Positions 1 through 64,000 of a DNA stretch of 64,000 nt are shown piece by piece. The translations under genes were made by a program, and so were the position numbers. The stretch's first letter is position 1, and every line of letters begins with the position of its first letter. The DNA comes from an uncultured bacterium. GTDB taxonomy: Bacteria; Auribacterota; Erginobacteria; Erginobacterales; CAZKCI01. Under the pieces are notes generated by a model. That model did not search any database. It saw only the letters and a program-made list of their open reading frames with translations, and was not told where the DNA came from. The stretch is taken from the NCBI GenBank assembly GCA_964551475.1, contig CAZKCI010000013.1, forward strand, positions 1,017 to 65,016. Direction: 5' to 3'.

Positions 1-54
1 GAGAGTTTCTCGCCTCAACCCACAACACAGGACCACAAATGGTGTGGGCGATCG

Positions 55-381
55 TTACACCAAGAGTTTGATCGCAAAGTTGACCACCTTGTCTACAGCC
101 TTTGCCGCCGCAGTCGCAATCTTGATTGCCTCGGCAACCTTGTTTAGATCCTTGAATGCGGCTTTAGCAACATTCTCCGCTTCACCTAACGACTGTATGG
201 CGGCCTTATAGTCCAGGGTCGTCTTGTCCAGTTGATCCAAGATGACCTGCTGCCAAAGTATGAACAGCGCATTGATCAGCTTCTGCAAGTCGATCTGTTC
301 CTGCGCCACCGTAGTGTTATTTCGAACCTTGTTGAGGACGTTGACAAGGTCACTAATGCCCGAGCGAATAGTCGTAGCCAT
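55..381 (-). CDS. hypothetical small all-helical protein (108 aa), low-GC island cargo
   Basis: ORF in the approx 50% GC block downstream of the RHS locus; Ala/Lys-rich helical sequence, no recognisable motif. Confidence 0.35.
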   Translation of the reverse strand: MATTIRSGISDLVNVLNKVRNNTTVAQEQIDLQKLINALFILWQQVILDQLDKTTLDYKAAIQSLGEAENVAKAAFKDLNKVAEAIKIATAAAKAVDKVVNFAIKLLV

Positions 382-426
382 AAGCCTCTCTCCTTTCGTC
401 GCGTCGTTATCGTTGCTGACCTAGTT

Positions 427-1386
427 TTACCTCTCCTGGAGGCTCTTGTAGAAGCCTTGCACCGACTTTACATATACTTCGAGTTCACCAATCCGCTTTG
501 CCATCTCCGCCGAGGAGAACTCGTTCGCCTCAATGGCCTCGCGCAAAGCAGAGTGGGCTTTTCCGACTGCGGATGCACCCTTACTAACGGCGGCGAAGAA
601 CGCCGGTGTATTGGCTTCAGCATCATAAAGCTGGCGAGCTCGGAGGAGCATCGAGTAGCGAACATCGAATGTAGAGTTCGGACGTAAACGTTCGATGTTG
701 TATGCCTGCTGGATCGATCCACGGCTGTTACTTATGGCTTCTTTGACAAAGCTAGCGAGTTCCGAGTCCTGGCCGAGGTCCGCCGCGATCAGCGCTGTCG
801 CTTTTTGTACAGCGGGGTCAGCTTTCGTGACCGTTGTTTTGATCGCATCGTGGCGCTTAGCCTCACTAATGACTTTGCCGATCGCATTAACAGCGGTCGC
901 GATGATTCCAATATCAGCGTCAGTGACTGGGAGGTCGTTGCCCGACGCTTTCTTGAAGGTATCTCGCAGGCCGATAAGTGCTCCGTCGAGATCTTTGGCC
1001 GCCGCGTCGATGTCGGTGTCGAAATCAGCCTCCGCCAACTGCTGCAGGGCGATCGAGTAGCTGGATAGCTGATCCAGAACGCGGAGACGAAGGGTTAATC
1101 GTTCGGCCTTTTCCGCTCCATTCTGAGCCCCACTGTCTCCGCTGAAAAGCCCTTTGAAGGTCGCATCCGTTGGCCCTATCTGGGGGTCGCTGGCCACATC
1201 GTAAAGTTTTCGCTCAACGCTCGCGCCAGTGGCTAGATCGAATGCCTTTCGAGCATGCTCACCGAGCGAAGAAGACGCCAATCCGAACTGTTTAACTTGG
1301 GTAAGGGATGTTGACGCACAGCCGACAAGGGCTACGAGTGACATTGCGGCGAGTGATGCTTCGATGACGCGTCTCACGCGTTTCAT
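427..1386 (-). CDS. hypothetical lipoprotein (319 aa)
   Basis: N-terminal signal peptide with lipobox-like LVGC (MKRVRRVIEASLAAMSLVALVGC); helical, no recognised domain. Confidence 0.5.
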   Translation of the reverse strand: MKRVRRVIEASLAAMSLVALVGCASTSLTQVKQFGLASSSLGEHARKAFDLATGASVERKLYDVASDPQIGPTDATFKGLFSGDSGAQNGAEKAERLTLRLRVLDQLSSYSIALQQLAEADFDTDIDAAAKDLDGALIGLRDTFKKASGNDLPVTDADIGIIATAVNAIGKVISEAKRHDAIKTTVTKADPAVQKATALIAADLGQDSELASFVKEAISNSRGSIQQAYNIERLRPNSTFDVRYSMLLRARQLYDAEANTPAFFAAVSKGASAVGKAHSALREAIEANEFSSAEMAKRIGELEVYVKSVQGFYKSLQER

Positions 1387-1620
1387 GGCATCTCCCTTCG
1401 TTAGTTAATAGCGAGCATGACGATCGTTTCATGCCGCATCCGCGCTGTGTGAAATGTATTTGTCTGGGCTCTTGTTTGAGCCTTCTAGCGATTTGCTATG
1501 ACGCGCTGTTTTGTATTCTTGTAGCTAGTGGTCAGTTATCAGCCTCACCTGTAGCATCACTAGATAGTGCATCACAGGATGAAGGCAGCCAAAGTCATAA
1601 ATATCGTTGTTCTATCCGAT

Positions 1621-1953
1621 TTATTTAGCCGTTGGAGACGGTGCGAATAGTCCTACTAAGGCTCCAACTGCCGCTGATCCAAGAGCTACTAAGACTTCGG
1701 GGATAGTCTTGCCTCCAAGCACTAATACTATGGAACCAATGGCCGTCAAAAGAGCAAGCAAGCTGAGCACACCAATTGCTATGCGGTAGAGGTATCTATC
1801 ACCAATATATGCTGGGGTTATTGCCTCTGCCTTAGTCGCTGTATCTTTGAGTATTGAAATGGGATCCTTCTTTAACTTCTCTACTAGCATAGGATCCGCT
1901 GAAAACATTTCTACCATCCGCCCGGCAGAACGCATTTGCATTTCCATCTTCAA
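1621..1953 (-). CDS. small membrane protein (110 aa, two C-terminal TM helices)
   Basis: Hydrophobic segments LLALLTAIGSIVLVLGG and LVALGSAAVGALVGLF; low-GC region. Confidence 0.35.
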   Translation of the reverse strand: MKMEMQMRSAGRMVEMFSADPMLVEKLKKDPISILKDTATKAEAITPAYIGDRYLYRIAIGVLSLLALLTAIGSIVLVLGGKTIPEVLVALGSAAVGALVGLFAPSPTAK

Positions 1954-2156
1954 CCTCCCAGTTATGAAATTGGTTAAGTCTTAAGGTCGGAATAAGGCCC
2001 GGTCGACCGTACCGTCGCTATCGGCAGCCAGAGGGAAGGGGATGTCATCGCTCTGACCGAAGGTCGCGAAGCTTTCCGCCTATATCAGCATCCGCTTTCC
2101 ATAAGCTATAAGATGAAGTATGAGCTAATGGTGAGTTTGTTTACTATGTATAATGA

Positions 2157-3023
2157 TTAATAATAGCCATTCAGTAGAGACGAAAGAGGAATATCCGTCT
2201 GGCTCCCGAACCAACATGTAGTTACCGTTCCTGTGATGGGATTTTGGATATCCCATCGTCCATTCCGGTAAATCGCTCTATTGATTCGCTCCAGATTGGT
2301 ATGAACAGCCGGAACAGGGATGTCATTAGCTTGGCCGAGGTAATAGTAGCTTACTACCCCAGTATATGGCTGTTTTTGTGCCCATGTTCCACTGTCAAAT
2401 GTGGCTAATGACAATCTTTCGAGGTAGAACCAATCTCCTGGAACTGGTGTATCATTATTATCGCCTAAAGAAGAATACGTCACTTCGCCAGTAAGAGGTT
2501 GCCGTAGCGCCCAAGTACCACTATTAAAAACAGCCCCAGTTGCTCTTTCTAAAGCAAAATAATCTCCAGGAACAGGAACGGAATCGCTTGATCCTAAATA
2601 AAACGACGTATAACTTCTGACACTCCATAATCCTGTAGAAGGCCTAAAAACGGCAATTTGTGCCGGCTGCCCAGTTATGTAGTTGGCGGGTACCGGTATA
2701 TCTCCATCTGTACCATAATAAAGAGAAGTGTAGCCCCTTATCCCCCACAAACCTGTAGATGGACGGAAAACCGCAATATCCGTAGCTTCAGATCCATAGT
2801 AATCCTGCGGAACGGGTATATCGCCATCTGCGCCGTAGTACACCCTTGTAATGTCTCTAATCGCCCAAAGGCCGATTGAAGGTCGGAAGACAGCAATATC
2901 CGAGACACCATCATTATTGAAATCTACCGGAGTTGCTTCACAAAGGGAAACGTACTGACTGCTGAACAGATACCCAGCCACCGAGATAAGAAGCCAGTAT
3001 AACATACTGCCCGAAATCTTCAT
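2157..3023 (-). CDS. secreted FG-GAP-like repeat protein (288 aa)
   Basis: Signal peptide; at least 5 tandem repeats of VFRPSTGLWxIR..YYG.DGDIPVPGDY, the same repeat type as in the giant protein at 9882-16373 and in the 60708-61637 protein. Confidence 0.65.
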   Translation of the reverse strand: MKISGSMLYWLLISVAGYLFSSQYVSLCEATPVDFNNDGVSDIAVFRPSIGLWAIRDITRVYYGADGDIPVPQDYYGSEATDIAVFRPSTGLWGIRGYTSLYYGTDGDIPVPANYITGQPAQIAVFRPSTGLWSVRSYTSFYLGSSDSVPVPGDYFALERATGAVFNSGTWALRQPLTGEVTYSSLGDNNDTPVPGDWFYLERLSLATFDSGTWAQKQPYTGVVSYYYLGQANDIPVPAVHTNLERINRAIYRNGRWDIQNPITGTVTTCWFGSQTDIPLSSLLNGYY

Positions 3024-3228
3024 AATCCACTCTCCTTCGTTAGGATTTCAGCAATATTTCCGAAATGAATCAATGAGGGTGCAGCGTAACAGCATTTGAT
3101 CCGACCGGTGATACCACAATCCGGAGTGTTACCCCTTCCTCTTGATTCTTCGGTCTCATCATCTGGTTGTTAGGACAGGTAACAGTCCATTCGGTTCTTT
3201 GCTGATACCTCGGGCCGGCAGTGCTATC

Positions 3229-3702
3229 CTATTCCTTCAAATCCTCGTCCGCATTACTATCATCATTCCAATAATATACAGCGAACTCTCCTAGCTGATA
3301 GCATATATCTTGTTTTCGAAAACGCGCCGGGAATTGCCTGTCTTCACGTAGTGATACCAGGATACCATGTCTCATGCCTTCTCCAAACCATACAGCTTCG
3401 ATATGCTGAAGATTATCGCCAAATATATATATTATCCCATATTCATTGAATCCCAGCATCTCCCAGTCAAATTCAATGCTATCAGTTAGTTTATATCGTC
3501 CAGGAGAGCCATAGCGCTTAAATCTTGAATCTAAATCATGAGCCTTAGTCACGTTATCTCTAATCCATGACAGCAAGTATGTCCTTACCTCTTCTCGCAT
3601 AATGATAACCTTTTTCGACTCACAAAATTGGTTCTTCATCCATCCGAAGCAGCCCATGCTTGTCACCATAAATAGGGTTAGGATAGCAATTATCCTGAAC
3701 AT
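3229..3702 (-). CDS. candidate RHS immunity protein, predicted lipoprotein (157 aa from MFRIIAIL start)
   Basis: Lies 32 nt downstream of the RHS stop on the same strand; perfect AAGGAGG RBS 6 nt before ATG at 3702; N-terminal signal with Cys (LTLFMVTSMGC); low GC like the RHS C-terminal tip. Confidence 0.55.
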   Translation of the reverse strand: MFRIIAILTLFMVTSMGCFGWMKNQFCESKKVIIMREEVRTYLLSWIRDNVTKAHDLDSRFKRYGSPGRYKLTDSIEFDWEMLGFNEYGIIYIFGDNLQHIEAVWFGEGMRHGILVSLREDRQFPARFRKQDICYQLGEFAVYYWNDDSNADEDLKE

Positions 3703-3734
3703 TGTATACCTCCTTGCAAGTTTACACACTACTA

Positions 3735-6700
3735 CTATGGAATATCTTCTTGATACCGTTCGTAAATATCACGACCTGTTTTCGCCCAATCAATCGCTTT
3801 GGGGATTTGCTTAAGATCAGTTAGACTCAAACGTGTAAATGACTGAATCGCATTATATCCATATATCCTTGGCGTATTTCCATAACCTGTCAGTCCGCGA
3901 GCGGAACTTGCAAATCCTTGGAAGTAATAGTTGATATCGGAACCCTTGTAGATCCCAGGCGGCACATAACCAAATTGGTAGTTAATTGAAAATCTAGTAG
4001 AAGCATAATCAAGAAATGTGCCATCGGCAGTCCCATGTAGTTGGATCTGATATTCGATAAATCCCATCGTATCATAACCACGACTTTTCGCCTCGCTAAC
4101 ATCAAGAATCATTATCGACATAAGCTCACTGCGTGTGATCGGAACGGGGTTCCCTTTGCTCTCGCGTTTTTTCTTATTTAGGCTATCCAATGCTTTGTCA
4201 TAGTTATGTTGTATGCATTCCCACTTATCGTGGTTAGACAGATTTTCCCACTCAGCTTCATATTTCTTCCGTTCTCTTGCGTCTCTTCGGTCCTTAAGTC
4301 TATATACAGTTGGACGGCTTCTATCCCAATCAAATCCGGTTCGTTCCTCTGCAACATCCTGTGCGGTTTGTCCTGCTTGTTCGGTCCCCGTTCCCTGTGC
4401 TTGACCCGCTTTCTCACCTTCTTTCTGTCCCGTTTCCGCTTGTTGGGCTTCTGCCTGGACATCGGCAGTGGCCTCTTCGTCAGCGCTCAGACCGAGGGGA
4501 TCGACAAGATTAATGGGATTATTATAGCAATAAACATACCGATTATGCCTATCCGGCTGAAGGGCGTCGACGTATTCCTTGATAAACCGATGAAATGAGG
4601 AGTACACCCCGCTGAAATACGATATCCTCGGATCATCCGGCCCGCCGGTCAGGAAATCAGGGGTCGTGAACCTCCCCGTCTCCGGATCATAGAACCTCGC
4701 CCGGTTGAACTGGAGGCCGATCTCGTCTTCCCACTCCCGGCTCGTGAACTTGTAGTCGTTCCCCGAGGTCCCCGTCTCCAGCGTGATCTTTCCCCAGGCA
4801 TTGTAGACATATGTCCCGACCTGGAACTCGGCGTCGTTTGTCAAGGAGCGGGCGGAGCCGATCGCGTCACAGTGGTAGTATACGCGGTTGCCGGAGGATT
4901 TCCTACTGATAAGCTTGTCGATCCCGATCCCCTGGACATATGTTGCCCAGGGCGTACCGTCCGTGGCGAGGTCCTGAAGGACGTTCAGGCCGTCGAAGAG
5001 ATACCACGTTTCCGCCCCAGCCGAGTTCTTGCTCGCAACCCTCCTCTTGTCCCCGTCGTAAGTGAACTCATTAGAGAGGCTCCCTGGGAGGTTGACCTTC
5101 GTCAGGCGGTTCTCGAAGTCGTATTCGTAGCTCGTCACCGTGCTGCCGTCGACCGTCTTTCCCTGCAGACAACCATTGGCGTCATACGAATACTCGACAA
5201 ACGAGGCCAGATTGGGCTGGTAAGAGATGTCGATCTGATGCTGGGAGACATTGCTCGCTGAATCCCAGGCGGTAGCCGTGAGGGTATTGGTCCCGAAGGT
5301 GAGCTTCACCCCCTGGGCCGTGAAAGTCTGCTGGTTGAGCGAAGCCAGAACGCCGTTGACCGTTACCATTTCGAGATCGCTGTCGGCGACCCAGCCGGTG
5401 ACGTTGATCAGCTTAGTGGGCGTTCCCGTCCCTCCCGAAGACCACGAGATCAGCTGGTTAAGGTCGTTGTAGTTGTAATCCTTGGTAACGCCGTTACAGA
5501 GCTCGTCTTTACGGTTACCAACTGCGTCGTAATAATAACTCACCGCCGGGGAATTAGGATATGAGACGCGGGTCAAACGATATAGATCGTCATAATCGTA
5601 GTGGGTCGTACCCGAAGCTTCGATCATATCCGTCCGATTGCCGACCTTGTCATAGGCATATGAAAACTCCGTTAAGGTGGTGTTTCCGGTTGAATCCGTG
5701 CTCTTCAGGTGGATCAATCGGTTTGCCCCGTCGTAAACGTCGTAATGAGCCACCGCCCCGTTGGGATAGGTCATGCAGGTAAAACGCGATCCGTAATCGT
5801 AGCCGTATCCGGTTTCTCCATCGTCGGGATCGAGGATGCGTTCCAAGCGGTTCAGATCGTCATAGAAATAGCTTGTAACGCCACTATCCGAAACGGTCAT
5901 CGTCTCCCGCTCGCCGTTCGCATAATAGGTATAGGCGACGGCCTTGTTCCCCGCCGGACCGGGAGAGGTCACGGACAGGAGACGGTTGATATCGTCGTAT
6001 GTATAGGAAGTCTCCCCCGTGGAGTCCTCCATCCAGATACGGTTGCCGGAGGAATCGTAGCTATATTCGACCCAGGACGATTCTCCTACGAAGGTCCTGA
6101 GTTTGAGGCGGTTCAGGTAATCGTAACTATATTCGATCTCCTGAGACTTCGCGTCTATTTGGGATATCCGGTTGCCGACGCAGTCATACTCATAGGCGGT
6201 TACTTTTGCGAGTGCATTCTTCGTGCTGATTAGGCGGCTAATATCGTCGTAGAAATACTCGGTTATGTTCCCCTTAGCGTCGGTGGTCTTTACCTTGTTC
6301 CCCAGGAGATCATAATCATAATCGGTGGTATTGTTTTCCCCGTTGATCGGGTCTTCCACTTCGATCAAACGATTGAGTGAGTCGTATTCATAGTAAGTGA
6401 TATTGTTCTCGGCGTCCTCTATAGATGTCCGGTTGCCGTTGTCGTCGTATGTGTATGCAGTTTCAAGGTTGAGCGTTCCGTAGTCCTGTATCTTGCTCGT
6501 CATCTGGTTGAGACCGTTATATACGAAGTGGGTGACATTTCCGTTCGGATCGATCTCGGATACCTTGTTGCCTGACCCGTCGTAATCGGCATGGGAAACG
6601 ATGCTCGATATGGCGTAATGCGTCTCGGTGAGCAGGTTGCGGCCGTTATAGCTGAATGCCGTCCAGTTAGCGTTCTTGTCCCTTTCCGCGACCTTATTCA

Positions 6701-9700
6701 TCCCATCGTATAGGGCATAAGCCTCCCCATTTTCGGCGTCGGTCGTCTTGGTCAAGCGGTTAAAGGCGTCATATTCGTAGTATGTATCGTGACCGTTTTT
6801 GTCGCGTTCTCTGTATTTATTCCCGCTCGCGTCATACCAATACTCGACATATGCCGTATACGGGTCAGTCACCTTCTTGAGGCGGTTGTCCTTGTCGTAC
6901 TCGAAATAGGTTCGATTGTTGTTGGCGTCCTCTTCCCAGAGCTTGTTCCCCACGGGGTCGTAGTAATACTCCTTCTCGCAGCTCTTGGGATCGGTGACCT
7001 TCTCCAGACGATAGAGCAAATCATACGAGTATTGGGTAGTCAGATATTCTTCTTCACCTCGATAAGACTTGTTAAACTGGACCATGCTTGTATAGCGGTC
7101 TCTCGAGCGGTCGTATTGATGGGTACCTCCGTTGGTGGATGAATCCCCGTCTCCTCCATAATGGTACACGGTAACTTTGTTCTCCGGATCTATCTGCCTT
7201 TTGAGGCGATTCAATGCGTCATGAGTGAACGTGGTCGTGTTCCCATTGAAATCCGTTTCGGAGTTCTTATTATCCTCTTTGTCGTAACCATAATGCTTGG
7301 AGCGTTCCTCCGTGAGGCCGAGGGCTTCCGTTACCGTAATCAAGCGATCATAACCATCATAGCCATATTGGGTGATTACCCCTCTCGGATTGACCATGCC
7401 AGTCCGGTTCCCTACGGTGTCGTAATAATAGGTTGCGGGATATTCCGCCGCACCGTCGTGGACAGTCTCGCCCGTGAGGCGGTTCATCACGTCATAGGAA
7501 TATTCGGTCAGGTTGCCATTGAAGTCGGTTTCTGATAGCTTATTACCGAAGCAATCGTAGGTGAATGTCTTATCAAAATATACTGAGGGATTATCCGTAT
7601 ACTTCCTGATCCTACTTAAGAATCCCCAATCGTTGTCATACTCAAATTCGGTGATTTTGCCGCGGGGATCCTCCGTCTTGATCCGTTGTCCATACTGGTT
7701 ATACCAATGCTTTGTCTCATTCCCCTCGGCATCGATTTCCTTCCAGAGCACCCCGTCGGAACCATAACCTGCGGGAGACCCATTGGCGACATAGTAGTTC
7801 CATTTCGTATGATTGTTGAAATCGGCGGAGGTGAGAACTTGATTGAACATCGTCTCATAAGTAAAAGTCGACTCGTAGGCCTCACCTGCCGGATCGGCGA
7901 TTTTCCGGACGAGGTTCCCCATCTCGTCGTAATCCATGCTATGCACAAGGTTATTGGTATCCGTCGTCTTGGTCAGATTAAAGTAATATTCGTCGAACTC
8001 ATAATAAGTAGGTTCACTATAAGGATCGTCGATCCGGGTGATCAAAGTGCGTTCCATTCGTCCATTCGGCGCGTCCAATCTGAGTTCAGTAAGATACTTG
8101 GTTAGCGTATTGCCATTCGAATCGGTGACCAGGACATTCGGATGCAGGCCGTCTTTCGGATTGCTCAGCCAATAATATGTGCATTCGCGGGATGGTGGCT
8201 CGTTGACACCATCCTTCCAAATACGCGCGCAAGAATAGGTGGGGCTACTATATTCGAAATTGATTGTATTCTCTCTTGCGTCAATGACTTTCGACAAGAG
8301 ATGGCGGCTGATTTTTATTGGTCTGGCGCGAAACACGGCAGGAGGCTGATACATCTCCGGGGGATAATATTCGAAATATGTCGTCTGGTTCTCGGGGTTG
8401 GTTATGCTGGTCAGGTTGCTCTCGTCGTTGTATCCCAACGCAAAGGTCCGAGTTTGATCCCCGTATTTGACGGCTATCGCCGATATCCTGTCCCCATCGT
8501 AGGTCAGCTCAACCCTTCTTCCCACGTTGTCCTGCACGGCCGAAAGGCAGTTCTTGTCGGAGATGGTAGTATAGTAGTAGGAATTCGTGTTCCCATAACG
8601 GTCTCTGGCGGCGAGTATCCGGCCGTCAGAGCCGGATCCGGAATCGAATATGTAGGTCCTGCCGTCTTTGAACGTGACGGTGCTCGTATCCCAGCTGAAA
8701 TCGGTATTGATATCGACATGGAGGGAATTGGAAGCGGGCTCGTAGTAATCTTCCAGGATGAAAAATCCGTCCCCTTCCCCATCGATCAGCGTTGCTCCAT
8801 CTCTTGACTGGTACTGCATTCCGTTGAAGTTGCCGTAATACTCTTGGGATTCCAGAAGCTCCGTCAGATAGCTATCGGCCTCTGTGATGAGCGGGTCGAG
8901 ATCTTTAATCAGTATATCGAGGTCATCCCAATCACCCTGAAGCTCGCCGATAATCCCCGGTGTCTCGGATATTTGTCTATCAAGATCGTAGACATCAGTT
9001 TCCAACTTCACGCGATCATCGTTCAGCTTGCGGACCTCTGATATGATATCGGCTAACTCGCCGACATAGATGAAGCCTTCATTACCGCCTAGCGACTGAT
9101 ATATCGCCCAATCCTCATCCGGCATGTAACAATCCGGAAAATTCTCCCATCCGTCGCGCTCGCAGTTCGGCTTCGCCCAAAGTTCATCCCATTGGAATTC
9201 CAAGCCTTCCAGTTCCTGCTGCTGTGCTTCGGCGCCCGGGATAGTATCATTTACGAGGGTGTCCAGACTTTCTTGCAGCTTCGACAAATCGTCTGGGCCA
9301 GTATCATAGCAAAATTCTTTAAGAGCTGTGATTTGTTCGTCAATCACCCCCTGCGAGGTCTCTAGCGCAGTTTTGTCGCCGTTCAAATCCGATAGGGACT
9401 GCTCGGCGCCGGTGATGAGGCCGGCGATATCCCCATTTATGTCCCCGAAGTTCTCATCGGGTGGGTCGGAGAGCAAATCGCCGGGCTGCACTTCTTCCCA
9501 GTCCCCGGGATCTTCCACGATATAGAACGTCTTTACCTCCAGACGCTTCTCCAGGGAGAGCGACCAGCAGGCCTTGCCAAGAAGATGGGGGGCGTCGGAG
9601 TTCTTGCTGTTATAGGTGAGCGATATCGCCAGAGGCAACCCTCTCTGGTTGGGCAAGGTCATCAGGTGATGGTAAAGATAGAGATTCCCATTGGTTTCAT

Positions 9701-9875
9701 TCACCTGGTAGCGAGTAACGGCATTGGAATCGAACCTAGGCTCGCCCATATCCTTGCGGTAGGTCTGGTCCGGGGTGGCAACTTCCTGGGCGCACAGAGG
9801 CGAAAGAGCGAACGAAGCGGACGTCCCGACCGCGATTAACCAAGGCAGGATTCTGGATGTAAAACCGAGCTTCAT
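3735..9875 (-). CDS. RHS/YD-repeat polymorphic toxin (2046 aa) with Sec signal peptide, SpvB-like N-terminal motif, YD repeats, RHS core (RFYDPETGRF ... NPINLVDPLGL) and unrecognised 250-aa C-terminal toxin domain (nt 3738-4485)
   Basis: Many YDxxGN(R/L) repeats; canonical RHS C-terminal core and DPxGL boundary; GC drops sharply 3' of the DPLGL codons; N-terminus NGNLYLYHHLMTLPNQRGLPLAISLTYNS..WSLSL resembles the SpvB/TcB N-terminal motif. Confidence 0.9.
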   Translation of the reverse strand: MKLGFTSRILPWLIAVGTSASFALSPLCAQEVATPDQTYRKDMGEPRFDSNAVTRYQVNETNGNLYLYHHLMTLPNQRGLPLAISLTYNSKNSDAPHLLGKACWSLSLEKRLEVKTFYIVEDPGDWEEVQPGDLLSDPPDENFGDINGDIAGLITGAEQSLSDLNGDKTALETSQGVIDEQITALKEFCYDTGPDDLSKLQESLDTLVNDTIPGAEAQQQELEGLEFQWDELWAKPNCERDGWENFPDCYMPDEDWAIYQSLGGNEGFIYVGELADIISEVRKLNDDRVKLETDVYDLDRQISETPGIIGELQGDWDDLDILIKDLDPLITEADSYLTELLESQEYYGNFNGMQYQSRDGATLIDGEGDGFFILEDYYEPASNSLHVDINTDFSWDTSTVTFKDGRTYIFDSGSGSDGRILAARDRYGNTNSYYYTTISDKNCLSAVQDNVGRRVELTYDGDRISAIAVKYGDQTRTFALGYNDESNLTSITNPENQTTYFEYYPPEMYQPPAVFRARPIKISRHLLSKVIDARENTINFEYSSPTYSCARIWKDGVNEPPSRECTYYWLSNPKDGLHPNVLVTDSNGNTLTKYLTELRLDAPNGRMERTLITRIDDPYSEPTYYEFDEYYFNLTKTTDTNNLVHSMDYDEMGNLVRKIADPAGEAYESTFTYETMFNQVLTSADFNNHTKWNYYVANGSPAGYGSDGVLWKEIDAEGNETKHWYNQYGQRIKTEDPRGKITEFEYDNDWGFLSRIRKYTDNPSVYFDKTFTYDCFGNKLSETDFNGNLTEYSYDVMNRLTGETVHDGAAEYPATYYYDTVGNRTGMVNPRGVITQYGYDGYDRLITVTEALGLTEERSKHYGYDKEDNKNSETDFNGNTTTFTHDALNRLKRQIDPENKVTVYHYGGDGDSSTNGGTHQYDRSRDRYTSMVQFNKSYRGEEEYLTTQYSYDLLYRLEKVTDPKSCEKEYYYDPVGNKLWEEDANNNRTYFEYDKDNRLKKVTDPYTAYVEYWYDASGNKYRERDKNGHDTYYEYDAFNRLTKTTDAENGEAYALYDGMNKVAERDKNANWTAFSYNGRNLLTETHYAISSIVSHADYDGSGNKVSEIDPNGNVTHFVYNGLNQMTSKIQDYGTLNLETAYTYDDNGNRTSIEDAENNITYYEYDSLNRLIEVEDPINGENNTTDYDYDLLGNKVKTTDAKGNITEYFYDDISRLISTKNALAKVTAYEYDCVGNRISQIDAKSQEIEYSYDYLNRLKLRTFVGESSWVEYSYDSSGNRIWMEDSTGETSYTYDDINRLLSVTSPGPAGNKAVAYTYYANGERETMTVSDSGVTSYFYDDLNRLERILDPDDGETGYGYDYGSRFTCMTYPNGAVAHYDVYDGANRLIHLKSTDSTGNTTLTEFSYAYDKVGNRTDMIEASGTTHYDYDDLYRLTRVSYPNSPAVSYYYDAVGNRKDELCNGVTKDYNYNDLNQLISWSSGGTGTPTKLINVTGWVADSDLEMVTVNGVLASLNQQTFTAQGVKLTFGTNTLTATAWDSASNVSQHQIDISYQPNLASFVEYSYDANGCLQGKTVDGSTVTSYEYDFENRLTKVNLPGSLSNEFTYDGDKRRVASKNSAGAETWYLFDGLNVLQDLATDGTPWATYVQGIGIDKLISRKSSGNRVYYHCDAIGSARSLTNDAEFQVGTYVYNAWGKITLETGTSGNDYKFTSREWEDEIGLQFNRARFYDPETGRFTTPDFLTGGPDDPRISYFSGVYSSFHRFIKEYVDALQPDRHNRYVYCYNNPINLVDPLGLSADEEATADVQAEAQQAETGQKEGEKAGQAQGTGTEQAGQTAQDVAEERTGFDWDRSRPTVYRLKDRRDARERKKYEAEWENLSNHDKWECIQHNYDKALDSLNKKKRESKGNPVPITRSELMSIMILDVSEAKSRGYDTMGFIEYQIQLHGTADGTFLDYASTRFSINYQFGYVPPGIYKGSDINYYFQGFASSARGLTGYGNTPRIYGYNAIQSFTRLSLTDLKQIPKAIDWAKTGRDIYERYQEDIP

Positions 9876-9881
9876 GTCGTC

Positions 9882-17917: not shown

Positions 17918-19369
17918 ATGACCACGGGGGCGGGGAGCCCCGCGGCGCGGGCGGGGTTGATGGCGACCGCCTTCTCGCTCTCCTACGTGTTTAACCAGCC
18001 CCGCCACGCCTGGACGGCGATCGCCTTCTCGGCCCTCTGCCTGACCGTCATCAACCCCTTGGTTCTCTTCCAGGCCGGCTTCCAGCTCTCCTATCTCATC
18101 GTCCTGTCCATCATCGCCCTCTCTCCCGTTTTCGCTTCCGGGATGGTGTTCCTTCCCCCCTCTTTCCGTCTCTGGCTGGCCGTCCCCCTGGCCGCCCAGC
18201 TCGGCTCGCTGCCCCTGACCGCCCACTATTTCCAGTCCTTCTCGCCCCTGTCTCTCCTCGCCAACTTGCTGGTCATCCCCCTGGTCGGCGTCATCGTGAA
18301 CATGGGGTTCATCGCCCTGCTGGCGGGGCTGATCTCGCCCACGCTCGCCCTGCTCCTCAATTATCCGAACCGTGCCCTGCTCGCGCTCAACCTCGCGATC
18401 GTCTCCTCACTCTCCCGTCTCCCCGGCGCCTCCTTTTCCGCCTCTTTCGCCGATCCTTCGTTCGTTCTCGCCTGGTACCTGGGCCTCCTGGGACTCTCCC
18501 GCTGGAGATATTTCGCCGGACGCCGGAAGGTCGGCGCCGCCGCGGCGGCGGGGATTGTCCTCATCGCTTTGTCCGGGGGGTTGCTCCGCCGTCCCGCGGC
18601 GGGGATGGAAGCGGTCTTTTTCAGCGGCGAGAGCGGGGATATCGTCTTCGTCTCGCTCCCCGGAGGGAAGGGAATCCTGATCGCTCCCGACGCCGATCCT
18701 TTCCGGGAGGCCGACGGGATCCTGCGCCCCTTTTTCACCGAGCGCGGGATCAGGCGGCTCGACCTGCTCATCCTCACCCAGGCCAACACCGGACGGCTGG
18801 GCATGCTGAACGGCATCCTCCGCTTCGCCGCGGTGGACGAGATCTGGGATCATCCCTACGGAGCATCGGCGCTCTCCCATCCCGCCTTTCTGCGCCGCGT
18901 GCGGGAGGAGGGGATTCGCTATCGAAGACTGCGCGCGGGGGATCGGCTCCCGATCGGCGGGGCGGAAGTTTCCGTGCTCTGGCCGTCCGCCGAGAAACCG
19001 CCCGTTTTCACGAACGACCTGTCGCTCGTCTTTTCACTCACGTTCCGGAAGACCGCGTTCCTCTTCCCGGCGCAGGCGGGGAAGGCGGCGCAGGAGGAGA
19101 TGGTCCGCCGGCATCCCGATCTGAAAGCGGCTGTCCTGGCGGCGCCCGCGCGGGGAAGCCGCTCCCGGACGGACGAGATGTTTCTGAAGGCGGTATCGCC
19201 CCGTCTCGCCGTCCTCTCGCAGGGGAAGAAGTATTTCGGGAGATACCCCGCCGACTGCGGGGATTATCTCGCAAGACTCGGCGCGGATGTCCACCGGACG
19301 GGCGAGGAGGGGTGCGTCATCGTCCGGAGCGACGGGGAGAAGGTATGGGGGGAGAGAAATGATAAGTAG
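17918..19369 (+). CDS. comEC: ComEC/Rec2 C-terminal portion (second half of competence domain plus metallo-beta-lactamase domain); N-terminal half missing
   Basis: TGAGSPAARAGLMA...FQAGFQLSYL aligns to the mid ComEC competence domain; C-terminal MBL-like region; upstream reading frame closed within 16 codons (antisense to recombinase); conserved SGLH segment absent. Confidence 0.75.
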   Translation: MTTGAGSPAARAGLMATAFSLSYVFNQPRHAWTAIAFSALCLTVINPLVLFQAGFQLSYLIVLSIIALSPVFASGMVFLPPSFRLWLAVPLAAQLGSLPLTAHYFQSFSPLSLLANLLVIPLVGVIVNMGFIALLAGLISPTLALLLNYPNRALLALNLAIVSSLSRLPGASFSASFADPSFVLAWYLGLLGLSRWRYFAGRRKVGAAAAAGIVLIALSGGLLRRPAAGMEAVFFSGESGDIVFVSLPGGKGILIAPDADPFREADGILRPFFTERGIRRLDLLILTQANTGRLGMLNGILRFAAVDEIWDHPYGASALSHPAFLRRVREEGIRYRRLRAGDRLPIGGAEVSVLWPSAEKPPVFTNDLSLVFSLTFRKTAFLFPAQAGKAAQEEMVRRHPDLKAAVLAAPARGSRSRTDEMFLKAVSPRLAVLSQGKKYFGRYPADCGDYLARLGADVHRTGEEGCVIVRSDGEKVWGERNDK

Positions 19370-19406
19370 GTTCAAGGGTGCAAAGGTTCAACGGTTCAAG
19401 GGTGGG
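19369..19406. repeat. direct repeats of GGTTCAAGGGTG / GGTTCAAC immediately upstream of PLD gene RBS
   Basis: aGGTTCAAGGGTGcaaaGGTTCAACGGTTCAAGGGTGgggg; same GGTTCA core as the hairpin at 35943-36019. Confidence 0.5.
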
Positions 19407-19411
19407 GGAAG

Positions 19412-20416
19412 ATGAAACGAATATCTTCCGTCGTCTTCATCGCTCTGGCGCTGGCAGGTTCGACGTGCGAGCAGAGGCGGAAGGAATCAGGTCCCGCTCT
19501 TCTCCCCTGGTGCCGGGTCTATTTCACGCCCCGCGACCCGGCGGGCGACTATTTGGCGGCGCTGCTCGACGCCGCCCGGGAGAAGGTTTACGCCGCTTTC
19601 TACAGCCTCACGCTGCCGGAGGTGGCCGATTCCTTCCTGCGGGCGAAGAAGCGGGGAGTGGACGTGCGGGTGGTGATGGACGACCGGGAGGCGGCCTCCC
19701 CGGAGGCGGAGCGGCTGCGCGCGGGAGACTGCCTCGCCGTCGATTCGTCGCCGGCGGACTTCATGCACGACAAGTTCATGGTCATCGACGGCTTTCTCTC
19801 CTGGACCGGATCCTACAACCCGACCGCCACCGGGAGCCTCTATGACGACAACAACGTGGTCGTGCTCGCGTCCCGGGAGATCGCCCAGCTTTACGAGGAG
19901 GAATTCCTGGAGATGTGGAGCGGAAAATTCGGCAAATCGTCGATGCGGCCGACCCGTTTTCCGGAGCGGGAAGCCGGGGGCGTTCTCGTGGAATGCCGGT
20001 TCTCTCCCGAGGACGACTGCGCGGGGCGGTTGATCGCCCTCATCCGCGAGGCGCGCGAGTCCGTCCGCTTCGCCGTCTTCGCCTTCACGCTCGTCCCGGT
20101 GGCCGAGGAGCTGGTGAAGAAGCACGCCGAGGGGGCGGACGTGAAGGGCGTTTTCGAGAAAGGGCAGGAGAGCCCCTACTGCTGTTTCCGCATCCTCGAA
20201 GAGTGCGGCGTCCCGGTCCGCTGGGACCAGAACCTCCACTATCTCCATCACAAGTTCTTCGTGATCGACGAGACGACCGTGATCACCGGATCCTTCAACC
20301 CCTCCCGGCACGCCCAGGCGGCCAACGACGAGAACCTCCTGATCATCCGCCATCCCGGCGTGGCGCGGAAATTCCTGGAGGAGTTCGAGCGTCTCTGGGA
20401 GAGACATTGGGAATAG
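19412..20416 (+). CDS. secreted phospholipase D / Nuc-like family protein with two HKD motifs
   Basis: Signal peptide; two HxK(x)4D motifs (FMHDKFMVIDG..GSYNPT and YLHHKFFVIDE..GSFNPS). Confidence 0.8.
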   Translation: MKRISSVVFIALALAGSTCEQRRKESGPALLPWCRVYFTPRDPAGDYLAALLDAAREKVYAAFYSLTLPEVADSFLRAKKRGVDVRVVMDDREAASPEAERLRAGDCLAVDSSPADFMHDKFMVIDGFLSWTGSYNPTATGSLYDDNNVVVLASREIAQLYEEEFLEMWSGKFGKSSMRPTRFPEREAGGVLVECRFSPEDDCAGRLIALIREARESVRFAVFAFTLVPVAEELVKKHAEGADVKGVFEKGQESPYCCFRILEECGVPVRWDQNLHYLHHKFFVIDETTVITGSFNPSRHAQAANDENLLIIRHPGVARKFLEEFERLWERHWE

Positions 20417-20417
20417 G

Positions 20418-21719
20418 GTGGATATTCTCCGCCCGGAGGGTATCCTCCCTCGCAGGGCGGGAATGAGAAAGACCGGGGACACGACGGCGTTTCAGCTTAT
20501 CGAATTTCCCCCTTCCGCCGCCATCCTCGCCCTCGGGGGTGAGAAGGGGCGTTTCTGCTTGGCGCGCGGAGGCGAGGCCTTTCTCAGCGCCGATTTCGGA
20601 AGCCTGGAGGAGACGAGGAATTTTGTTCGCTATCGGAAGTCTCTTTTCGCGATCGTCCGCTCGCTCGCCTTTCGCCCGGAGATCATCGCCCACGACCTGC
20701 ACCCCGATTATCTCGCCACCCGCTTTGCCCGGAAACTCGCCTTGTCCCGTTTTCCTTCCGCCGCTCTCACCGGCGTCCAGCATCACCACGCCCACATCGC
20801 CGCCGTCCTGGCCGAGAGGGGAGAGAGGAGGCCGGTCGTCGGACTGGCCTGGGACGGGACCGGCTACGGGGAAGACGGGACGGTCTGGGGCGGGGAAACG
20901 CTGATTGTCGACCGCGGCGGCTATCGGCGGGTCGGCGGTCTTGCGGCCGTGCCGATGCCGGGAGGGGAGAAGGCGGTGGAGGAACCCTGGCGGATGGCCG
21001 TCTCTTATCTCTACCGCGCTTTTGGGGGTGAATTTCTAGACCTCGATATCCCCTTCGTCCGCCGCCTCCCGCGCCGCTCGTCCTCCCTTCTCCTCTCGGC
21101 GCTGGAGAAAGGGATCAACGCGCCTCGGTGCTCCAGCATGGGCCGCCTCTTCGACGCGGTCGCAGCCCTCCTCGGCCTCGACGGCGGCGTCGCCTCAGGC
21201 CTGCCCGCCGGAGCGCCCGGCGCGAAGGCGGGAGAGGCGCCGCGACAAACCGATGGAGGAGCGGCGGCGCCGGCGCTGGAGAAATCAAGCGCGCCAGGCG
21301 AATACCAGGCCTACCCTTTCACTCTCGCGTGCCGTCGAGTCCCCTTCACCGTCGATTGCCGTCCGCTTTTCCAGGCGATCGTCGGCGATTTGCGCCGGGG
21401 CGTTTCCCGGCCGGTCGTCGCCGCCCGTTTCCACCGGACGGTGATAGAGATAGGAGCGGCCTCGGTGGCGGCGGGGAAAGGCGGCCTCCGGCGGGTCGCG
21501 TTGGCCGGCGGCGTTTTTCAGAACCGGATCGTCCGGGAAGGATTATGCCAACGGTTGCGGGGGAAGGGATTCGAGGTTATGTTGCCGGAAGCGATCCCCG
21601 TCCACGACGGAGGAATCGCCGTTGGACAAGCCTGGGTGGCATGCCAAAAATCCGAAACCCGACTATCGAAATCCGAAACCAAGGACCAACGCTTGCGATG
21701 TGTCTCGCCGTCCCCATGA
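20418..21719 (+). CDS. hypF: HypF C-terminal (Kae1-like) domain-only protein; lacks acylphosphatase, Zn-finger and YrdC domains
   Basis: IIAHDLHPDY, VQHHHAHIAAVLAE, GLAWDGTGYGEDGTVWGGE, LAGGVFQN and PVHDGGIAVGQAWVA are all colinear with the HypF C-terminus; 433 aa against about 750 for full HypF. Confidence 0.75.
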   Translation: MDILRPEGILPRRAGMRKTGDTTAFQLIEFPPSAAILALGGEKGRFCLARGGEAFLSADFGSLEETRNFVRYRKSLFAIVRSLAFRPEIIAHDLHPDYLATRFARKLALSRFPSAALTGVQHHHAHIAAVLAERGERRPVVGLAWDGTGYGEDGTVWGGETLIVDRGGYRRVGGLAAVPMPGGEKAVEEPWRMAVSYLYRAFGGEFLDLDIPFVRRLPRRSSSLLLSALEKGINAPRCSSMGRLFDAVAALLGLDGGVASGLPAGAPGAKAGEAPRQTDGGAAAPALEKSSAPGEYQAYPFTLACRRVPFTVDCRPLFQAIVGDLRRGVSRPVVAARFHRTVIEIGAASVAAGKGGLRRVALAGGVFQNRIVREGLCQRLRGKGFEVMLPEAIPVHDGGIAVGQAWVACQKSETRLSKSETKDQRLRCVSPSP

Positions 21720-21940
21720 AGATCGTCGCGGTGAAGGGAACCGCGGCTGTCGTCTCGCTCTCCGGATTGAGGAAGGAGATCGACGTCCGGTTCCTCGACC
21801 GGCCCCGCCGGGGGGACTACGTGCTGGTCCACGCGGGCTTCGCCATCGCCCGGGTCGGAGCGTCGGAGGCGAAGAAGACACTCGCCCTCGTCCGCCGGGC
21901 CGCCGCCCTGGCCGCTTCGTCGGGGGCGGGGCATCGTTGA
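21698..21940 (+). CDS. hypC: hydrogenase maturation factor HypC (80 aa)
   Basis: Begins MCLAVP; GDYVLVHAGFAI motif; overlaps the end of the hypF-like gene. Confidence 0.85.
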   Translation: MCLAVPMKIVAVKGTAAVVSLSGLRKEIDVRFLDRPRRGDYVLVHAGFAIARVGASEAKKTLALVRRAAALAASSGAGHR

Positions 21941-22020
21941 CGGGACCGGGCGCCCCTGTCCCGTTTTAAATTCCTTCCGCGCCCGAGTTCGGCTACAGTA
22001 GCGGACAATTCATCACGGCC

Positions 22021-22353
22021 ATGGAAATCCGCGACGCCCAGAAAAAAATCGCCTTTCTCCTCGGAGAGATGGCCCATCCCCGCCTCGGCTCCTTCACCGC
22101 CCTGGTCGAGGAGGTCGGGGAGATCGCCGACCAGGTGATGAAGATCGAGATTTACGACGAGAAGAAGGACACGGCGGATCTCGCGGGGGAGATGGCGGAT
22201 GTCCTGGTCAGCCTCTGCGAGCTGGCCAACGTCTACGGGATCGACCTGAGCCGCGCCTTCGACGAGAAAATCGCCGCGCTGGGACCGCGGGCGGAGGAGT
22301 GGAAGAAAAAGCTCGTCGAGGTTCTCCGGGAGAAGCGCCGCCGGCTCGATTGA
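22021..22353 (+). CDS. MazG-like nucleotide pyrophosphohydrolase domain protein (110 aa)
   Basis: EEVGEIAD...EMADVLV acidic helix pair typical of small MazG/NTP-PPase proteins. Confidence 0.65.
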   Translation: MEIRDAQKKIAFLLGEMAHPRLGSFTALVEEVGEIADQVMKIEIYDEKKDTADLAGEMADVLVSLCELANVYGIDLSRAFDEKIAALGPRAEEWKKKLVEVLREKRRRLD

Positions 22354-22354
22354 T

Positions 22355-22787
22355 CCGCGGAAACGAAAATATATTTGTCGACGGAAGAAGCGGAATTGTC
22401 TTGAATCCTTTTCCAGGGGCGGCTATCATCGGCGCGCTTTCGCGGGGAGTACAGGGGGCTTGTGGATAACTTGTTGATAATGTCGGCCGCCCCCGCCCGC
22501 GTCATCGTAAGTGACTAGAAGCAAGAGGATAAGATGGGGACGTTTTATTGGCCGGTCCGAGTGTCAGAAATATGAAATTGCGCCGTCGGCGCGCTATCGT
22601 ATCGCTTTGGACGGCAAATAGATCGGAACATACAGCGACGGGGGGCAGGGGGTTTCCCGTCGATGGGAAAAGGCTGAAAATCGCGGCCGTCAGGCCGAAG
22701 GAATAGGTCGGGAAGGGGCTGTCGCTGCGCCGGCGGCGGTGGGTGTGGATAAAAGCAAGAATTGCCGCGCCCTTTCCCCGGGAGAAA
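22355..22787. promoter_or_regulatory. candidate oriC / dnaA promoter region with DnaA boxes
   Basis: TGTGGATAA at 22461-22469 and 22744-22752, TGTTGATAA at 22472-22480, short AT-rich tracts (22361-22380, 22560-22585), immediately upstream of dnaA. Confidence 0.5.
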
Positions 22788-24128
22788 ATGATTGTGCAGA
22801 CGCTGACCAAGGAGCTCCTGGGTCATTTGCGGGCGCGTCTGGGGGAGCAGAATTTTCAGACCTGGATCTCCCCCATCCGTCTGACCGACTGGAAGGACGG
22901 CGTCCTCACCATCGAGGTTCCGAGCAAGTTTTTCCGCGATTGGCTCGAGGAGCATTACCGGGGGCTGATCGAAGAGACCGGCCGCGGCATCATGAACCGC
23001 CCGGTGGCGGTCAACTTCCTGATCGGCGCGCATCCGCCCGAGCTCACGGAAGAGCCGGTCGCCCGTCCCGCCCACGCCGTTCCCGGGCCGCTTCGCCTCT
23101 GCGAGCTCAACCCCAAGTATTCCTTCAACCGCTTCGTGGTCGGCCCCTGCAACAGCTTCGCCCACGCGGCGGCACTGGCGGTGGCCCAGCGGCCGGGAAA
23201 GTCCTACAACCCGCTCTTCATTTACGGCGGGGTGGGGTTGGGCAAAACCCACCTGATGCAGGCGATCGCCCAGGAAGTGATCAAGGGCAACCCCGCCGCC
23301 ACGGTCCTCTATCTCTCCAGCGAGTCCTTCACCAACGAGTTCATCAACGCCATCGCCAAGAACACCACCGACCGTTTCCGGAAAAAATATCGCTCGGTGG
23401 ACCTGCTCCTGATCGACGACATCCATTTTATGAGCGGCCAGCCGCGGACCCAGGAGCAGTTCTTCCACACCTTCAACGCCCTCTGGGACTCCCACAAGCA
23501 GATCGTCCTCTGCTCCGACCGTCCGCCCAAGGAGATCCCCGACGTCGAGGAGCGGCTGATCTCGCGCTTCGAATGGGGCCTGGTGGTGGACCTCCAGCCG
23601 GCCGAGCGGGAGACGAGGATCGCCATCCTGCGCAAGGAGGCCGAGTGGTCCGGGATCGCCATGCCCGACGAGATCATCGATTTCATCGCCGACCGGATAA
23701 AGTCGAACATCCGCAAGCTGGAAGGCGCCTTCATCCAGGTCGCCTCCTACGCTTCCCTCACCAACGTTCCGCTCTCCCGGGAGGTGGCCGAGATGGTCCT
23801 GGGGGGGATCATGGAGGACGAGGTGGAGCGGGCGGTGACCATCGACGAGATCCAGCGCACGGTGGCCGAGTTTTTCGACATCCGGGTGGCGGACATGAAG
23901 TCCTCGCGCCGGCCCAAGAGCATCGCCTTCCCCCGCCAGGTGGCCATGTACCTCTCCCGCGGACTGACCCGCTCCTCGCTCAACGAGGTCGGCGAGTCGT
24001 TCGGGGGGCGTGACCACACCACGGTTTTGCACGCCTGCTCGCTGATCGAGAGCCGCAAGGGGCTCGACGGCGATTTGGCCAAGACCCTCTCCTTCCTCGA
24101 AGGGAAAATCAGGAAAGCTCCCCGCTGA
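22788..24128 (+). CDS. dnaA: chromosomal replication initiator DnaA
   Basis: Walker A GGVGLGKTHL, AAA+ and C-terminal DNA-binding domain motifs; start at ATG 22788 (GGGAG RBS) rather than the GTG at 22743, which overlaps a DnaA box. Confidence 0.95.
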   Translation: MIVQTLTKELLGHLRARLGEQNFQTWISPIRLTDWKDGVLTIEVPSKFFRDWLEEHYRGLIEETGRGIMNRPVAVNFLIGAHPPELTEEPVARPAHAVPGPLRLCELNPKYSFNRFVVGPCNSFAHAAALAVAQRPGKSYNPLFIYGGVGLGKTHLMQAIAQEVIKGNPAATVLYLSSESFTNEFINAIAKNTTDRFRKKYRSVDLLLIDDIHFMSGQPRTQEQFFHTFNALWDSHKQIVLCSDRPPKEIPDVEERLISRFEWGLVVDLQPAERETRIAILRKEAEWSGIAMPDEIIDFIADRIKSNIRKLEGAFIQVASYASLTNVPLSREVAEMVLGGIMEDEVERAVTIDEIQRTVAEFFDIRVADMKSSRRPKSIAFPRQVAMYLSRGLTRSSLNEVGESFGGRDHTTVLHACSLIESRKGLDGDLAKTLSFLEGKIRKAPR

Positions 24129-24142
24129 GCCGGCCAAAGACT

Positions 24143-24185
24143 AAGGGACCAAAGGGACGAGAGAGTTCCTTCGGTCCCTTTTTTG
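24143..24185 (+). terminator. rho-independent terminator after dnaA
   Basis: AAGGGACC...GGTCCCTT stem followed by TTTTTT. Confidence 0.6.
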
Positions 24186-24470
24186 TCCTATCTGCTCAAC
24201 GGGATGTCGCCCCCGGCTCCGAAGTAGAAGAGGTTTCTCCCCCGGATCGAAAGCGGAGCCGCGCCCGCCTCCGTGCTGCGCACTGCGGCGGGCAGGGATT
24301 TCACGGATTTCACGGATTACAACGGCGCACAGATAATTCGCCCCGGGGAAGAGGCCCGTCCCGGTAATGCCGTTCAGGGATGATCGCGGCGGGCCTGGTT
24401 TATCTTGTCCGTCCATATCGTCCATCAGGTCCATTTCGTCCATTGCGTCCATGATCCTGCTATAATCGTC

Positions 24471-25712
24471 ATGGAGGCGACCATGATGGATCAGGCAGCG
24501 GAAGTCCGCGAGTACGTCAACACCGCCCAGGCCTATCTGCAGGAGCTCTGCGCGCTGGCTCCTCACCGGCGCACGGGTTCGGCGGGAAACCGCGCCGCGA
24601 CCGATTATTTCGCCCGGACCGCGAAAGACTGGGGCTACGAGATCGATGTCGCTACCTTCGCCTGTCTCGATCACCGGAGCGGGAAGGTCTCGCTGACCTC
24701 GGGCAAGGACTCTTTCCCCGTCGAGATCGGACCTTACTCGCCCGGTTGCGACATCAGCGCCCAATTGGTCCCGGTTTCCACCGGGGAGGAGTTGGAGAAG
24801 ATTTCCTGCCCAGGGAAGATCCTGCTTCTGCGCGGAGAGATCTGTTCCGAGCCCCTGATGCCGAAGAACTTCCCCTTCTACAACCCCGACCATCACAAGA
24901 AGATCTACTCCCTGATCGAGGAGAAAAGACCCGCCGCCGTTGTCACCGCCCCGCCGAAGAACCCGGAGATGGTAGGGGCGATCTATCCCTTCCCCCTGAT
25001 CGAGGACGGCGATTTCGACCTCCCCTCGGCCTACTGCGCGGCCGCGACGGGCGACGAGATCGCCGCTCATAGCGGTGAAGCCTTCAGCCTGAAGATCGAA
25101 GCCCGACGCATACCATCGACCGCCTCTAACGTGCTTCTCCGGAAGAACCCGAAAGCCGGGCGGAAGGTCGTCGTCAGCGCCCACATCGACACCAGGGAAG
25201 GGACGGTGGGGGCTTCCGACGACGGTTCGGGGACGGTGGTCCTGCTCCTGCTCGCCCGCCTCTTCCGGGATTACCGGGGTCCCCTCGGGATCGAGATCGT
25301 CGCCTTCAACGGGGAGGACAACTACAGCGCGGCAGGCGAGAAGGACTACCTCCGCCGCTTCGGCACCGGATTGAAGACCGCGCTGGTCGCCGTCAACATC
25401 GACGACGTGGGCTACCGGGAGGGGAAGACCGCCTTCTCCTTCTATGAGTGTCCGGAAGCGATCCAAAAGAAGGTGAAAGCCGCCTTCGGTTCTTACGGGG
25501 GATTGATGGAAGGGCCGCCCTGGTTCCAGGGCGATCACATGATCTTCGTCCAGGGAGGGACCCCGGCGATCGCCTTCACCGCCGAGAAGATGGTGGAGCT
25601 GATGGCGACGGTGACCCATACGGCCAGGGACACGCCCGATCTCATCGACCCGAAAAAGCTCGTCGAGACCGCGCTTGCCCTCCGCGACTTGATCGAGAAG
25701 CTCGGCGAATGA
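24471..25712 (+). CDS. M28-family zinc aminopeptidase; possible 5' extension to 24405 encoding a (VHx)5 N-terminus
   Basis: HIDTREGTVGASDDGSG zinc-binding motif; the ORF is open from 24405 through a 9-bp periodic repeat. Confidence 0.75.
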   Translation: MEATMMDQAAEVREYVNTAQAYLQELCALAPHRRTGSAGNRAATDYFARTAKDWGYEIDVATFACLDHRSGKVSLTSGKDSFPVEIGPYSPGCDISAQLVPVSTGEELEKISCPGKILLLRGEICSEPLMPKNFPFYNPDHHKKIYSLIEEKRPAAVVTAPPKNPEMVGAIYPFPLIEDGDFDLPSAYCAAATGDEIAAHSGEAFSLKIEARRIPSTASNVLLRKNPKAGRKVVVSAHIDTREGTVGASDDGSGTVVLLLLARLFRDYRGPLGIEIVAFNGEDNYSAAGEKDYLRRFGTGLKTALVAVNIDDVGYREGKTAFSFYECPEAIQKKVKAAFGSYGGLMEGPPWFQGDHMIFVQGGTPAIAFTAEKMVELMATVTHTARDTPDLIDPKKLVETALALRDLIEKLGE

Positions 25713-25886
25713 TGCCCGAGGATTGGCCCGGCAAATAATTTAACAGACGATCGAATAGGATGGGGCAGGCGGGCCGTCTGTATCCTACTCCATCCTATCC
25801 AATCGGCTGTTGAAAATGCCGAGCCGGCCCAGCCAAAGTGACGGCCTGGCCGCCGGAACGCAGTTCCGGCCGACAACGGCCAGCGG

Positions 25887-26141
25887 TCATTCGCCCGTCG
25901 GATTTCCTCCACCGGAAAGATCGCGGGCCTGTTCCAGGCGACTGTCCTGGCTCTCCACCGCCCGGTTCGCCGCCTTCCGGGTCCGCGCCCCCGCGTCCAG
26001 CACTCCGAGCGCCGGCTTCGACATCCCCGTGGGATTCTCCTCCGTCCGGTCCTCGCCTTTTCTCTCTTCGGCGCAGGAAGAGAGGAGAAGGGCAGACAGG
26101 CCGATCGCGATCAGGAACATCCTAATCAGGGCATCCTCCAT
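25887..26141 (-). CDS. small hydrophilic lipoprotein (84 aa)
   Basis: MEDALIRMFLIAIGLSALLLSSC signal/lipobox; divergent from the palindrome-containing promoter. Confidence 0.35.
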   Translation of the reverse strand: MEDALIRMFLIAIGLSALLLSSCAEERKGEDRTEENPTGMSKPALGVLDAGARTRKAANRAVESQDSRLEQARDLSGGGNPTGE

Positions 26142-26168
26142 ATGTTGAACCCCTCTCTCGGTCGCTAT

Positions 26169-26200
26169 AACACTTTCATTCCGATCGGAATGAAAGTGTT
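26169..26200. promoter_or_regulatory. perfect 32-bp palindrome AACACTTTCATTCC-GATC-GGAATGAAAGTGTT in divergent intergenic region (candidate operator)
   Basis: Exact dyad symmetry read directly from the sequence, between divergent small genes. Confidence 0.55.
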
Positions 26201-26292
26201 ATATAGAAAATATTTCAAGACAGCACCGACCAATGACGGCCAAAGCCTAATATTTGTCTCCCGCCGATCCCTCATTCACAAGGAGAAACCAC

Positions 26293-26583
26293 ATGAAAGC
26301 ACGGAGTCTGTTTGTCCTGCTCGCTCTCGTCGCTTTCGTCCTCCCCGCCCTTCTTCCGGCCCAAGTCCCCACGCCTACGCCCATAAACTACGTCTGCCAT
26401 TGGGATCTCGGCTACTCGACCTACCTGGGCGGCGGCTATTGCGTTGTCTGTGGCCTGCTTTCGCCCCCCGGCCACTCGAAGAGCTTCTTGAGCCTCTCCC
26501 AGAACTCGCCGCCCAGGACGAAGAGGCCGGAGACGAAAAGGAGGTCGCTCGCCAGAAGCAGGCCGACGATCCAGGCGGTGTGA
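26293..26583 (+). CDS. small secreted Cys-containing peptide (signal peptide plus CHWDLGYSTYLGGGYCVVCG); 3' end uncertain because it overlaps an antisense ORF
   Basis: AAGGAG RBS 8 nt upstream of ATG 26293; typical signal peptide; the tail overlaps minus-strand ORF 26436-26972 with the same wobble phase, so the two cannot be separated by composition. Confidence 0.3.
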   Translation: MKARSLFVLLALVAFVLPALLPAQVPTPTPINYVCHWDLGYSTYLGGGYCVVCGLLSPPGHSKSFLSLSQNSPPRTKRPETKRRSLARSRPTIQAV

Positions 26584-26972
26584 TGGGAGCGGGGTACCCC
26601 GAGGAAGAGAGAGGCTTCCGCCGCGAAGTAGGGGAGGAAGCTCAAGAGCAGGACGATCACGCCGGCCCGGTGGCGTCCCCGGCTCACCGGCCGGGCCGGA
26701 GCGGACGGCCGGGCGAACCAGGACTTGACCCGTCCCTTGATCTTCTCGAGGAACTCCTTGCCCAGCAGGGCGACACCGCCGAGGAAGGCCAGCTCGGCGG
26801 CGACGACCAGGACGCCGGAGACGGAGGCGAACGTCCCGCCCGAGACGCCCAGGAGGGGGAGGAGGGCGATGACGGTGTAGGAAAGGACGTTGAAGGAGAT
26901 CAGCCCGATCCCGAGACGGCGTTTCCAGGTGCGCATGGGAATAATTTTAGCCACTGAGAACACTGGAGGCAC
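26436..26972 (-). CDS. hypothetical 4-TM membrane protein (178 aa), last gene of minus-strand ars-like operon
   Basis: Four clear hydrophobic helices; co-directional with the arsM operon. Confidence 0.5.
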   Translation of the reverse strand: MPPVFSVAKIIPMRTWKRRLGIGLISFNVLSYTVIALLPLLGVSGGTFASVSGVLVVAAELAFLGGVALLGKEFLEKIKGRVKSWFARPSAPARPVSRGRHRAGVIVLLLSFLPYFAAEASLFLGVPRSHHTAWIVGLLLASDLLFVSGLFVLGGEFWERLKKLFEWPGGESRPQTTQ

Positions 26973-27029
26973 GGAAATATTTATGTGTTCCCTTTCAGCG
27001 CCTTCAGTGTTTTCGGTGGCAATAATCCG

Positions 27030-27593
27030 TCATTCGGAGAAGGCGGGGGGGACGCGGTAGCCGGAATCCTTGAGGAGCTTGAGGAGTATACGCCGCTTCT
27101 CCGGCTCTGCGCCGGAAAAAAGGGGCCCGCACTTCGTCACCTCGGTTTGCTCCTCTCCCAGTTTCACCGCGAAGGCGAGGCAGGTGAGTTGTCCGCAGGA
27201 CCGGCAGTTCGTCCCCGGCAGGAGCTTGAAGATGTCGAGCGCGACCAGCCGCTGCCTCCGCTCGAAGCTGGGCGTGATTTTCCCCCGGTTGTCGTAGCAG
27301 TGGTTGATCAGGCCCTGGAGCCACTCGATGATCTCCTGGGCGTCCTTCTCGTCCAGGACCTTCCCCGCCGCGATCTGGCGGGGGTGCAGGGTGATGAGAC
27401 GGCCTTCCTTCTTGATGGTGAGCGTGCGCCCCTCGTGGTTGTAGATGGCCCCTTCCAGGATCGTGTTCAGATAGGGGTACATCTCGGAGGCGTCCCGGTC
27501 GATCTCGGCCTTGAAGCGGATTCTCGCCGAGTCGGCGAGGCAGGGGAGGATGTGCTCGATGGTTATCCGTTCGACATACATGGCCGGGCTCAC
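27030..27593 (-). CDS. putative [4Fe-4S]-binding protein with C-x2-C-x4-C-x16-C motif (CFeSP/RnfB N-terminal-type FeS domain)
   Basis: CRSCGQLTC(x16)C spacing counted directly from the sequence. Confidence 0.6.
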   Translation of the reverse strand: MSPAMYVERITIEHILPCLADSARIRFKAEIDRDASEMYPYLNTILEGAIYNHEGRTLTIKKEGRLITLHPRQIAAGKVLDEKDAQEIIEWLQGLINHCYDNRGKITPSFERRQRLVALDIFKLLPGTNCRSCGQLTCLAFAVKLGEEQTEVTKCGPLFSGAEPEKRRILLKLLKDSGYRVPPAFSE

Positions 27594-27772
27594 CCGCCTC
27601 CGGGGGCGAAGACGGAGAGACCGTCGAGAAACCGGGCCGCCCCCGGGGCGATTTTCCCCAGGAGAATCCCCGCCCCGAGGCAGAGGATGACCCGGACCGT
27701 GAGGTACTTCTCGAAGAGACCCAAGCCTCTCTTGACCTGACTTTCTCCCGTGCTCATCGCGCCCTCCTTCAT
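27590..27772 (-). pseudogene. remnant of ACR3 arsenite efflux transporter (N-terminal 60 aa only)
   Basis: GLGLFEKYLTVRVILCLGAGILLG matches the conserved ACR3 N-terminus/first TM; frame ends after 60 codons and overlaps the FeS gene start. Confidence 0.5.
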
Positions 27773-27782
27773 ACCCTGAATT

Positions 27783-28631
27783 CTATCGGGGTTTGATGGC
27801 TTTGACCTTGATGCTGGCGACGGAATCTTCGAGATCCTGAATGGTTGTCGGGTTGGCTCCGACCGCGGCGACGACGGCCTGGGCCGTCACATCGTGCGCC
27901 ATGTCCCCGATCGGGAATGCACGCTCCTCGAGGACCTCGATCCTATCGAATCCCGCGGCTTTGATGGCGCCGAGATATTTGTCCTTCAGCACCGCTCCCG
28001 AGATGCAGCCGGCATAGGCCGCGCCGTCGTTCCGGATCGTCTCCGGGAGCTCCCTGGCCAGGACAATATCGGAGACCATAAGCCTCCCGCCGGGCTTCAG
28101 GACCCGGAACGCCTCCCGGAATACCCGCGGCTTGTCCGGCGACAGATTGATCACGCAGTTGGAAATGACGATGTCCATCGATTCGTCCTCAACGGGGAGT
28201 ATCTCGATCTCCCCGAGGCGGAATTCCACGTTATCCGCGCCGCCCGGGCGCGCGTTCTCCCGCGCCTTCTCGACCATCTCGGGCGTCATGTCCACGCCGA
28301 TGACCTTCCCGCTCTTCCCCACCCGGCGGGCGGCGAGGAAGCAGTCGAAGCCCGCGCCCGAGCCGAGGTCGAGGACGGCCTCGCCGCTTTTCAGCGACGC
28401 CTGGGCCAGCGGGTTCCCGCAACCGAGTCCGAGGTTCGCCCCCTGGGGCGCGGCGCGGAGATCCTCTTCCGAGTAGCCGATGCGGCCGCTGATGGCCTCG
28501 GCCGAGGACCCCGAACAGCAGGGGGACGAAGTGCCACAGCACGATCCCTTCCCCTTCGCCACCTTCGCGTATGCCTTGCGCACAACCTCTCGTATGCGAA
28601 TTCCATCCTTAGTCTCTTCGCTGCCTTGCAT
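27783..28631 (-). CDS. arsM: arsenite S-adenosylmethionine methyltransferase ArsM-like
   Basis: N-terminal [10 protein letters not shown]...GSCCG, SAM-binding [11 protein letters not shown], conserved Cys residues including GCISGA region. Confidence 0.8.
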
Positions 28632-28685
28632 GGCACTCTCCCTCTCGGAGTATTGTTTTCCTCATCATCTTCCTCACCCGCTCCA

Positions 28686-29387
28686 TTAGAATGTTGCCAA
28701 CAAATAGAATCCCGCGCAGACGAGAAGAACACCCGCGACGGTTCGCATCACAGCCTCCGCCTTTTGCGCTTTGAGAGAAACCTTCCCGAACGACACGCCG
28801 AACAGGATGGCGCTGAGCGGTAGACTGAAACCGACCGCAAACGACGCCATCAACGCTACCCCCCATAGTATCCGGCCCATCAGCAGGCTGGCGCCGATGA
28901 CGATAAAGATCCCGGGATTGCACGGCAACGAGCAGGCCGCCACGCCCCCCCCGAGGAATAATCCGCCCAGGGCGGCCCCCGTCTTCCCTCTCACGGCCGA
29001 AAGTGCGTCGTCCTGCCGGGCGCGGCGAGGCAGTCTTACGGGAATCAGTTTCAAGGCCGCCAGTCCGACAAGGACCGCTACGACCCCGGCGAACAGTTTC
29101 CAATACCGTCCCAGGAACGCCTGCGCTGTCTGGCCGACCGACCCGGCCACAAACCCCAGAATGATCAGGGCCAATGTGGTGCCGATCAGGAACCAGATCG
29201 CCGAGAGGAGGGCCGCTCTACGGTCCGTGTCCCGCCGCGTGCCCGAATAGGCCACCAGCATCCCCATCGCCGGCAGTGTGCAGCAGGCGCTGGCCACCGC
29301 GCTGACGAGTCCCAGCAGGAAGGCCAGCGGCAAGGCGGCCGCGCTCTGGCTGACCTCTTGGAGAGTTTCCGTCACCCACGCCATCAT
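28686..29387 (-). CDS. CcdA/DsbD-family transmembrane thiol:disulfide transfer protein
   Basis: Polytopic membrane protein with paired Cys in TM segments (SACCTLP; ACSLPCNPG). Confidence 0.75.
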   Translation of the reverse strand: MMAWVTETLQEVSQSAAALPLAFLLGLVSAVASACCTLPAMGMLVAYSGTRRDTDRRAALLSAIWFLIGTTLALIILGFVAGSVGQTAQAFLGRYWKLFAGVVAVLVGLAALKLIPVRLPRRARQDDALSAVRGKTGAALGGLFLGGGVAACSLPCNPGIFIVIGASLLMGRILWGVALMASFAVGFSLPLSAILFGVSFGKVSLKAQKAEAVMRTVAGVLLVCAGFYLLATF

Positions 29388-29403
29388 GTCCGTATCCCCT
29401 GCT

Positions 29404-30090
29404 TCACTTGGGGCAGCAGCCGGATTGGGCCGCCGGGCCGCATCCGCCCGCGCTCGAAGCGGCGACGAACCCCTGGACGAGCTTCGTTTCCGTGATCTCC
29501 CCGGTCACTGGGATTGCCCCCTTCCCCTTGACTATCGCGAGCACCCCCGGCACGGCCATCTGCGCCGCGATCTGGCCATAGTCGCGCGAAGCCGTTTTCA
29601 GCGTGAAGACTCCGATTTTGACGCGCGACTGGTCTTCGATTGTCTTCGCGGCGCTCCGCATCGCGGACAGGGTGGTTCCCCCGGACGCATTGTCTTCGCC
29701 GGGAAGATACACGAACACACCGCCCGTGGCGGCGGCGACGGCGTTCAGATCGGCCAGGGCATTGATTTCCTCTTCGCCGACCGGCTTATCAACGCGGGAC
29801 GAATTACTCGTCGCGTTCCCGCCGCCGGAGGCAGGGGCAGACGATCCTTCCGATACCGGCGCGGCCGCAAATGTAGCCTCAGTCTTATCGGGGGAACTCC
29901 CCTGGTCTTTTGTCAGAGCGCGCACCGTCAAAACTGCGGCGGCGACAAGAATGACCACACCCAGAAACACCCGGATTCGCGAAGACGGGTTGGAGCTCTT
30001 GCCGCCGCACCCAAGACCACAGGACGGTGCCTCCGGCATCAGGGATTCTCTGCTGTCTAAACTTCCCTGGTTTTCGCTCGGTGGTTTCAT
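29404..30090 (-). CDS. membrane-anchored protein with Cys clusters at both termini (CGLGCGG ... GCGPAAQSGCCPK), putative metal(loid)-binding
   Basis: One TM helix; Cys-rich termini; sits in the ars-like operon. Confidence 0.5.
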   Translation of the reverse strand: MKPPSENQGSLDSRESLMPEAPSCGLGCGGKSSNPSSRIRVFLGVVILVAAAVLTVRALTKDQGSSPDKTEATFAAAPVSEGSSAPASGGGNATSNSSRVDKPVGEEEINALADLNAVAAATGGVFVYLPGEDNASGGTTLSAMRSAAKTIEDQSRVKIGVFTLKTASRDYGQIAAQMAVPGVLAIVKGKGAIPVTGEITETKLVQGFVAASSAGGCGPAAQSGCCPK

Positions 30091-30108
30091 CTCTCATGCC
30101 TCCTGGTG

Positions 30109-30618
30109 TCAAGTGTTGTTGCGCCCGGCGATCTTTCGCGGCTTACAGAAGAGCCTCCGACAAAGAACATCCAATCCTTCATCGCAAATCCGTTTCATGT
30201 GCCTCCGATCCTCCACGATCTCAGGGGTCTTTTCCATGTCGCGGAACAGCCCGGCAAGCACCTTGCCTGCCGAGGGCGGCCTAAACTCCTTCGATAACCG
30301 GTAGGACATCCACCGCCCTTCCTTGCGGCTGTCCACGAGGCGCGCGGATCTCAAGATCGTCAGATGCTTGGAGACGGTGGACGGTGCCAGTTCCAATAGC
30401 GCGATGAGCTGACAGACGCACAATTCGCCGCCCTGCAAGGCATGCAGAATCCGTATCCGTCTCTCGTCGGCCAGTGCCTTGAGCATATCCATGATGTCTT
30501 GCATAGCCGCCGCCATTTCGTTATGTGGCAAAATATGACATATCTGCGATAGCGTATCAATGCTCGATCCGATAAACCGGCCAAAACATTCCCGAATCCC
30601 CTCTTTCTCGCCCTCCAA
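30109..30618 (-). CDS. arsR: ArsR/SmtB-family metalloregulator with Cys-rich C-terminal extension
   Basis: HTH with ELCVCQL metal-binding motif; the extension carries additional Cys. Confidence 0.8.
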   Translation of the reverse strand: MEGEKEGIRECFGRFIGSSIDTLSQICHILPHNEMAAAMQDIMDMLKALADERRIRILHALQGGELCVCQLIALLELAPSTVSKHLTILRSARLVDSRKEGRWMSYRLSKEFRPPSAGKVLAGLFRDMEKTPEIVEDRRHMKRICDEGLDVLCRRLFCKPRKIAGRNNT

Positions 30619-30757
30619 TACAAGCGCCGCCTCGGGCCGGGCGCCGCTGCGACCCGGCGACTACGACTCCGCTTGTGGCTTGTCATCCCCGGGAGTAAAA
30701 TAGTCGATCGTTCGTTCAAAAACTGCCTACGGATTCTTCCCCCCCGGGAAAAGGTGT

Positions 30758-31660
30758 TTGCCTATGGATGAAAGGACCGCGTCATCGCCGCCGAAGACAA
30801 TCCTGGTCATCGACCCGGACGCCGGGGTCGTCTCCGCGCTCGCGGCCGGCCCGGCCGCGGCCGGCTGGGAGATCATCCGGGCCTTCAGCGGGGAGGAGGG
30901 GCTGGCCCTGGCCCGTTCCCGCCAACCCGACCTGCTCGTTCTCGAGGCGCTTCTTCCCCGCATGGACGGCTTCACGGTCGCCCGTCTCCTCAAATCCGAT
31001 CCCCGCTTCCGTCCCCTCCCCGTGGTCATGGTCAGCGCCCGCCGACTTGTCCAGGATATCCTGAAGGCCGAGGAAGTGGGCGCGGCGACCTACGTCACCA
31101 AGCCTTTCGACCCCGCCCGCCTCTGCGAGCTGGTCTCCGGCCTCCTCTCCCGGAGCGGAAAAAGCGATTTTGTGGTGGAATATTCTCACCGTCTCGCCGC
31201 TCCGCTGCCGTCGCGCCCGGCGCCGGCGTCTCCCCTCCTCATCCTGATCGGCGCGGAGGAGATGGCCTCCGGCCGACTGGAGGGGGCTCTGAAGGGAGCG
31301 GGCTTCGATGTGCTCTTCTTCCCCCGCGCCGAGGAGGCCCTGCCGGTCGTCCGGTCGAAGGACCGGGTCTGCGTGATCGCCTCCACCCATCTTCCCGGGA
31401 TGGACGGCTATACCTTCTGCCTCCTCATCAAGTTCGACGCGCGCTGTCGTCACATCCCCATTTTTCTCCTCTCCTCGCGGTCGCATCCCTACGAGCCGGA
31501 GCGGGGCAAGACCGTCCAGGCCGACGGTCACCTGGTTTCCTCCGGCGATCCCGGCGAGCTTATACGCCTCTTGACCGAGGCGATGAAGAAGAGCCTCCGC
31601 GACAAGGCGGCCGCCGCGGGACCGCCGGTCTGGCTGGACGGTTTCAAGACACTGGGTTGA
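30758..31660 (+). CDS. tandem double-receiver protein; both REC domains lack the phospho-acceptor Asp (E in REC1, S/T in REC2)
   Basis: REC1 DLLVLEALLPRMDG and REC2 RVCVIASTHLPGMDG aligned by eye to the canonical DxxxLDxxMPxMDG. Confidence 0.65.
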   Translation: MPMDERTASSPPKTILVIDPDAGVVSALAAGPAAAGWEIIRAFSGEEGLALARSRQPDLLVLEALLPRMDGFTVARLLKSDPRFRPLPVVMVSARRLVQDILKAEEVGAATYVTKPFDPARLCELVSGLLSRSGKSDFVVEYSHRLAAPLPSRPAPASPLLILIGAEEMASGRLEGALKGAGFDVLFFPRAEEALPVVRSKDRVCVIASTHLPGMDGYTFCLLIKFDARCRHIPIFLLSSRSHPYEPERGKTVQADGHLVSSGDPGELIRLLTEAMKKSLRDKAAAAGPPVWLDGFKTLG

Positions 31661-32986
31661 GTGGGGGCGGACGTCCTCCTCGTTTTTGATCCTTGCCCTC
31701 GCCCCGGCGCCGGGCGTAAGCTTTTCTCCGTGAATTCCATCTGGTTTCCCCTTCTCCTCACGCTCGGCTTCTGGGCCGTCGCCGCGGCGGCGCTGCTCTT
31801 TCTTTCCCGCTCCATTCGCCTGGTGAAGATCCTTCTCCCCCACGCCTTCATCCTCCTGGGCCTTGCCGGACTCCTCTTCCTCTCGCCCCGCGCCGCCGTC
31901 TCCCTCCCCGAGGGTTGGAATGCGGTCCTGCTTTTGGCGTTGATCGTGGTCGCCATCTGGGCCGTCCTCCGGACGCTGGGTTTTTTCTTTTTCAGCCGCC
32001 TGCAGGGCGAACGAGAGGAGGCGGTGGTCCCGCCGCTTCTGCGCCACCTGATCATGGGCGTGGTTTACGCCCTGGCCTTCTTCGTCGTCCTGAAGATTTT
32101 CTATCCGGAGCTCAGCCTGACCGGCGTGGTCATCGGCTCCACGGTATTTTCCGCCATCGTCGGTTTGGCCCTCCAGGACATGCTCGGCAACTTCTTCGCC
32201 GGGATCGCGCTGGCGGTGGAGAAGCCCCTGCGGATCGGCGACTGGGTTCTGGTGGGGGGGAAGGAGGGGCTGGTCACGGAGATCACCTGGCGCTCCACGC
32301 GTCTGAGGATGCGGGATAACAATCTTCTGGTCATCCCCAACAGCGCTCTCTCCAAAGAGGTTGTTCTCAACTTCAATGAGCCCTCCCGCCTCCACCGCAA
32401 ATCGATCCGGGTGGGAGTGGCCTATGCGCATTCCCCCCGAGTCGTCATCCCCGCTCTCGAGGAAGCGGCCCGAAGGGTGGAGCCGGTCCTGGAGAATCCT
32501 CCGCCCCAGGCCCTGATCGCGGATTTCGCCGACTTCAGCGTGGTCTACGAGCTTCGCTACTGGCTTCCCGATTACGAGAAAGTCCCCGACGTGGCGAGCG
32601 CCGTCCGCGGCGAGGTCTACGACGTCTTGAAACGGGCGGGATTGAAGATACCCTTCCCGGTCCGGGAGGTGCATCTGCGGACGGAAAGAGCGGCCGCGGC
32701 GCCCGCTCCCCGCCTGATCGCGTTCGCCGGACCCTCGGCGGGCAAATCCGTCGAACTGGCGGGCGAGCTGTCGTTGGGAAGGGAAGAGGGGAACACGGTG
32801 GTCATCGCCGAGCCCTCGGTCTCCAAACGCCACGCCCGCCTCCTCAGCGCCGAGGACGGGGTCTACATCGAGGACCTCGGGTCCAAATCGGGGACAATCC
32901 TCAACGGTTCCCCCATCCAGCGACAGAAACTTCAGCCCGGTGACGAGATCCGGATCGGCTCGGCCGTTTTTCTCTTCGAAGTCTAG
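31661..32986 (+). CDS. MscS-family mechanosensitive channel fused to a C-terminal FHA domain
   Basis: MscS core (IALAVEKPLRIGDWV...LVIPNS); C-terminal FHA-like segment (GREEGNTVVIAEPSVSKRHARL...DLGSKSGTILNG); GTG start uncertain. Confidence 0.75.
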   Translation: MGADVLLVFDPCPRPGAGRKLFSVNSIWFPLLLTLGFWAVAAAALLFLSRSIRLVKILLPHAFILLGLAGLLFLSPRAAVSLPEGWNAVLLLALIVVAIWAVLRTLGFFFFSRLQGEREEAVVPPLLRHLIMGVVYALAFFVVLKIFYPELSLTGVVIGSTVFSAIVGLALQDMLGNFFAGIALAVEKPLRIGDWVLVGGKEGLVTEITWRSTRLRMRDNNLLVIPNSALSKEVVLNFNEPSRLHRKSIRVGVAYAHSPRVVIPALEEAARRVEPVLENPPPQALIADFADFSVVYELRYWLPDYEKVPDVASAVRGEVYDVLKRAGLKIPFPVREVHLRTERAAAAPAPRLIAFAGPSAGKSVELAGELSLGREEGNTVVIAEPSVSKRHARLLSAEDGVYIEDLGSKSGTILNGSPIQRQKLQPGDEIRIGSAVFLFEV

Positions 32987-33039
32987 ACCCCCTTTTGCCA
33001 CCAAGGCACCAAGAGGCGAAGAAAGACAGGGAATATTTT

Positions 33040-33101
33040 GTGGGAGGGGCGTCCTCGCCCCGATCCATTTCGGCTCGGATCGCGGCCAGACGCCGCTCCC
33101 G
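33040..33101. repeat. REP-like palindromic element copy A (GTGGGAGGGGCGTCCTCGCCCCGATCC...GGATCGCGGCCAGACGCCGCTCCCGC)
   Basis: Shares >85% identity by eye with copies at 39041, 57855/57986 and half-copies at 57796 and 60648. Confidence 0.7.
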
Positions 33102-33104
33102 CAG

Positions 33105-33135
33105 AAAAATAGTGATCAGTTATCAGTGATCAGTC
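33105..33135. repeat. (A)GTGATCAGT short tandem/palindromic array adjacent to REP-like element
   Basis: tagtgatcagttatcagtgatcagt; a similar array lies at 57901-57960. Confidence 0.55.
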
Positions 33136-33236
33136 GGTCCAGTCGTGAAAATTCGTGGACGTCCTCAGCCCGGTCCGCCGAGCCATTCGCGAAGATTCGC
33201 GGTTAAATGAATTAAGCCGATCGCGATTGTCTGCCC

Positions 33237-34985
33237 ATGTCCTCCCCGGAAAAACTCGCCGCCATCGGCCGCTACCAGATCCTCGCCGAACTGGGCAGCG
33301 GGGGGATGGGGACCGTCTACAAAGGCCTCCAGCCCTCGCTGAACCGGGAGGTCGCCATCAAGATCCTCCCCCGCGGCTTCTCCTCCGACGCGGAGCTCCT
33401 TGCCCGCTTCCTCCGCGAGTCGGCGGCGATCGCCTCCCTCAACCATCCCCACATCATCCAGATCATCGACCGGGGGGAAGAGAAAGGGCTCTACTATTTC
33501 GTGATGGAGTTCATGGACGGCCCGTCGCTGGAGTCGCTCCTGAAAGAGGGGAAGCTTCCCGCTCCCCGGGCGGTGGAGATCGTCTGCCAGGTGGCCCGGG
33601 CGCTCGAGTTCGCCCACGCCCACGGGGTGATCCACCGGGACATCAAGCCCTCGAACATCCTCCTCAACCGGAACCGCGCCGTCGCCAAGCTTGCCGATTT
33701 CGGGATCGCCCGGCTGGCCGCCGAGGGGATGGACAGCACGATCACTCAGTCCCAGCGGTCGCTGGGGACGATGAACTACATGTCCCCGGAGCAGAGGCGG
33801 GACGCCGGGACGGTCGACCGCCGCTCGGACATCTACTCCCTGGGCGTGGTCTTCTACCAGATGCTGACCGGCGAGCTCCCCCTGGGGTCCTTTCGCCTCC
33901 CCAGCCACCGCGACCGGCGGATTTCGCCCCGGATCGACGGGATCATCGTGAAATGCCTGCGCGCACGCCCGGAGGAGCGCTACGCCTCCGCCGGGGAACT
34001 CCTCAAGGATCTCGCTCTGGAACGGCCCCGGGAGGTTCCGCTCAAGGAGGAACTGCGCTCCGCTTTTTCCCGCCTGACCCATCGCCGGGAGGGGTTCGAT
34101 CCGTCTCGCGGACCGGCCCTCCGCCGTTGTCTCCCCTGGTCCGCGGCGGCTCTCGTCCTCGCCGCCGCGCTCTGGTTCCTGTTCCGCGGGACCGGGGGAA
34201 GCCCGCTCCCTGCTCTCCCGGCGCGGGGAGGTTCCGCGGCGATCCAGAAGAAGCTCGCGTATGTCGAAACCATGGTCAGGGACGGGATGGCCTCCCAGGC
34301 GCTCGATGAGCTCCGGAAGATCGTCGAGGAGAATCCCGACTCCTCCCACGCCGCCGAGGCGCTTTTCCGGGCTGCTCAAATTCGCGAAGGCATGGGAAAT
34401 CACGATCAGGCGGTAGCGGATTATCTCAAGCTCGTCTCTCTCTATCCGAAATCCTCCCGCGCCCCCCAGGCCGCCTACCAGACGGCCGTCATCTATCAGC
34501 ACCGGATCAAGGATCGGGAGAAAGCGATCAGCGCCCTGCAGCGGGTTGTGGAGGGATATCCGGAGTCCGCCTTCGCCCCGCGGGCCCTCTTTCAGCTCGC
34601 CCTTTTGCAGAAGGAGCCGGATTCCAACTTTATCGAAGAAATATTCTCCTCGTCAGGGGCCGTCTCCGACCAGGCGGCGGTCCTGAGCCTGGAGAAGCTC
34701 ACCCGTGACTATCCCCGCTGCCCGGAGGTGGCGGGGGCGCTGATCGAGCTCGCCCGGATCTACGGTCCCGAGAGACTGAATCAGCTCAAGAAGTCCAACG
34801 AAGCTTTGCTGTCCCTGCGCCGGCGTTATCCCCAGACCACCTTCCCGGTCGACTATTACCTGGCGGTGAACTACGAGGCGCTGGGTGACAAGAAGACGGC
34901 GCGGGAACTGTATACGAAGTTTCTTTCCACCCACCCGACGGGGCTCGAGGCGAGGGAGGCGCAGAAGAGGATCGAGGATCGCTAA
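33237..34985 (+). CDS. Hanks-type Ser/Thr protein kinase with TM segment and C-terminal TPR repeats
   Basis: GxGxxG, VAIK, HRDIKPSNILL, DFGIA, SPE motifs; TM helix; TPR-like C-terminus. Confidence 0.9.
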   Translation: MSSPEKLAAIGRYQILAELGSGGMGTVYKGLQPSLNREVAIKILPRGFSSDAELLARFLRESAAIASLNHPHIIQIIDRGEEKGLYYFVMEFMDGPSLESLLKEGKLPAPRAVEIVCQVARALEFAHAHGVIHRDIKPSNILLNRNRAVAKLADFGIARLAAEGMDSTITQSQRSLGTMNYMSPEQRRDAGTVDRRSDIYSLGVVFYQMLTGELPLGSFRLPSHRDRRISPRIDGIIVKCLRARPEERYASAGELLKDLALERPREVPLKEELRSAFSRLTHRREGFDPSRGPALRRCLPWSAAALVLAAALWFLFRGTGGSPLPALPARGGSAAIQKKLAYVETMVRDGMASQALDELRKIVEENPDSSHAAEALFRAAQIREGMGNHDQAVADYLKLVSLYPKSSRAPQAAYQTAVIYQHRIKDREKAISALQRVVEGYPESAFAPRALFQLALLQKEPDSNFIEEIFSSSGAVSDQAAVLSLEKLTRDYPRCPEVAGALIELARIYGPERLNQLKKSNEALLSLRRRYPQTTFPVDYYLAVNYEALGDKKTARELYTKFLSTHPTGLEAREAQKRIEDR

Positions 34986-35116
34986 CTACGAATTACGAGA
35001 ATTAGAACTACGAATTGCGCGAATGACGAAGAATTCCGCCAATTGGCCGTTTTGTAGAGTTGACACGGTCGCGGCGAAGGTGGTAAAAAAATCCCAACAC
35101 TCCGGAACTTTTAGCC

Positions 35117-35929
35117 ATGCTCGCTGAATTCTTCTATCGGGCCCCCCGCTCACGCGACGAGCTCTGGCGCCTCCTCGCCGAGACCGCCGGGAAGGGGAGG
35201 ATCATGGCCGGCGGGACCGACCTCCTGGTCGGCATCCGCGACGGCTCCTCCCGCCCGTCCCTGGTGATCGACATCAAGAAGGTTCCCGGGTTCGCCCGCC
35301 TCGCTTTCGACCCGAAGACCGGCCTCTCCATCGGCCCGGCGGTGACGATCAACGCCCTTTTGGAAGATCCGGTCGTTCCCGGGAAATTCCCCGTTCTCGC
35401 CGCGGCCGCTTCCGAGCTCGCCTCCGTGCAGCTCCGGAACCGCGCCACCGTCGTCGGAAATATCGTCAACGCCTCCCCCTGCGCCGACATGGCGCCCCCG
35501 CTTCTCTGCCTCAAGGCTTCGGCGATCATCGCCTCCGCCTCCGGAGTGCGGGAGGTCCGGCTCGCCGATTTCTTCACCGGCGTGAAGAAGACGGTGCTGA
35601 AGCCCGGCGAGCTGATGGAGCGGATCCTCATTCCGGCCGAGACGGCCGGCTGCCGGGGCGGCTTCCTGAAGCTGAAGCGGATCAAGGGGCACGACCTCGG
35701 CATCATCTCCGTCGCCCTGGTCCGCCAGGGAAAAGTCCTGCGGGTGGCGATCGGATCGGCCGCGCCCACGCCCGTCCTTCTCCCCGAACTGCCCGCGTCC
35801 GCTTCGGCGGAAGCCGTCACCCGGGAAGCCCTGAAGGCGATCAAGCCGATCGACGACGTCCGCTGCACCCGGGAGTACCGGGAGTTCATGGTGGGAGTCT
35901 TCATTAAGAGACTCCTGGAGAGAAATTAA
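35117..35929 (+). CDS. molybdo-flavoenzyme FAD-binding subunit (CoxM/XdhB/CutM family)
   Basis: FAD-binding domain of the xanthine dehydrogenase/CODH family; followed by FeS and Mo subunits. Confidence 0.85.
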   Translation: MLAEFFYRAPRSRDELWRLLAETAGKGRIMAGGTDLLVGIRDGSSRPSLVIDIKKVPGFARLAFDPKTGLSIGPAVTINALLEDPVVPGKFPVLAAAASELASVQLRNRATVVGNIVNASPCADMAPPLLCLKASAIIASASGVREVRLADFFTGVKKTVLKPGELMERILIPAETAGCRGGFLKLKRIKGHDLGIISVALVRQGKVLRVAIGSAAPTPVLLPELPASASAEAVTREALKAIKPIDDVRCTREYREFMVGVFIKRLLERN

Positions 35930-35942
35930 GCAAGCGGTTCGG

Positions 35943-36019
35943 AGGTTCAGTGGTTCACGGTTCAACGGTTGACATGCTCTTTCTAACCGTGAACCGCTGA
36001 ACCGTGAACCGTTGAACCT
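35943..36019. repeat. long imperfect hairpin built from GGTTCA/TGAACC heptamer-like repeats between FAD and FeS subunit genes
   Basis: aGGTTCAgtGGTTCAcGGTTCAacggtt-loop-aaccgTGAACCgcTGAACCgTGAACCgtTGAACCt immediately upstream of the coxS-like RBS/ATG. Confidence 0.6.
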
Positions 36020-36028
36020 GGGGATACC

Positions 36029-36517
36029 ATGATCCACGTTCAACTCAAGGTAAACGGCCAGCTCTACGTCCGGGAGACGGAGGAGAACAAGACGCTTCTC
36101 CGGTTCCTCCGCGACGACCTGGGACTCACCGGGACCAAGGAAGGCTGCGGGGCGGGGGAGTGCGGCGCCTGCACCGTCATCCTGAACGGCCGCACAGTCA
36201 ACTCCTGCCTGGTGCTGGCCGTCGAAGCGGACGGAGCGGAGGTGGAGACGGTGGAAGGCGAGGCCAGAGACGGCAAGCTCTCACCTCTCCAGAAGGCCTT
36301 CGACCGCCATCACGCCGTCCAGTGCGGCTTCTGCACTCCGGGGATGCTGATGTCCTTGAAGCATCTCCTCCGCCACAACCCCAAACCTTCGGAAGAGGAA
36401 ATCCGCCGGGCGATCGAGGGGAACTTCTGCCGCTGCACCGGCTACCAGCAGATCATCGAGGCCGTCCAGGACGTCACCGGACAGCTCAAGAAACCGGGGG
36501 AGCTCCGCCATGTTTGA
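36029..36517 (+). CDS. [2Fe-2S] subunit of molybdo-flavoenzyme (CoxS/CutS family)
   Basis: GCGAGECGACTV and CGFCTPGM cluster motifs. Confidence 0.9.
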   Translation: MIHVQLKVNGQLYVRETEENKTLLRFLRDDLGLTGTKEGCGAGECGACTVILNGRTVNSCLVLAVEADGAEVETVEGEARDGKLSPLQKAFDRHHAVQCGFCTPGMLMSLKHLLRHNPKPSEEEIRRAIEGNFCRCTGYQQIIEAVQDVTGQLKKPGELRHV

Positions 36518-38948
36518 GAACCTCGACCCGCGCGATCTGGCCGTGGTCGGCCACGGCGTCCCCCGGATCGATGCGACCGAAAAGCTGACCGGGGAGGCCC
36601 TCTACACCGGCGACCTGCGGATGCCGGGGATGCTCTCCGCCGCGGTCAAGCGCTCCCCCCACGCTCGGGCGAAGATCCTCAAGATCGACGCCTCCCGGGC
36701 GGCCAAGCTCCCGGGTGTGCGCGCCATACTGACCGGGGATGAGCTCTCCTACCGGATCGGCCTCTATGTCGTCGACAAGTACGTCCTGGCCCGCGGCGTG
36801 GTCCGCCACTACGGCGAGGCGGTGGCGGCGGTGGCGGCCGACACGCTGCTCATCGCCCGCCAGGCCGTGGAGCTGATCACGGTTGACTATGAAATCCTCC
36901 CCCCCGTCCTCGACCCGGTGGAGGCCTTCCGCAAGGACGCGCCGCTGGTCCACCCGGATCTCGGCGACTACGAGTTCGTTCGGGCCGTCTTCACGCCCGT
37001 CCCGGGGACGAACATCGCCAACCACACCAAGCTCCGCAAGGGGGACGTGGAGGCGGGATTCAAGCTTTCGCACCTGATCGTGGAGAGGGAGTACACCAAC
37101 CCCTCCGTCCAGCACGTCCCGATGGAGACCCACATCGCCATCGCCGCCTGGCAGGCGGGCGACCGGGTCACGATCTGGACCTCGGCCCAGTCCGCCTTCA
37201 CCGTCCGCAACCTCTTCTGCCACGCCTTCCAGCTCCCCCGCCACCAGGTGCGGGTGCACATCCCCTACGTCGGGGGCGGCTTCGGGGGCAAGGCGGGCGT
37301 CGGTTTGGAGCCGCTGGTCGCCTGCCTCTCCCGCAAGGCCGGGGGCCGCCCGGTCAAGCTCCAGGCCACCCGCGAGGAGGAGTTCAGCCTCCTCCCCTGC
37401 CGCTCCGGACTCACCTACCGGCTGAAGACCGGCGTGGCCAAAGACGGGAAGATCATCGCCCAGAAGATGACCATGTTCTGGGACTCCGGCGCCTACGCCG
37501 ACTACGCGGTCAACGTCACCCGGGCCTCCGGCTACTCCGCCTCCGGCCCCTACGAGATCCCCAACGCCTGGGTGGACGCCTACAGCATGTACACCAACAA
37601 GGCCTACGGGACCGCCTACCGGGGCTTCGGCCACGTCGAGTTCTCCTGGGGGGCGGAGCGGCAGATGGACCTGGTCGCCCAGGCGATCGGGATGGATCCC
37701 CTCCAGTTCCGCCTGCTCAACGCCCTGAAGCCGGGATCGATCACGCTGACCGGGGAGAAGATTCGGGAGCACACCGGCTCCGTCACCAAGTGCCTGGCCG
37801 CGGCGGCGAAAGCGGTCAACTACGGGACGCTGACCGCGGCCGAGAAGGCCCGGGAGAAGCGGACCGGGATGAAGATCGGCAAGGCGGTGGCCGCCCTCCA
37901 GAAGGCCCCGGCCATGCCCCCCTACACCGGCACCGTAGTCATCCTCAAGATGAACGAGGACGGGACGGTGATCGCGAACTTCTCGCTCACCGAGATCGGG
38001 GCCGGGACCTACACCTCGGTGGCCCAGATCATCGCCGAGCGCCTCCGCTTCCCCCTCTCCAAGCTCAAGATCGCCTTCGAGATCGACACCGACCGCGACC
38101 CCTACGACTGGCAGACCGTCGCCTCCAAGGGGCTTTTTCTCTCCGGGAACGCCGGGATCCTGGCCGCCGACGACCTGATCGCCAAGGCCTACGAGGTGGC
38201 CGGGGCGGTCTTGCGGGCCCAGCCCTGCGACCTCGACCACGACGACGAGAAGATCTTCGTCCGCCACCACCGGGAGAAGGCGGTGTCCTTCAAGGAGATC
38301 GCGGTCGGCTACGCCTTTCCGGACGGGAACGCGATCGGCGGACCCCTGGTCGGCGTCGGCCGCTACATCGCCCAGGGGCTCAGCAATCTCAACAAGGAGA
38401 CCGGGCAGGGGCTCCCCGCCCTCGACTGGACCTACGGGGCACACGGATTGATCGTCGAGGCGAACCCGAAGACCGGCGAATACAACGTGATCAAGGTCGC
38501 CTCCGCCTTCGACGTCGGCCGGGCGATCAACCCGGCCGCGGTCCGGGGCCAGGCGATCGGGGGGATGCTCCAGGGGCTCGGGACCGCGATGTGCGAGGGC
38601 TATATCTACGACAAGCAGGGCCATCTCCTGAACCCCTCCTTCACCGACAACAAAATCCCCACCTCGATGGATTTGCCCGAGGAGGTGGAGTCGATGGTGG
38701 TGGAGACGCCCCAGACCGACGGGCCCTACGGGGCGCGCGGGGTGGGCGAGCACTCGATGATCGCGGTCTGCGCCGCGCTCGGCAACGCCCTGAAGAACGC
38801 CCTCGGGATCGAGCTCACCCACATGCCGATCCGTTTCGAGGACGTCTGGCGGGCGCTGAAGAAGAAGCCGGCGATCGACAACTGGATCACCAAGACCCCC
38901 GCCGGGTCCTGCCGCTCGGCCCCGGTTCTCCAGGACGACAAGAAATAG
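36510..38948 (+). CDS. molybdopterin-binding large subunit (aldehyde oxidase/xanthine dehydrogenase/CODH family)
   Basis: 812 aa with typical MoCo-binding domain order; overlaps the FeS gene by 8 nt. Confidence 0.9.
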   Translation: MFENLDPRDLAVVGHGVPRIDATEKLTGEALYTGDLRMPGMLSAAVKRSPHARAKILKIDASRAAKLPGVRAILTGDELSYRIGLYVVDKYVLARGVVRHYGEAVAAVAADTLLIARQAVELITVDYEILPPVLDPVEAFRKDAPLVHPDLGDYEFVRAVFTPVPGTNIANHTKLRKGDVEAGFKLSHLIVEREYTNPSVQHVPMETHIAIAAWQAGDRVTIWTSAQSAFTVRNLFCHAFQLPRHQVRVHIPYVGGGFGGKAGVGLEPLVACLSRKAGGRPVKLQATREEEFSLLPCRSGLTYRLKTGVAKDGKIIAQKMTMFWDSGAYADYAVNVTRASGYSASGPYEIPNAWVDAYSMYTNKAYGTAYRGFGHVEFSWGAERQMDLVAQAIGMDPLQFRLLNALKPGSITLTGEKIREHTGSVTKCLAAAAKAVNYGTLTAAEKAREKRTGMKIGKAVAALQKAPAMPPYTGTVVILKMNEDGTVIANFSLTEIGAGTYTSVAQIIAERLRFPLSKLKIAFEIDTDRDPYDWQTVASKGLFLSGNAGILAADDLIAKAYEVAGAVLRAQPCDLDHDDEKIFVRHHREKAVSFKEIAVGYAFPDGNAIGGPLVGVGRYIAQGLSNLNKETGQGLPALDWTYGAHGLIVEANPKTGEYNVIKVASAFDVGRAINPAAVRGQAIGGMLQGLGTAMCEGYIYDKQGHLLNPSFTDNKIPTSMDLPEEVESMVVETPQTDGPYGARGVGEHSMIAVCAALGNALKNALGIELTHMPIRFEDVWRALKKKPAIDNWITKTPAGSCRSAPVLQDDKK

Positions 38949-39040
38949 ACGAGGAGTTCATACCTTTTATCGCCGGGAATCGCCCTGGCCCCCGCGGGGC
39001 GATTTTTGTTTTCGGGCCGGTGAGGAAGCGGGAGACAAAA

Positions 39041-39102
39041 GTGGGAGGGGCGTCTCGCCCCGATCCGGGTTGGCTGGGATCGCGGCGGGACGCCGCTCCC
39101 AC
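39041..39102. repeat. REP-like palindromic element copy B
   Basis: GTGGGAGGGGCGTCTCGCCCCGATCCGGGTTGGCTGGGATCGCGGCGGGACGCCGCTCCCAC. Confidence 0.7.
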
Positions 39103-39202
39103 GGGGATAACTCTACGCCCGCATTTTTGACCTTGCGGATTTCCCCGTAGCTCCGGCTTTTCTCATTGCTATCTCATTCAACCCTATCTCCAGGAGTATC
39201 CC

Positions 39203-40342
39203 ATGCCGATGTTTCTCAGCATTGTCTTAGGCCTCTATGCCCTGGCCAACTTCTATGTCTTCGCCCGGGGCTGGACGGTTCTGCCCCGGTCAGCCTTCGT
39301 CCGTCTCGCCTACGTTCTCGCTGGACTTTTTCTCATGTCCGCTTACGTGCTCGCCCGGATTATTCCCGTCGTCGCCTCCGGACTCTCCGGGATCGGCTCC
39401 TGGTGGATCGGCGCCGTCATCTACCTTCTCTTCTTCACCCTGCTGGCCGACCTGGTCATGCTCCTGAACCGCTTCGTCTCCTTCCTGCCCCCGGGGACGA
39501 AGGAGATCCGCCTGCGCCAGCGGAGGCTGGTCGCCCTCCTGATCGTCGCGGTCACACTGGCGCTGCTCGTCTACGGCGCCGATAACGCCACCGTTCTCCG
39601 TGTGACCACGGTGCCGTTAAGGATTGACCAGCCCGGCGCCGGCGTCGAACGGATCCGGCTCGCCTATCTCTCCGACCTGCACCTGGGCGAGATGCGGGGG
39701 GAGGATTTGCTGCGCCGGGTGGTGGCCCGCCTGGAGGCGCTGCGCCCCGACCTGGTGGTGCTGGGGGGGGACGTCCTGGACGTGGAGCTCGACGAGGAGA
39801 CCGCCCGGACGCTGGTCGAAGGCCTCTCCCGGCTGAAGCCTGCGCACGGCCTCTACGCCGTTCTGGGCAACCACGAATACATCTGCGGCGCCGACCGTTC
39901 CGCCGAGCTGCTCATGCGGGCGGGGGCGACCCTCCTCCGGGACGAGGTGGCGCGTCCGGTCCCCAACCTCTATCTCGCCGGCCGCGACGATCTCTCCCGG
40001 AGATGGCGGACGGGGGAGAGGAAGACACTGGCCGAAATACTCTCGGGGAGAGACGAGCGCTGTCCGCTGATCGTCGTCGACCACCAGCCGGCCCAAGCTG
40101 CGGTGGCGGAGGCGGTCCAGGCCGGCGCCGACTTGATGCTCTCCGGCCACACCCATGCCGGCCAGCTCTTCCCCTGGAACTGGGCGGTCCGGATCTTCTT
40201 CGACAAGATCTACGGGCTTTACCGGGAGGGGTCCACGGCGGTTTACGTGACCTCCGGCGCGGGGACCTGGGGGCCTCCCGTGCGGGTGGGAAACGGGCCG
40301 GAGATCGTGCTAGTGGAGATCACCTTCGGCGGGGGGAGATAG
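39203..40342 (+). CDS. membrane-anchored calcineurin-like metallophosphoesterase
   Basis: N-terminal TM helices; DLHLG, GGDVLD, GNHEY, HTHAGQ phosphoesterase motifs. Confidence 0.8.
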   Translation: MPMFLSIVLGLYALANFYVFARGWTVLPRSAFVRLAYVLAGLFLMSAYVLARIIPVVASGLSGIGSWWIGAVIYLLFFTLLADLVMLLNRFVSFLPPGTKEIRLRQRRLVALLIVAVTLALLVYGADNATVLRVTTVPLRIDQPGAGVERIRLAYLSDLHLGEMRGEDLLRRVVARLEALRPDLVVLGGDVLDVELDEETARTLVEGLSRLKPAHGLYAVLGNHEYICGADRSAELLMRAGATLLRDEVARPVPNLYLAGRDDLSRRWRTGERKTLAEILSGRDERCPLIVVDHQPAQAAVAEAVQAGADLMLSGHTHAGQLFPWNWAVRIFFDKIYGLYREGSTAVYVTSGAGTWGPPVRVGNGPEIVLVEITFGGGR

Positions 40343-40474
40343 GAGCGATGGCCAAACGGGCGGAGCGGGTTCTCAATCGTTGATCAATCGCAGAGCGCAA
40401 AGAGCATAGCGCCTGAAAACAGCCCGGCTGGGCCGCTCGCAACGCTATGCGCTTTGCTCTATGCGCTCTGCTTG

Positions 40475-40861
40475 TTACCGCCAGCGGCCGGGCGCGAAAC
40501 GCCGGTGGCGGGCGTCGTAGTGCCCCGCAACCCAGATCTGATCGGGTTTCGACGTCACCCAGCGTCCGGGGTGCCAGACCCCTTCTTCCCAGTAGCCGGC
40601 CGCCCAGGCCTTGTCCCGGGCGGGGTCTCCCACCGGCCGCCAGTGGCCGGGGATCCAGCGTCCCTGGGCGTCGGAGCGCCCCTCGATCCAGACGTAGCCG
40701 GGCGAGGCCGTCGCCCGCCAGAAACCGGGGACGACCGTGCCGTTGGGAAGGGTGTGGGGGGCCACCCACACCTGGTTCGGGGGGGCGGCGTTCCCGTCGG
40801 CCGGGACGGCCGCGAATAGGATGCCCGCTGCGAGCAGGGCGATCAGATGCCATCGGATCAT
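40475..40861 (-). CDS. secreted Trp-rich repeat protein (128 aa from MIRW start)
   Basis: Perfect AGGAGG RBS before ATG at 40861; signal peptide; repeats of G(Y/F/H)W..G.W.PG(R/H)W. Confidence 0.6.
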   Translation of the reverse strand: MIRWHLIALLAAGILFAAVPADGNAAPPNQVWVAPHTLPNGTVVPGFWRATASPGYVWIEGRSDAQGRWIPGHWRPVGDPARDKAWAAGYWEEGVWHPGRWVTSKPDQIWVAGHYDARHRRFAPGRWR

Positions 40862-41058
40862 GGTTACGCCTCCTCTGTGATTATATAACGTCTCGATCGC
40901 GGAATTGTTTAGCGAAACCGGCGAGGGCTCCGTCCCGGCCAGCCGCAATTTTATCCCAGTATATTTTTTCTTCCGCTGCTATGATCGGCCTCGGGGCATG
41001 GGCCATCATCTTTTTCGACCAGCATAAAAACTAACGCCGGGAAAAGGAAGAAAAAACA

Positions 41059-42150
41059 ATGAAGGACCCCCGACAGGAAAAGCTGGCGCGGATTCTGGCC
41101 GGATACTCGGCCGAGGTGAAGAAGGGAGACGTGGTGATGGTGGACTGGGCGGACGGAACCCCGCTCGAGTTCGTCCGGGAGATCCAGACCGCCTGCCTGG
41201 AGCGGGGGGCGAAGTATGTCCGCCTCTCCTATTCCCACAGCGATCTGGTCGCCAACTTCTTCCGCCACGCCGGCCGCGAACAGCTCGGCTACTTTCCCCA
41301 GCACGAGCTCGATTTCATGAAGACCGCCGACGCCTACATCGGGATCGGCTCGCCCTTGAACAGCCAGGCCCTCTCCGCCGTCCCGGCCAAGGTCCTCTCC
41401 GCCCGCCAGCGGCTCCTGCGCCCCATCCTCGATGAGCGCGTCAACCGCACCCGCTGGGTGATCACCCGCTATCCCACCCAGTCCCAGGCCCAGGACGCGG
41501 GGATGTCCTTCCTGGATTTCGAGGATTTCTATTTCCGGGCCTGCAACGTGGACTGGGCCAAGGAGTCGGACCGGCAGGACGCCCTGAAACGGCTGATGTC
41601 CCGGACCAAGCAGGTGCGCCTGCTCGCGCCCGACACCGACCTCTCCTTCTCGATCGCCGGGATGCCCGCGGTCAAATGCGACGGCAAGCGCAACATGCCC
41701 GACGGCGAGGTCTACACCGCCCCGGTCAAAAACTCGGCCGAGGGAAAAATTCGCTTCAACGCGCCCACCGTCTACCAGGGGAAGATCTTCGCCGGGATCG
41801 CCCTGGAGTTCAAAAAGGGGAAGATCGTCAAGGCCGCCGCCGAGCAGGGGGGGGAGCATCTCGCCGACATTCTCGACGTGGACGGCGGCGCCCGCTATGT
41901 GGGCGAGTTTTCCTTCGGCCTCAACCGCGCCATCACGCGGCCGATGCGCTCCATTCTCTTCGATGAGAAGATCGCGGGCTCCATCCATCTGGCCGCCGGG
42001 GCGGCCTACCAGGTCTGCGACAACGGCAACCGCTCCGCCATCCACTGGGACATGATCCGCCTGATGACCGACGGGGAGGTCTGGCTGGACGGGGTCCTGG
42101 TCCAGAAGGGGGGGGTCTTTCTGCTCCCCGAGCTGAAGGCGCTGAACTAG
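41059..42150 (+). CDS. M29-family (AmpS-like) aminopeptidase
   Basis: N-terminal region and length consistent with the thermophilic metalloprotease M29 family. Confidence 0.7.
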   Translation: MKDPRQEKLARILAGYSAEVKKGDVVMVDWADGTPLEFVREIQTACLERGAKYVRLSYSHSDLVANFFRHAGREQLGYFPQHELDFMKTADAYIGIGSPLNSQALSAVPAKVLSARQRLLRPILDERVNRTRWVITRYPTQSQAQDAGMSFLDFEDFYFRACNVDWAKESDRQDALKRLMSRTKQVRLLAPDTDLSFSIAGMPAVKCDGKRNMPDGEVYTAPVKNSAEGKIRFNAPTVYQGKIFAGIALEFKKGKIVKAAAEQGGEHLADILDVDGGARYVGEFSFGLNRAITRPMRSILFDEKIAGSIHLAAGAAYQVCDNGNRSAIHWDMIRLMTDGEVWLDGVLVQKGGVFLLPELKALN

Positions 42151-42155
42151 GGAAT

Positions 42156-42340
42156 GGGGTATGGTGAATGGTGAATAGTGAATGGGGAATGGATAATTGC
42201 GAATCGCGGCGAAGGATCCCGGATGAGCTGTAGGCCGCCCGATCACAGATCGGGTCTACACTGCGTCTGACCTAGACATCGTTCTCAGGAAGGACCAGTG
42301 TTTGTCCCGGCGCGGTTTCCATTCACCATTCACTATTCAC
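42156..42340. repeat. inverted (GGTGAAT)3-type repeats flanking a 130-nt spacer between convergent genes
   Basis: ggtgaatggtgaatagtgaatgg at 42163-42185 and its near-perfect reverse complement ccattcaccattcactattcacc at 42318-42340. Confidence 0.6.
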
Positions 42341-42344
42341 CACG

Positions 42345-43550
42345 TCAGCGCCGGCGGCCGCCGCGGCTTTCTTCCCCGTCGCCTTCGCACCCCGGTATGA
42401 AGTCGGCCGCGATCTCGCGGTTGACCAGGATCTCGATCGCGGTCAACAGCTCGGCCTGGTCGGGGATGACGAAGGTGAAGGCCTTGCCGGGGGCGTCCAT
42501 CCGGGCGGAGCGGCCGACCCGGTGGAGGTAGTCCTCCGGGTTCTCGGGGACGTCGTAGTTGATGACGTGGGATATCCCCGCCACGTCGATCCCCCTCCCC
42601 ATCACGTCGGTGGCGACCAGGATCGGGATCTTCTTCCGGCGGAAGTCGGCCACCGCCTGGTCCCGCTGGTTCTGGGGGAGCCCCCCGTGGATGTAGAGGG
42701 CGTGCCAGCCCCGCTTCTGGAGATGCTGTCCCAGGCGCTCCGCCCCCCGCTTGGTCCGGGTGAAGATCAGGGCCAGCTCGGGCTTGTCCCGCTCCAGGAG
42801 CTTGACGAGGAGGGTGAGCTTCCGGTTGGGGGCGACGGCGAAATAACGCTGGTCCAGCGTCCCCACCGAGGGATCATCGTCCGAGACCACCGAGATCCCG
42901 ATCGGGTCGTGGAGGAAGCGGTTGGCCATGCGCATGATTTCTTCGGGGAGGGTGGCGGAGAGGAAGAGGGTCTGCTTGCGGCCGGCGCAGCGGTTCAGGA
43001 TCTCGCGGATGTCCTTGCGGAAGCCCATGTCGAACATCCGGTCCACCTCGTCGAGGACGACGATGGAGAAGGAGGAGAGGTCGATCACCCGGCGCTGGCT
43101 CAGGTCGAGCAGCCGCCCGGGTGTCGCGGCCACGATCTCGGGCTGGCCGCGGAGCTTTGCGGTCTGGGCCTCGATGGACTTGCCCCCGACCACGGCGACC
43201 GCCCGGGGCCGCTCTTCACCGGCGAGCCGGGCGGCCTCGGCGACGATCTGCTCGGTCAGCTCGCGGGTGGGGGCGAGGATGAGGGCGCGGATCTTCTCGC
43301 CCCGGAAGAAATGCTCGAAGATGGGGAGGAGGAAGGCGGCGGTCTTTCCCGTGCCGGTCTTGGCCCGCCCCACGCAGTCGCGGGCGGTCAGGGCGGCCGG
43401 GATGAACTGGACCTGGATCTCGGTCGGACAAGAGAAGCCGATCCGGTTCACCGCCGCGATCGCCCGCGGGCTGAGGCCCAGACGGATGAAGGAATCCGCC
43501 CCGGCGGGAGCGGCCGGGGCGGGGATATGAACGGTAGTTTTTTCTGTCAT
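42345..43550 (-). CDS. DEAD-box ATP-dependent RNA helicase
   Basis: AKTGTGKT, DEVD, SAT, HRVGRSAR motifs. Confidence 0.9.
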   Translation of the reverse strand: MTEKTTVHIPAPAAPAGADSFIRLGLSPRAIAAVNRIGFSCPTEIQVQFIPAALTARDCVGRAKTGTGKTAAFLLPIFEHFFRGEKIRALILAPTRELTEQIVAEAARLAGEERPRAVAVVGGKSIEAQTAKLRGQPEIVAATPGRLLDLSQRRVIDLSSFSIVVLDEVDRMFDMGFRKDIREILNRCAGRKQTLFLSATLPEEIMRMANRFLHDPIGISVVSDDDPSVGTLDQRYFAVAPNRKLTLLVKLLERDKPELALIFTRTKRGAERLGQHLQKRGWHALYIHGGLPQNQRDQAVADFRRKKIPILVATDVMGRGIDVAGISHVINYDVPENPEDYLHRVGRSARMDAPGKAFTFVIPDQAELLTAIEILVNREIAADFIPGCEGDGEESRGGRRR

Positions 43551-43745
43551 GGGCGCATTATATCACCGAAATCCCCGAAAACCGTCGGTTTTCGGGGATT
43601 TCGAGCATGCCACTGCGGCGATAATGATCCCGTAGCTATTCCGTTTTGGCGTGCGGGGCATCCAGTCCCTGGCGTCCATCCTGCCCGGTTCTCGCTCCCC
43701 TTGTTGAAAATCGGTGAGAAGGTATATACTAAATATGGCTATTGG

Positions 43746-45725
43746 ATGCGCGCCATGCCCGCCCCCCGACCCAGGAAAGCTTCCTCCGCCGCGAAGCCTG
43801 TCCAATCGGACCTCCCGAAGAAGATCCGCCGTCCCCTCTCCGTCGCGGAGGTCGCCTCCCGGTCGCCGGAAGGGGGAGGGGATTACCGGACACTCTTCGA
43901 GATCTCTCCCGCCTCCATCATGCTCCTGGACGAACGCGGAACCGTCCTCGACGTCAACCCCGCTTTCTGCTCCATCTTCGGCTACTCCCGGGACGAGGTG
44001 GTCGGTTTCTCGATCGACCGGATCGCCCTCTCGGACTCTTCCGCCCAGATCAAGGATCACATCCGCCGCATCCTCAACGGGGAAAATCTGCGCCACGTGG
44101 TGAAGAACGCGCGCCGGAGCGGCGAGGAGTGCTTCCTCGACCTGAACGAGACCCGGATCCGTTTTCCGGACGGGACCCACGGCGTCCTGATCGTGGCCGC
44201 CGACGTCACCGAACAGCGGCGCGGGGAGGACATCCTCCAGCGGCACTCCCTGGTCTACAACGCGATGCAGGAGGCGGTCTTCGTCTTCGACCGCGCGGGC
44301 CTGATCGTCGACGTCAACCCGGCGGCGGAGAAGATCCTCGGCCGATCCCGGGAGGACCTGGTCGGCCGGCCCGCCCCCTATCTGAATCCGCCCGGCCGGG
44401 GAGAAAAGATCAGCGCTGAGATCATTCGGACGCTGCGGGCGAAGAAGGTGTGGCGGGGAGAGGTCCCCCTGCTGACCGCTTCCGGCGAGATCCGGACCGC
44501 CTCCACCATCGTCTCCTGCCTCTGCGACCAGGCGGGCGAACGGATCGGTTCGGTCGGGATCAACCGCGACATCACCGTCGATAAAAAGCTGGAGGCGGAG
44601 ATGATCAAGGCCCAGAAGCTGGAATCGCTCGGCGTGCTGGCCGGAGGGATCGCCCACGATTTCAACAACCTGCTCATGGGCATCCTGGGCAACATCTCCC
44701 TGGCCCGTCTCGGATCAACCGACGTCAGCGCCGTGCTGGCCCAGGCCGAAAAGGCCTGCCTGCGGGCGCAGGATCTCACCCGCCAGCTGCTCACCTTCGC
44801 CCGAGGCGGCGCTCCGGTGAAGAAGGTCGTCGATCTGGGTCCGCTGCTGGAGGAAACCGCCCGTTTCGCGCTTCGGGGCTCGGCGGCCACCTGCGAGTTC
44901 TCCCTCCCCCCCGATCTCTGGCCCGTGTCGGCCGACTCCGGGCAGATCTCCCAGGTCGCCCACAACCTCCTCCTCAACGCCGTCCAGGCCATGCCCCAGG
45001 CGGGTGTGGTCCGGGTTCAGGCCGAGAACCGCGTGGTCACCGCCCGCTCTGCCGATCCTCTTCTCGCGCCGGGGAGATATGCCCGGGTCTCTGTCTCCGA
45101 CCCGGGTGTCGGCATCCCCGCCGAGATTCTGGGCAGCGTCTTTGATCCCTTCTTCAGCACCAAGCCCCGGGGGACCGGCCTGGGACTGGCGGTCTGCTAC
45201 TCGATCATTAAAAATCACGGCGGCCGGCTCACCGTCGAGTCCCGCCCGGGACGGGGGTCCACCTTCAGCTTCTTCCTTCCGGCCTCCCCGGAGGCCTCGG
45301 TTCCGGAGGAACCCTGGCTTCCCTTCCCGGTCTCCGGCCGGGGACGGATCCTGCTCATCGACGACGAGGAACTGGTGGCGGTGGCGGTCGGACGGATGCT
45401 CGAGCGGTTGGGCTACTCCAGCGAATGGGCCCATGACGGCCGGGAAGGGGTGGAGATATATGCCCGGGAGCGGGAAGCCGGTCGGCCGTTCGACGCCGCG
45501 ATCGTCGATCTGACCATCCCCGGGGGGATGGGAGGACGAGAGGCGATCGTCGCTTTACGGAAACTCGATCCGGACATCAAGGCCGTGGTCTCCAGCGGCT
45601 ACTCCAATGATCCGATTCTGGCCGACTATGGGAAATACGGTTTCCGCGCCGCCCTGGCCAAGCCCTTCACCATCCACGTGCTGGGGCGGGTCATGGGGAA
45701 CGTGCTGGGAGAGAAGCGGAAGTAA
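43746..45725 (+). CDS. hybrid sensor histidine kinase (2x PAS, HisKA, HATPase_c, C-terminal REC)
   Basis: H-box IAHDFNNLL, G2 GTGLGLAV, receiver DLTIPGGMGG; start chosen at the first in-frame ATG after a promoter-like TTGTTGAAAA...TATATACT. Confidence 0.85.
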   Translation: MRAMPAPRPRKASSAAKPVQSDLPKKIRRPLSVAEVASRSPEGGGDYRTLFEISPASIMLLDERGTVLDVNPAFCSIFGYSRDEVVGFSIDRIALSDSSAQIKDHIRRILNGENLRHVVKNARRSGEECFLDLNETRIRFPDGTHGVLIVAADVTEQRRGEDILQRHSLVYNAMQEAVFVFDRAGLIVDVNPAAEKILGRSREDLVGRPAPYLNPPGRGEKISAEIIRTLRAKKVWRGEVPLLTASGEIRTASTIVSCLCDQAGERIGSVGINRDITVDKKLEAEMIKAQKLESLGVLAGGIAHDFNNLLMGILGNISLARLGSTDVSAVLAQAEKACLRAQDLTRQLLTFARGGAPVKKVVDLGPLLEETARFALRGSAATCEFSLPPDLWPVSADSGQISQVAHNLLLNAVQAMPQAGVVRVQAENRVVTARSADPLLAPGRYARVSVSDPGVGIPAEILGSVFDPFFSTKPRGTGLGLAVCYSIIKNHGGRLTVESRPGRGSTFSFFLPASPEASVPEEPWLPFPVSGRGRILLIDDEELVAVAVGRMLERLGYSSEWAHDGREGVEIYAREREAGRPFDAAIVDLTIPGGMGGREAIVALRKLDPDIKAVVSSGYSNDPILADYGKYGFRAALAKPFTIHVLGRVMGNVLGEKRK

Positions 45726-45766
45726 CTTTGCGTAACCTCACGTAACCCGCTGCTGGGAGATCGGAC

Positions 45767-46129
45767 ATGGCCAAAACGATCCTCATTGCCGACGACGATC
45801 CGGAGATCCTGCGGGTCCTGACCCTGGAGCTCACCCGGGCGGGTTATGAGATCATAACCGCCTGCTCCGGCGCGGAGGCCGTCGATCTCCTGCGCCTCCG
45901 GAGGCCGGATTTCCTGGTCGTGGACTACCAGATGCCGGAAGGGGACGGGGTGATGGTGATGGGCAAGGCGCAAGCAATCGCCCCCGGTCTCCCCGCGGTC
46001 ATCCTGACCGCCCACGACTCCACCCATCTTCGCCAGAAGGCCCTGCGCCTGGGCGCCCGCGCCGTTTTCGCCAAGCCCTTCCCCTCCGCCACGCTGCTCG
46101 CGGAGATACGGGGAGCGCTGGGGGAGTAA
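45767..46129 (+). CDS. single-domain CheY-like response regulator
   Basis: DDD..., DFLVVDYQMPEGDG, K near C-terminus. Confidence 0.8.
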   Translation: MAKTILIADDDPEILRVLTLELTRAGYEIITACSGAEAVDLLRLRRPDFLVVDYQMPEGDGVMVMGKAQAIAPGLPAVILTAHDSTHLRQKALRLGARAVFAKPFPSATLLAEIRGALGE

Positions 46130-47093
46130 AGTACACTTCCGGGTTGACGCAGTTCGGCGCCCGCTCTCCCCGCATCATGGCGATGAGGTTCTCCGCCGCC
46201 GTCACCGCCATCCGCGTCCGCGTCTCGACCGTGGCGGAGCCAATGTGGGGGAGGAGAACGACATTCTCGAGCTGGAGCAGGGCCGGATGAACGCGGGGCT
46301 CGTTCTCGAAGACGTCCAGGCCCGCGCCGGCGATCCGGCCGAGTCTGAGCGCGCGGGCCAGGGCGGCCTCGTCCACCACCGGCCCGCGGGAGGTGTTGAT
46401 GAGGAAGGCGGATCGCTTCATGCGCCCCAGTTCCCGGGGACCGATCAGGTGGCGGGTTTTTAGCGTGAGTGGAACGTGGAGTGTGACGTAATCGGACTCG
46501 GCCAGGAGAGCGGGCAGGGAGACGCGCCGCGCTCCGGCCGCCTTCTCCAGCGCCGCGTTCCGTTTCCCGTCGGCATAGATCACGTTGAGCCCGAAGCCGC
46601 GGGACCGCAGACCCACCGCCGTTCCGATCCGCCCCGCCCCCACGATCCCCAGGGTTTTCCCGCGCAGATCGCCGCCCAGGAAAAGCATCGGTCCCCAGGC
46701 GCGGAAGCGCCCCCGGCGCAAGAACCTCTCCGCCTCCGGGAGCCGGCGGGCGGCGGAGAGCAGGAGCGCCCAGGCGAGGTCGGCGACGGCGTCGGTCAGG
46801 ACCCCGGGCGTGTTGCTGACCGGGATCGACCGAACGGTCGCGGCGGCGAGATCGACGTTGTTGAAGCCGACCGCCATCAGGGCGATCCCCTGGAGCGAGG
46901 GAGCGGCGTCGAGGAAACGACGATCGACGGCGTCGGTGAGAAGGCAGAGCAGGCCGTCTTTTCCCCGGGAGGCCCGGACGAGCTCCCCCGGTGAGAGGAC
47001 GCGGTCATGAGGATTGACCGCGACCCGGAGTTTCGCCTTCCGCAGGATTCGGACGGCGGCTTCGGGGATGGCGCGGGAAATAAATATTTTCAT
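45999..47093 (-). CDS. D-isomer-specific 2-hydroxyacid dehydrogenase (glyoxylate/hydroxypyruvate reductase-like)
   Basis: NAD-binding GIVGAGRIGTAVG and catalytic region; the 3' end overlaps a convergent RR gene and the last ~40 codons look low-complexity, so the true stop is uncertain. Confidence 0.75.
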   Translation of the reverse strand: MKIFISRAIPEAAVRILRKAKLRVAVNPHDRVLSPGELVRASRGKDGLLCLLTDAVDRRFLDAAPSLQGIALMAVGFNNVDLAAATVRSIPVSNTPGVLTDAVADLAWALLLSAARRLPEAERFLRRGRFRAWGPMLFLGGDLRGKTLGIVGAGRIGTAVGLRSRGFGLNVIYADGKRNAALEKAAGARRVSLPALLAESDYVTLHVPLTLKTRHLIGPRELGRMKRSAFLINTSRGPVVDEAALARALRLGRIAGAGLDVFENEPRVHPALLQLENVVLLPHIGSATVETRTRMAVTAAENLIAMMRGERAPNCVNPEVYFTPPALPVSPRAAWRRGRAWRKRRGRPGAGPSGEDGWSRGRSG

Positions 47094-47240
47094 TGGTGCG
47101 GGATTTTCGCCGCATAAAATGGTTGACAGCAGGTGTCTCCCTGAGCATTCTAGCGCAGAATATTCCGGGGGAACCAGCAATCTCAAGAATATTTTTGCGG
47201 CGGCGAGGCGAACGGCATCGTCGGCGCGGTTGATAATCGG

Positions 47241-47981
47241 ATGACAGGCCATACCAACGCGAAAGCCTTCTGGATTCTGCTGGCGGCGCTCAGCGCCTTT
47301 CCCCCGGCGTCGCTCCCGGCCGTCTCGGCGGCCCCCGCCGCCGGTTTCGAGAGTTATCAGGTCCGGAAGGGGGACAGCCTCTGGTCGATCGCCCGCTCCC
47401 GCGGGATCAGCCCGGAGGATTTGAAGAAGGCCAACGACCTCTCCGACACGGCCCTGATCCGGGTGGGACAGACGCTGGCGATCCCTCCCGGCGACTCCGG
47501 CTACTTGGCCCGCCTCTGCGCGGTCAAACGCGGGGTGAAGGCGAGGAACTGGAAGTATATTGTCGTCCACCACAGCGCCACCTCCAGCGGGAACGCCTTC
47601 CGTTTCGATTACTTCCACCGCAAGGTCCGCCATATGGAGCGGGGGATGGCCTACCACTTCCTGATCGGGAACGGCCGGGGGTTGGGAGACGGGGCCATCC
47701 AGCCCGGTTCGCGCTGGCTTCTTCAGCAGCCGGGCGGCCATGTCCGCTCCGAGCAGATGAACGAGGTGGCGATCGGGATCTGCCTGGTCGGGAACTTCGA
47801 CAAGTCCCCCCCCACCGCGAAGCAGATGCAGTCCCTCACCGGCCTCCTCCGCTACCTGCAGGGGAAGTACCGGGTTCCCCGGTCCCGGGTGATCGGCCAC
47901 CGCGAGGTCAAGGGCACCCACACCAAATGCCCGGGCAAGCATCTCTCCCTGGTCTCCCTGCGCCAGGGCCTGCGACCCTGA
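47241..47981 (+). CDS. LysM domain plus N-acetylmuramoyl-L-alanine amidase (amidase_2/PGRP fold)
   Basis: LysM YQVRKGDSLWSIA...; amidase_2 HHSAT...H...C motifs. Confidence 0.8.
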   Translation: MTGHTNAKAFWILLAALSAFPPASLPAVSAAPAAGFESYQVRKGDSLWSIARSRGISPEDLKKANDLSDTALIRVGQTLAIPPGDSGYLARLCAVKRGVKARNWKYIVVHHSATSSGNAFRFDYFHRKVRHMERGMAYHFLIGNGRGLGDGAIQPGSRWLLQQPGGHVRSEQMNEVAIGICLVGNFDKSPPTAKQMQSLTGLLRYLQGKYRVPRSRVIGHREVKGTHTKCPGKHLSLVSLRQGLRP

Positions 47982-48202
47982 TGCCGCCTCGCCGCTCTCC
48001 GCCTATATTGCCGGCCGATATTTCATGTATAGAACATTTGGTGGCCAGGCGCTTTGTGCAATATATACACAATAAATATCGAAAATGTAATTATATTACA
48101 ATATGCACCGGGATTTCCGGCCGCGGTTCGGCCGGGACGATTGACGTGGCCCGGGAATTGTGCTATAGTGTCACACAGAATCATTAACCGGGAGGAACAA
48201 AT

Positions 48203-48772
48203 ATGGGTCTTTTAGAGCATGATATCGGCGGCAAGCTGCGCGCTTTGAGAAAAACGCGCCGGCTGACGCTCCAGGGGTTGGCGAAGAAGCTCAAGATGAC
48301 GGCCAGCTACATCTCGCGGCTGGAGAGAAATCTCTGCCGTCCCTCCTTGCCCTCGCTCCAGTCCTTCGCCGACATCTTCGACGTCGACGTGGCCACCTTC
48401 TTCGAGCGGCGGGTGTCCGAATCGCGGCCGAAGCGGGTGCTCTCCCCGGCCGATCAGGTGGAAGTGATCGCCCACGGGGGCGCTCTCCGGATCAAGCCGC
48501 TGGCCCATACCCTCTTCAAGCGCCCGGTCCTGGAAGTCACCCTGGTCGCCCTGAAGAAGGGAGGCGAGGTGGTCTTCCCCACTCGTCCGGGGGAGTGCCT
48601 GCTGATCATGCGGGAAGGAAGGATCTCCCTGGTTCTCGGGCAGGAACGATTCCGCCTCAACCCGGGCGACAGCATCTACTACACCACCGAGCAGTATCGC
48701 CGGATCACCAACCTGGGCCGGAAGGACGCCGCCTACATCTCCGTCCTCTATCCGCCCGTCTATTTCAAGTGA
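48203..48772 (+). CDS. XRE-family HTH plus cupin domain transcriptional regulator (paralog 1)
   Basis: HTH LQGLAKKLKMTASYISRLERN; C-terminal cupin. Confidence 0.8.
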   Translation: MGLLEHDIGGKLRALRKTRRLTLQGLAKKLKMTASYISRLERNLCRPSLPSLQSFADIFDVDVATFFERRVSESRPKRVLSPADQVEVIAHGGALRIKPLAHTLFKRPVLEVTLVALKKGGEVVFPTRPGECLLIMREGRISLVLGQERFRLNPGDSIYYTTEQYRRITNLGRKDAAYISVLYPPVYFK

Positions 48773-48782
48773 GGAGACTCTC

Positions 48783-49352
48783 ATGACCCAAGTCAAAGTG
48801 GACCTCGGGGGAAAGATCAAGCGGCTTCGGAAGGAGAGGGAGCTTACGCTGCAGAAGCTCGCCGACCGGATGAAGCTGACCCCCAGCTACATCTCCCGCC
48901 TGGAGCGAAACCTCTGCTACCCGGCCCTGGAGACGCTTTACGACCTCGCCGCCTTCTTCGGTTTGGACGTTTCCTTCTTTTTCCGAAAGGACGAGATCAG
49001 CGACGAGAAGACGCGCGTGCTCAAGGGGAGAGACCGCCGCGCCGTCCCCCTCTTCGGGGGGCAGGCCCGCTTCTACCCGTATGCCAACATCAAGTATCGG
49101 GACCCCTCGTTCGAATGCTTCACCGTCGCCCATCCGGCCGGGGCCGAGATCAAGCTCCCCCGGCAGACGGGTCAGGCCTGCCTGCTGGTCCGGCGGGGCT
49201 CGATCGAGCTCACGCTGGCCAGGGAGGTCTACCTGCTCCGCCCCGGAGACAGCATCTACTACTCCACCCGGGAAGAGCGCTCCTATACGGTGGTCGGGAA
49301 GCGTCCCGCCGAAATCCTGGTCTGCCTCTATCCCGCTCGCTACGCCAAATAG
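48783..49352 (+). CDS. XRE-family HTH plus cupin domain transcriptional regulator (paralog 2)
   Basis: Same architecture as the upstream gene; tandem duplication. Confidence 0.8.
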   Translation: MTQVKVDLGGKIKRLRKERELTLQKLADRMKLTPSYISRLERNLCYPALETLYDLAAFFGLDVSFFFRKDEISDEKTRVLKGRDRRAVPLFGGQARFYPYANIKYRDPSFECFTVAHPAGAEIKLPRQTGQACLLVRRGSIELTLAREVYLLRPGDSIYYSTREERSYTVVGKRPAEILVCLYPARYAK

Positions 49353-50507
49353 ATGACCCTGCCCTCGTCATCCGCCGCCGTTCTGGTCGTGGACGACGAC
49401 GCCCCCACCCGCCGGCTCCTCGTCCGGATTCTCGAGGGCGAGGGTTACCGCGCGGACCAGGCCGGCACCGGCCGGGAGGCCCTGGAACTCTTCCGGAAGA
49501 ACGAGTATCAGCTCGCTTTCCTGGACATCCGTCTCCCCGATTTCAACGGCCTCGATCTGCTGGCCGCCCTGAAGAAGAGCGGCCGGAAGACCGAGGTGAT
49601 CATGCAGACTGCCTACGCCTCCCTGCAGTCCTCGATCGAGGCGCTCAACCAGGGCGCCCTGAGCTACATCATCAAGCCGTTTCAGCCGGCCGAGGTCCGT
49701 CTGGCGGCCCGGCGCGCCCTGGACAAGCGAGCCCTGGAGGATGAGAACGCCCGCCTGCTCCGGGATCTCACCCGGAAGAACGAGGAGCTGGAACAAACCT
49801 GCCGGAAGCTGGAGTCCATGACCTGTCGCCTGGTCGCCTCGGAGAAGCAGGCGGCCTTGACCACGCTGGGCGGGGGGATCGCCCATGAGCTGAACAACCC
49901 CCTGACCGGGATCCTGGGCATGGTCACTCTCCTGCTCGAAAACGAAACCCCCGGCTCGGTTCGGGCGACCCGCCTGATCAAGATCCAGGAGCAAGTCCGC
50001 CGCTGTGCCCGGATCATCAAGGACCTGCTGGTCTTCACCCGGGAGGTGTCCGGCGTGGTCGCTCCCCTCGACGTCAACGAGATCATAGAAAAGACGCTCG
50101 CTCTGATGGACTACCAGTTCTCGCTCTCCGGCGTGACGGTGACCCCGCGCCTGGCCCACCGTCTTCCCGAGGTGAAAGCCAACCCGGGGCAGCTTGGCCA
50201 GGTTTTCCTGAACATTCTGCTCAATGCCCTGGAAAGCCTGGAGGGGAAGAAGGAGGCGACGATCGAGATCGCGACCGGCCGGAACGAGGGCATGGTGACG
50301 ATCGCCGTGGCGGACAACGGCCGGGGAATCCCCCCGGAGAACCTTTCCCGCCTTTTTGAGCCGTTTTTCACCACCAAGGAGGCGGGACGGGGTTCGGGCA
50401 TGGGGCTGGCGGTTTGCCAGGGGATAGTCTCCAAATTCGGCGGGAGGATCGAGGCGGCGAGCGAGCCGGGAAAAGGAAGCGTATTCACCGTCCTCCTCCC
50501 TCTTTAA
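49353..50507 (+). CDS. response-regulator receiver fused to histidine kinase (REC-HisKA-HATPase_c)
   Basis: REC with FLDIRLPDFNG; HisKA ELNNPLTGILG; G-box GMGLAV. Confidence 0.85.
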   Translation: MTLPSSSAAVLVVDDDAPTRRLLVRILEGEGYRADQAGTGREALELFRKNEYQLAFLDIRLPDFNGLDLLAALKKSGRKTEVIMQTAYASLQSSIEALNQGALSYIIKPFQPAEVRLAARRALDKRALEDENARLLRDLTRKNEELEQTCRKLESMTCRLVASEKQAALTTLGGGIAHELNNPLTGILGMVTLLLENETPGSVRATRLIKIQEQVRRCARIIKDLLVFTREVSGVVAPLDVNEIIEKTLALMDYQFSLSGVTVTPRLAHRLPEVKANPGQLGQVFLNILLNALESLEGKKEATIEIATGRNEGMVTIAVADNGRGIPPENLSRLFEPFFTTKEAGRGSGMGLAVCQGIVSKFGGRIEAASEPGKGSVFTVLLPL

Positions 50508-50553
50508 CGCGGAACCCGCCTATCGGCGGGAGGAGCGCTCAAGAGAAACTGAC

Positions 50554-50937
50554 ATGGCCCGAGCCAACATTCTAGTGGTCGACGACGAGCCTCTGATCGG
50601 GGAGGTCTTCGCCGACTATCTGACCGAGCAGGGCTTCACCGTCACGGTCTCCCCCAACGCCTTCCAGGCCCTGGAGCTCACCGCCGGGACCGTTTACGAC
50701 CTGATCTTTCTCGACATCCGGATGCCGGGGATGGACGGCGTGGACGCCCTGGAGAAGATGAAGGCTCTCCAGCCCTCCGCCCGCTTCATCCTGATGACCG
50801 GCTACTGGGACCAAACCCAGCATCTGCAGGAGCGGGCGCTGAAGATCGGGATCTTCGCCTGCGTCGAGAAACCCTTCGACATCCCCGACCTGATGCCCTT
50901 GATCGAGAAGGCCCTGGCGGACCCGCCGGCGGGGTAG
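50554..50937 (+). CDS. single-domain CheY-like response regulator
   Basis: VVDDEP...IFLDIRMPGMDG. Confidence 0.8.
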   Translation: MARANILVVDDEPLIGEVFADYLTEQGFTVTVSPNAFQALELTAGTVYDLIFLDIRMPGMDGVDALEKMKALQPSARFILMTGYWDQTQHLQERALKIGIFACVEKPFDIPDLMPLIEKALADPPAG

Positions 50938-50984
50938 CCGCCGGCTTCAGCCTGCGTTCTGTTCTTGCGAAAGCGTCCGTTCGC

Positions 50985-52142
50985 TCACACGAAGATCTTC
51001 TGGAAGAGAGGTCTTCTCAGGACGATCGCCCGCCGCGGGCAGGTCTCGTGGCAACAGTAGCAGCGGAGGCAGCGCGCGTAGCCGATCCGCGCTTGGCCTC
51101 CCCGCAGACGGATCGCCTCCACCGGGCAGACCCGGACGCAGTCACCGCAGCCGACGCAGGATGATTTCTCGACCTCCGGCCGCGTGGTGAGAAGCCATTT
51201 GGCGGCCGGCAGGGCGGGCTTCAGCCAGAAGGGAAAGCGGGCGAAGGATACCGCGGCCTCCCCGAGCTCGGGGACGGCCATCCCCTCCGCGCGGAATTCC
51301 GCCTCGGCGAGGCCGACGGTCGCGACGTCGGAGAGGTCCGGCCGGAGCAGGCCCCGCTGGGCGCACTCGGCGGTGGTGAGCACGGAGAAGGGGTCGATCC
51401 CCATGATCCGGCCGAGGACCGCGTCGACCGCCGCCGGCGACTCCCCGGCTACGATCAGGCCCAGGTCCCGCCGTCTCCCCGCGCCGGGTCCGTCCCCCTC
51501 CATCGCCCAGATTCCGTCGACGATCGAGAGATCGGGATCGGCCGCCTCCATCACGTCGACCAGCATGGCCGAGAAGCGCCTCACGTCGCCGAGCTTGGCG
51601 TGGTAGGCGGGCTTGATCAACCCCGGGATGAGGCCGAAGAGGTTTTTCACCGCGCCGGTGAGACGGGTGTAGACGTGGGTCTTGAACTTGGGGAGGTTCA
51701 GGATGACATCGGCTTCGATCGCCGGGGTGACCATCTCCAGCCTCTTCACCATGCGCCCGCTGGGGCAGTTGACGATCGCGTGGGAGGTCTCCAGCATCAG
51801 CTCCGCCCCGGTCTCCTCCGCTACCCGCTCCAGCCCGCAGGCCCGGTAGAGGTGGAGGAGCGTCCGGCGGGTGTGGGGGAGGGCGGCCCCCGGGCTGTCG
51901 CCGATCAGCGCCTTGCCCCCGGCTTCCCGCACCAGCTCCGCCGCCGCCCGCACGAATTCGGGATGGGTGACTACCGCCGTCTCCGGCGTCTCTCTCCGGA
52001 GGAGGTTGGGCTTGAGGAGGACGGTCTGGCCGGGGCGGACGAATTTCCCCATCCCCCCGATCCGGCCGAGCGCTTTCTCCATCGCCTCCCGCAGTCCCGG
52101 GCGGGAGTAGTCGGGGCATCTCTCGATGGAGACCGTCTTCAC
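50985..52142 (-). CDS. DUF362 domain protein with C-terminal 2x[4Fe-4S] ferredoxin domain
   Basis: N-terminal DUF362-like (VLLKPNLL); C-terminal CVGCGDCVRVCP and CLRCYCCHETCP. Confidence 0.7.
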   Translation of the reverse strand: MKTVSIERCPDYSRPGLREAMEKALGRIGGMGKFVRPGQTVLLKPNLLRRETPETAVVTHPEFVRAAAELVREAGGKALIGDSPGAALPHTRRTLLHLYRACGLERVAEETGAELMLETSHAIVNCPSGRMVKRLEMVTPAIEADVILNLPKFKTHVYTRLTGAVKNLFGLIPGLIKPAYHAKLGDVRRFSAMLVDVMEAADPDLSIVDGIWAMEGDGPGAGRRRDLGLIVAGESPAAVDAVLGRIMGIDPFSVLTTAECAQRGLLRPDLSDVATVGLAEAEFRAEGMAVPELGEAAVSFARFPFWLKPALPAAKWLLTTRPEVEKSSCVGCGDCVRVCPVEAIRLRGGQARIGYARCLRCYCCHETCPRRAIVLRRPLFQKIFV

Positions 52143-52330
52143 GCGAGGAGGCTATCAGGAATGGGGGACCGTGTTAAATAGTTATTCGTGTCCTTATCGG
52201 AACGGTGGGACCGGCCAATGTTCTCTCTGCGGAATTGTTTGCCCGCGGGCGAGGTATCGGATAATATCAGCTAGCGGGCGTGTGGCTCGTGCTCGGCGAT
52301 TGCCACAGGCGCGTTCGCGGGAGGTGCGTT

Positions 52331-52930
52331 ATGGAATCTCTGAACAACTGGTGGGCCGGCCTGGCGCCCCTCGCCCGGTACTTCTCCATCGGCGCCGTCT
52401 TTTTCAGCATCCTCTTCCTCTGGCAGCTTGTCATGTCCCTCTTCGGCCTGGCCGCCGACCACGACCTGGACTCCGGCGTGGACGATTCCGGCGTCCACCA
52501 CGCCCCGGAGGATGCCGATCAGACGATGCTCGCCTTCAAGCTCCTCTCCGTCCGGTCGCTGCTGGCGTTTTTCACCCTCTTCTCCTGGGCGGGGGCCCTC
52601 TACCTCTCCCAGGGAAAAACCGCCCCCGTTTCCCTGACCTACGCCTTCGCCTGGGGGATCGCCGGCTTCTTCGTGGTCGCCTTGCTCATGCATTTTCTCT
52701 CCCGCCTGACCGAGACGGGGAATATGAAAATCGAGTCCTGCCTCGGCGCCTCCGGGACCGTGTACCTCGACATCCCCGAGAAGGGACAGGGGGAGGTCCG
52801 CCTCCTCTGCGGGGGCGTGATGACGGTCCTCCGGGCCCGCTCCGCCGCCGGTATCGCCCTCAAGGCGGGAAGATCGGTGCGCGTCGCCCGGGTGGTCGGC
52901 CCCAACACCATCGAGGTCGAACCGGAGTAG
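52331..52930 (+). CDS. NfeD-family membrane protein (C-terminal OB-fold), flotillin partner
   Basis: TM helices plus soluble C-terminal domain; directly upstream of a flotillin gene; start chosen at MESLNNWW. Confidence 0.7.
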   Translation: MESLNNWWAGLAPLARYFSIGAVFFSILFLWQLVMSLFGLAADHDLDSGVDDSGVHHAPEDADQTMLAFKLLSVRSLLAFFTLFSWAGALYLSQGKTAPVSLTYAFAWGIAGFFVVALLMHFLSRLTETGNMKIESCLGASGTVYLDIPEKGQGEVRLLCGGVMTVLRARSAAGIALKAGRSVRVARVVGPNTIEVEPE

Positions 52931-53105
52931 CCCGCCGCGCGATCTCAGATTTCAGATCTGAGATTTCAAATCTGAAATCTGAGGGCTGAAATCCATGATT
53001 CGCGATCCACGATCTGAAATCTCAAATCTGAGATCTGAAATGAGAGATCAGAGATCCACAATCCGCGATTCGAAATCCTCAATCCTCAATCCCTAAGGAG
53101 ATCGC
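52931..53105. repeat. complex palindromic/tandem repeats of AGATTTCAGATCTGAAATCT-type units between nfeD and flotillin genes
   Basis: gatctcagatttcagatctgagatttcaaatctgaaatctgag ... gatctgaaatctcaaatctgagatctgaaatgagagatcagagatcc. Confidence 0.6.
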
Positions 53106-53106
53106 C

Positions 53107-54585
53107 ATGAACCCAGCCGCGAGCGGCGGGTCGGCCACCGCCGGCCTCTTCCTCACCGTCATCTTCGCCCTGATCCTCATCGTCATCCTCACCACGATCC
53201 TCCGGCGCTACAAGAGGTGCCCCTCCAACAAGATCCTGGTCATCTACGGGAAGACCGCCGGCGGCGCCTCCCGCTGCATCCACGGCGGGGCGGCCTTCAT
53301 CTGGCCCCTGATCCAGGCCTACGACTACCTGGACCTGGAGCCCTTCGTCGTCCCCATCGACCTCTCCAACGCCCTCTCCCAGGAGAACATCCGGGTCAGC
53401 GTGCCGACCACGGTCACCGCCGCGATCTCCAACGAAGCCGGGATCATGCAGAACGCGGCCATCCGCCTCCTGGGACTCTCCGCCCAGCAGATCCAGACGC
53501 TGGCCCAGGACATCATCATCGGCCAGATGCGCGCCATCATCGCCACGATGAAGATCGTGGACATCAACCGCGACCGCCAGGCCTTCATGGCCAAGGTCAA
53601 CGAAGCGGTCGCGGTGGAGCTCGAGAAGATCGGGTTGGCGGTGATCAACGTCAACATCCGCGACCTGGACGACGAGTCGGGCTACATCAAGGCGATCGGG
53701 CGCCAGGCCGCCGCCGAGGCGGTCAACCAGGCCAACATCGACGTCGCCGAACAGGACAAACTCGGCCAAATGGGCGTGGCGACGCGCCAGCGCGACCAGC
53801 GGATCGCCGTGGCCGCGGCCACCGCCGACGCGCAAGTGGGCGAGGCGAACGCCGACCGCTCCAAGCGCCAGCAAGTGGCCAAGCTCGACGCCGAGGCGGT
53901 GCAGTCGGAGACCGTGGCCAACGCCAACAAGGCCTCCTACCACGCCAACCAGAAGGTGGCCGAGGAGGAAGCCCGCAACCGGGGGGAGTCCGCCGCCCGC
54001 GAGGCCTCCGGGGCCATCCGTGTCGCGCAGGAGATCGCCGAGAAGAAGGCCGAAGACGCCAAGGCGCTGCGCGAGCAGTCGCGCTTGAACGCCGAGGTCG
54101 TCGTCCCCGCCGACGCGGCCAGGAAACGCCTGATCATCGAATCCGAGGCCCAGCGCGACCAGTCGGTCCTGATCGCCAAGGGACAGGCCGACGCCCTTCT
54201 CGCCAAGATGACCGCGGAAGGGAAGGGACAGCAGGCGGTCCTCGACGGCAAGGCCGAAGGCTACCGCAACCTGGTCCAGTCGGCGGGTGAGCCCCAGATG
54301 GCCGCCTCCCTCCTCCTGATCGAGAAGCTTGTCGAGATCGCCCACATCCAGGCCCAGGCGATCCAGGACCTGCCCATCCAGAAGATCGTCGTCTGGGACG
54401 GCGGCGGAGAGGCGGGCGGGATGTCGAACCTGGGCAAGAAGCTGATGGGCGTGCTCCCCCCCATGCACGAGCTCGCCAAGCAGGTCGGCCTCGATCTCCC
54501 CGAGTATTTAGGAAAGCTCACGGAGGAGGCGAAGAAATCTAGCGGCCAGCAGCCGCCCAAAGGGAAGGGCGAAGGGGCGAAATAG
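53107..54585 (+). CDS. flotillin-like SPFH/band-7 protein
   Basis: N-terminal TM, SPFH domain, long Ala/Glu/Gln-rich coiled-coil C-terminus. Confidence 0.85.
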   Translation: MNPAASGGSATAGLFLTVIFALILIVILTTILRRYKRCPSNKILVIYGKTAGGASRCIHGGAAFIWPLIQAYDYLDLEPFVVPIDLSNALSQENIRVSVPTTVTAAISNEAGIMQNAAIRLLGLSAQQIQTLAQDIIIGQMRAIIATMKIVDINRDRQAFMAKVNEAVAVELEKIGLAVINVNIRDLDDESGYIKAIGRQAAAEAVNQANIDVAEQDKLGQMGVATRQRDQRIAVAAATADAQVGEANADRSKRQQVAKLDAEAVQSETVANANKASYHANQKVAEEEARNRGESAAREASGAIRVAQEIAEKKAEDAKALREQSRLNAEVVVPADAARKRLIIESEAQRDQSVLIAKGQADALLAKMTAEGKGQQAVLDGKAEGYRNLVQSAGEPQMAASLLLIEKLVEIAHIQAQAIQDLPIQKIVVWDGGGEAGGMSNLGKKLMGVLPPMHELAKQVGLDLPEYLGKLTEEAKKSSGQQPPKGKGEGAK

Positions 54586-54589
54586 GAGG

Positions 54590-54665
54590 ACGGTTCAAGA
54601 CGTTGAAATCGTTGAAGACGTTGAAATCGATGAAGCCGTTGAAGCCGTTGAAGCAGATGGAACGT
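54590..54665. repeat. tandem 18-bp (GACGTTGAAATCGTTGAA) x2 and 9-bp (GCCGTTGAA) x2 direct repeats
   Basis: Read directly from the sequence after the flotillin stop. Confidence 0.55.
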
Positions 54666-54681
54666 CCTTCGATGCTTTTCG

Positions 54682-54741
54682 TTTTGTAGCGTCGCCTCTC
54701 CAGAGGGACGGCGTCGTCACGGGAGTGACGACGCTACAAAA
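54682..54741. other. palindromic structured element TTTTGTAGCGTCG...CGACGCTACAAAA with an alternative inner hairpin GTCGTCAC-GGGA-GTGACGAC
   Basis: 13-bp outer arms and 8-bp inner arms share the CGAC bases, so the two foldings are mutually exclusive; no U-run after the stem. Confidence 0.4.
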
Positions 54742-54801
54742 GGCACTCGGATTTTGTTGTAGGCCGGAACTGCGTTCCGGCGCGGGTTAAGAAGGCGAAG
54801 A

Positions 54802-57708
54802 GTGAAGACTGCGATGATCCCCGCCGTGTTCCTGGTCGCTCTTCTCGTCGTCAGCCTTGCTCCTGCCGCGCCGGCGCCCGCTCCTTCCGCTTCCCCCGCC
54901 CTCGCCGCGCTGGAGGTCGAGATCCTCTCCCCCCTGGGCAAACCCATCCCCCGGGGCAAGGCGGTCCTCTTCTCGATCCAGACCGGGGAGGACCTCCCGC
55001 CCTGCGCGGGCTACCAGGAGCTCCCGGCGGTCGAGTTCTCCGAGGGGAAGCTGGCCCAGGACCTCCCGTCCGGACTCTATCGCCTGGAGATCGTCGCCGA
55101 CGGCTGGCAGGGGGCGGTGGAGGAGGAGCTGGCCCTTTCGCCCGGAGAGAAGAAGAAAGTCCCGCTCCGCCTGGAGCCGGGTTTCGTTATCGCCGGACAG
55201 GTGACCGACGAGGGCGGCCTCCCCCTGGCCGGGGCGTCGGTTTCCGTGAGTTTCCGAGGGAAAGGGCGCACCTGGTTCATGTCGGACGCGGAACAAGCGA
55301 CGACCGATGGGGACGGCCGCTTCCGTCTCTCCAGCCTCGCCGAGGGGCTTCATCGGGTGAAGGCGTCGATGGAGGGGCGGGTGGGGGTTTCGCTCGACGA
55401 CGTCGCCACCGGGGCCGAGGACCTCGCCCTGGTATTGAAAAAAGGATGGACGATCAAGGGCCGACTGGCCGGCTTTCCCCCCGGCTTGAGCCAGGAGCTG
55501 GAAGTGGATCTCAAGCGGGACCGGTCGTACGACTACAAGCGGATGACCTGCGACGGGGAGGGGAATTTCGCCCTCAACGACCTCGAGAACGGCACGTACG
55601 ACATCAGGATCCACGGCGATGAATGGGTCTCCGACTGGTCGCGCCAGGTCAAAGCCGAGGAGGAAAGCCGGGCCCGGCCGATCGCGATCGAAGTCTTCAA
55701 GGCGGCGAAGATATCGGGGCGTGTGATCGATTCGCGGACCGGCGAAATCATTCGAAACGCATACCTCAAGCTCGGCCAGGACGATTTGACCTGGCCGAGC
55801 ATCGCCTCCCGGCGCGACGACACGGGGGAATACACCTTCTTCTCGCTCCTTCCGGGCGCTTACGACCTGCGGGTGTCGATGGACTTCTCTTTCGATAAGC
55901 CGCTTGCCTCCCGGGAGGTGGCCGTCAAGGCCGGAGAAGAGTTGAAGGGAGTCGACTTCCGGATCGACCCGGGGCGAAAGGCGTCCATCAGCGGGACGAC
56001 GATGGACGAGAGGGGAGAGCCCGTGGCCGGAGCCAAAGTCCGCCTCTATTCCCGCGAGGCCGGGGCGAAGGGCGGACGGATGCAGATGGCGGGAGAGGCG
56101 GCGGAAGCGGACGCGGCCGGTGATTTCCTGGTCGCGGACTATATCTCCCGCGCCACCGAGTTCGTCCTCTCCGCCGAGAAGGACGGCTTCGCCCCCGCCC
56201 GGAGCGATCCCCTCGTCCTCTCACCCGACTCCCCCTCCGCCGCCGGCGCGGTTCTGGTCTTCGACGCCGGCCTTTCCTTCGAGGTCGAGGTTTCGGACGC
56301 GGAGGGGATGCCCGTGTACCAGGCCCGGGTCGAGCTGGAAAAGGACTCCGTCCGGGACGGCAACCGCTCTGATTGGGCCTCGCCCTTTTTTCGGGAGAAG
56401 AAGCTCGCCGACGCCCACGGCCGCTGCCTTTTCGACCACCTCGCCCCCCTCCCCTATTCCCTGACCGTGAACCGGAAGGGTTTCGTCGAGCACACGGAGA
56501 AGGTGACCTTCGCCCCCGGCGAGACCGGGAAAAAGGTGGCGGTGGCGCTCCAGGCGGGGAGAGCGGTGACCGTCACGGTTGCGGACGCCGCCGGCGAGCC
56601 GATCGCCGGGGCCCGTGTCTCCGCCGCCGCGGAAGACGACAGGAAGTCCGTGCTCTACCTGAGCCAACGGTCCGGACACGAGACTGACGCGGCGGGCGTC
56701 TGCCGGATCGAGAACCTCCCCGCCGGACCCTTGCGGGTTTCGGTTTCGGCGGAGGGGTATGTCGCCTTGACCAGAATCCGTGTCGCTCCGGATGAGGAAT
56801 CGGCCGCGGTGGTCCTGGCGGCGGGAGGGGCGATCGCCGGGCGGGCCCTGACCGCCGAGGGGAACCCCCCGAAATGGGTACACGCCAGCGCCCAGAAGAA
56901 GAGGGAGGACCCCTTCGACTTCGGCTTCCAAGGCGGCGAGAAGCGGGATTTGGGCGAGGGGCGTTTCCGGATCGAAGGCCTGGAGCCCGGTCCCTACGAT
57001 CTCGTCGTCGACGCGGACGGCTGGGGACGGAAGACGATCGGCGGACTGGTGGTCCAAGCCGGGGAGACGGCCGAGGCGGGCGAGTTCCGCCTCGAGCCGG
57101 AGGCTCTTCTCTCCGGGACGGTCCTCGACCCGGCTCTGCAGCCGCTGGGCAAGGCCATGGCCTCGCTCAAGGGCCCCCTCTCCTCCCGCTTCTTCGCCGC
57201 CGCCGACGACGACACCGGCCGCTTCGAACTGGGGAGGCTCCCCGCGGGGAACTACACGCTGACCGTCTCCGCCCCGAACTGCCGGCGCGAGGAGATCGCC
57301 GGGATCTCACTCTCCGCCGGGGAGAAGAAGGAGTTCCCCCCGGTCGTCCTCAGGGATCTGACGCCGGAGGAGAAGGAGCAGGAGAAGGCGCGGAACCGTT
57401 TCCTCCCCTCCCTCGGCATCGCCTGGGCGGACTCCTCGTTCAACAAGAGCGGAGGGTTCCCGGTGGGCGAGGTGAAGAGCGGATCGGCCGCCGAGAAGGC
57501 CGGCATCCGTCCCGGTGACACCATCGTCCAGGTCGACGGGAAGGATTTCGCGGAAGACCCGGGGGCTTTCTGGCGCGGGATCTTCGCCCGGCCGGGGACC
57601 AAGGTCAAGCTCACGGTCCGGCGCAAAGAGGGTGGGGCGACCGACGAGGTCGAGATCGTCATGCCCCCGTGGGATTACGACGAGATGATCCGGAAGATGG
57701 AGTTCTGA
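54802..57708 (+). CDS. large secreted protein with multiple carboxypeptidase-regulatory-like (CarbopepD_reg/Cna-B-like) beta-sandwich repeats and C-terminal PDZ domain
   Basis: Signal peptide; recurring (I/V)(A/S)G(R/Q)V.D..G.P(L/V)AGA.V motif; PDZ GFPVGEVKSGSAAEKAGIRPGDTIVQVDG. Confidence 0.75.
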   Translation: MKTAMIPAVFLVALLVVSLAPAAPAPAPSASPALAALEVEILSPLGKPIPRGKAVLFSIQTGEDLPPCAGYQELPAVEFSEGKLAQDLPSGLYRLEIVADGWQGAVEEELALSPGEKKKVPLRLEPGFVIAGQVTDEGGLPLAGASVSVSFRGKGRTWFMSDAEQATTDGDGRFRLSSLAEGLHRVKASMEGRVGVSLDDVATGAEDLALVLKKGWTIKGRLAGFPPGLSQELEVDLKRDRSYDYKRMTCDGEGNFALNDLENGTYDIRIHGDEWVSDWSRQVKAEEESRARPIAIEVFKAAKISGRVIDSRTGEIIRNAYLKLGQDDLTWPSIASRRDDTGEYTFFSLLPGAYDLRVSMDFSFDKPLASREVAVKAGEELKGVDFRIDPGRKASISGTTMDERGEPVAGAKVRLYSREAGAKGGRMQMAGEAAEADAAGDFLVADYISRATEFVLSAEKDGFAPARSDPLVLSPDSPSAAGAVLVFDAGLSFEVEVSDAEGMPVYQARVELEKDSVRDGNRSDWASPFFREKKLADAHGRCLFDHLAPLPYSLTVNRKGFVEHTEKVTFAPGETGKKVAVALQAGRAVTVTVADAAGEPIAGARVSAAAEDDRKSVLYLSQRSGHETDAAGVCRIENLPAGPLRVSVSAEGYVALTRIRVAPDEESAAVVLAAGGAIAGRALTAEGNPPKWVHASAQKKREDPFDFGFQGGEKRDLGEGRFRIEGLEPGPYDLVVDADGWGRKTIGGLVVQAGETAEAGEFRLEPEALLSGTVLDPALQPLGKAMASLKGPLSSRFFAAADDDTGRFELGRLPAGNYTLTVSAPNCRREEIAGISLSAGEKKEFPPVVLRDLTPEEKEQEKARNRFLPSLGIAWADSSFNKSGGFPVGEVKSGSAAEKAGIRPGDTIVQVDGKDFAEDPGAFWRGIFARPGTKVKLTVRRKEGGATDEVEIVMPPWDYDEMIRKMEF

Positions 57709-57795
57709 TCGCAGGGAATTTCACATATAGGCATAGAGGGCATGAAGGAGATGATGATCGGTTACTGATTACTTCTTCTTCTGTTACTTCTTCCC

Positions 57796-57900
57796 TGTGG
57801 GAGGGGCATTCCTGCCTGCCCCGATTACGATTACATGTATATAAAAATCGGGGCCCCGATCCAGGCCGTCCCGGATCGCGGCGGGGACGCCGCTCCCACA
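57796..57900. repeat. REP-like element: variant half-copy (TGTGGGAGGGGCATTCCTGCC...) followed by full 3' half (...CCCGATCCAGGCCGTCCCGGATCGCGGCGGGGACGCCGCTCCCACA)
   Basis: Matches copies A/B/D. Confidence 0.65.
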
Positions 57901-57960
57901 AAACGACAGTGATCAGTAATCAGTCATCAGTGATCAGTAACTGATCACTGTTTACTGATC
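57901..57960. repeat. TGATCAGT / ACTGATCA palindromic short-repeat array between two REP-like copies
   Basis: agtgatcagtaatcagtcatcagtgatcagtaactgatcactgtttactgatcactg. Confidence 0.55.
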
Positions 57961-57985
57961 ACTGCTTTTTCTTTTACTGGTTCTT

Positions 57986-58049
57986 GTGGGAGGGCCGTCT
58001 CGGCCCGATCCAAGCCGTCCCGGATCGCGGCGGGGACGCCGCTCCCACA
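57986..58049. repeat. REP-like palindromic element copy D
   Basis: GTGGGAGGGCCGTCTCGGCCCGATCCAAGCCGTCCCGGATCGCGGCGGGGACGCCGCTCCCAC. Confidence 0.7.
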
Positions 58050-58153
58050 ATGGACTAAGATAACCTTCCCCCCTTCCCCCGCCGCATCTGGACACCCCGG
58101 ATAGACTATGCTATTATAGATGGGTTGCTAACGCACGGATAAGGAGGCAAGAG

Positions 58154-59476
58154 ATGAGAAAGATACTGATCAGCGCCATCGTGTCCATCGCCATGGTGAT
58201 CGCCGCGTCGCCGGCGAAGAGCGAGCCTTTCGACATTCAGTCCGCGATCGACCGGGCCAACCCGGGCGACGTGATCCAGGTCCCGGCCGGCGCCTACCAG
58301 GGCAACTACAAGATGCGGGACGGCGTGGTTCTCTCCGGCGCCGGCGCCTCCTCCACCGTTCTCGACGGGAACCTGATGGGCCCCGTGATCGACGGCGCGG
58401 ACGGGGCGATCGTCAAAGGTTTCACCGTCACCCGCGGCGTCGAGGGGATCAAGACCAACGGCCACCTGATGGGCGTCTTCAACTGCGTCGTGGCCGGGAA
58501 CGCCGGCGTGGGCATCTGCACCGGCGGGGGCGACGCGGTCATTGTCAACAACGTCGTCCGCGACAACCAGGGCAAGGCCGGCATCGAGGCCTCCCGCTCC
58601 TACATCCTCGCCTCCAACAACACGATCTGCGGGAACACGGCGGGCGTGATGTTCTGGAACACGCCGTCCGCGAAGCTCGCGAACAACATCCTGGCCCTGA
58701 ACGGGGCGGGCCTTCTCCTCGAAACCTCGACGCCGGAGATCGACAACAACGATTTCTGGTCGAACACCCGGGACTTCGACCCCTCCCCGGTCGGAGGGCG
58801 TTGCCTCTACGACAACCCCCTCTTCGCCGGCATCGATCTCCGCGACTTCAGCCTGCCCGAGGAATCGCCGCTCCGGACGCTGGGGACGCCGGTGGAGGGC
58901 ATCCCCGCCGAACTTGCCGCCCGCGTCGGCGCCGACCTCTCGTACGAGGTCGATGTCGCGCTCGGCCAGTCACTGGTGGAAACGGTCCGGGCCAAGAGAG
59001 GCGCCGCGGTCTCCTCCATCCTCTATGAACTCTCCGACCGCGTCGGCTCCTTCCTGGTCACGGTGAAGTCGAGCCGCGCTGCCTTCAAGATCACCTCTTC
59101 CGCGCCGTCCACGGCGATCGACCAGGTCAGCGCCTTCGATGCCGTGAGCAACGAGGACCTATTGAACAGCCTGACCGGCGAGACGCCCGCCTCGGTGGAT
59201 ATCCGGGGCGTCGAGGGGAAAAGCTACGTCGAGCAGGACGGGCGCTACGTGATGGAGTCCGTCTTCTCCGACCCCGCCTCGTATTTCGAGGACGCCGGCG
59301 CCCTGAATTTTGTCCGGAAGACCAACCTCGGCCATATCGCCGTCGCCATCCCCGAGGGATGCTCGGTGGCGAGCGCCTCCCCGTCGGGCTCGGTCGATCT
59401 CGAGAAGGGGGTTGTCACCTTCGAGAATCCGAAGGGGGAGAACATCGAGATCAAACTGGTCTTCTCCTGCCGCTGA
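58154..59476 (+). CDS. secreted right-handed parallel beta-helix repeat protein (pectin-lyase fold / NosD-like)
   Basis: Signal peptide; periodic N-x-(V/I)-x-x-N / GxxG beta-helix rungs (VVAGNAGVGICTGGGDAVIVNNVVRDNQG...). Confidence 0.7.
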   Translation: MRKILISAIVSIAMVIAASPAKSEPFDIQSAIDRANPGDVIQVPAGAYQGNYKMRDGVVLSGAGASSTVLDGNLMGPVIDGADGAIVKGFTVTRGVEGIKTNGHLMGVFNCVVAGNAGVGICTGGGDAVIVNNVVRDNQGKAGIEASRSYILASNNTICGNTAGVMFWNTPSAKLANNILALNGAGLLLETSTPEIDNNDFWSNTRDFDPSPVGGRCLYDNPLFAGIDLRDFSLPEESPLRTLGTPVEGIPAELAARVGADLSYEVDVALGQSLVETVRAKRGAAVSSILYELSDRVGSFLVTVKSSRAAFKITSSAPSTAIDQVSAFDAVSNEDLLNSLTGETPASVDIRGVEGKSYVEQDGRYVMESVFSDPASYFEDAGALNFVRKTNLGHIAVAIPEGCSVASASPSGSVDLEKGVVTFENPKGENIEIKLVFSCR

Positions 59477-59489
59477 TCTCCGTGGAGAT

Positions 59490-59574
59490 ACGCGGACCTG
59501 AAAGGTCCGCGTCTACGGATTTCAGGAGGCATGTTTTCGTAGCCGCGGACCCTTTCGGGTCCGCGGCTTTTTTC
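59490..59574 (+). terminator. tandem related hairpins (ACGCGGACC-TGAAA-GGTCCGCGT; GCCGCGGACCC-TTTC-GGGTCCGCGGC plus TTTTTT)
   Basis: The second hairpin (59542-59567) is followed by a T6 run, a canonical intrinsic terminator for the upstream gene. Confidence 0.65.
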
Positions 59575-59664
59575 ACCGGGGATGCTTGCGCTATCGCGAA
59601 GGATTCGGCTTCCTGATATGATCATCCGGAAGCCAATTCATAAAATTTCCGAAGGAAATTTTAT

Positions 59665-60570
59665 ATGTTCGACGTCGTCGGCATCGGCCGCTCCTGTATC
59701 GATCACATCGCGATCCTGAAATCGCTCCCCCGGGTGGATACCAAGGTCCCGGTCGTCCGCTATGCGATGGCGGGCGGCGGCCAGTCCTCGACCGCGATGG
59801 TCGCTCTTGCCCGCCTGGGACTGAAGACAGCCTTTGTCGGCGTGGTGGGCGACGACGCTCTGGGCGAGATGATCGTCGCCGAGCTCAAGTCCGAGGGGGT
59901 GGACACCTCGGGGGTGAAGGCGATCGCGAAAGTCCCCACGCCGGTCGCTCTCATCCTGGTCGAGGAGAAGAAGGGGACGCGGACGATCGCCTATCTCGAC
60001 AGCATGGAAGGGCGATTGAACCGGAAGACCGCCGATCTGGACGTCGTCCTCTCCTCCCGTCTCCTGATGGTCGATCCTTACGGTACGCGCCTGGCGGTGG
60101 AGATCGCCAGGGAGATCAAGGAAAGGGGGATCGTCACCGTCTACGACGCCGAGCAGGAGACGGGGGGATTCTCCCGGATGCTCTCTCTCGCCGATTATCT
60201 GGTCGCCTCGCGGGACGTCTCTTCGACGCTCGGCGCGAAGACGTCCCGGGCGGCGCTGAAAAAGCTCTATTCCTTCGGTCCCCGGGCCGCCGTGGTCACG
60301 CTGGGGAAGGGGGGGTGCATCGCCCTCTCTCCGGCCGGCTTTGTCCGCACACCGGCCTTCCGTGTCGACGTGGTCGACTCGACCGCCGCCGGCGATGCCT
60401 TCCACGCCGGTTTCGCCTACGGCGTCTTCCAGGGCTGGCCGATCGACCGGACACTGGTCTTCGCCAACGCCCTGGGCGCACTGGTCTGCCGCGGCCTGGG
60501 CGGGCGGAAGACACTGCCGACGCGGAAAGAGGCGCTGGCTTTCATCCGGCGTTCCTATCCCGCTTTCTAA
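59665..60570 (+). CDS. PfkB-family carbohydrate/nucleoside kinase (ribokinase-like)
   Basis: N-terminal GxGxxxxD and C-terminal DSTAAGDAFHAGF (DTxGAGD) motifs. Confidence 0.85.
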   Translation: MFDVVGIGRSCIDHIAILKSLPRVDTKVPVVRYAMAGGGQSSTAMVALARLGLKTAFVGVVGDDALGEMIVAELKSEGVDTSGVKAIAKVPTPVALILVEEKKGTRTIAYLDSMEGRLNRKTADLDVVLSSRLLMVDPYGTRLAVEIAREIKERGIVTVYDAEQETGGFSRMLSLADYLVASRDVSSTLGAKTSRAALKKLYSFGPRAAVVTLGKGGCIALSPAGFVRTPAFRVDVVDSTAAGDAFHAGFAYGVFQGWPIDRTLVFANALGALVCRGLGGRKTLPTRKEALAFIRRSYPAF

Positions 60571-60647
60571 CCGAAACAGGATGCATCGCCGGGGAGGGAA
60601 GCGCTGATCGCTGAGAGCTGATCGCTGCGTCTGCTTCCGCTGGTTCT

Positions 60648-60686
60648 CTGTGGGAGGGGCATTCCTGCCCCGATCCACCGACCGGC
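60648..60686. repeat. REP-like element half-copy (CTGTGGGAGGGGCATTCCTGCCCCGATCC...)
   Basis: Same variant as 57796; preceded by GCTGATCGCTG x2. Confidence 0.55.
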
Positions 60687-60707
60687 ATGTGGTAAAATAG
60701 TGACAGC

Positions 60708-61637
60708 ATGAAACAATCCGGTTTCGGGATATTCCTGGTTTCCCTGGTCGTGTCCGCGCCCGCGGCCGGCGCCGACTTCAACGGCGACGGCCTCGGCGAC
60801 ATCGCCGTCTTCCGCGCCGCCGCCGGCCTCTGGTCGGTCCGGGGACTGACCACGCTCTATTTCGGCACCGCCGGCGACCTCCCCGTCCCCGCCGACTACT
60901 CGGGAAACGGCTCCGACATCCCCGCCCTTTTCCGTCCTTCCAATGGCATGTGGGCAGTGCGGAATCTGACCCGCGTATATCACGGTTCGGCCGGTGACCG
61001 TCCCGTCCCCGGCGACTACGACGGCGACGGGGCCTTTGACTTCGCCGTTTTTCGGGAGAGCTCCGGCCTCTGGGCGGTCCGCTCCCGCACCCGTTTCTAT
61101 CATGGAATGTCCGGGGACGATCCGATTGAAGCGGGGAAATATTATCTCCGGTTCTACCTGCCAGTGACCGGCCAACAGTTCCAGCTCCATGCCGGCGATG
61201 ACGGCGACTATCGGGCCGGCTCGGACTTCGACTTCCAGACCGAGGTGATCATGGGCGATCTCGTCGTTGTGCACAGGACGACGGGCCTTATGTGGGCGTC
61301 GGAAGGGGACTGGCAGGGCTGCAACTGGGGGGTCTTCACCGACTGGGAGTCGGCGCTGGATTACTGCAACGGGCTCTACTTCGCCGGTTATGACGATTGG
61401 CGCCTGCCCAACGCCAAGGAGCTCCAGTCCATCGTCGATTTCGGCCTGAATAGCGCCGCAATAGATATGAATTATTTTCCGGAGACGATTTCCGATTATT
61501 ATTGGACATCGACAGCGTTGTATGTCGATCAGAACAACCAGGCTTGGGCTGTGGATTTCAACACCGGCGCGCTTTCTCCCCAGGATAAGTCTTTCCCCTG
61601 CCCCCTGCGCGCCGTCCGCGGCGGCCGTATCCAATGA
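60708..61637 (+). CDS. secreted protein: N-terminal FG-GAP-like repeats (VFR..GLW.VR type) plus C-terminal DUF1566 (Lcl C-terminal-like) domain
   Basis: Signal peptide; 3 repeats DIAVFRAAAGLWSVRGLTTLYFGTAGDLPVPADY...; C-terminal region resembling DUF1566 (W, C, DDWRLPNAKEL, YWTST). Confidence 0.7.
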   Translation: MKQSGFGIFLVSLVVSAPAAGADFNGDGLGDIAVFRAAAGLWSVRGLTTLYFGTAGDLPVPADYSGNGSDIPALFRPSNGMWAVRNLTRVYHGSAGDRPVPGDYDGDGAFDFAVFRESSGLWAVRSRTRFYHGMSGDDPIEAGKYYLRFYLPVTGQQFQLHAGDDGDYRAGSDFDFQTEVIMGDLVVVHRTTGLMWASEGDWQGCNWGVFTDWESALDYCNGLYFAGYDDWRLPNAKELQSIVDFGLNSAAIDMNYFPETISDYYWTSTALYVDQNNQAWAVDFNTGALSPQDKSFPCPLRAVRGGRIQ

Positions 61638-63205
61638 CGACAAGCATCCGCCGAATGCGTTTCCGGATGGTCGCCCCGTCCTACCCCGCTTTTAACATCT
61701 ATTCGAACATCGCCCGGGTGACCACCGCCCTGGGACCGGTCTCGGTGGCCACGGCCGTCCACGCGATGGGCGGTTGGGACGTCGAGGTAATCGACGAGAA
61801 CAACTACCGCTCGCTCGGCCCCCGCGACCGTCGGGGGCTGCCCGATCACGCCACACTGCAGGCCATCCGGCCGGCGGCTGTCATCGGCCTCTACGGCGGC
61901 CTGAGCAGCACCATCCCGAGGCTCTACGAGATCGCCCGTTTCTACCAGGAGCAGGGGACGGTCACGATCGCGGGGGGGCAGCATTTCGTCGGCGCCAATA
62001 TCCGGGACGGGCTCACGCACGGGATCGACTACGTGGTCTTCGGGGAAGGGGAGGACGCCATCCGGGAGCTGCTGGCGGCGATCCGGGAAGGGCGCGGCGC
62101 CGAGGCGGTCCCCGGCGTCGCTTTTTTCAAGAACGGGGAGGTAATCCGGACCCGCGAGCGCCCCCCCATCACCGATTTCGAACGACTGCCCCTGCCCGAC
62201 TTCAACCTGGTGCGCTACGCGAAAATCAAACTCTACCCGATCGCCTGGATTCGCGGCTGCGCCATGAACTGCGAGTTCTGCACGGTGAAGGGGACGCCGC
62301 GCCCCTCGTCGGTCGAACGGGTGGTCGAGCAGATCGCCTCGGCCCTGGAAACCCACAACGCCCGGTCTTTCTTCATTGTCGACGATCTGTTCGGGAACCG
62401 GCGGGAGGACGCGCTGCGCCTCTGCCGCCTGCTGGCCGACTATCAGAAGGCCGTCGGGGTCAGGCTGAGCATCACCGTGCAGATCCGCCTGGACCGGGCC
62501 CGGGACGCGGAGCTCCTCCAGGCTATGCGCGAGGCGTGCATCAACAACGTCTGCATCGGCTTCGAGTCGCCGATTGCCGAGGAGCTCATGGCCATGGACA
62601 AGAAGGTCAGGCCGGAGGAGATGGTGGCCCTGACCCGCCTGTATCATCAAGCCGGATTCCTGGTGCACGGCATGTTTATCTTCGGCTACCCGCTGCCCCC
62701 GGGCATCCGCCTGGAACTGCCGCTCCGGGAGCGCATCCGGCGCTTTCGCTCGTTCATCCGGAAGGCCGGGATCGACACCATCCAGGTTCTCCTCCCCGTC
62801 CCCCTTCCCGGGACGGAGATGACCGCCCGCCTGGCCGCCCGGGACCGGATCTTTCCGACCGACTGCGTCGGCTGGGAGTATTACGACGGCAACTTTCCCC
62901 TCTTCCAGCCGGACGCGCCGCTCAGCCCGCAGGACATGCAGTTCGCCATCCGGCGGATCATGGGCCGCTTCTACCGATTCCGCTCCATGTTCAACATCGC
63001 CCGGAACGTGCTCATCTTCCCGGCCATGATCTTCTCCATTTTCAACATCAAGTTCGGCTGGCGGAAGTGGTATCGGGCCTGGCGGAACGACCTCATCCGC
63101 TTCGGCGGCTGGATGATCCTGCGCCGCTGGACCGCCGATTTCAAGAAAGGCTCTTTTTCAGCCCAGCTCTCCCGCGCCCTGCGCAATCGCACCGGCGCCC
63201 AATAG
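61634..63205 (+). CDS. B12-binding domain radical SAM enzyme with hydrophobic C-terminal extension
   Basis: N-terminal cobalamin-binding fold; CAMNCEFC (CxxxCxxC); start overlaps the previous stop (ATGA). Confidence 0.85.
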   Translation: MTTSIRRMRFRMVAPSYPAFNIYSNIARVTTALGPVSVATAVHAMGGWDVEVIDENNYRSLGPRDRRGLPDHATLQAIRPAAVIGLYGGLSSTIPRLYEIARFYQEQGTVTIAGGQHFVGANIRDGLTHGIDYVVFGEGEDAIRELLAAIREGRGAEAVPGVAFFKNGEVIRTRERPPITDFERLPLPDFNLVRYAKIKLYPIAWIRGCAMNCEFCTVKGTPRPSSVERVVEQIASALETHNARSFFIVDDLFGNRREDALRLCRLLADYQKAVGVRLSITVQIRLDRARDAELLQAMREACINNVCIGFESPIAEELMAMDKKVRPEEMVALTRLYHQAGFLVHGMFIFGYPLPPGIRLELPLRERIRRFRSFIRKAGIDTIQVLLPVPLPGTEMTARLAARDRIFPTDCVGWEYYDGNFPLFQPDAPLSPQDMQFAIRRIMGRFYRFRSMFNIARNVLIFPAMIFSIFNIKFGWRKWYRAWRNDLIRFGGWMILRRWTADFKKGSFSAQLSRALRNRTGAQ

Positions 63206-63213
63206 GAGCAACA

Positions 63214-63268
63214 GGAGGGACGGTGTCAAATTGTCAAATTGAACTTAACAATTTGACACCGTCCCTCC
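63214..63268. terminator. perfect 20-bp-stem hairpin (GGAGGGACGGTGTCAAATTG - 15 nt loop - CAATTTGACACCGTCCCTCC) between convergent genes
   Basis: Exact inverted repeat read from the sequence; between the radical SAM stop (63205) and the trpA stop (63275). Confidence 0.55.
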
Positions 63269-63274
63269 TCCGAC

Positions 63275-64000
63275 TCATCCAAGGAGTCGGTCGAGAAGAG
63301 ATAGGACCTTGCGCATGCCCGCCCGGACTGTCCGCTCCTCCAGGAAGGGGCGGATCAGGGCGGATCCCACGATCACGCCATCGGCGATAAGGCCGATCTC
63401 TTCAACCTGCCGCCGGCTCGAGACGCCGAAGCCGACACAGACGGGGAGATCAGACGCATTTTTGATCTCCCGCACCTTGGCCGCGAGCCCCCCGGCCAGG
63501 TCCTTTCTCTCACCCGTGACACCGGCGCGAGAGACGTAATAGATGAACCCCTTTCCCGTCCGCGCCACCGTCCGGATCCGTTCCGGGGGACTGGTCGGCG
63601 CGAGCAGGAAGATGGGGTAGACACCGCGCCGGCGGAGCGCGGCGCCGAGAGATCCGCCTTCCTCCGGAGGGAGGTCGGGTATGATGACGCCGTCGATCTC
63701 CGCCTGGGCCAGCTCGCCGGCCAGGCGCTGGCCCCGGCTCAGGAAGGGGTTCAGATAGCCCATCAGGACGAGGGGGAGGTCGGAGTTTTCGCGGACGCGG
63801 CGGGCGAGGTGGAGGGCGTCGGAGAAGGTCGTCCCCCGTTCCAGGGCCGCCTGGGAGGAGGCCTGGATCGTCGGGCCGTCGGCGATCGGGTCGGAGAAGG
63901 GGACGCCGAGTTCCACCAGGCTCACACCCCGTTTCACCATCTCCCGGATCAGGCGGAAATTGGTATCGAGATCGGGAAAGCCGACGGTGAGGTAGGCGAT
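63275..64000 (-). CDS. trpA: tryptophan synthase alpha subunit (5' end beyond window)
   Basis: GVPFSDPIADGPTIQ and GYLNP motifs; the reading frame continues upstream past nt 64000 with TrpA-like sequence (IAYLTVGFPDLDTNFRLIRE). Confidence 0.85.
   Translation of the reverse strand: MAYLTVGFPDLDTNFRLIREMVKRGVSLVELGVPFSDPIADGPTIQASSQAALERGTTFSDALHLARRVRENSDLPLVLMGYLNPFLSRGQRLAGELAQAEIDGVIIPDLPPEEGGSLGAALRRRGVYPIFLLAPTSPPERIRTVARTGKGFIYYVSRAGVTGERKDLAGGLAAKVREIKNASDLPVCVGFGVSSRRQVEEIGLIADGVIVGSALIRPFLEERTVRAGMRKVLSLLDRLLG

Follow-up and report, generated by a model that had tools for sequence, protein, structure and literature searches.

Overall, the C-terminal tip of the 2,046-aa RHS protein encoded in the window (the whole stretch of 64,000 nucleotides that was analyzed) is a rare toxin domain that matches neither a described family nor a solved structure, and its pairing with the gene of a candidate lipoprotein directly downstream is conserved. 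We consider it fairly probable that the two form a new polymorphic toxin-immunity pair, in which a classical RHS module carries a payload and an antidote of undescribed families and which would act in the periplasm. The toxin most likely acts on diderm target cells in their periplasm or envelope, since the adjoining gene encodes an exported protein that mostly bears a lipobox in the relatives. The preliminary description of this DNA had already drawn envelope action from a lipoprotein partner, a reasonable view that we still only infer and that is strengthened by the conserved lipoboxes. The features are listed in Table 1.

Table 1. Features of the RHS locus (window coordinates; all on the minus strand)
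Feature	Position	Strand	Basis
Secreted surface protein gene, 2163 aa: beta-helix, FG-GAP-like repeats, TSP3, four lamin-tail domains, TIG	9882..16373	(-)	
RHS/YD-repeat polymorphic toxin gene, 2046 aa	3735..9875	(-)	RHS_repeat match
End-of-core motif PINLVDPLGL, residues 1787-1796	4488..4517	(-)	Sequence; PxxxxDPxGL form
Q/A/E/G-rich linker and GFDWDRSRPTV, residues 1797-1856	4307..4487	(-)	About 80% nt identity to the L016 sister RHS gene, up to window 4306
Exchanged tip cassette, residues 1857-2046: charged helix, then toxin domain	3738..4306	(-)	L016 homology ends at 4306; GC 41.3%
Toxin domain, new family, about residues 1890-2042	3750..4208	(-)	Family conservation
32-nt spacer with Shine-Dalgarno AAGGAGG (3709-3715)	3703..3734	(-)	Sequence
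Candidate cognate immunity gene, 157 aa, signal peptide residues 1-17	3229..3702	(-)	

The RHS_repeat model of Pfam matched the large protein in 16 stretches (E=6.6e-66), a TEN_YD-shell match was already on record, and a Glucodextran_B-like Ig insert occupies residues 1488-1552. The N terminus reads as a Sec-type signal peptide (MKLGFTSRILPWLIAVGTSASFALSPLCA ahead of QE), and neither a PAAR nor a VgrG domain was detected in the protein with Pfam. The core ends with ...YCYNNPINLVDPLGL at residue 1796, as had been recognized before (NPINLVDPLGL), with the codon of the last Leu at 4488-4490 instead of 4486-4488; the gene stops with TAG (3735-3737).

The 250-aa tail after residue 1796 opens with the Gln/Ala/Glu/Gly low-complexity stretch that had been described, but it is not Lys-rich as claimed, with 6.4% K versus 4.1% in the core and just two short K/R patches. 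A sister RHS protein (P0038, locus L016) has the core and the linker in common and carries a different tip, and the DNA homology to its gene stops at window 4306, after GFDWDRSRPTV. The tip exchange point therefore lies about 61 codons (182 nt) past DPLGL, and the linker is part of the conserved portion of the RHS gene, outside the exchanged cassette. Cassette exchange, proposed in the preliminary description for a GC drop from about 60% to 45% at DPLGL, is hence directly demonstrated by the sister gene, but exchange point and GC drop are both located further downstream: the linker has 56.4% GC, like the final 600 nt of the core with 56.3%, and the value falls to 41.3% only at about 4306. For the whole RHS core the GC content is 51.7%, and for the window beyond 17 kb it is 64.5%. 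A tRNA gene marking an island was not found. An RHS-tip recombination junction can accordingly sit well past the DPxGL cleavage motif, so that tips delimited solely by this motif contain common linker sequence.

The view that the tip belongs to no recognized toxin family was borne out by searches in Pfam (E<=1), NCBIfam, PHROGs, PADLOC, and PDB sequences, none of which returned a match for the window tip. The 32 aligned members of the tip family likewise hit no Pfam family, apart from scattered single-member noise with a best E value of 0.013, so that a confident match to a known toxin family was found neither for the window tip nor for its relatives. A profile search of PDB sequences with the family, tblastn searches of plasmid and phage collections with the tip, and a word-indexed homology search with the tip gave no match, and no paper was found in a literature search with the signature peptide strings. 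Exhaustive searching with phmmer left 35 relatives after the removal of P0017 and P0033, which were repeat artifacts, and of P0038, whose match was confined to the linker. Most of the relatives form the C terminus of long RHS proteins or follow RHS core ends and pre-toxin regions rich in Gly. A locus search with a six-sequence alignment revealed at least one genome locus and at least 11 metagenome loci, and these counts are lower bounds because the search was limited to the pattern [SGA]DINYY[YF]Q.

AlphaFold2 (AF2) modeled the tip as a predominantly helical domain with a length of about 160 aa (pLDDT, 92.1) without a structural neighbor in the PDB, i.e., the prediction confidently indicates a new fold, with novelty relative to the PDB only. 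N1982, Y1983, G1987, and N2008 are invariant in the 32 members, G2034 is kept in each of the 30 members that are not gapped at this position, and D1951 (31/32), Q2023 (28/32), and D1980 (27/32, substituted in five) are nearly invariant. The family signature is G-[SGA]-D-I-N-Y-Y-x-Q-G, and the fixed polar set of the payload comprises D1951, D1980, N1982, Y1983, Q1986, N2008, Q2011, and Q2023. The invariant residues (Asn, Tyr, Gly, Asp) form no recognizable catalytic set, the family alignment (A1) contains no conserved Cys, His, Ser, or Glu, and HExxH is absent from the 250-aa tail. The tip is hydrophilic (GRAVY, -0.84), with a top 19-residue hydropathy of 0.81 and a family maximum of 1.36, which is below the value needed for a membrane helix. 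The conserved polar constellation together with the lack of hydrophobic segments suggests that the tip works on an envelope substrate, either as an enzyme or as a tight binder of a ligand.

The downstream gene fits its earlier description, i.e., a 157-aa ORF 32 nt behind the RHS gene with a perfect Shine-Dalgarno sequence, which is located 6 nt ahead of the ATG (3700-3702). The N terminus of the protein is MFRIIAILTLFMVTSMGC. The signal peptide and the lipobox-like Cys18 (codon 3649-3651) that had been noted were found again, but the lipobox is a relaxed one: T-S-M-G-C does not match the strict form [LVI][ASTVI][GAS]C and presumably fits a PROSITE PS00013-type pattern. Lipoboxes are present in 9 of the 11 downstream ORFs examined, strict in six homologues and relaxed in three including that of the window. 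A second N-terminal Cys and a C-terminal Cys recur in these ORFs, a pair that fits an oxidizing compartment. The window protein, with further Cys residues at positions 27 and 134, has none at the C-terminal family position; Cys134 lies ten residues earlier.

Conservation of the ORF beside homologous tips, on which its role as immunity partner had been made dependent, was confirmed: a homologue adjoins the tip immediately downstream and on the same strand in at least eight independent loci (L002, L004, L007, L008, L009, L010/11, L012, and L014/15). Against the proposed pair, the immunity ORFs of L003/L005 and L013 are only weakly similar. In L004 the lipoprotein gene is intact beside a frameshifted tip fragment. 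The 157-aa protein has no known family and no known fold among those searched; a word-indexed search with the ORF returned only itself, and the same search with the immunity alignment returned four clusters. A model built from a five-row alignment predicts a soluble alpha/beta domain behind the signal peptide, without a match to BamE. The natural fusion P0014 was discarded as a stand-in for the toxin-immunity complex, MAFFT having placed the immunity rows on the toxin part.

RHS and TcC shells cleave off their tips after PxxxxDPxGL. In the mechanism that we infer, the RHS protein would be exported via Sec, and its shell would enclose the C-terminal 250 residues and probably cleave off the tip by itself after DPLGL. 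The payload, which is soluble, hydrophilic, about 160 aa long, mostly helical, and equipped with fixed polar residues, would be toxic in the periplasm, possibly as an enzyme with a putative substrate such as peptidoglycan, its lipid-linked precursors, or a different glycan or phospho-head group. The exported 157-aa protein would reside in the periplasm of producer and kin cells, where it would neutralize the payload by binding. In a bolder version, which we put forward tentatively and hold to be possible rather than probable, the tip is the first representative of a new fold and of an enzymatic class of its own among the antibacterial toxins directed at the envelope, with an Asp/Asn/Tyr/Asn/Gln pocket and a periplasmic substrate that is attacked in this way by no known effector, and the lipoprotein represents a new immunity fold.

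Several other explanations have to be weighed against an enzyme or ligand binder with a periplasmic antidote. The tip might act in the periplasm without catalysis, by sequestering a precursor, blocking an envelope machine, or perturbing the membrane surface, which would agree with the missing conserved Cys, His, Ser, and Glu in A1, the mostly helical AF2 fold, and an exported lipoprotein as immunity protein. We regard this as unlikely, as buried-type invariant polar residues such as N1982, Y1983, N2008, and D1951 are rather a feature of active sites, the hydrophilic tip lacks an amphipathic or hydrophobic hairpin, and pore formers are usually paired with immunity proteins that are integral to the membrane, which the 157-aa protein is not. 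A pore-forming or membrane-inserting toxin proper (colicin-type, Tse5-CT-like) was rejected on the basis of the low hydropathy maxima of tip and family, the absence of a hydrophobic hairpin, and the partner, a predicted soluble domain behind a signal peptide and not the integral membrane protein of pore-former-type immunity. A cytoplasmic target, with a lipoprotein that intercepts the incoming toxin in the periplasm or has another role, appears improbable. Several relatives have Gly-rich pre-toxin regions (GGKFxNGA; DUF637) ahead of the tip, which are often tied to membrane translocation, but such a region is lacking in the window protein, immunity proteins for cytoplasm-acting RHS/CDI toxins are normally cytoplasmic, and the immunity family has a conserved signal peptide and lipobox.

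It is very improbable that the RHS protein acts against eukaryotes as a Tc-like effector of the BC type, with the downstream lipoprotein as an accessory factor instead of an immunity protein. The relatives P0010 and P0035 combine SpvB, FG-GAP, and RHS like TcB-TcC fusions, and T6SS genes were not found nearby; however, the RHS gene is not adjoined by a TcA-like gene, joint travel and divergence of a small gene with the tip in at least eight loci is the hallmark of immunity, and the lipoprotein gene of L004 has stayed intact next to a frameshifted tip fragment. Even less credible is membership of the tip, as a strongly diverged sequence, in the Lipocone superfamily (TelC, CapCone, ClaspCone, and prok-SAA lipid head-group phosphoesterases), despite the same context of a helical polymorphic-toxin tip, a lipoprotein immunity protein, and predicted periplasmic action (PMC12419801). 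In hhalign, A1 reached probabilities of only 0.1% with CapCone-1, 0.3% with ClaspCone-2, and 0.1% with prok-SAA, compared with 92% for ClaspCone-2 versus prok-SAA as a positive control. The signature strings of the tip are missing from 2.75 Mb of family sequences of that study, the immunity model shows no match to BamE, and the ancestral His/Glu/Asp triad of the superfamily (PMC12419801), a pocket of His (H2), Glu (H3), and Asp (H4), is not represented in A1. Without profile similarity to the member families compared, without the pocket residues, and without fold similarity to solved TelC, SAA, and Wnt, Lipocone membership is largely refuted.

With respect to known systems, the locus resembles RHS/YD-repeat toxins, e.g., Rhs-CT with RhsI, WapA, and TcB-TcC-like proteins, in its YD-repeat shell, the PxxxxDPxGL core end, a variable C-terminal tip that recombination swaps, and an immunity gene that follows immediately within a low-GC cassette. 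It differs from them in tip and immunity families that are absent from Pfam, NCBIfam, and the PDB, in the use of a Sec signal peptide with neither PAAR nor VgrG present, in a junction 61 codons past DPxGL with a linker common to different tips, and in a putative lipoprotein as immunity protein. Periplasmic T6SS effectors (Tae/Tai, Tge/Tgi, Tle/Tli, Tlde1/Tldi1), whose immunity location predicts the compartment of action, have recognizable amidase, muramidase, lipase, or transpeptidase motifs and T6SS delivery, whereas the window tip has neither such catalytic motifs nor T6SS delivery. A polymorphic-toxin survey from 2012 contains one lipoprotein immunity family only, Imm65 (PMC3482391), and the immunity proteins of Lipocone toxins are periplasmic lipoproteins or membrane anchored (PMC12419801). 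TelC-TipC and Lipocone pairs are the nearest functional analogy, i.e., a helical tip active outside the cytoplasm and, as its immunity protein, a lipoprotein that is periplasmic or located at the membrane, but the window tip shares no profile or structural similarity with them and has different conserved residues.

The novel tip and its matching lipoprotein antidote suggest a still-undescribed mode of attack on the bacterial cell envelope. Toxins that kill in the periplasm reveal accessible weak spots of the Gram-negative envelope, where new antibacterial targets are most wanted. The pair offers a confidently modeled domain of about 160 aa that is related to no solved structure, a few invariant residues for mutation, and, in the lipoprotein, a candidate ready-made specific inhibitor, and is therefore directly testable in Escherichia coli.

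A T6SS-delivered Rhs effector is not supported as a model for the locus, given the Sec signal peptide and the absence of PAAR, VgrG, and T6SS genes; the latter were missing among the 22 neighboring ORFs scanned, and no delivery system was identified in the RHS protein and these genes. The gene of the secreted surface protein ends 6 nt ahead of the RHS start codon, and this short gap makes it probable that both genes belong to one operon.

Three genes follow each other in tight succession on the minus strand of the window and encode a large surface protein, an RHS protein and a 157-aa protein. A Sec-type signal peptide is present in the RHS protein, and Pfam recognizes 16 stretches of RHS repeat (E = 6.6e-66); the same scan revealed neither a PAAR nor a VgrG domain, and no T6SS genes were found among the neighboring ORFs scanned. 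The core ends with PINLVDPLGL (residues 1787 to 1796), and the codon of its last Leu lies two bases away from the position assigned to it in the preliminary description. The proposed Shine-Dalgarno site was confirmed, since the 32-nt spacer behind the RHS gene contains AAGGAGG six bases ahead of the ATG of the 157-aa ORF.

Features of the RHS locus and of the adjoining left part of the window
Feature	Position	Strand	Remarks
Phage-integrase-family ORF, short, 197 aa	17224-17817		At the edge of the low-GC left end
Surface protein gene, 2163 aa	9882-16373	-	Beta-helix, FG-GAP-like repeats, TSP3, four lamin-tail domains, TIG
RHS gene, 2046 aa	3735-9875	-	Starts 6 nt after the 2163-aa gene
Codon of last Leu of RHS core	4488-4490		
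Linker	4307-4487		56.4% GC
157-aa ORF	3229-3702	-	Starts 32 nt after the RHS gene; 157 aa in NCBI and Logan
Longer version of this ORF, 166 aa	3229-3729	-	JGI/IMG; nine codons longer, GTG start at 3729
Secreted protein gene, 288 aa	2157-3023	-	205 nt downstream of the 157-aa ORF
Lipobox protein gene, 319 aa	427-1386	-	Canonical lipobox LVALVGC

The extent of the exchanged cassette was revealed by P0038, a close RHS-core relative from the exhaustive protein search, whose linker is the same up to GFDWDKTRPTV and is followed by an unrelated tip. The DNA of the window and of the P0038 contig (L016) aligns with 71% identity over 834 nt (about 80% in the linker), and the homology ends at position 4306, precisely at the GC drop. 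The exchanged unit is therefore composed of RHS residues 1857 to 2046 plus the 157-aa ORF, and the recombination junction is located 61 codons past the DPxGL motif. The GC step described previously is thus real, but both the step and the cassette boundary had been misplaced at DPLGL: the linker equals the end of the RHS core in GC content, which falls to 41.3% between 4306 and the RHS stop codon and is 40.1% in the 157-aa ORF. The 250-aa tail indeed starts with a Q/A/E/G-rich stretch, but is not Lys-rich overall (K, 6.4%). The P0038 gene (L016, 24-2909) encodes, beyond RPTV, its own tip of some 145 aa (PKLSEIQAEREQ...FRLPLPFK), and gene calling placed no gene on the same strand immediately behind it; a GspD-type secretin gene nearby indicates that the L016 organism is diderm.

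The tip was rightly described as belonging to no recognized family, but the toxin domain proper comprises about 160 aa rather than 250 aa. No match was found in Pfam, NCBIfam, PHROGs, PADLOC or PDB sequences, nor in a word-indexed search of 5.8 billion proteins. When 1.84 billion cluster representatives were searched exhaustively with phmmer, 38 proteins were retrieved at E ≤ 1e-3 (best E-value, 4e-15), of which 35 remained after removal of two repeat artefacts (P0017 and P0033) and the linker-only match P0038. Compared with Pfam, 32 family members gave nothing above noise, and the family profile had no match among PDB sequences. Scans limited to a sequence pattern detected a single tip locus in 185,579 species genomes, that of an Oceanospirillales MAG; JGI metagenomes contributed another 11, and the tip was absent from plasmid and phage collections. 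It represents a real and rare family, with the signature G-[SGA]-D-I-N-Y-Y-x-Q-G. N1982, Y1983, G1987 and N2008 are invariant in the 32-sequence alignment, as is G2034 in all 30 members with a residue at that column, and D1951 (31/32), D1980 (27/32) and Q2023 (28/32) are nearly so.

Most relatives lie at the very C-terminal end of long proteins (up to 3,500 aa) or come after an RHS core end plus a Gly-rich pre-toxin region. Those long proteins that were scanned carry a signal peptide together with SpvB, FG-GAP, PA14, Ig, RHS and DUF637 domains, and lack PAAR. Two further arrangements occur among P0031, P0039 and P0020 and also P0006, P0008, P0011 and P0037. Several relatives are short proteins whose first residues already lie within the Gly-rich pre-toxin motif (MAYAFNQ...), the form that orphan tip cassettes should take. 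Others, of about 390 aa, make up a group of their own in which the tip is joined to a low-complexity, Lys-rich N-terminus with neither RHS nor Pfam matches, which may reflect another delivery route.

In the fetched loci, the same-strand ORF immediately after the tip homologue resembles the 157-aa protein. A search that started from the latter and covered the 557 ORFs of these loci (with a nominal database size of one million) initially detected L002 (E-value, 4e-8), L004 (2e-4) and L014 (2e-3); after iteration, L002, L004, L007, L008, L009, L010/11, L012 and L014/15 were recovered at 1e-30 to 1e-50, without any match elsewhere in these loci, which establishes the conservation of the downstream ORF beside homologous tips. 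L003/L005 and L013 encode a lipoprotein of similar size with weak similarity. A lipobox is present in 9 of 11 downstream ORFs examined, six with the strict and three with a relaxed pattern (including TSMGC of the window); of the other two, one has an ordinary signal peptide and one has a hydrophobic segment at its N-terminus, perhaps a membrane anchor or a signal anchor. A second Cys a few residues past the lipobox Cys recurs together with one near the C-terminus, which suggests a disulfide and hence an oxidizing compartment; the window protein has Cys27, but its other Cys is at 134, away from the family position. The interpretation holds that a low-GC exchanged cassette encodes an RHS tip of unrecognized family and a putative lipoprotein as its immunity partner. 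The type of RHS system is well known, and the proposed payload and antidote are new families without a solved structural relative. New RHS tips are common; the present one stands out as unusually well defined and rare, has a confident model and lends itself to direct testing.

The metagenomic protein P0014 (L002, 4001-7342) has the partner fused in frame to the tip without an intervening stop (pairwise BLASTP, 1e-14), and its immunity part may be made separately because it retains an internal Met ahead of a canonical LAAC lipobox. In L004 (61-890; Oceanospirillales MAG QIKT01000073.1), a frameshifted tip fragment precedes an intact immunity homologue, resembling an orphan immunity gene kept after toxin decay, and an ORF similar to a transposase N-terminus follows. 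Regarding the two start sites annotated for the window gene, the strong Shine-Dalgarno sequence belongs to the ATG at 3702, and either start yields an N-terminal signal sequence.

Effectors acting outside the cytoplasm typically show what is seen here, a tip paired with an exported partner that in most cases is predicted to be lipidated, and a periplasmic site of action is therefore ranked first. An AlphaFold2 model from a 32-row alignment (pLDDT, 92.1; pTM, 0.84) predicts a mainly helical fold with one small hairpin. A membrane-inserting toxin would require hydrophobic segments, but the tip is hydrophilic (GRAVY, -0.84), with 19-residue hydropathy windows not exceeding 0.81 (1.36 at most within the family), which argues against insertion. 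That polar residues are strictly conserved in a soluble domain suggests either an active site or a pocket for specific binding. The tip lacks any known catalytic set of the Cys/His, Ser/His/Asp, HExxH, HKD or catalytic Glu type; judged from residue types and compartment, the best guess for its substrate would be a molecule of the peptidoglycan-related, glycan or phospho-head-group type. The Lipocone superfamily (TelC, CapCone, ClaspCone, prok-SAA; PMC12419801) likewise comprises helical toxin tips, whose immunity proteins are periplasmic lipoproteins or are anchored in the membrane. Membership of the tip was rejected: its signature strings do not occur in the family sequences of that study, the His/Glu/Asp triad is absent, and profile-profile comparisons gave probabilities of 0.1% for CapCone-1, 0.3% for ClaspCone-2 and 0.1% for prok-SAA, versus 92% for two Lipocone families compared with each other as positive control. 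The similarity is thus one of context, not of descent.

Farther downstream on the same strand, the 319-aa protein has no family match. The 288-aa protein consists of repeats of the unit DFNNDGVSDIAVFRPSxGLWxIRxxTxxYxGxxGDIPVP, and similar FG-GAP/VCBS-like repeats are located midway in the 2163-aa surface protein. The left end of the window (1-17900) is poorer in GC than the remainder (49% in 1-3228, 51.7% in the RHS core, 57% in the 2163-aa gene and 64.5% beyond 17 kb), and no tRNA genes are present within the 64 kb. The integrase-family ORF adjoins a ComEC-like gene, whose Pfam match begins at profile position 71, and the left end has the appearance of a genomic island that was inserted into comEC or close to it.

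What the first reader, a model, noticed from the sequence alone, without database searches (positions are those of the whole stretch)
33040..60686. Dispersed roughly 60-bp REP-like palindromic element (GTGGGAGGGGCGTCtCGCCCCGATCC-N10-GGATCGCGGCGGGACGCCGCTCCCAC), five to six copies, often coupled to TGATCAGT arrays
Near-identical copies lie at 33040-33101, 39041-39102, 57855-57900 and 57986-58049. Variant half-copies (GGGGCATTCCTGCC) lie at 57796-57826 and 60648-60686. All are intergenic. The sequence is self-complementary (GTGGGAG/CTCCCAC, GGCGTC/GACGCC, CGATCC/GGATCG), so each forms a long hairpin in RNA or a cruciform in DNA. Two loci also carry (A)GTGATCAGT mini-arrays. Six occurrences in 64 kb is a high density. 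It suggests a REP/BIME-like or MITE-like family, possibly mobilised by a REP-associated tyrosine transposase encoded elsewhere, or acting as mRNA stabiliser/terminator modules.
Basis: seen in the sequence. Interest (0 to 1): 0.6.

Follow-up and report, generated by a model that had tools for sequence, protein, structure and literature searches.

The report
REP doublets (REPINs) with a RAYT transposase
The repeated 62-base palindromes are ordinary bacterial REP elements arranged as inverted pairs (REPINs), and close relatives of this uncultured bacterium carry the matching REP-associated tyrosine transposase flanked by the same pairs, so this is a new example of a well-known kind of small mobile DNA.

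Summary
The window holds three full 62-63 nt elements (33040-33102, 39041-39102, 57986-58048), one 5'-truncated element (57853-57899) and two single arms (57797-57825, 60650-60676). All are intergenic, and none would be expected by chance.

Each element is two inverted REPs of about 26 nt with heads outward: GTGGGA, 6-bp stem, 3-4 nt loop, 6-bp stem, GAT. The spacer is almost always 10 nt. Covariation supports the two small arm hairpins, not the long inter-arm hairpin, which carries two conserved mismatches.

The same doublet occurs at 68 metagenome loci and in a related MAG, always in unique flanks and without target-site duplications. Two contigs of the same lineage encode an intact 169-aa REP-associated tyrosine transposase (NCBIfam NF047646, 136 bits) flanked on both sides by these doublets. 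One of them comes from a sample that also yielded a contig 100% identical to part of this window.

The terminator reading is not.

GTNATCA heptamer arrays are a separate dispersed family, only modestly enriched beside REPs (p = 0.017).

Verdict: a new member of a known kind, of low to moderate interest.

The parts
33040..33102 (+). REPIN A. Type-1 arm at 33040-33066 (GTGGGA-GGGGCG-TCCT-CGCCCC-GATCC), 10-nt spacer, then a decayed type-2 arm at 33077-33102 (head CTCCCGC, stem 5/6).
   Evidence: 61.6 bits. Lies 54 nt after the stop of the MscS-FHA gene 31661-32986.
39041..39102 (+). REPIN B, canonical. Type-1 arm at 39041-39066, spacer GGGTTGGCTG, type-2 arm at 39077-39102.
   Evidence: 68.4 bits. 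DNA fold -28.8 kcal/mol, z -7.2. Lies downstream of a terminator-like hairpin plus T-run at 38988-39000.
57797..57825 (+). Single type-1 variant arm (stem GGGGCA/TGCCCC with a 2-nt TG insertion). It is followed by a 27-nt AT-rich stretch at 57826-57852.
   Evidence: 12 bits, E 0.016.
57853..57899 (+). 5'-truncated REPIN: the 3' half of the type-1 stem, the spacer and an intact type-2 arm. It is a local duplicate of the right part of REPIN D.
   Evidence: 46.6 bits, model positions 17-63. family D20: 47 nt, 98% identical to 58004-58050.
57986..58048 (+). REPIN D. The type-1 arm has a compensated stem variant GGGCCG/CGGCCC. Spacer AAGCCGTCCC, then a type-2 arm.
   Evidence: 65.1 bits. A Logan contig of the same sequence starts inside this element.
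60650..60676 (+). REP singlet E, a type-1 variant (GTGGGA-GGGGCA-TTCC-TGCCCC-GATCC). It lies 31 nt upstream of the start of gene 60708-61637.
   Evidence: 22.7 bits, model positions 1-31. The Logan contig ends exactly at 60676.
33111..33134 (.). GTNATCA heptamer array (3.4 units) 9 nt after REPIN A. It belongs to a separate dispersed repeat family.
57907..57964 (.). GTNATCA heptamer array followed by its inverted complement (a palindromic array), between the truncated REPIN and REPIN D.
   Evidence: 87% complementary to 33105-33134 (pair I11).

Best explanation
The elements are REPINs: pairs of inverted REP sequences that behave as non-autonomous mobile DNA.

Anatomy. Each REP is a short stem-loop (6-bp G+C-rich stem, 3-4 nt loop). 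It is tagged on its 5' side by (Y)T-GTGG-GA and on its 3' side by GAT. Two different REP subtypes sit heads-outward, 10 nt apart: type 1 with stem GGGGCG and type 2 with stem GCGGCG.

Proposed mechanism. The genome encodes, elsewhere, a REP-associated tyrosine transposase (RAYT). This is an HUH/Y1 enzyme of the IS200/IS605 superfamily and is itself flanked by the same doublets. By analogy with E. coli TnpA-REP, it binds each REP hairpin in single-stranded DNA and cuts near the GT(A/G)G tag. It then moves or copies the doublet without making target-site duplications. Singlets and truncated copies (C and E, and the decayed arm of A) are decay or recombination products.

What is shown: the anatomy, the dispersal, the hairpin covariation, the absence of target duplications, and the RAYT-REPIN linkage in the lineage.

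What is inferred: that the RAYT lies in the same genome as this window, and that it actually mobilises these copies.
For: 1. Anatomy. Nine REP arms in the window fit GTGGGA-stem6-loop-stem6-GAT.

2. Doublet structure. In 380 kb of related loci plus the window, 50 doublets were found. All are heads-out, 40 have a spacer of exactly 10 nt, and nearly all pair a type-1 arm with a type-2 arm.

3. Hairpin selection. Sites were chosen only on the fixed flanks GTGGGA...GAT. Of 178 distinct sites, 156 have a perfect 6/6 stem, spread over at least 9 different stem sequences. On alignment A1 the arm hairpins are 99.8% paired, with 22 double-sided changes (0/500 shuffles). The inter-arm helix is 89.3% paired, no better than shuffles (154/500), and two positions are unpaired in 41/42 rows.

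4. Dispersal. There are 68 metagenome loci with the exact type-1 arm and 5 loci in MAG CAZOYW01. Flanks are unique. A short-read assembly of this very region breaks at two of the copies.

5. No target-site duplication. 44 of 48 doublets have no abutting direct repeat, the same as shuffled partners.

6. The transposase.
- L041 355-864 is a 169-aa ORF. It scores 136 bits on NCBIfam NF047646 'REP-associated tyrosine transposase' (cutoff 80, E 8.8e-40) and matches Pfam Y1_Tnp. It has doublets on both sides.
- L100 2770-3279 is an intact 169-aa homologue, 79% identical. It has doublets at 2541-2630, 2664-2705 and 3283-3345 (70.7 bits).
- L100 comes from JGI sample 3300037485. That sample also yielded a contig 100% identical to window 59201-64000.
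- The only match among solved structures is E. coli TnpA-REP, 4ER8, with the HUH and Tyr motifs aligned.

7. Same lineage. The tetranucleotide signature of these loci correlates 0.95-0.98 with the window, against 0.66-0.89 for other taxa that carry the REP.

8. Precedent. The P. fluorescens SBW25 group I REP 16-mer is GTGGGAGGGGGCTTGC (PMC3116915, Table 1). TnpA-REP cleaves and recombines REP/BIME in vitro (PMC3333891).
Against: - No RAYT is in the window. The window's contig cannot be proven to share a genome with the L100 contig: same sample and similar composition only.
- No insertion or excision event was observed. No orthologous empty site was found among the fetched loci.
- The copy-number difference of REPIN units upstream of the RAYT among four assemblies is confounded by a scaffold gap and possible assembly collapse.
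- Exact-arm counts per assembly are modest: about 3-15 in the JAEAM* assemblies. The family may therefore be far smaller than those of Pseudomonas.
Confidence: 0.85

Rival explanations
1. The hairpins are primarily host RNA elements: 3'-end mRNA stabilisers or transcription terminators or attenuators, kept by selection on gene expression rather than spread by a transposase.
For: - Strong predicted hairpins.
- Among classifiable doublets, 24 lie between co-directional genes and 6 between convergent genes, but only 2 between divergent genes. Most are therefore downstream of a stop codon.
- All four window doublets have the same orientation as the flanking genes.
- REPs are known to stabilise upstream mRNA in E. 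coli (own knowledge; reviewed in PMC3733652).
Against: - No T-run follows the hairpin. The flank is T-rich on the 5' side and purine-rich on the 3' side. The terminator scan does not call any full element.
- Copy B lies after a separate terminator-like hairpin.
- Orientation relative to transcription is only 16:8.
- Distance from the stop codon ranges from 2 to 283 nt.
- This reading does not explain the conserved GTGGGA tag, the RAYT linkage or the two-subtype doublet.
- It is compatible with exaptation of some copies, so it is not exclusive of the main explanation.
Confidence: 0.1
2. They are classical MITEs: deletion derivatives of a DDE-transposase insertion sequence, with terminal inverted repeats, mobilised by cut-and-paste.
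For: Small size, terminal inverted symmetry, intergenic dispersal.
Against: - No target-site duplications.
- Each 'terminal repeat' is itself a compensated stem-loop.
- The gene flanked by the repeats is an HUH/Y1 RAYT, not a DDE transposase.
Confidence: 0.02
3. The REPIN and the adjacent GTNATCA heptamer array form one composite element, or the arrays are the preferred landing site of the REPIN.
For: - Both GTNATCA arrays of the window abut REPs.
- In the pooled loci, 6 of 16 GTNATCA arrays lie within 60 nt of a REP, against 5 of 51 other period-7/8 arrays (Fisher p = 0.017).
- An array-like stretch also follows the doublet next to the RAYT in L100.
Against: - Ten of 16 arrays lie more than 60 nt from any REP; in the separate motif census, 8 of 14 distinct clusters lie 100-2100 nt away.
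- Most doublets have no array.
- Junction distance and side vary, so there is no fixed composite boundary.
- The loci were chosen for containing REPs, and the numbers are small.
Confidence: 0.1

Closest known systems
REPIN-RAYT systems, e.g. Pseudomonas fluorescens SBW25 group I REPINs (Bertels & Rainey 2011, PMC3116915)
   Same: - Two inverted REPs form the replicative unit.
- The head motif is the same: the SBW25 GI 16-mer is GTGGGAGGGGGCTTGC, and here the arm starts GTGGGAGGGGCGTCTC.
- The elements are extragenic and occur in unique flanks.
- Singlets occur as decay products.
- The RAYT gene is flanked by the same REPs.
   Different: - Much more compact: 62-63 nt in total with a 10-nt spacer, against a 71-bp spacing between the two 16-mers in SBW25.
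- The two arms are systematically different subtypes, giving two conserved inter-arm mismatches.
- The host is an uncultured, unclassified lineage, not a pseudomonad.
- Mobility has not been observed here.
E. coli REP/BIME with TnpA-REP (Ton-Hoang et al., PMC3333891; structure 4ER8, PMC3479197)
   Same: - Pairs of REPs of two different types in inverted orientation with a short linker, like the Y/Z REPs of BIMEs.
- The associated enzyme is an HUH/Y1 protein. 4ER8 is the only PDB sequence match of the RAYT found here (E 9.3e-7).
   Different: - The tag is GTGG rather than GTAG.
- The stems are short and perfect, 6 bp, without the bulge of E. coli REPs.
- No conserved linker motifs such as IHF sites were seen.
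- RAYT identity to the E. coli enzyme is low.
GTAG-1/GTAG-2 REP families of the GTAG superfamily (Di Nocera et al. 2013, PMC3733652)
   Same: - Architecture: tag, two unpaired 'GW' bases (here GA), a 5-13 bp stem, a short loop and a conserved 3-bp tail (here GAT).
- Head-to-head heterodimers and sub-families with alternative complementary stem residues.
- A GTGG variant of the tag is already recorded there (O. terrae GTAG-20).
   Different: The specific stem and loop sequences and the fixed 10-nt spacer. That survey reports partners 1-5 bp apart in some dimers and 20-100 bp apart in most.
IS200/IS605 insertion sequences
   Same: Subterminal hairpins recognised by an HUH/Y1 transposase, and no target-site duplication.
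   Different: The elements here carry no gene. The transposase is a RAYT-clade enzyme: 136 bits on NF047646 against 35 bits on the IS200 model NF033573, which has a cutoff of 55.

Membership tests
REP (GTAG-type repetitive extragenic palindrome) | Short (20-40 nt) imperfect palindrome forming a stem-loop, tagged at one end by an unpaired GTAG-like tetranucleotide. | tested here: met
   Arms are 26-27 nt: GTGG + GA + 6-bp stem + 3-4 nt loop + 6-bp stem + GAT. 156 of 178 flank-selected sites have perfect stems in at least 9 stem variants. The GTGG tag variant is documented in PMC3733652.
REP (GTAG-type repetitive extragenic palindrome) | Multi-copy and predominantly extragenic. | tested here: met
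   Nine arms in the window, all intergenic. 176 REP hits in 380 kb of related loci. 68 metagenome loci and 5 MAG loci carry exact arms. The whole-genome count for this organism was not obtainable.
REPIN | Two REPs in inverted orientation with a characteristic spacing, over-represented relative to singlets. | tested here: met
   50 doublets, all heads-out, with a 10-nt spacer in 40 of 50. There are 83 singlets against 50 doublets, a ratio of 1.7 and an upper bound, below the threshold of 2 used in PMC3116915.
REPIN | The doublet can fold into a hairpin in ssDNA or RNA. | tested here: inconclusive
   It folds at -21.6 to -28.8 kcal/mol, z -3.6 to -7.2. However, covariation supports only the two arm hairpins. 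The inter-arm helix equals the shuffled controls and has two conserved mismatches.
REPIN | Observed mobility (excision or insertion events, presence/absence polymorphism). | not testable with these tools
   No reads are available. No orthologous empty site was found among the fetched loci. The copy-number difference next to the RAYT is confounded by assembly.
RAYT-associated repeat (REPtron) | A RAYT gene (HUH + catalytic Tyr, Y1_Tnp) flanked by the same REPs in the same genome. | tested here: inconclusive
   Met for the lineage: L041 and L100 RAYTs (NF047646, 136 bits; intact HUH and Y motifs) are flanked on both sides by the same doublets. Not proven for the very genome of the window. L100 is from the same sample as a contig identical to the window, with a tetranucleotide correlation of 0.95. 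No RAYT is in the window.
BIME (E. coli-type mosaic element) | Alternating REP types joined by defined linker motifs (some bind IHF), often in long tandem clusters. | tested here: not met
   Two REP types alternate, but the 10-nt spacer has no conserved motif. Window copies are single doublets apart from one local duplication. Tandem clusters were seen only next to the RAYT.
MITE of a DDE transposon | Terminal inverted repeats plus a target-site duplication. | tested here: not met
   44 of 48 doublets have no abutting direct repeat, the same as shuffled partners.
Intrinsic (Rho-independent) terminator | G+C-rich hairpin immediately followed by a U-tract. | tested here: not met
   The 3' flank is purine-rich (+1 is A or G in 48 of 48), and T is on the 5' side. 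The scans do not call the elements as terminators.

The most novel reading that the evidence does not exclude
In this uncultured lineage almost every intergenic region carries its own 7-9 nt tandem array, often followed by the inverted complement. REPINs sit preferentially beside one dispersed class of these arrays (GTNATCA). The most novel reading not excluded is that such palindromic heptamer arrays expose single-stranded DNA or hairpins that serve as landing pads for RAYT-driven REPIN insertion, or are themselves generated by it. That would link two repeat systems so far treated separately.
Probability: 0.1. Interest if true: 0.55.

Novelty: new member of a known kind. Interest (0 to 1): 0.3.

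Why it matters
It extends the REPIN-RAYT system to an uncultured, unclassified high-GC lineage known only from metagenomes.

It gives an unusually compact and clean example: 62 nt, a fixed 10-nt spacer, and two distinct arm subtypes. The comparative data separate selection on the individual REP hairpins from selection on the long doublet hairpin. That is useful for thinking about what the RAYT actually recognises.

Practically, these elements explain the assembly breaks in this population. They can also serve as lineage markers for binning.

It does not open a new biological question.

Tried and rejected
- My first REP-finding regular expression was mis-registered and found nothing. It was corrected.
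- Rfam at gathering thresholds found no family in the window.
- I looked for orthologous empty sites for the window's insertions among all fetched loci. There were none.
- Taxonomic placement failed:
  - A literature search for the JAEAM* and GCA_016294925 accessions found nothing.
  - Homologues of the 812-aa xanthine-dehydrogenase subunit are about 75% identical in MAGs labelled Hydrogenedentes, Eremiobacterota, Spirochaetes, Riflebacteria and others, so they are uninformative.
- RAYT-locus polymorphism: assemblies differ by one ~114-nt REPIN-containing unit upstream of the RAYT. One has a run of N, and collapse of tandem repeats cannot be excluded, so this was not used as evidence of mobility.
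- Terminator function is rejected.
- A DDE-type MITE is rejected.
- The long hairpin as the selected structure is rejected on covariation.
- Recent cross-phylum transfer. The exact 27-nt type-2 arm occurs in isolates or MAGs of Chromatiales, Methyloversatilis, Verrucomicrobiia and others. I did not adopt transfer as the explanation, for two reasons. The RAYT next to it in the Verrucomicrobiia MAG is only 39% identical to the one here. And the search returned only exact matches, so a few coincidences among many GTAG-1-like families are plausible.

Full report
**Observation**

The 26-nt right arm has no chance expectation in shuffles, yet matches three times.

I built a sequence-only profile from 42 non-identical doublets and ran it over the whole window with filters off. 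It found:
- three full copies: 39041-39102 (68.4 bits), 57986-58048 (65.1 bits) and 33040-33100 (61.6 bits);
- one 5'-truncated copy: 57853-57899 (46.6 bits, model positions 17-63);
- two single arms: 60650-60679 (22.7 bits) and 57797-57825 (12 bits).

The only other hit below E 0.01 is 32596-32657(-) (13.2 bits, E 0.0066). It lies inside the MscS-FHA coding sequence and was not examined further; I take it for a chance match.

All copies lie between + strand genes:
- MscS-FHA and a Ser/Thr kinase;
- a xanthine-dehydrogenase subunit and a metallophosphoesterase;
- a CarboxypepD_reg/PDZ protein and a NosD-like protein;
- PfkB and an Lcl_C protein.

**Anatomy**

Each ~62-nt element is two inverted units of 26-27 nt with heads outward, separated by 10 nt. 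Each unit reads GTGGGA, 6-nt stem, 3-4 nt loop, 6-nt stem, GAT(CC).

The left arm (type 1) has the stem GGGGCG/CGCCCC. The right arm (type 2) has GCGGCG/CGCCGC. The variants GGGCCG/CGGCCC and GGGGCA/TGCCCC also occur in the window, each with both sides changed.

The copy at 33040-33102 has a decayed right arm. The 57797-57900 locus is a variant single arm, then a 27-nt AT-rich stretch, then a truncated doublet. The spacer and right arm of that doublet are 98% identical to the neighbouring copy 149 nt away (family D20), so it is a local duplication.

**Provenance and relatives**

The window is part of JGI metagenome contig Ga0393266_0000039 (89 kb). Identical sequence occurs in a second JGI sample and in a Logan assembly. 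The Logan contig spans exactly 58024-60676. It starts inside one copy and ends at the last base of another, as expected if the assembler broke at a multi-copy repeat.

A scan of one genome per species with the exact type-2 arm found 24 loci. Five lie in one MAG (CAZOYW01), which carries the full doublet at about 90% identity. The others are in Thiohalocapsa, Methyloversatilis, Alcanivorax, Verrucomicrobiia and deltaproteobacterial genomes.

A metagenome scan with the lineage-specific type-1 arm found 68 loci on many contigs. The tetranucleotide composition of these loci correlates 0.95-0.98 with the window, against 0.66-0.89 for the other taxa. They therefore represent the same lineage.

I could not name that lineage.

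**Family properties**

In these loci plus the window I counted 50 doublets. All are heads-out, and 40 have a spacer of exactly 10 nt. Nearly all pair a type-1 arm with a type-2 arm. All sit in unique flanking sequence.

To avoid selecting on pairing, I collected sites defined only by the fixed flanks GTGGGA...GAT. Of 178 distinct sites, 156 have a perfect 6/6 stem, spread over at least nine different stem sequences. About a dozen poorly paired sites remain, roughly the number I would expect by chance from my own back-of-envelope estimate (about 7, not a tool result).

On the doublet alignment the two arm hairpins are 99.8% paired, with 22 double-sided changes (0 of 500 shuffles reach this). 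The long inter-arm helix is 89.3% paired, no better than shuffles (154 of 500). It has two positions unpaired in 41 of 42 rows.

The long hairpin does fold in silico, at -21.6 to -28.8 kcal/mol. Even so, selection is visible only on the individual REP stem-loops.

The flanks show T at -1 in 42 of 48 doublets and a purine at +1 in 48 of 48. There are no target-site duplications: 44 of 48 have none, the same as shuffled partners.

**The transposase**

No RAYT is encoded in the window.

In L041, a 1.1-kb contig of the lineage, a 169-aa ORF at 355-864 is flanked on both sides by the same doublets. It scores 136 bits on NCBIfam NF047646 'REP-associated tyrosine transposase' (cutoff 80) and matches Pfam Y1_Tnp.

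A homologue search led to L100, a 50-kb contig from JGI sample 3300037485. That sample also yielded a contig identical to window 59201-64000. L100 encodes an intact 169-aa RAYT, 79% identical to that of L041. It carries HIH and YCYYNPVRKGLV motifs. It has doublets upstream and a 70.7-bit doublet 4 nt after its stop codon.

The orthologous locus in four other assemblies has the same arrangement.

The only solved structure matching this protein by sequence is E. coli TnpA-REP, 4ER8.

A RAYT-like gene next to the same type-2 REP also occurs in a Verrucomicrobiia MAG, with a REP inserted in frame. It is only 39% identical to the one here.

**Interpretation**

This is a REPIN population with its RAYT, as defined by Bertels & Rainey (PMC3116915). 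Their group I REP in P. fluorescens SBW25 even shares the head GTGGGAGGGG.

The architecture is tag + GA + stem + loop + stem + 3-bp tail. It matches the GTAG-1/2 families of Di Nocera et al. (PMC3733652), who also record GTGG tags and heterodimers.

E. coli TnpA-REP cleaves and recombines REPs in single-stranded DNA (PMC3333891). I infer the same mechanism here but have not shown it.

**Rivals**

- Terminator role. This is not supported. No T-tract follows the hairpin, the scans do not call the elements, and copy B follows a separate terminator-like hairpin.
- mRNA stabilisation. This remains possible for some copies. Most doublets lie downstream of stop codons (24 co-directional, 6 convergent, 2 divergent), but orientation relative to transcription is only 16:8.
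- DDE-type MITE. This is excluded by the absence of target duplications and by the nature of the associated gene.

**The TGATCAGT arrays**

Both arrays in the window (33111-33134 and 57907-57964) abut REPs.

GTNATCA arrays are nevertheless an independent dispersed family in the lineage. They are often (GTGATCA GTAATCA)n followed by the inverted complement. There are 14 distinct arrays in 444 kb, and 8 of them lie 100-2100 nt from any REP.

Compared with other period-7/8 arrays, they are enriched within 60 nt of a REP: 6 of 16 against 5 of 51, p = 0.017. With all period 6-9 arrays as the control, p = 0.0012.

The numbers are small and the loci were chosen for containing REPs. Junctions are not fixed either. 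I regard the coupling as suggestive only.

**Verdict**

This is a new member of a known kind, of low to moderate interest.

Noticed in passing
window 19369-19403, 24296-24318, 24410-24452, 35936-36018, 42152-42204 with 42319-42342, 52941-53092, 54593-54654, 60602-60627, 63224-63241: Many of the longer intergenic regions of the 18-64 kb part carry a tandem array of 7-9 nt units. Each locus has its own unit (GGTTCAAG, CGTCCATTT, GGTTCAAC, GAATGGT, GATCTGA, GTTGAAGCC, CGCTGAT, TGTCAAAT and others). Several are followed by the inverted complement, so they can form long hairpins. This resembles cyanobacterial STRR heptamers (own knowledge). The function is unknown.
   Followed up: partly
window 63210-63271 and L025 15789-15850 (same contig, just outside the window): A 62-nt near-perfect palindrome built on TGTCAAAT repeats occurs twice at 100% identity. 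One copy lies downstream of trpA and the other between trpB and trpF, so they bracket trpA-trpB.
   Followed up: no
window 1-17000: This region has much lower G+C (0.44-0.59, against about 0.65 elsewhere). Its tetranucleotide correlation with the rest of the window is only 0.66. It holds two giant ORFs with internal repeats: 3735-9875(-) of 2046 aa and 9882-16373(-) of 2163 aa. It has no REPs. It is probably a horizontally acquired island.
   Followed up: no
L025 16484-16510 (-), same contig beyond the window end: A further REP arm (GTGGAA-GCGGCA-TTCC-TGCCGC-GATCC) lies inside the called 3' end of the IGPS (trpC) gene. It is either an intragenic REP or an over-extended gene call.
   Followed up: no
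L018 5552-7432 (-), Verrucomicrobiia MAG JBEKFI010000007.1: One open frame reads through a BioF-like aminotransferase, REP copies and a RAYT-like domain. The RAYT-like domain itself carries an in-frame REP insertion between its HUH and Tyr motifs (translated GSRRGRRSH).
   Followed up: partly
L001-L024: The exact 27-nt type-2 REP arm GTGGGAGCGGCGTCCCCGCCGCGATCC occurs in isolates and MAGs of distant groups: Thiohalocapsa, Ectothiorhodospiraceae, Methyloversatilis, Alcanivorax, Verrucomicrobiia and deltaproteobacterial MAGs. In some it forms dense clusters, for example 16 arms in 1.5 kb of L005.
   Followed up: partly
L071 6716-7300 (+), JAEAME010000082.1: A second, divergent RAYT-like ORF (HYHFV ... 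YVHQNPVHHGVV) lies in the same lineage. It scores 79.4 bits on NF047646, just under the cutoff of 80, and is 26% identical to the main RAYT.
   Followed up: no
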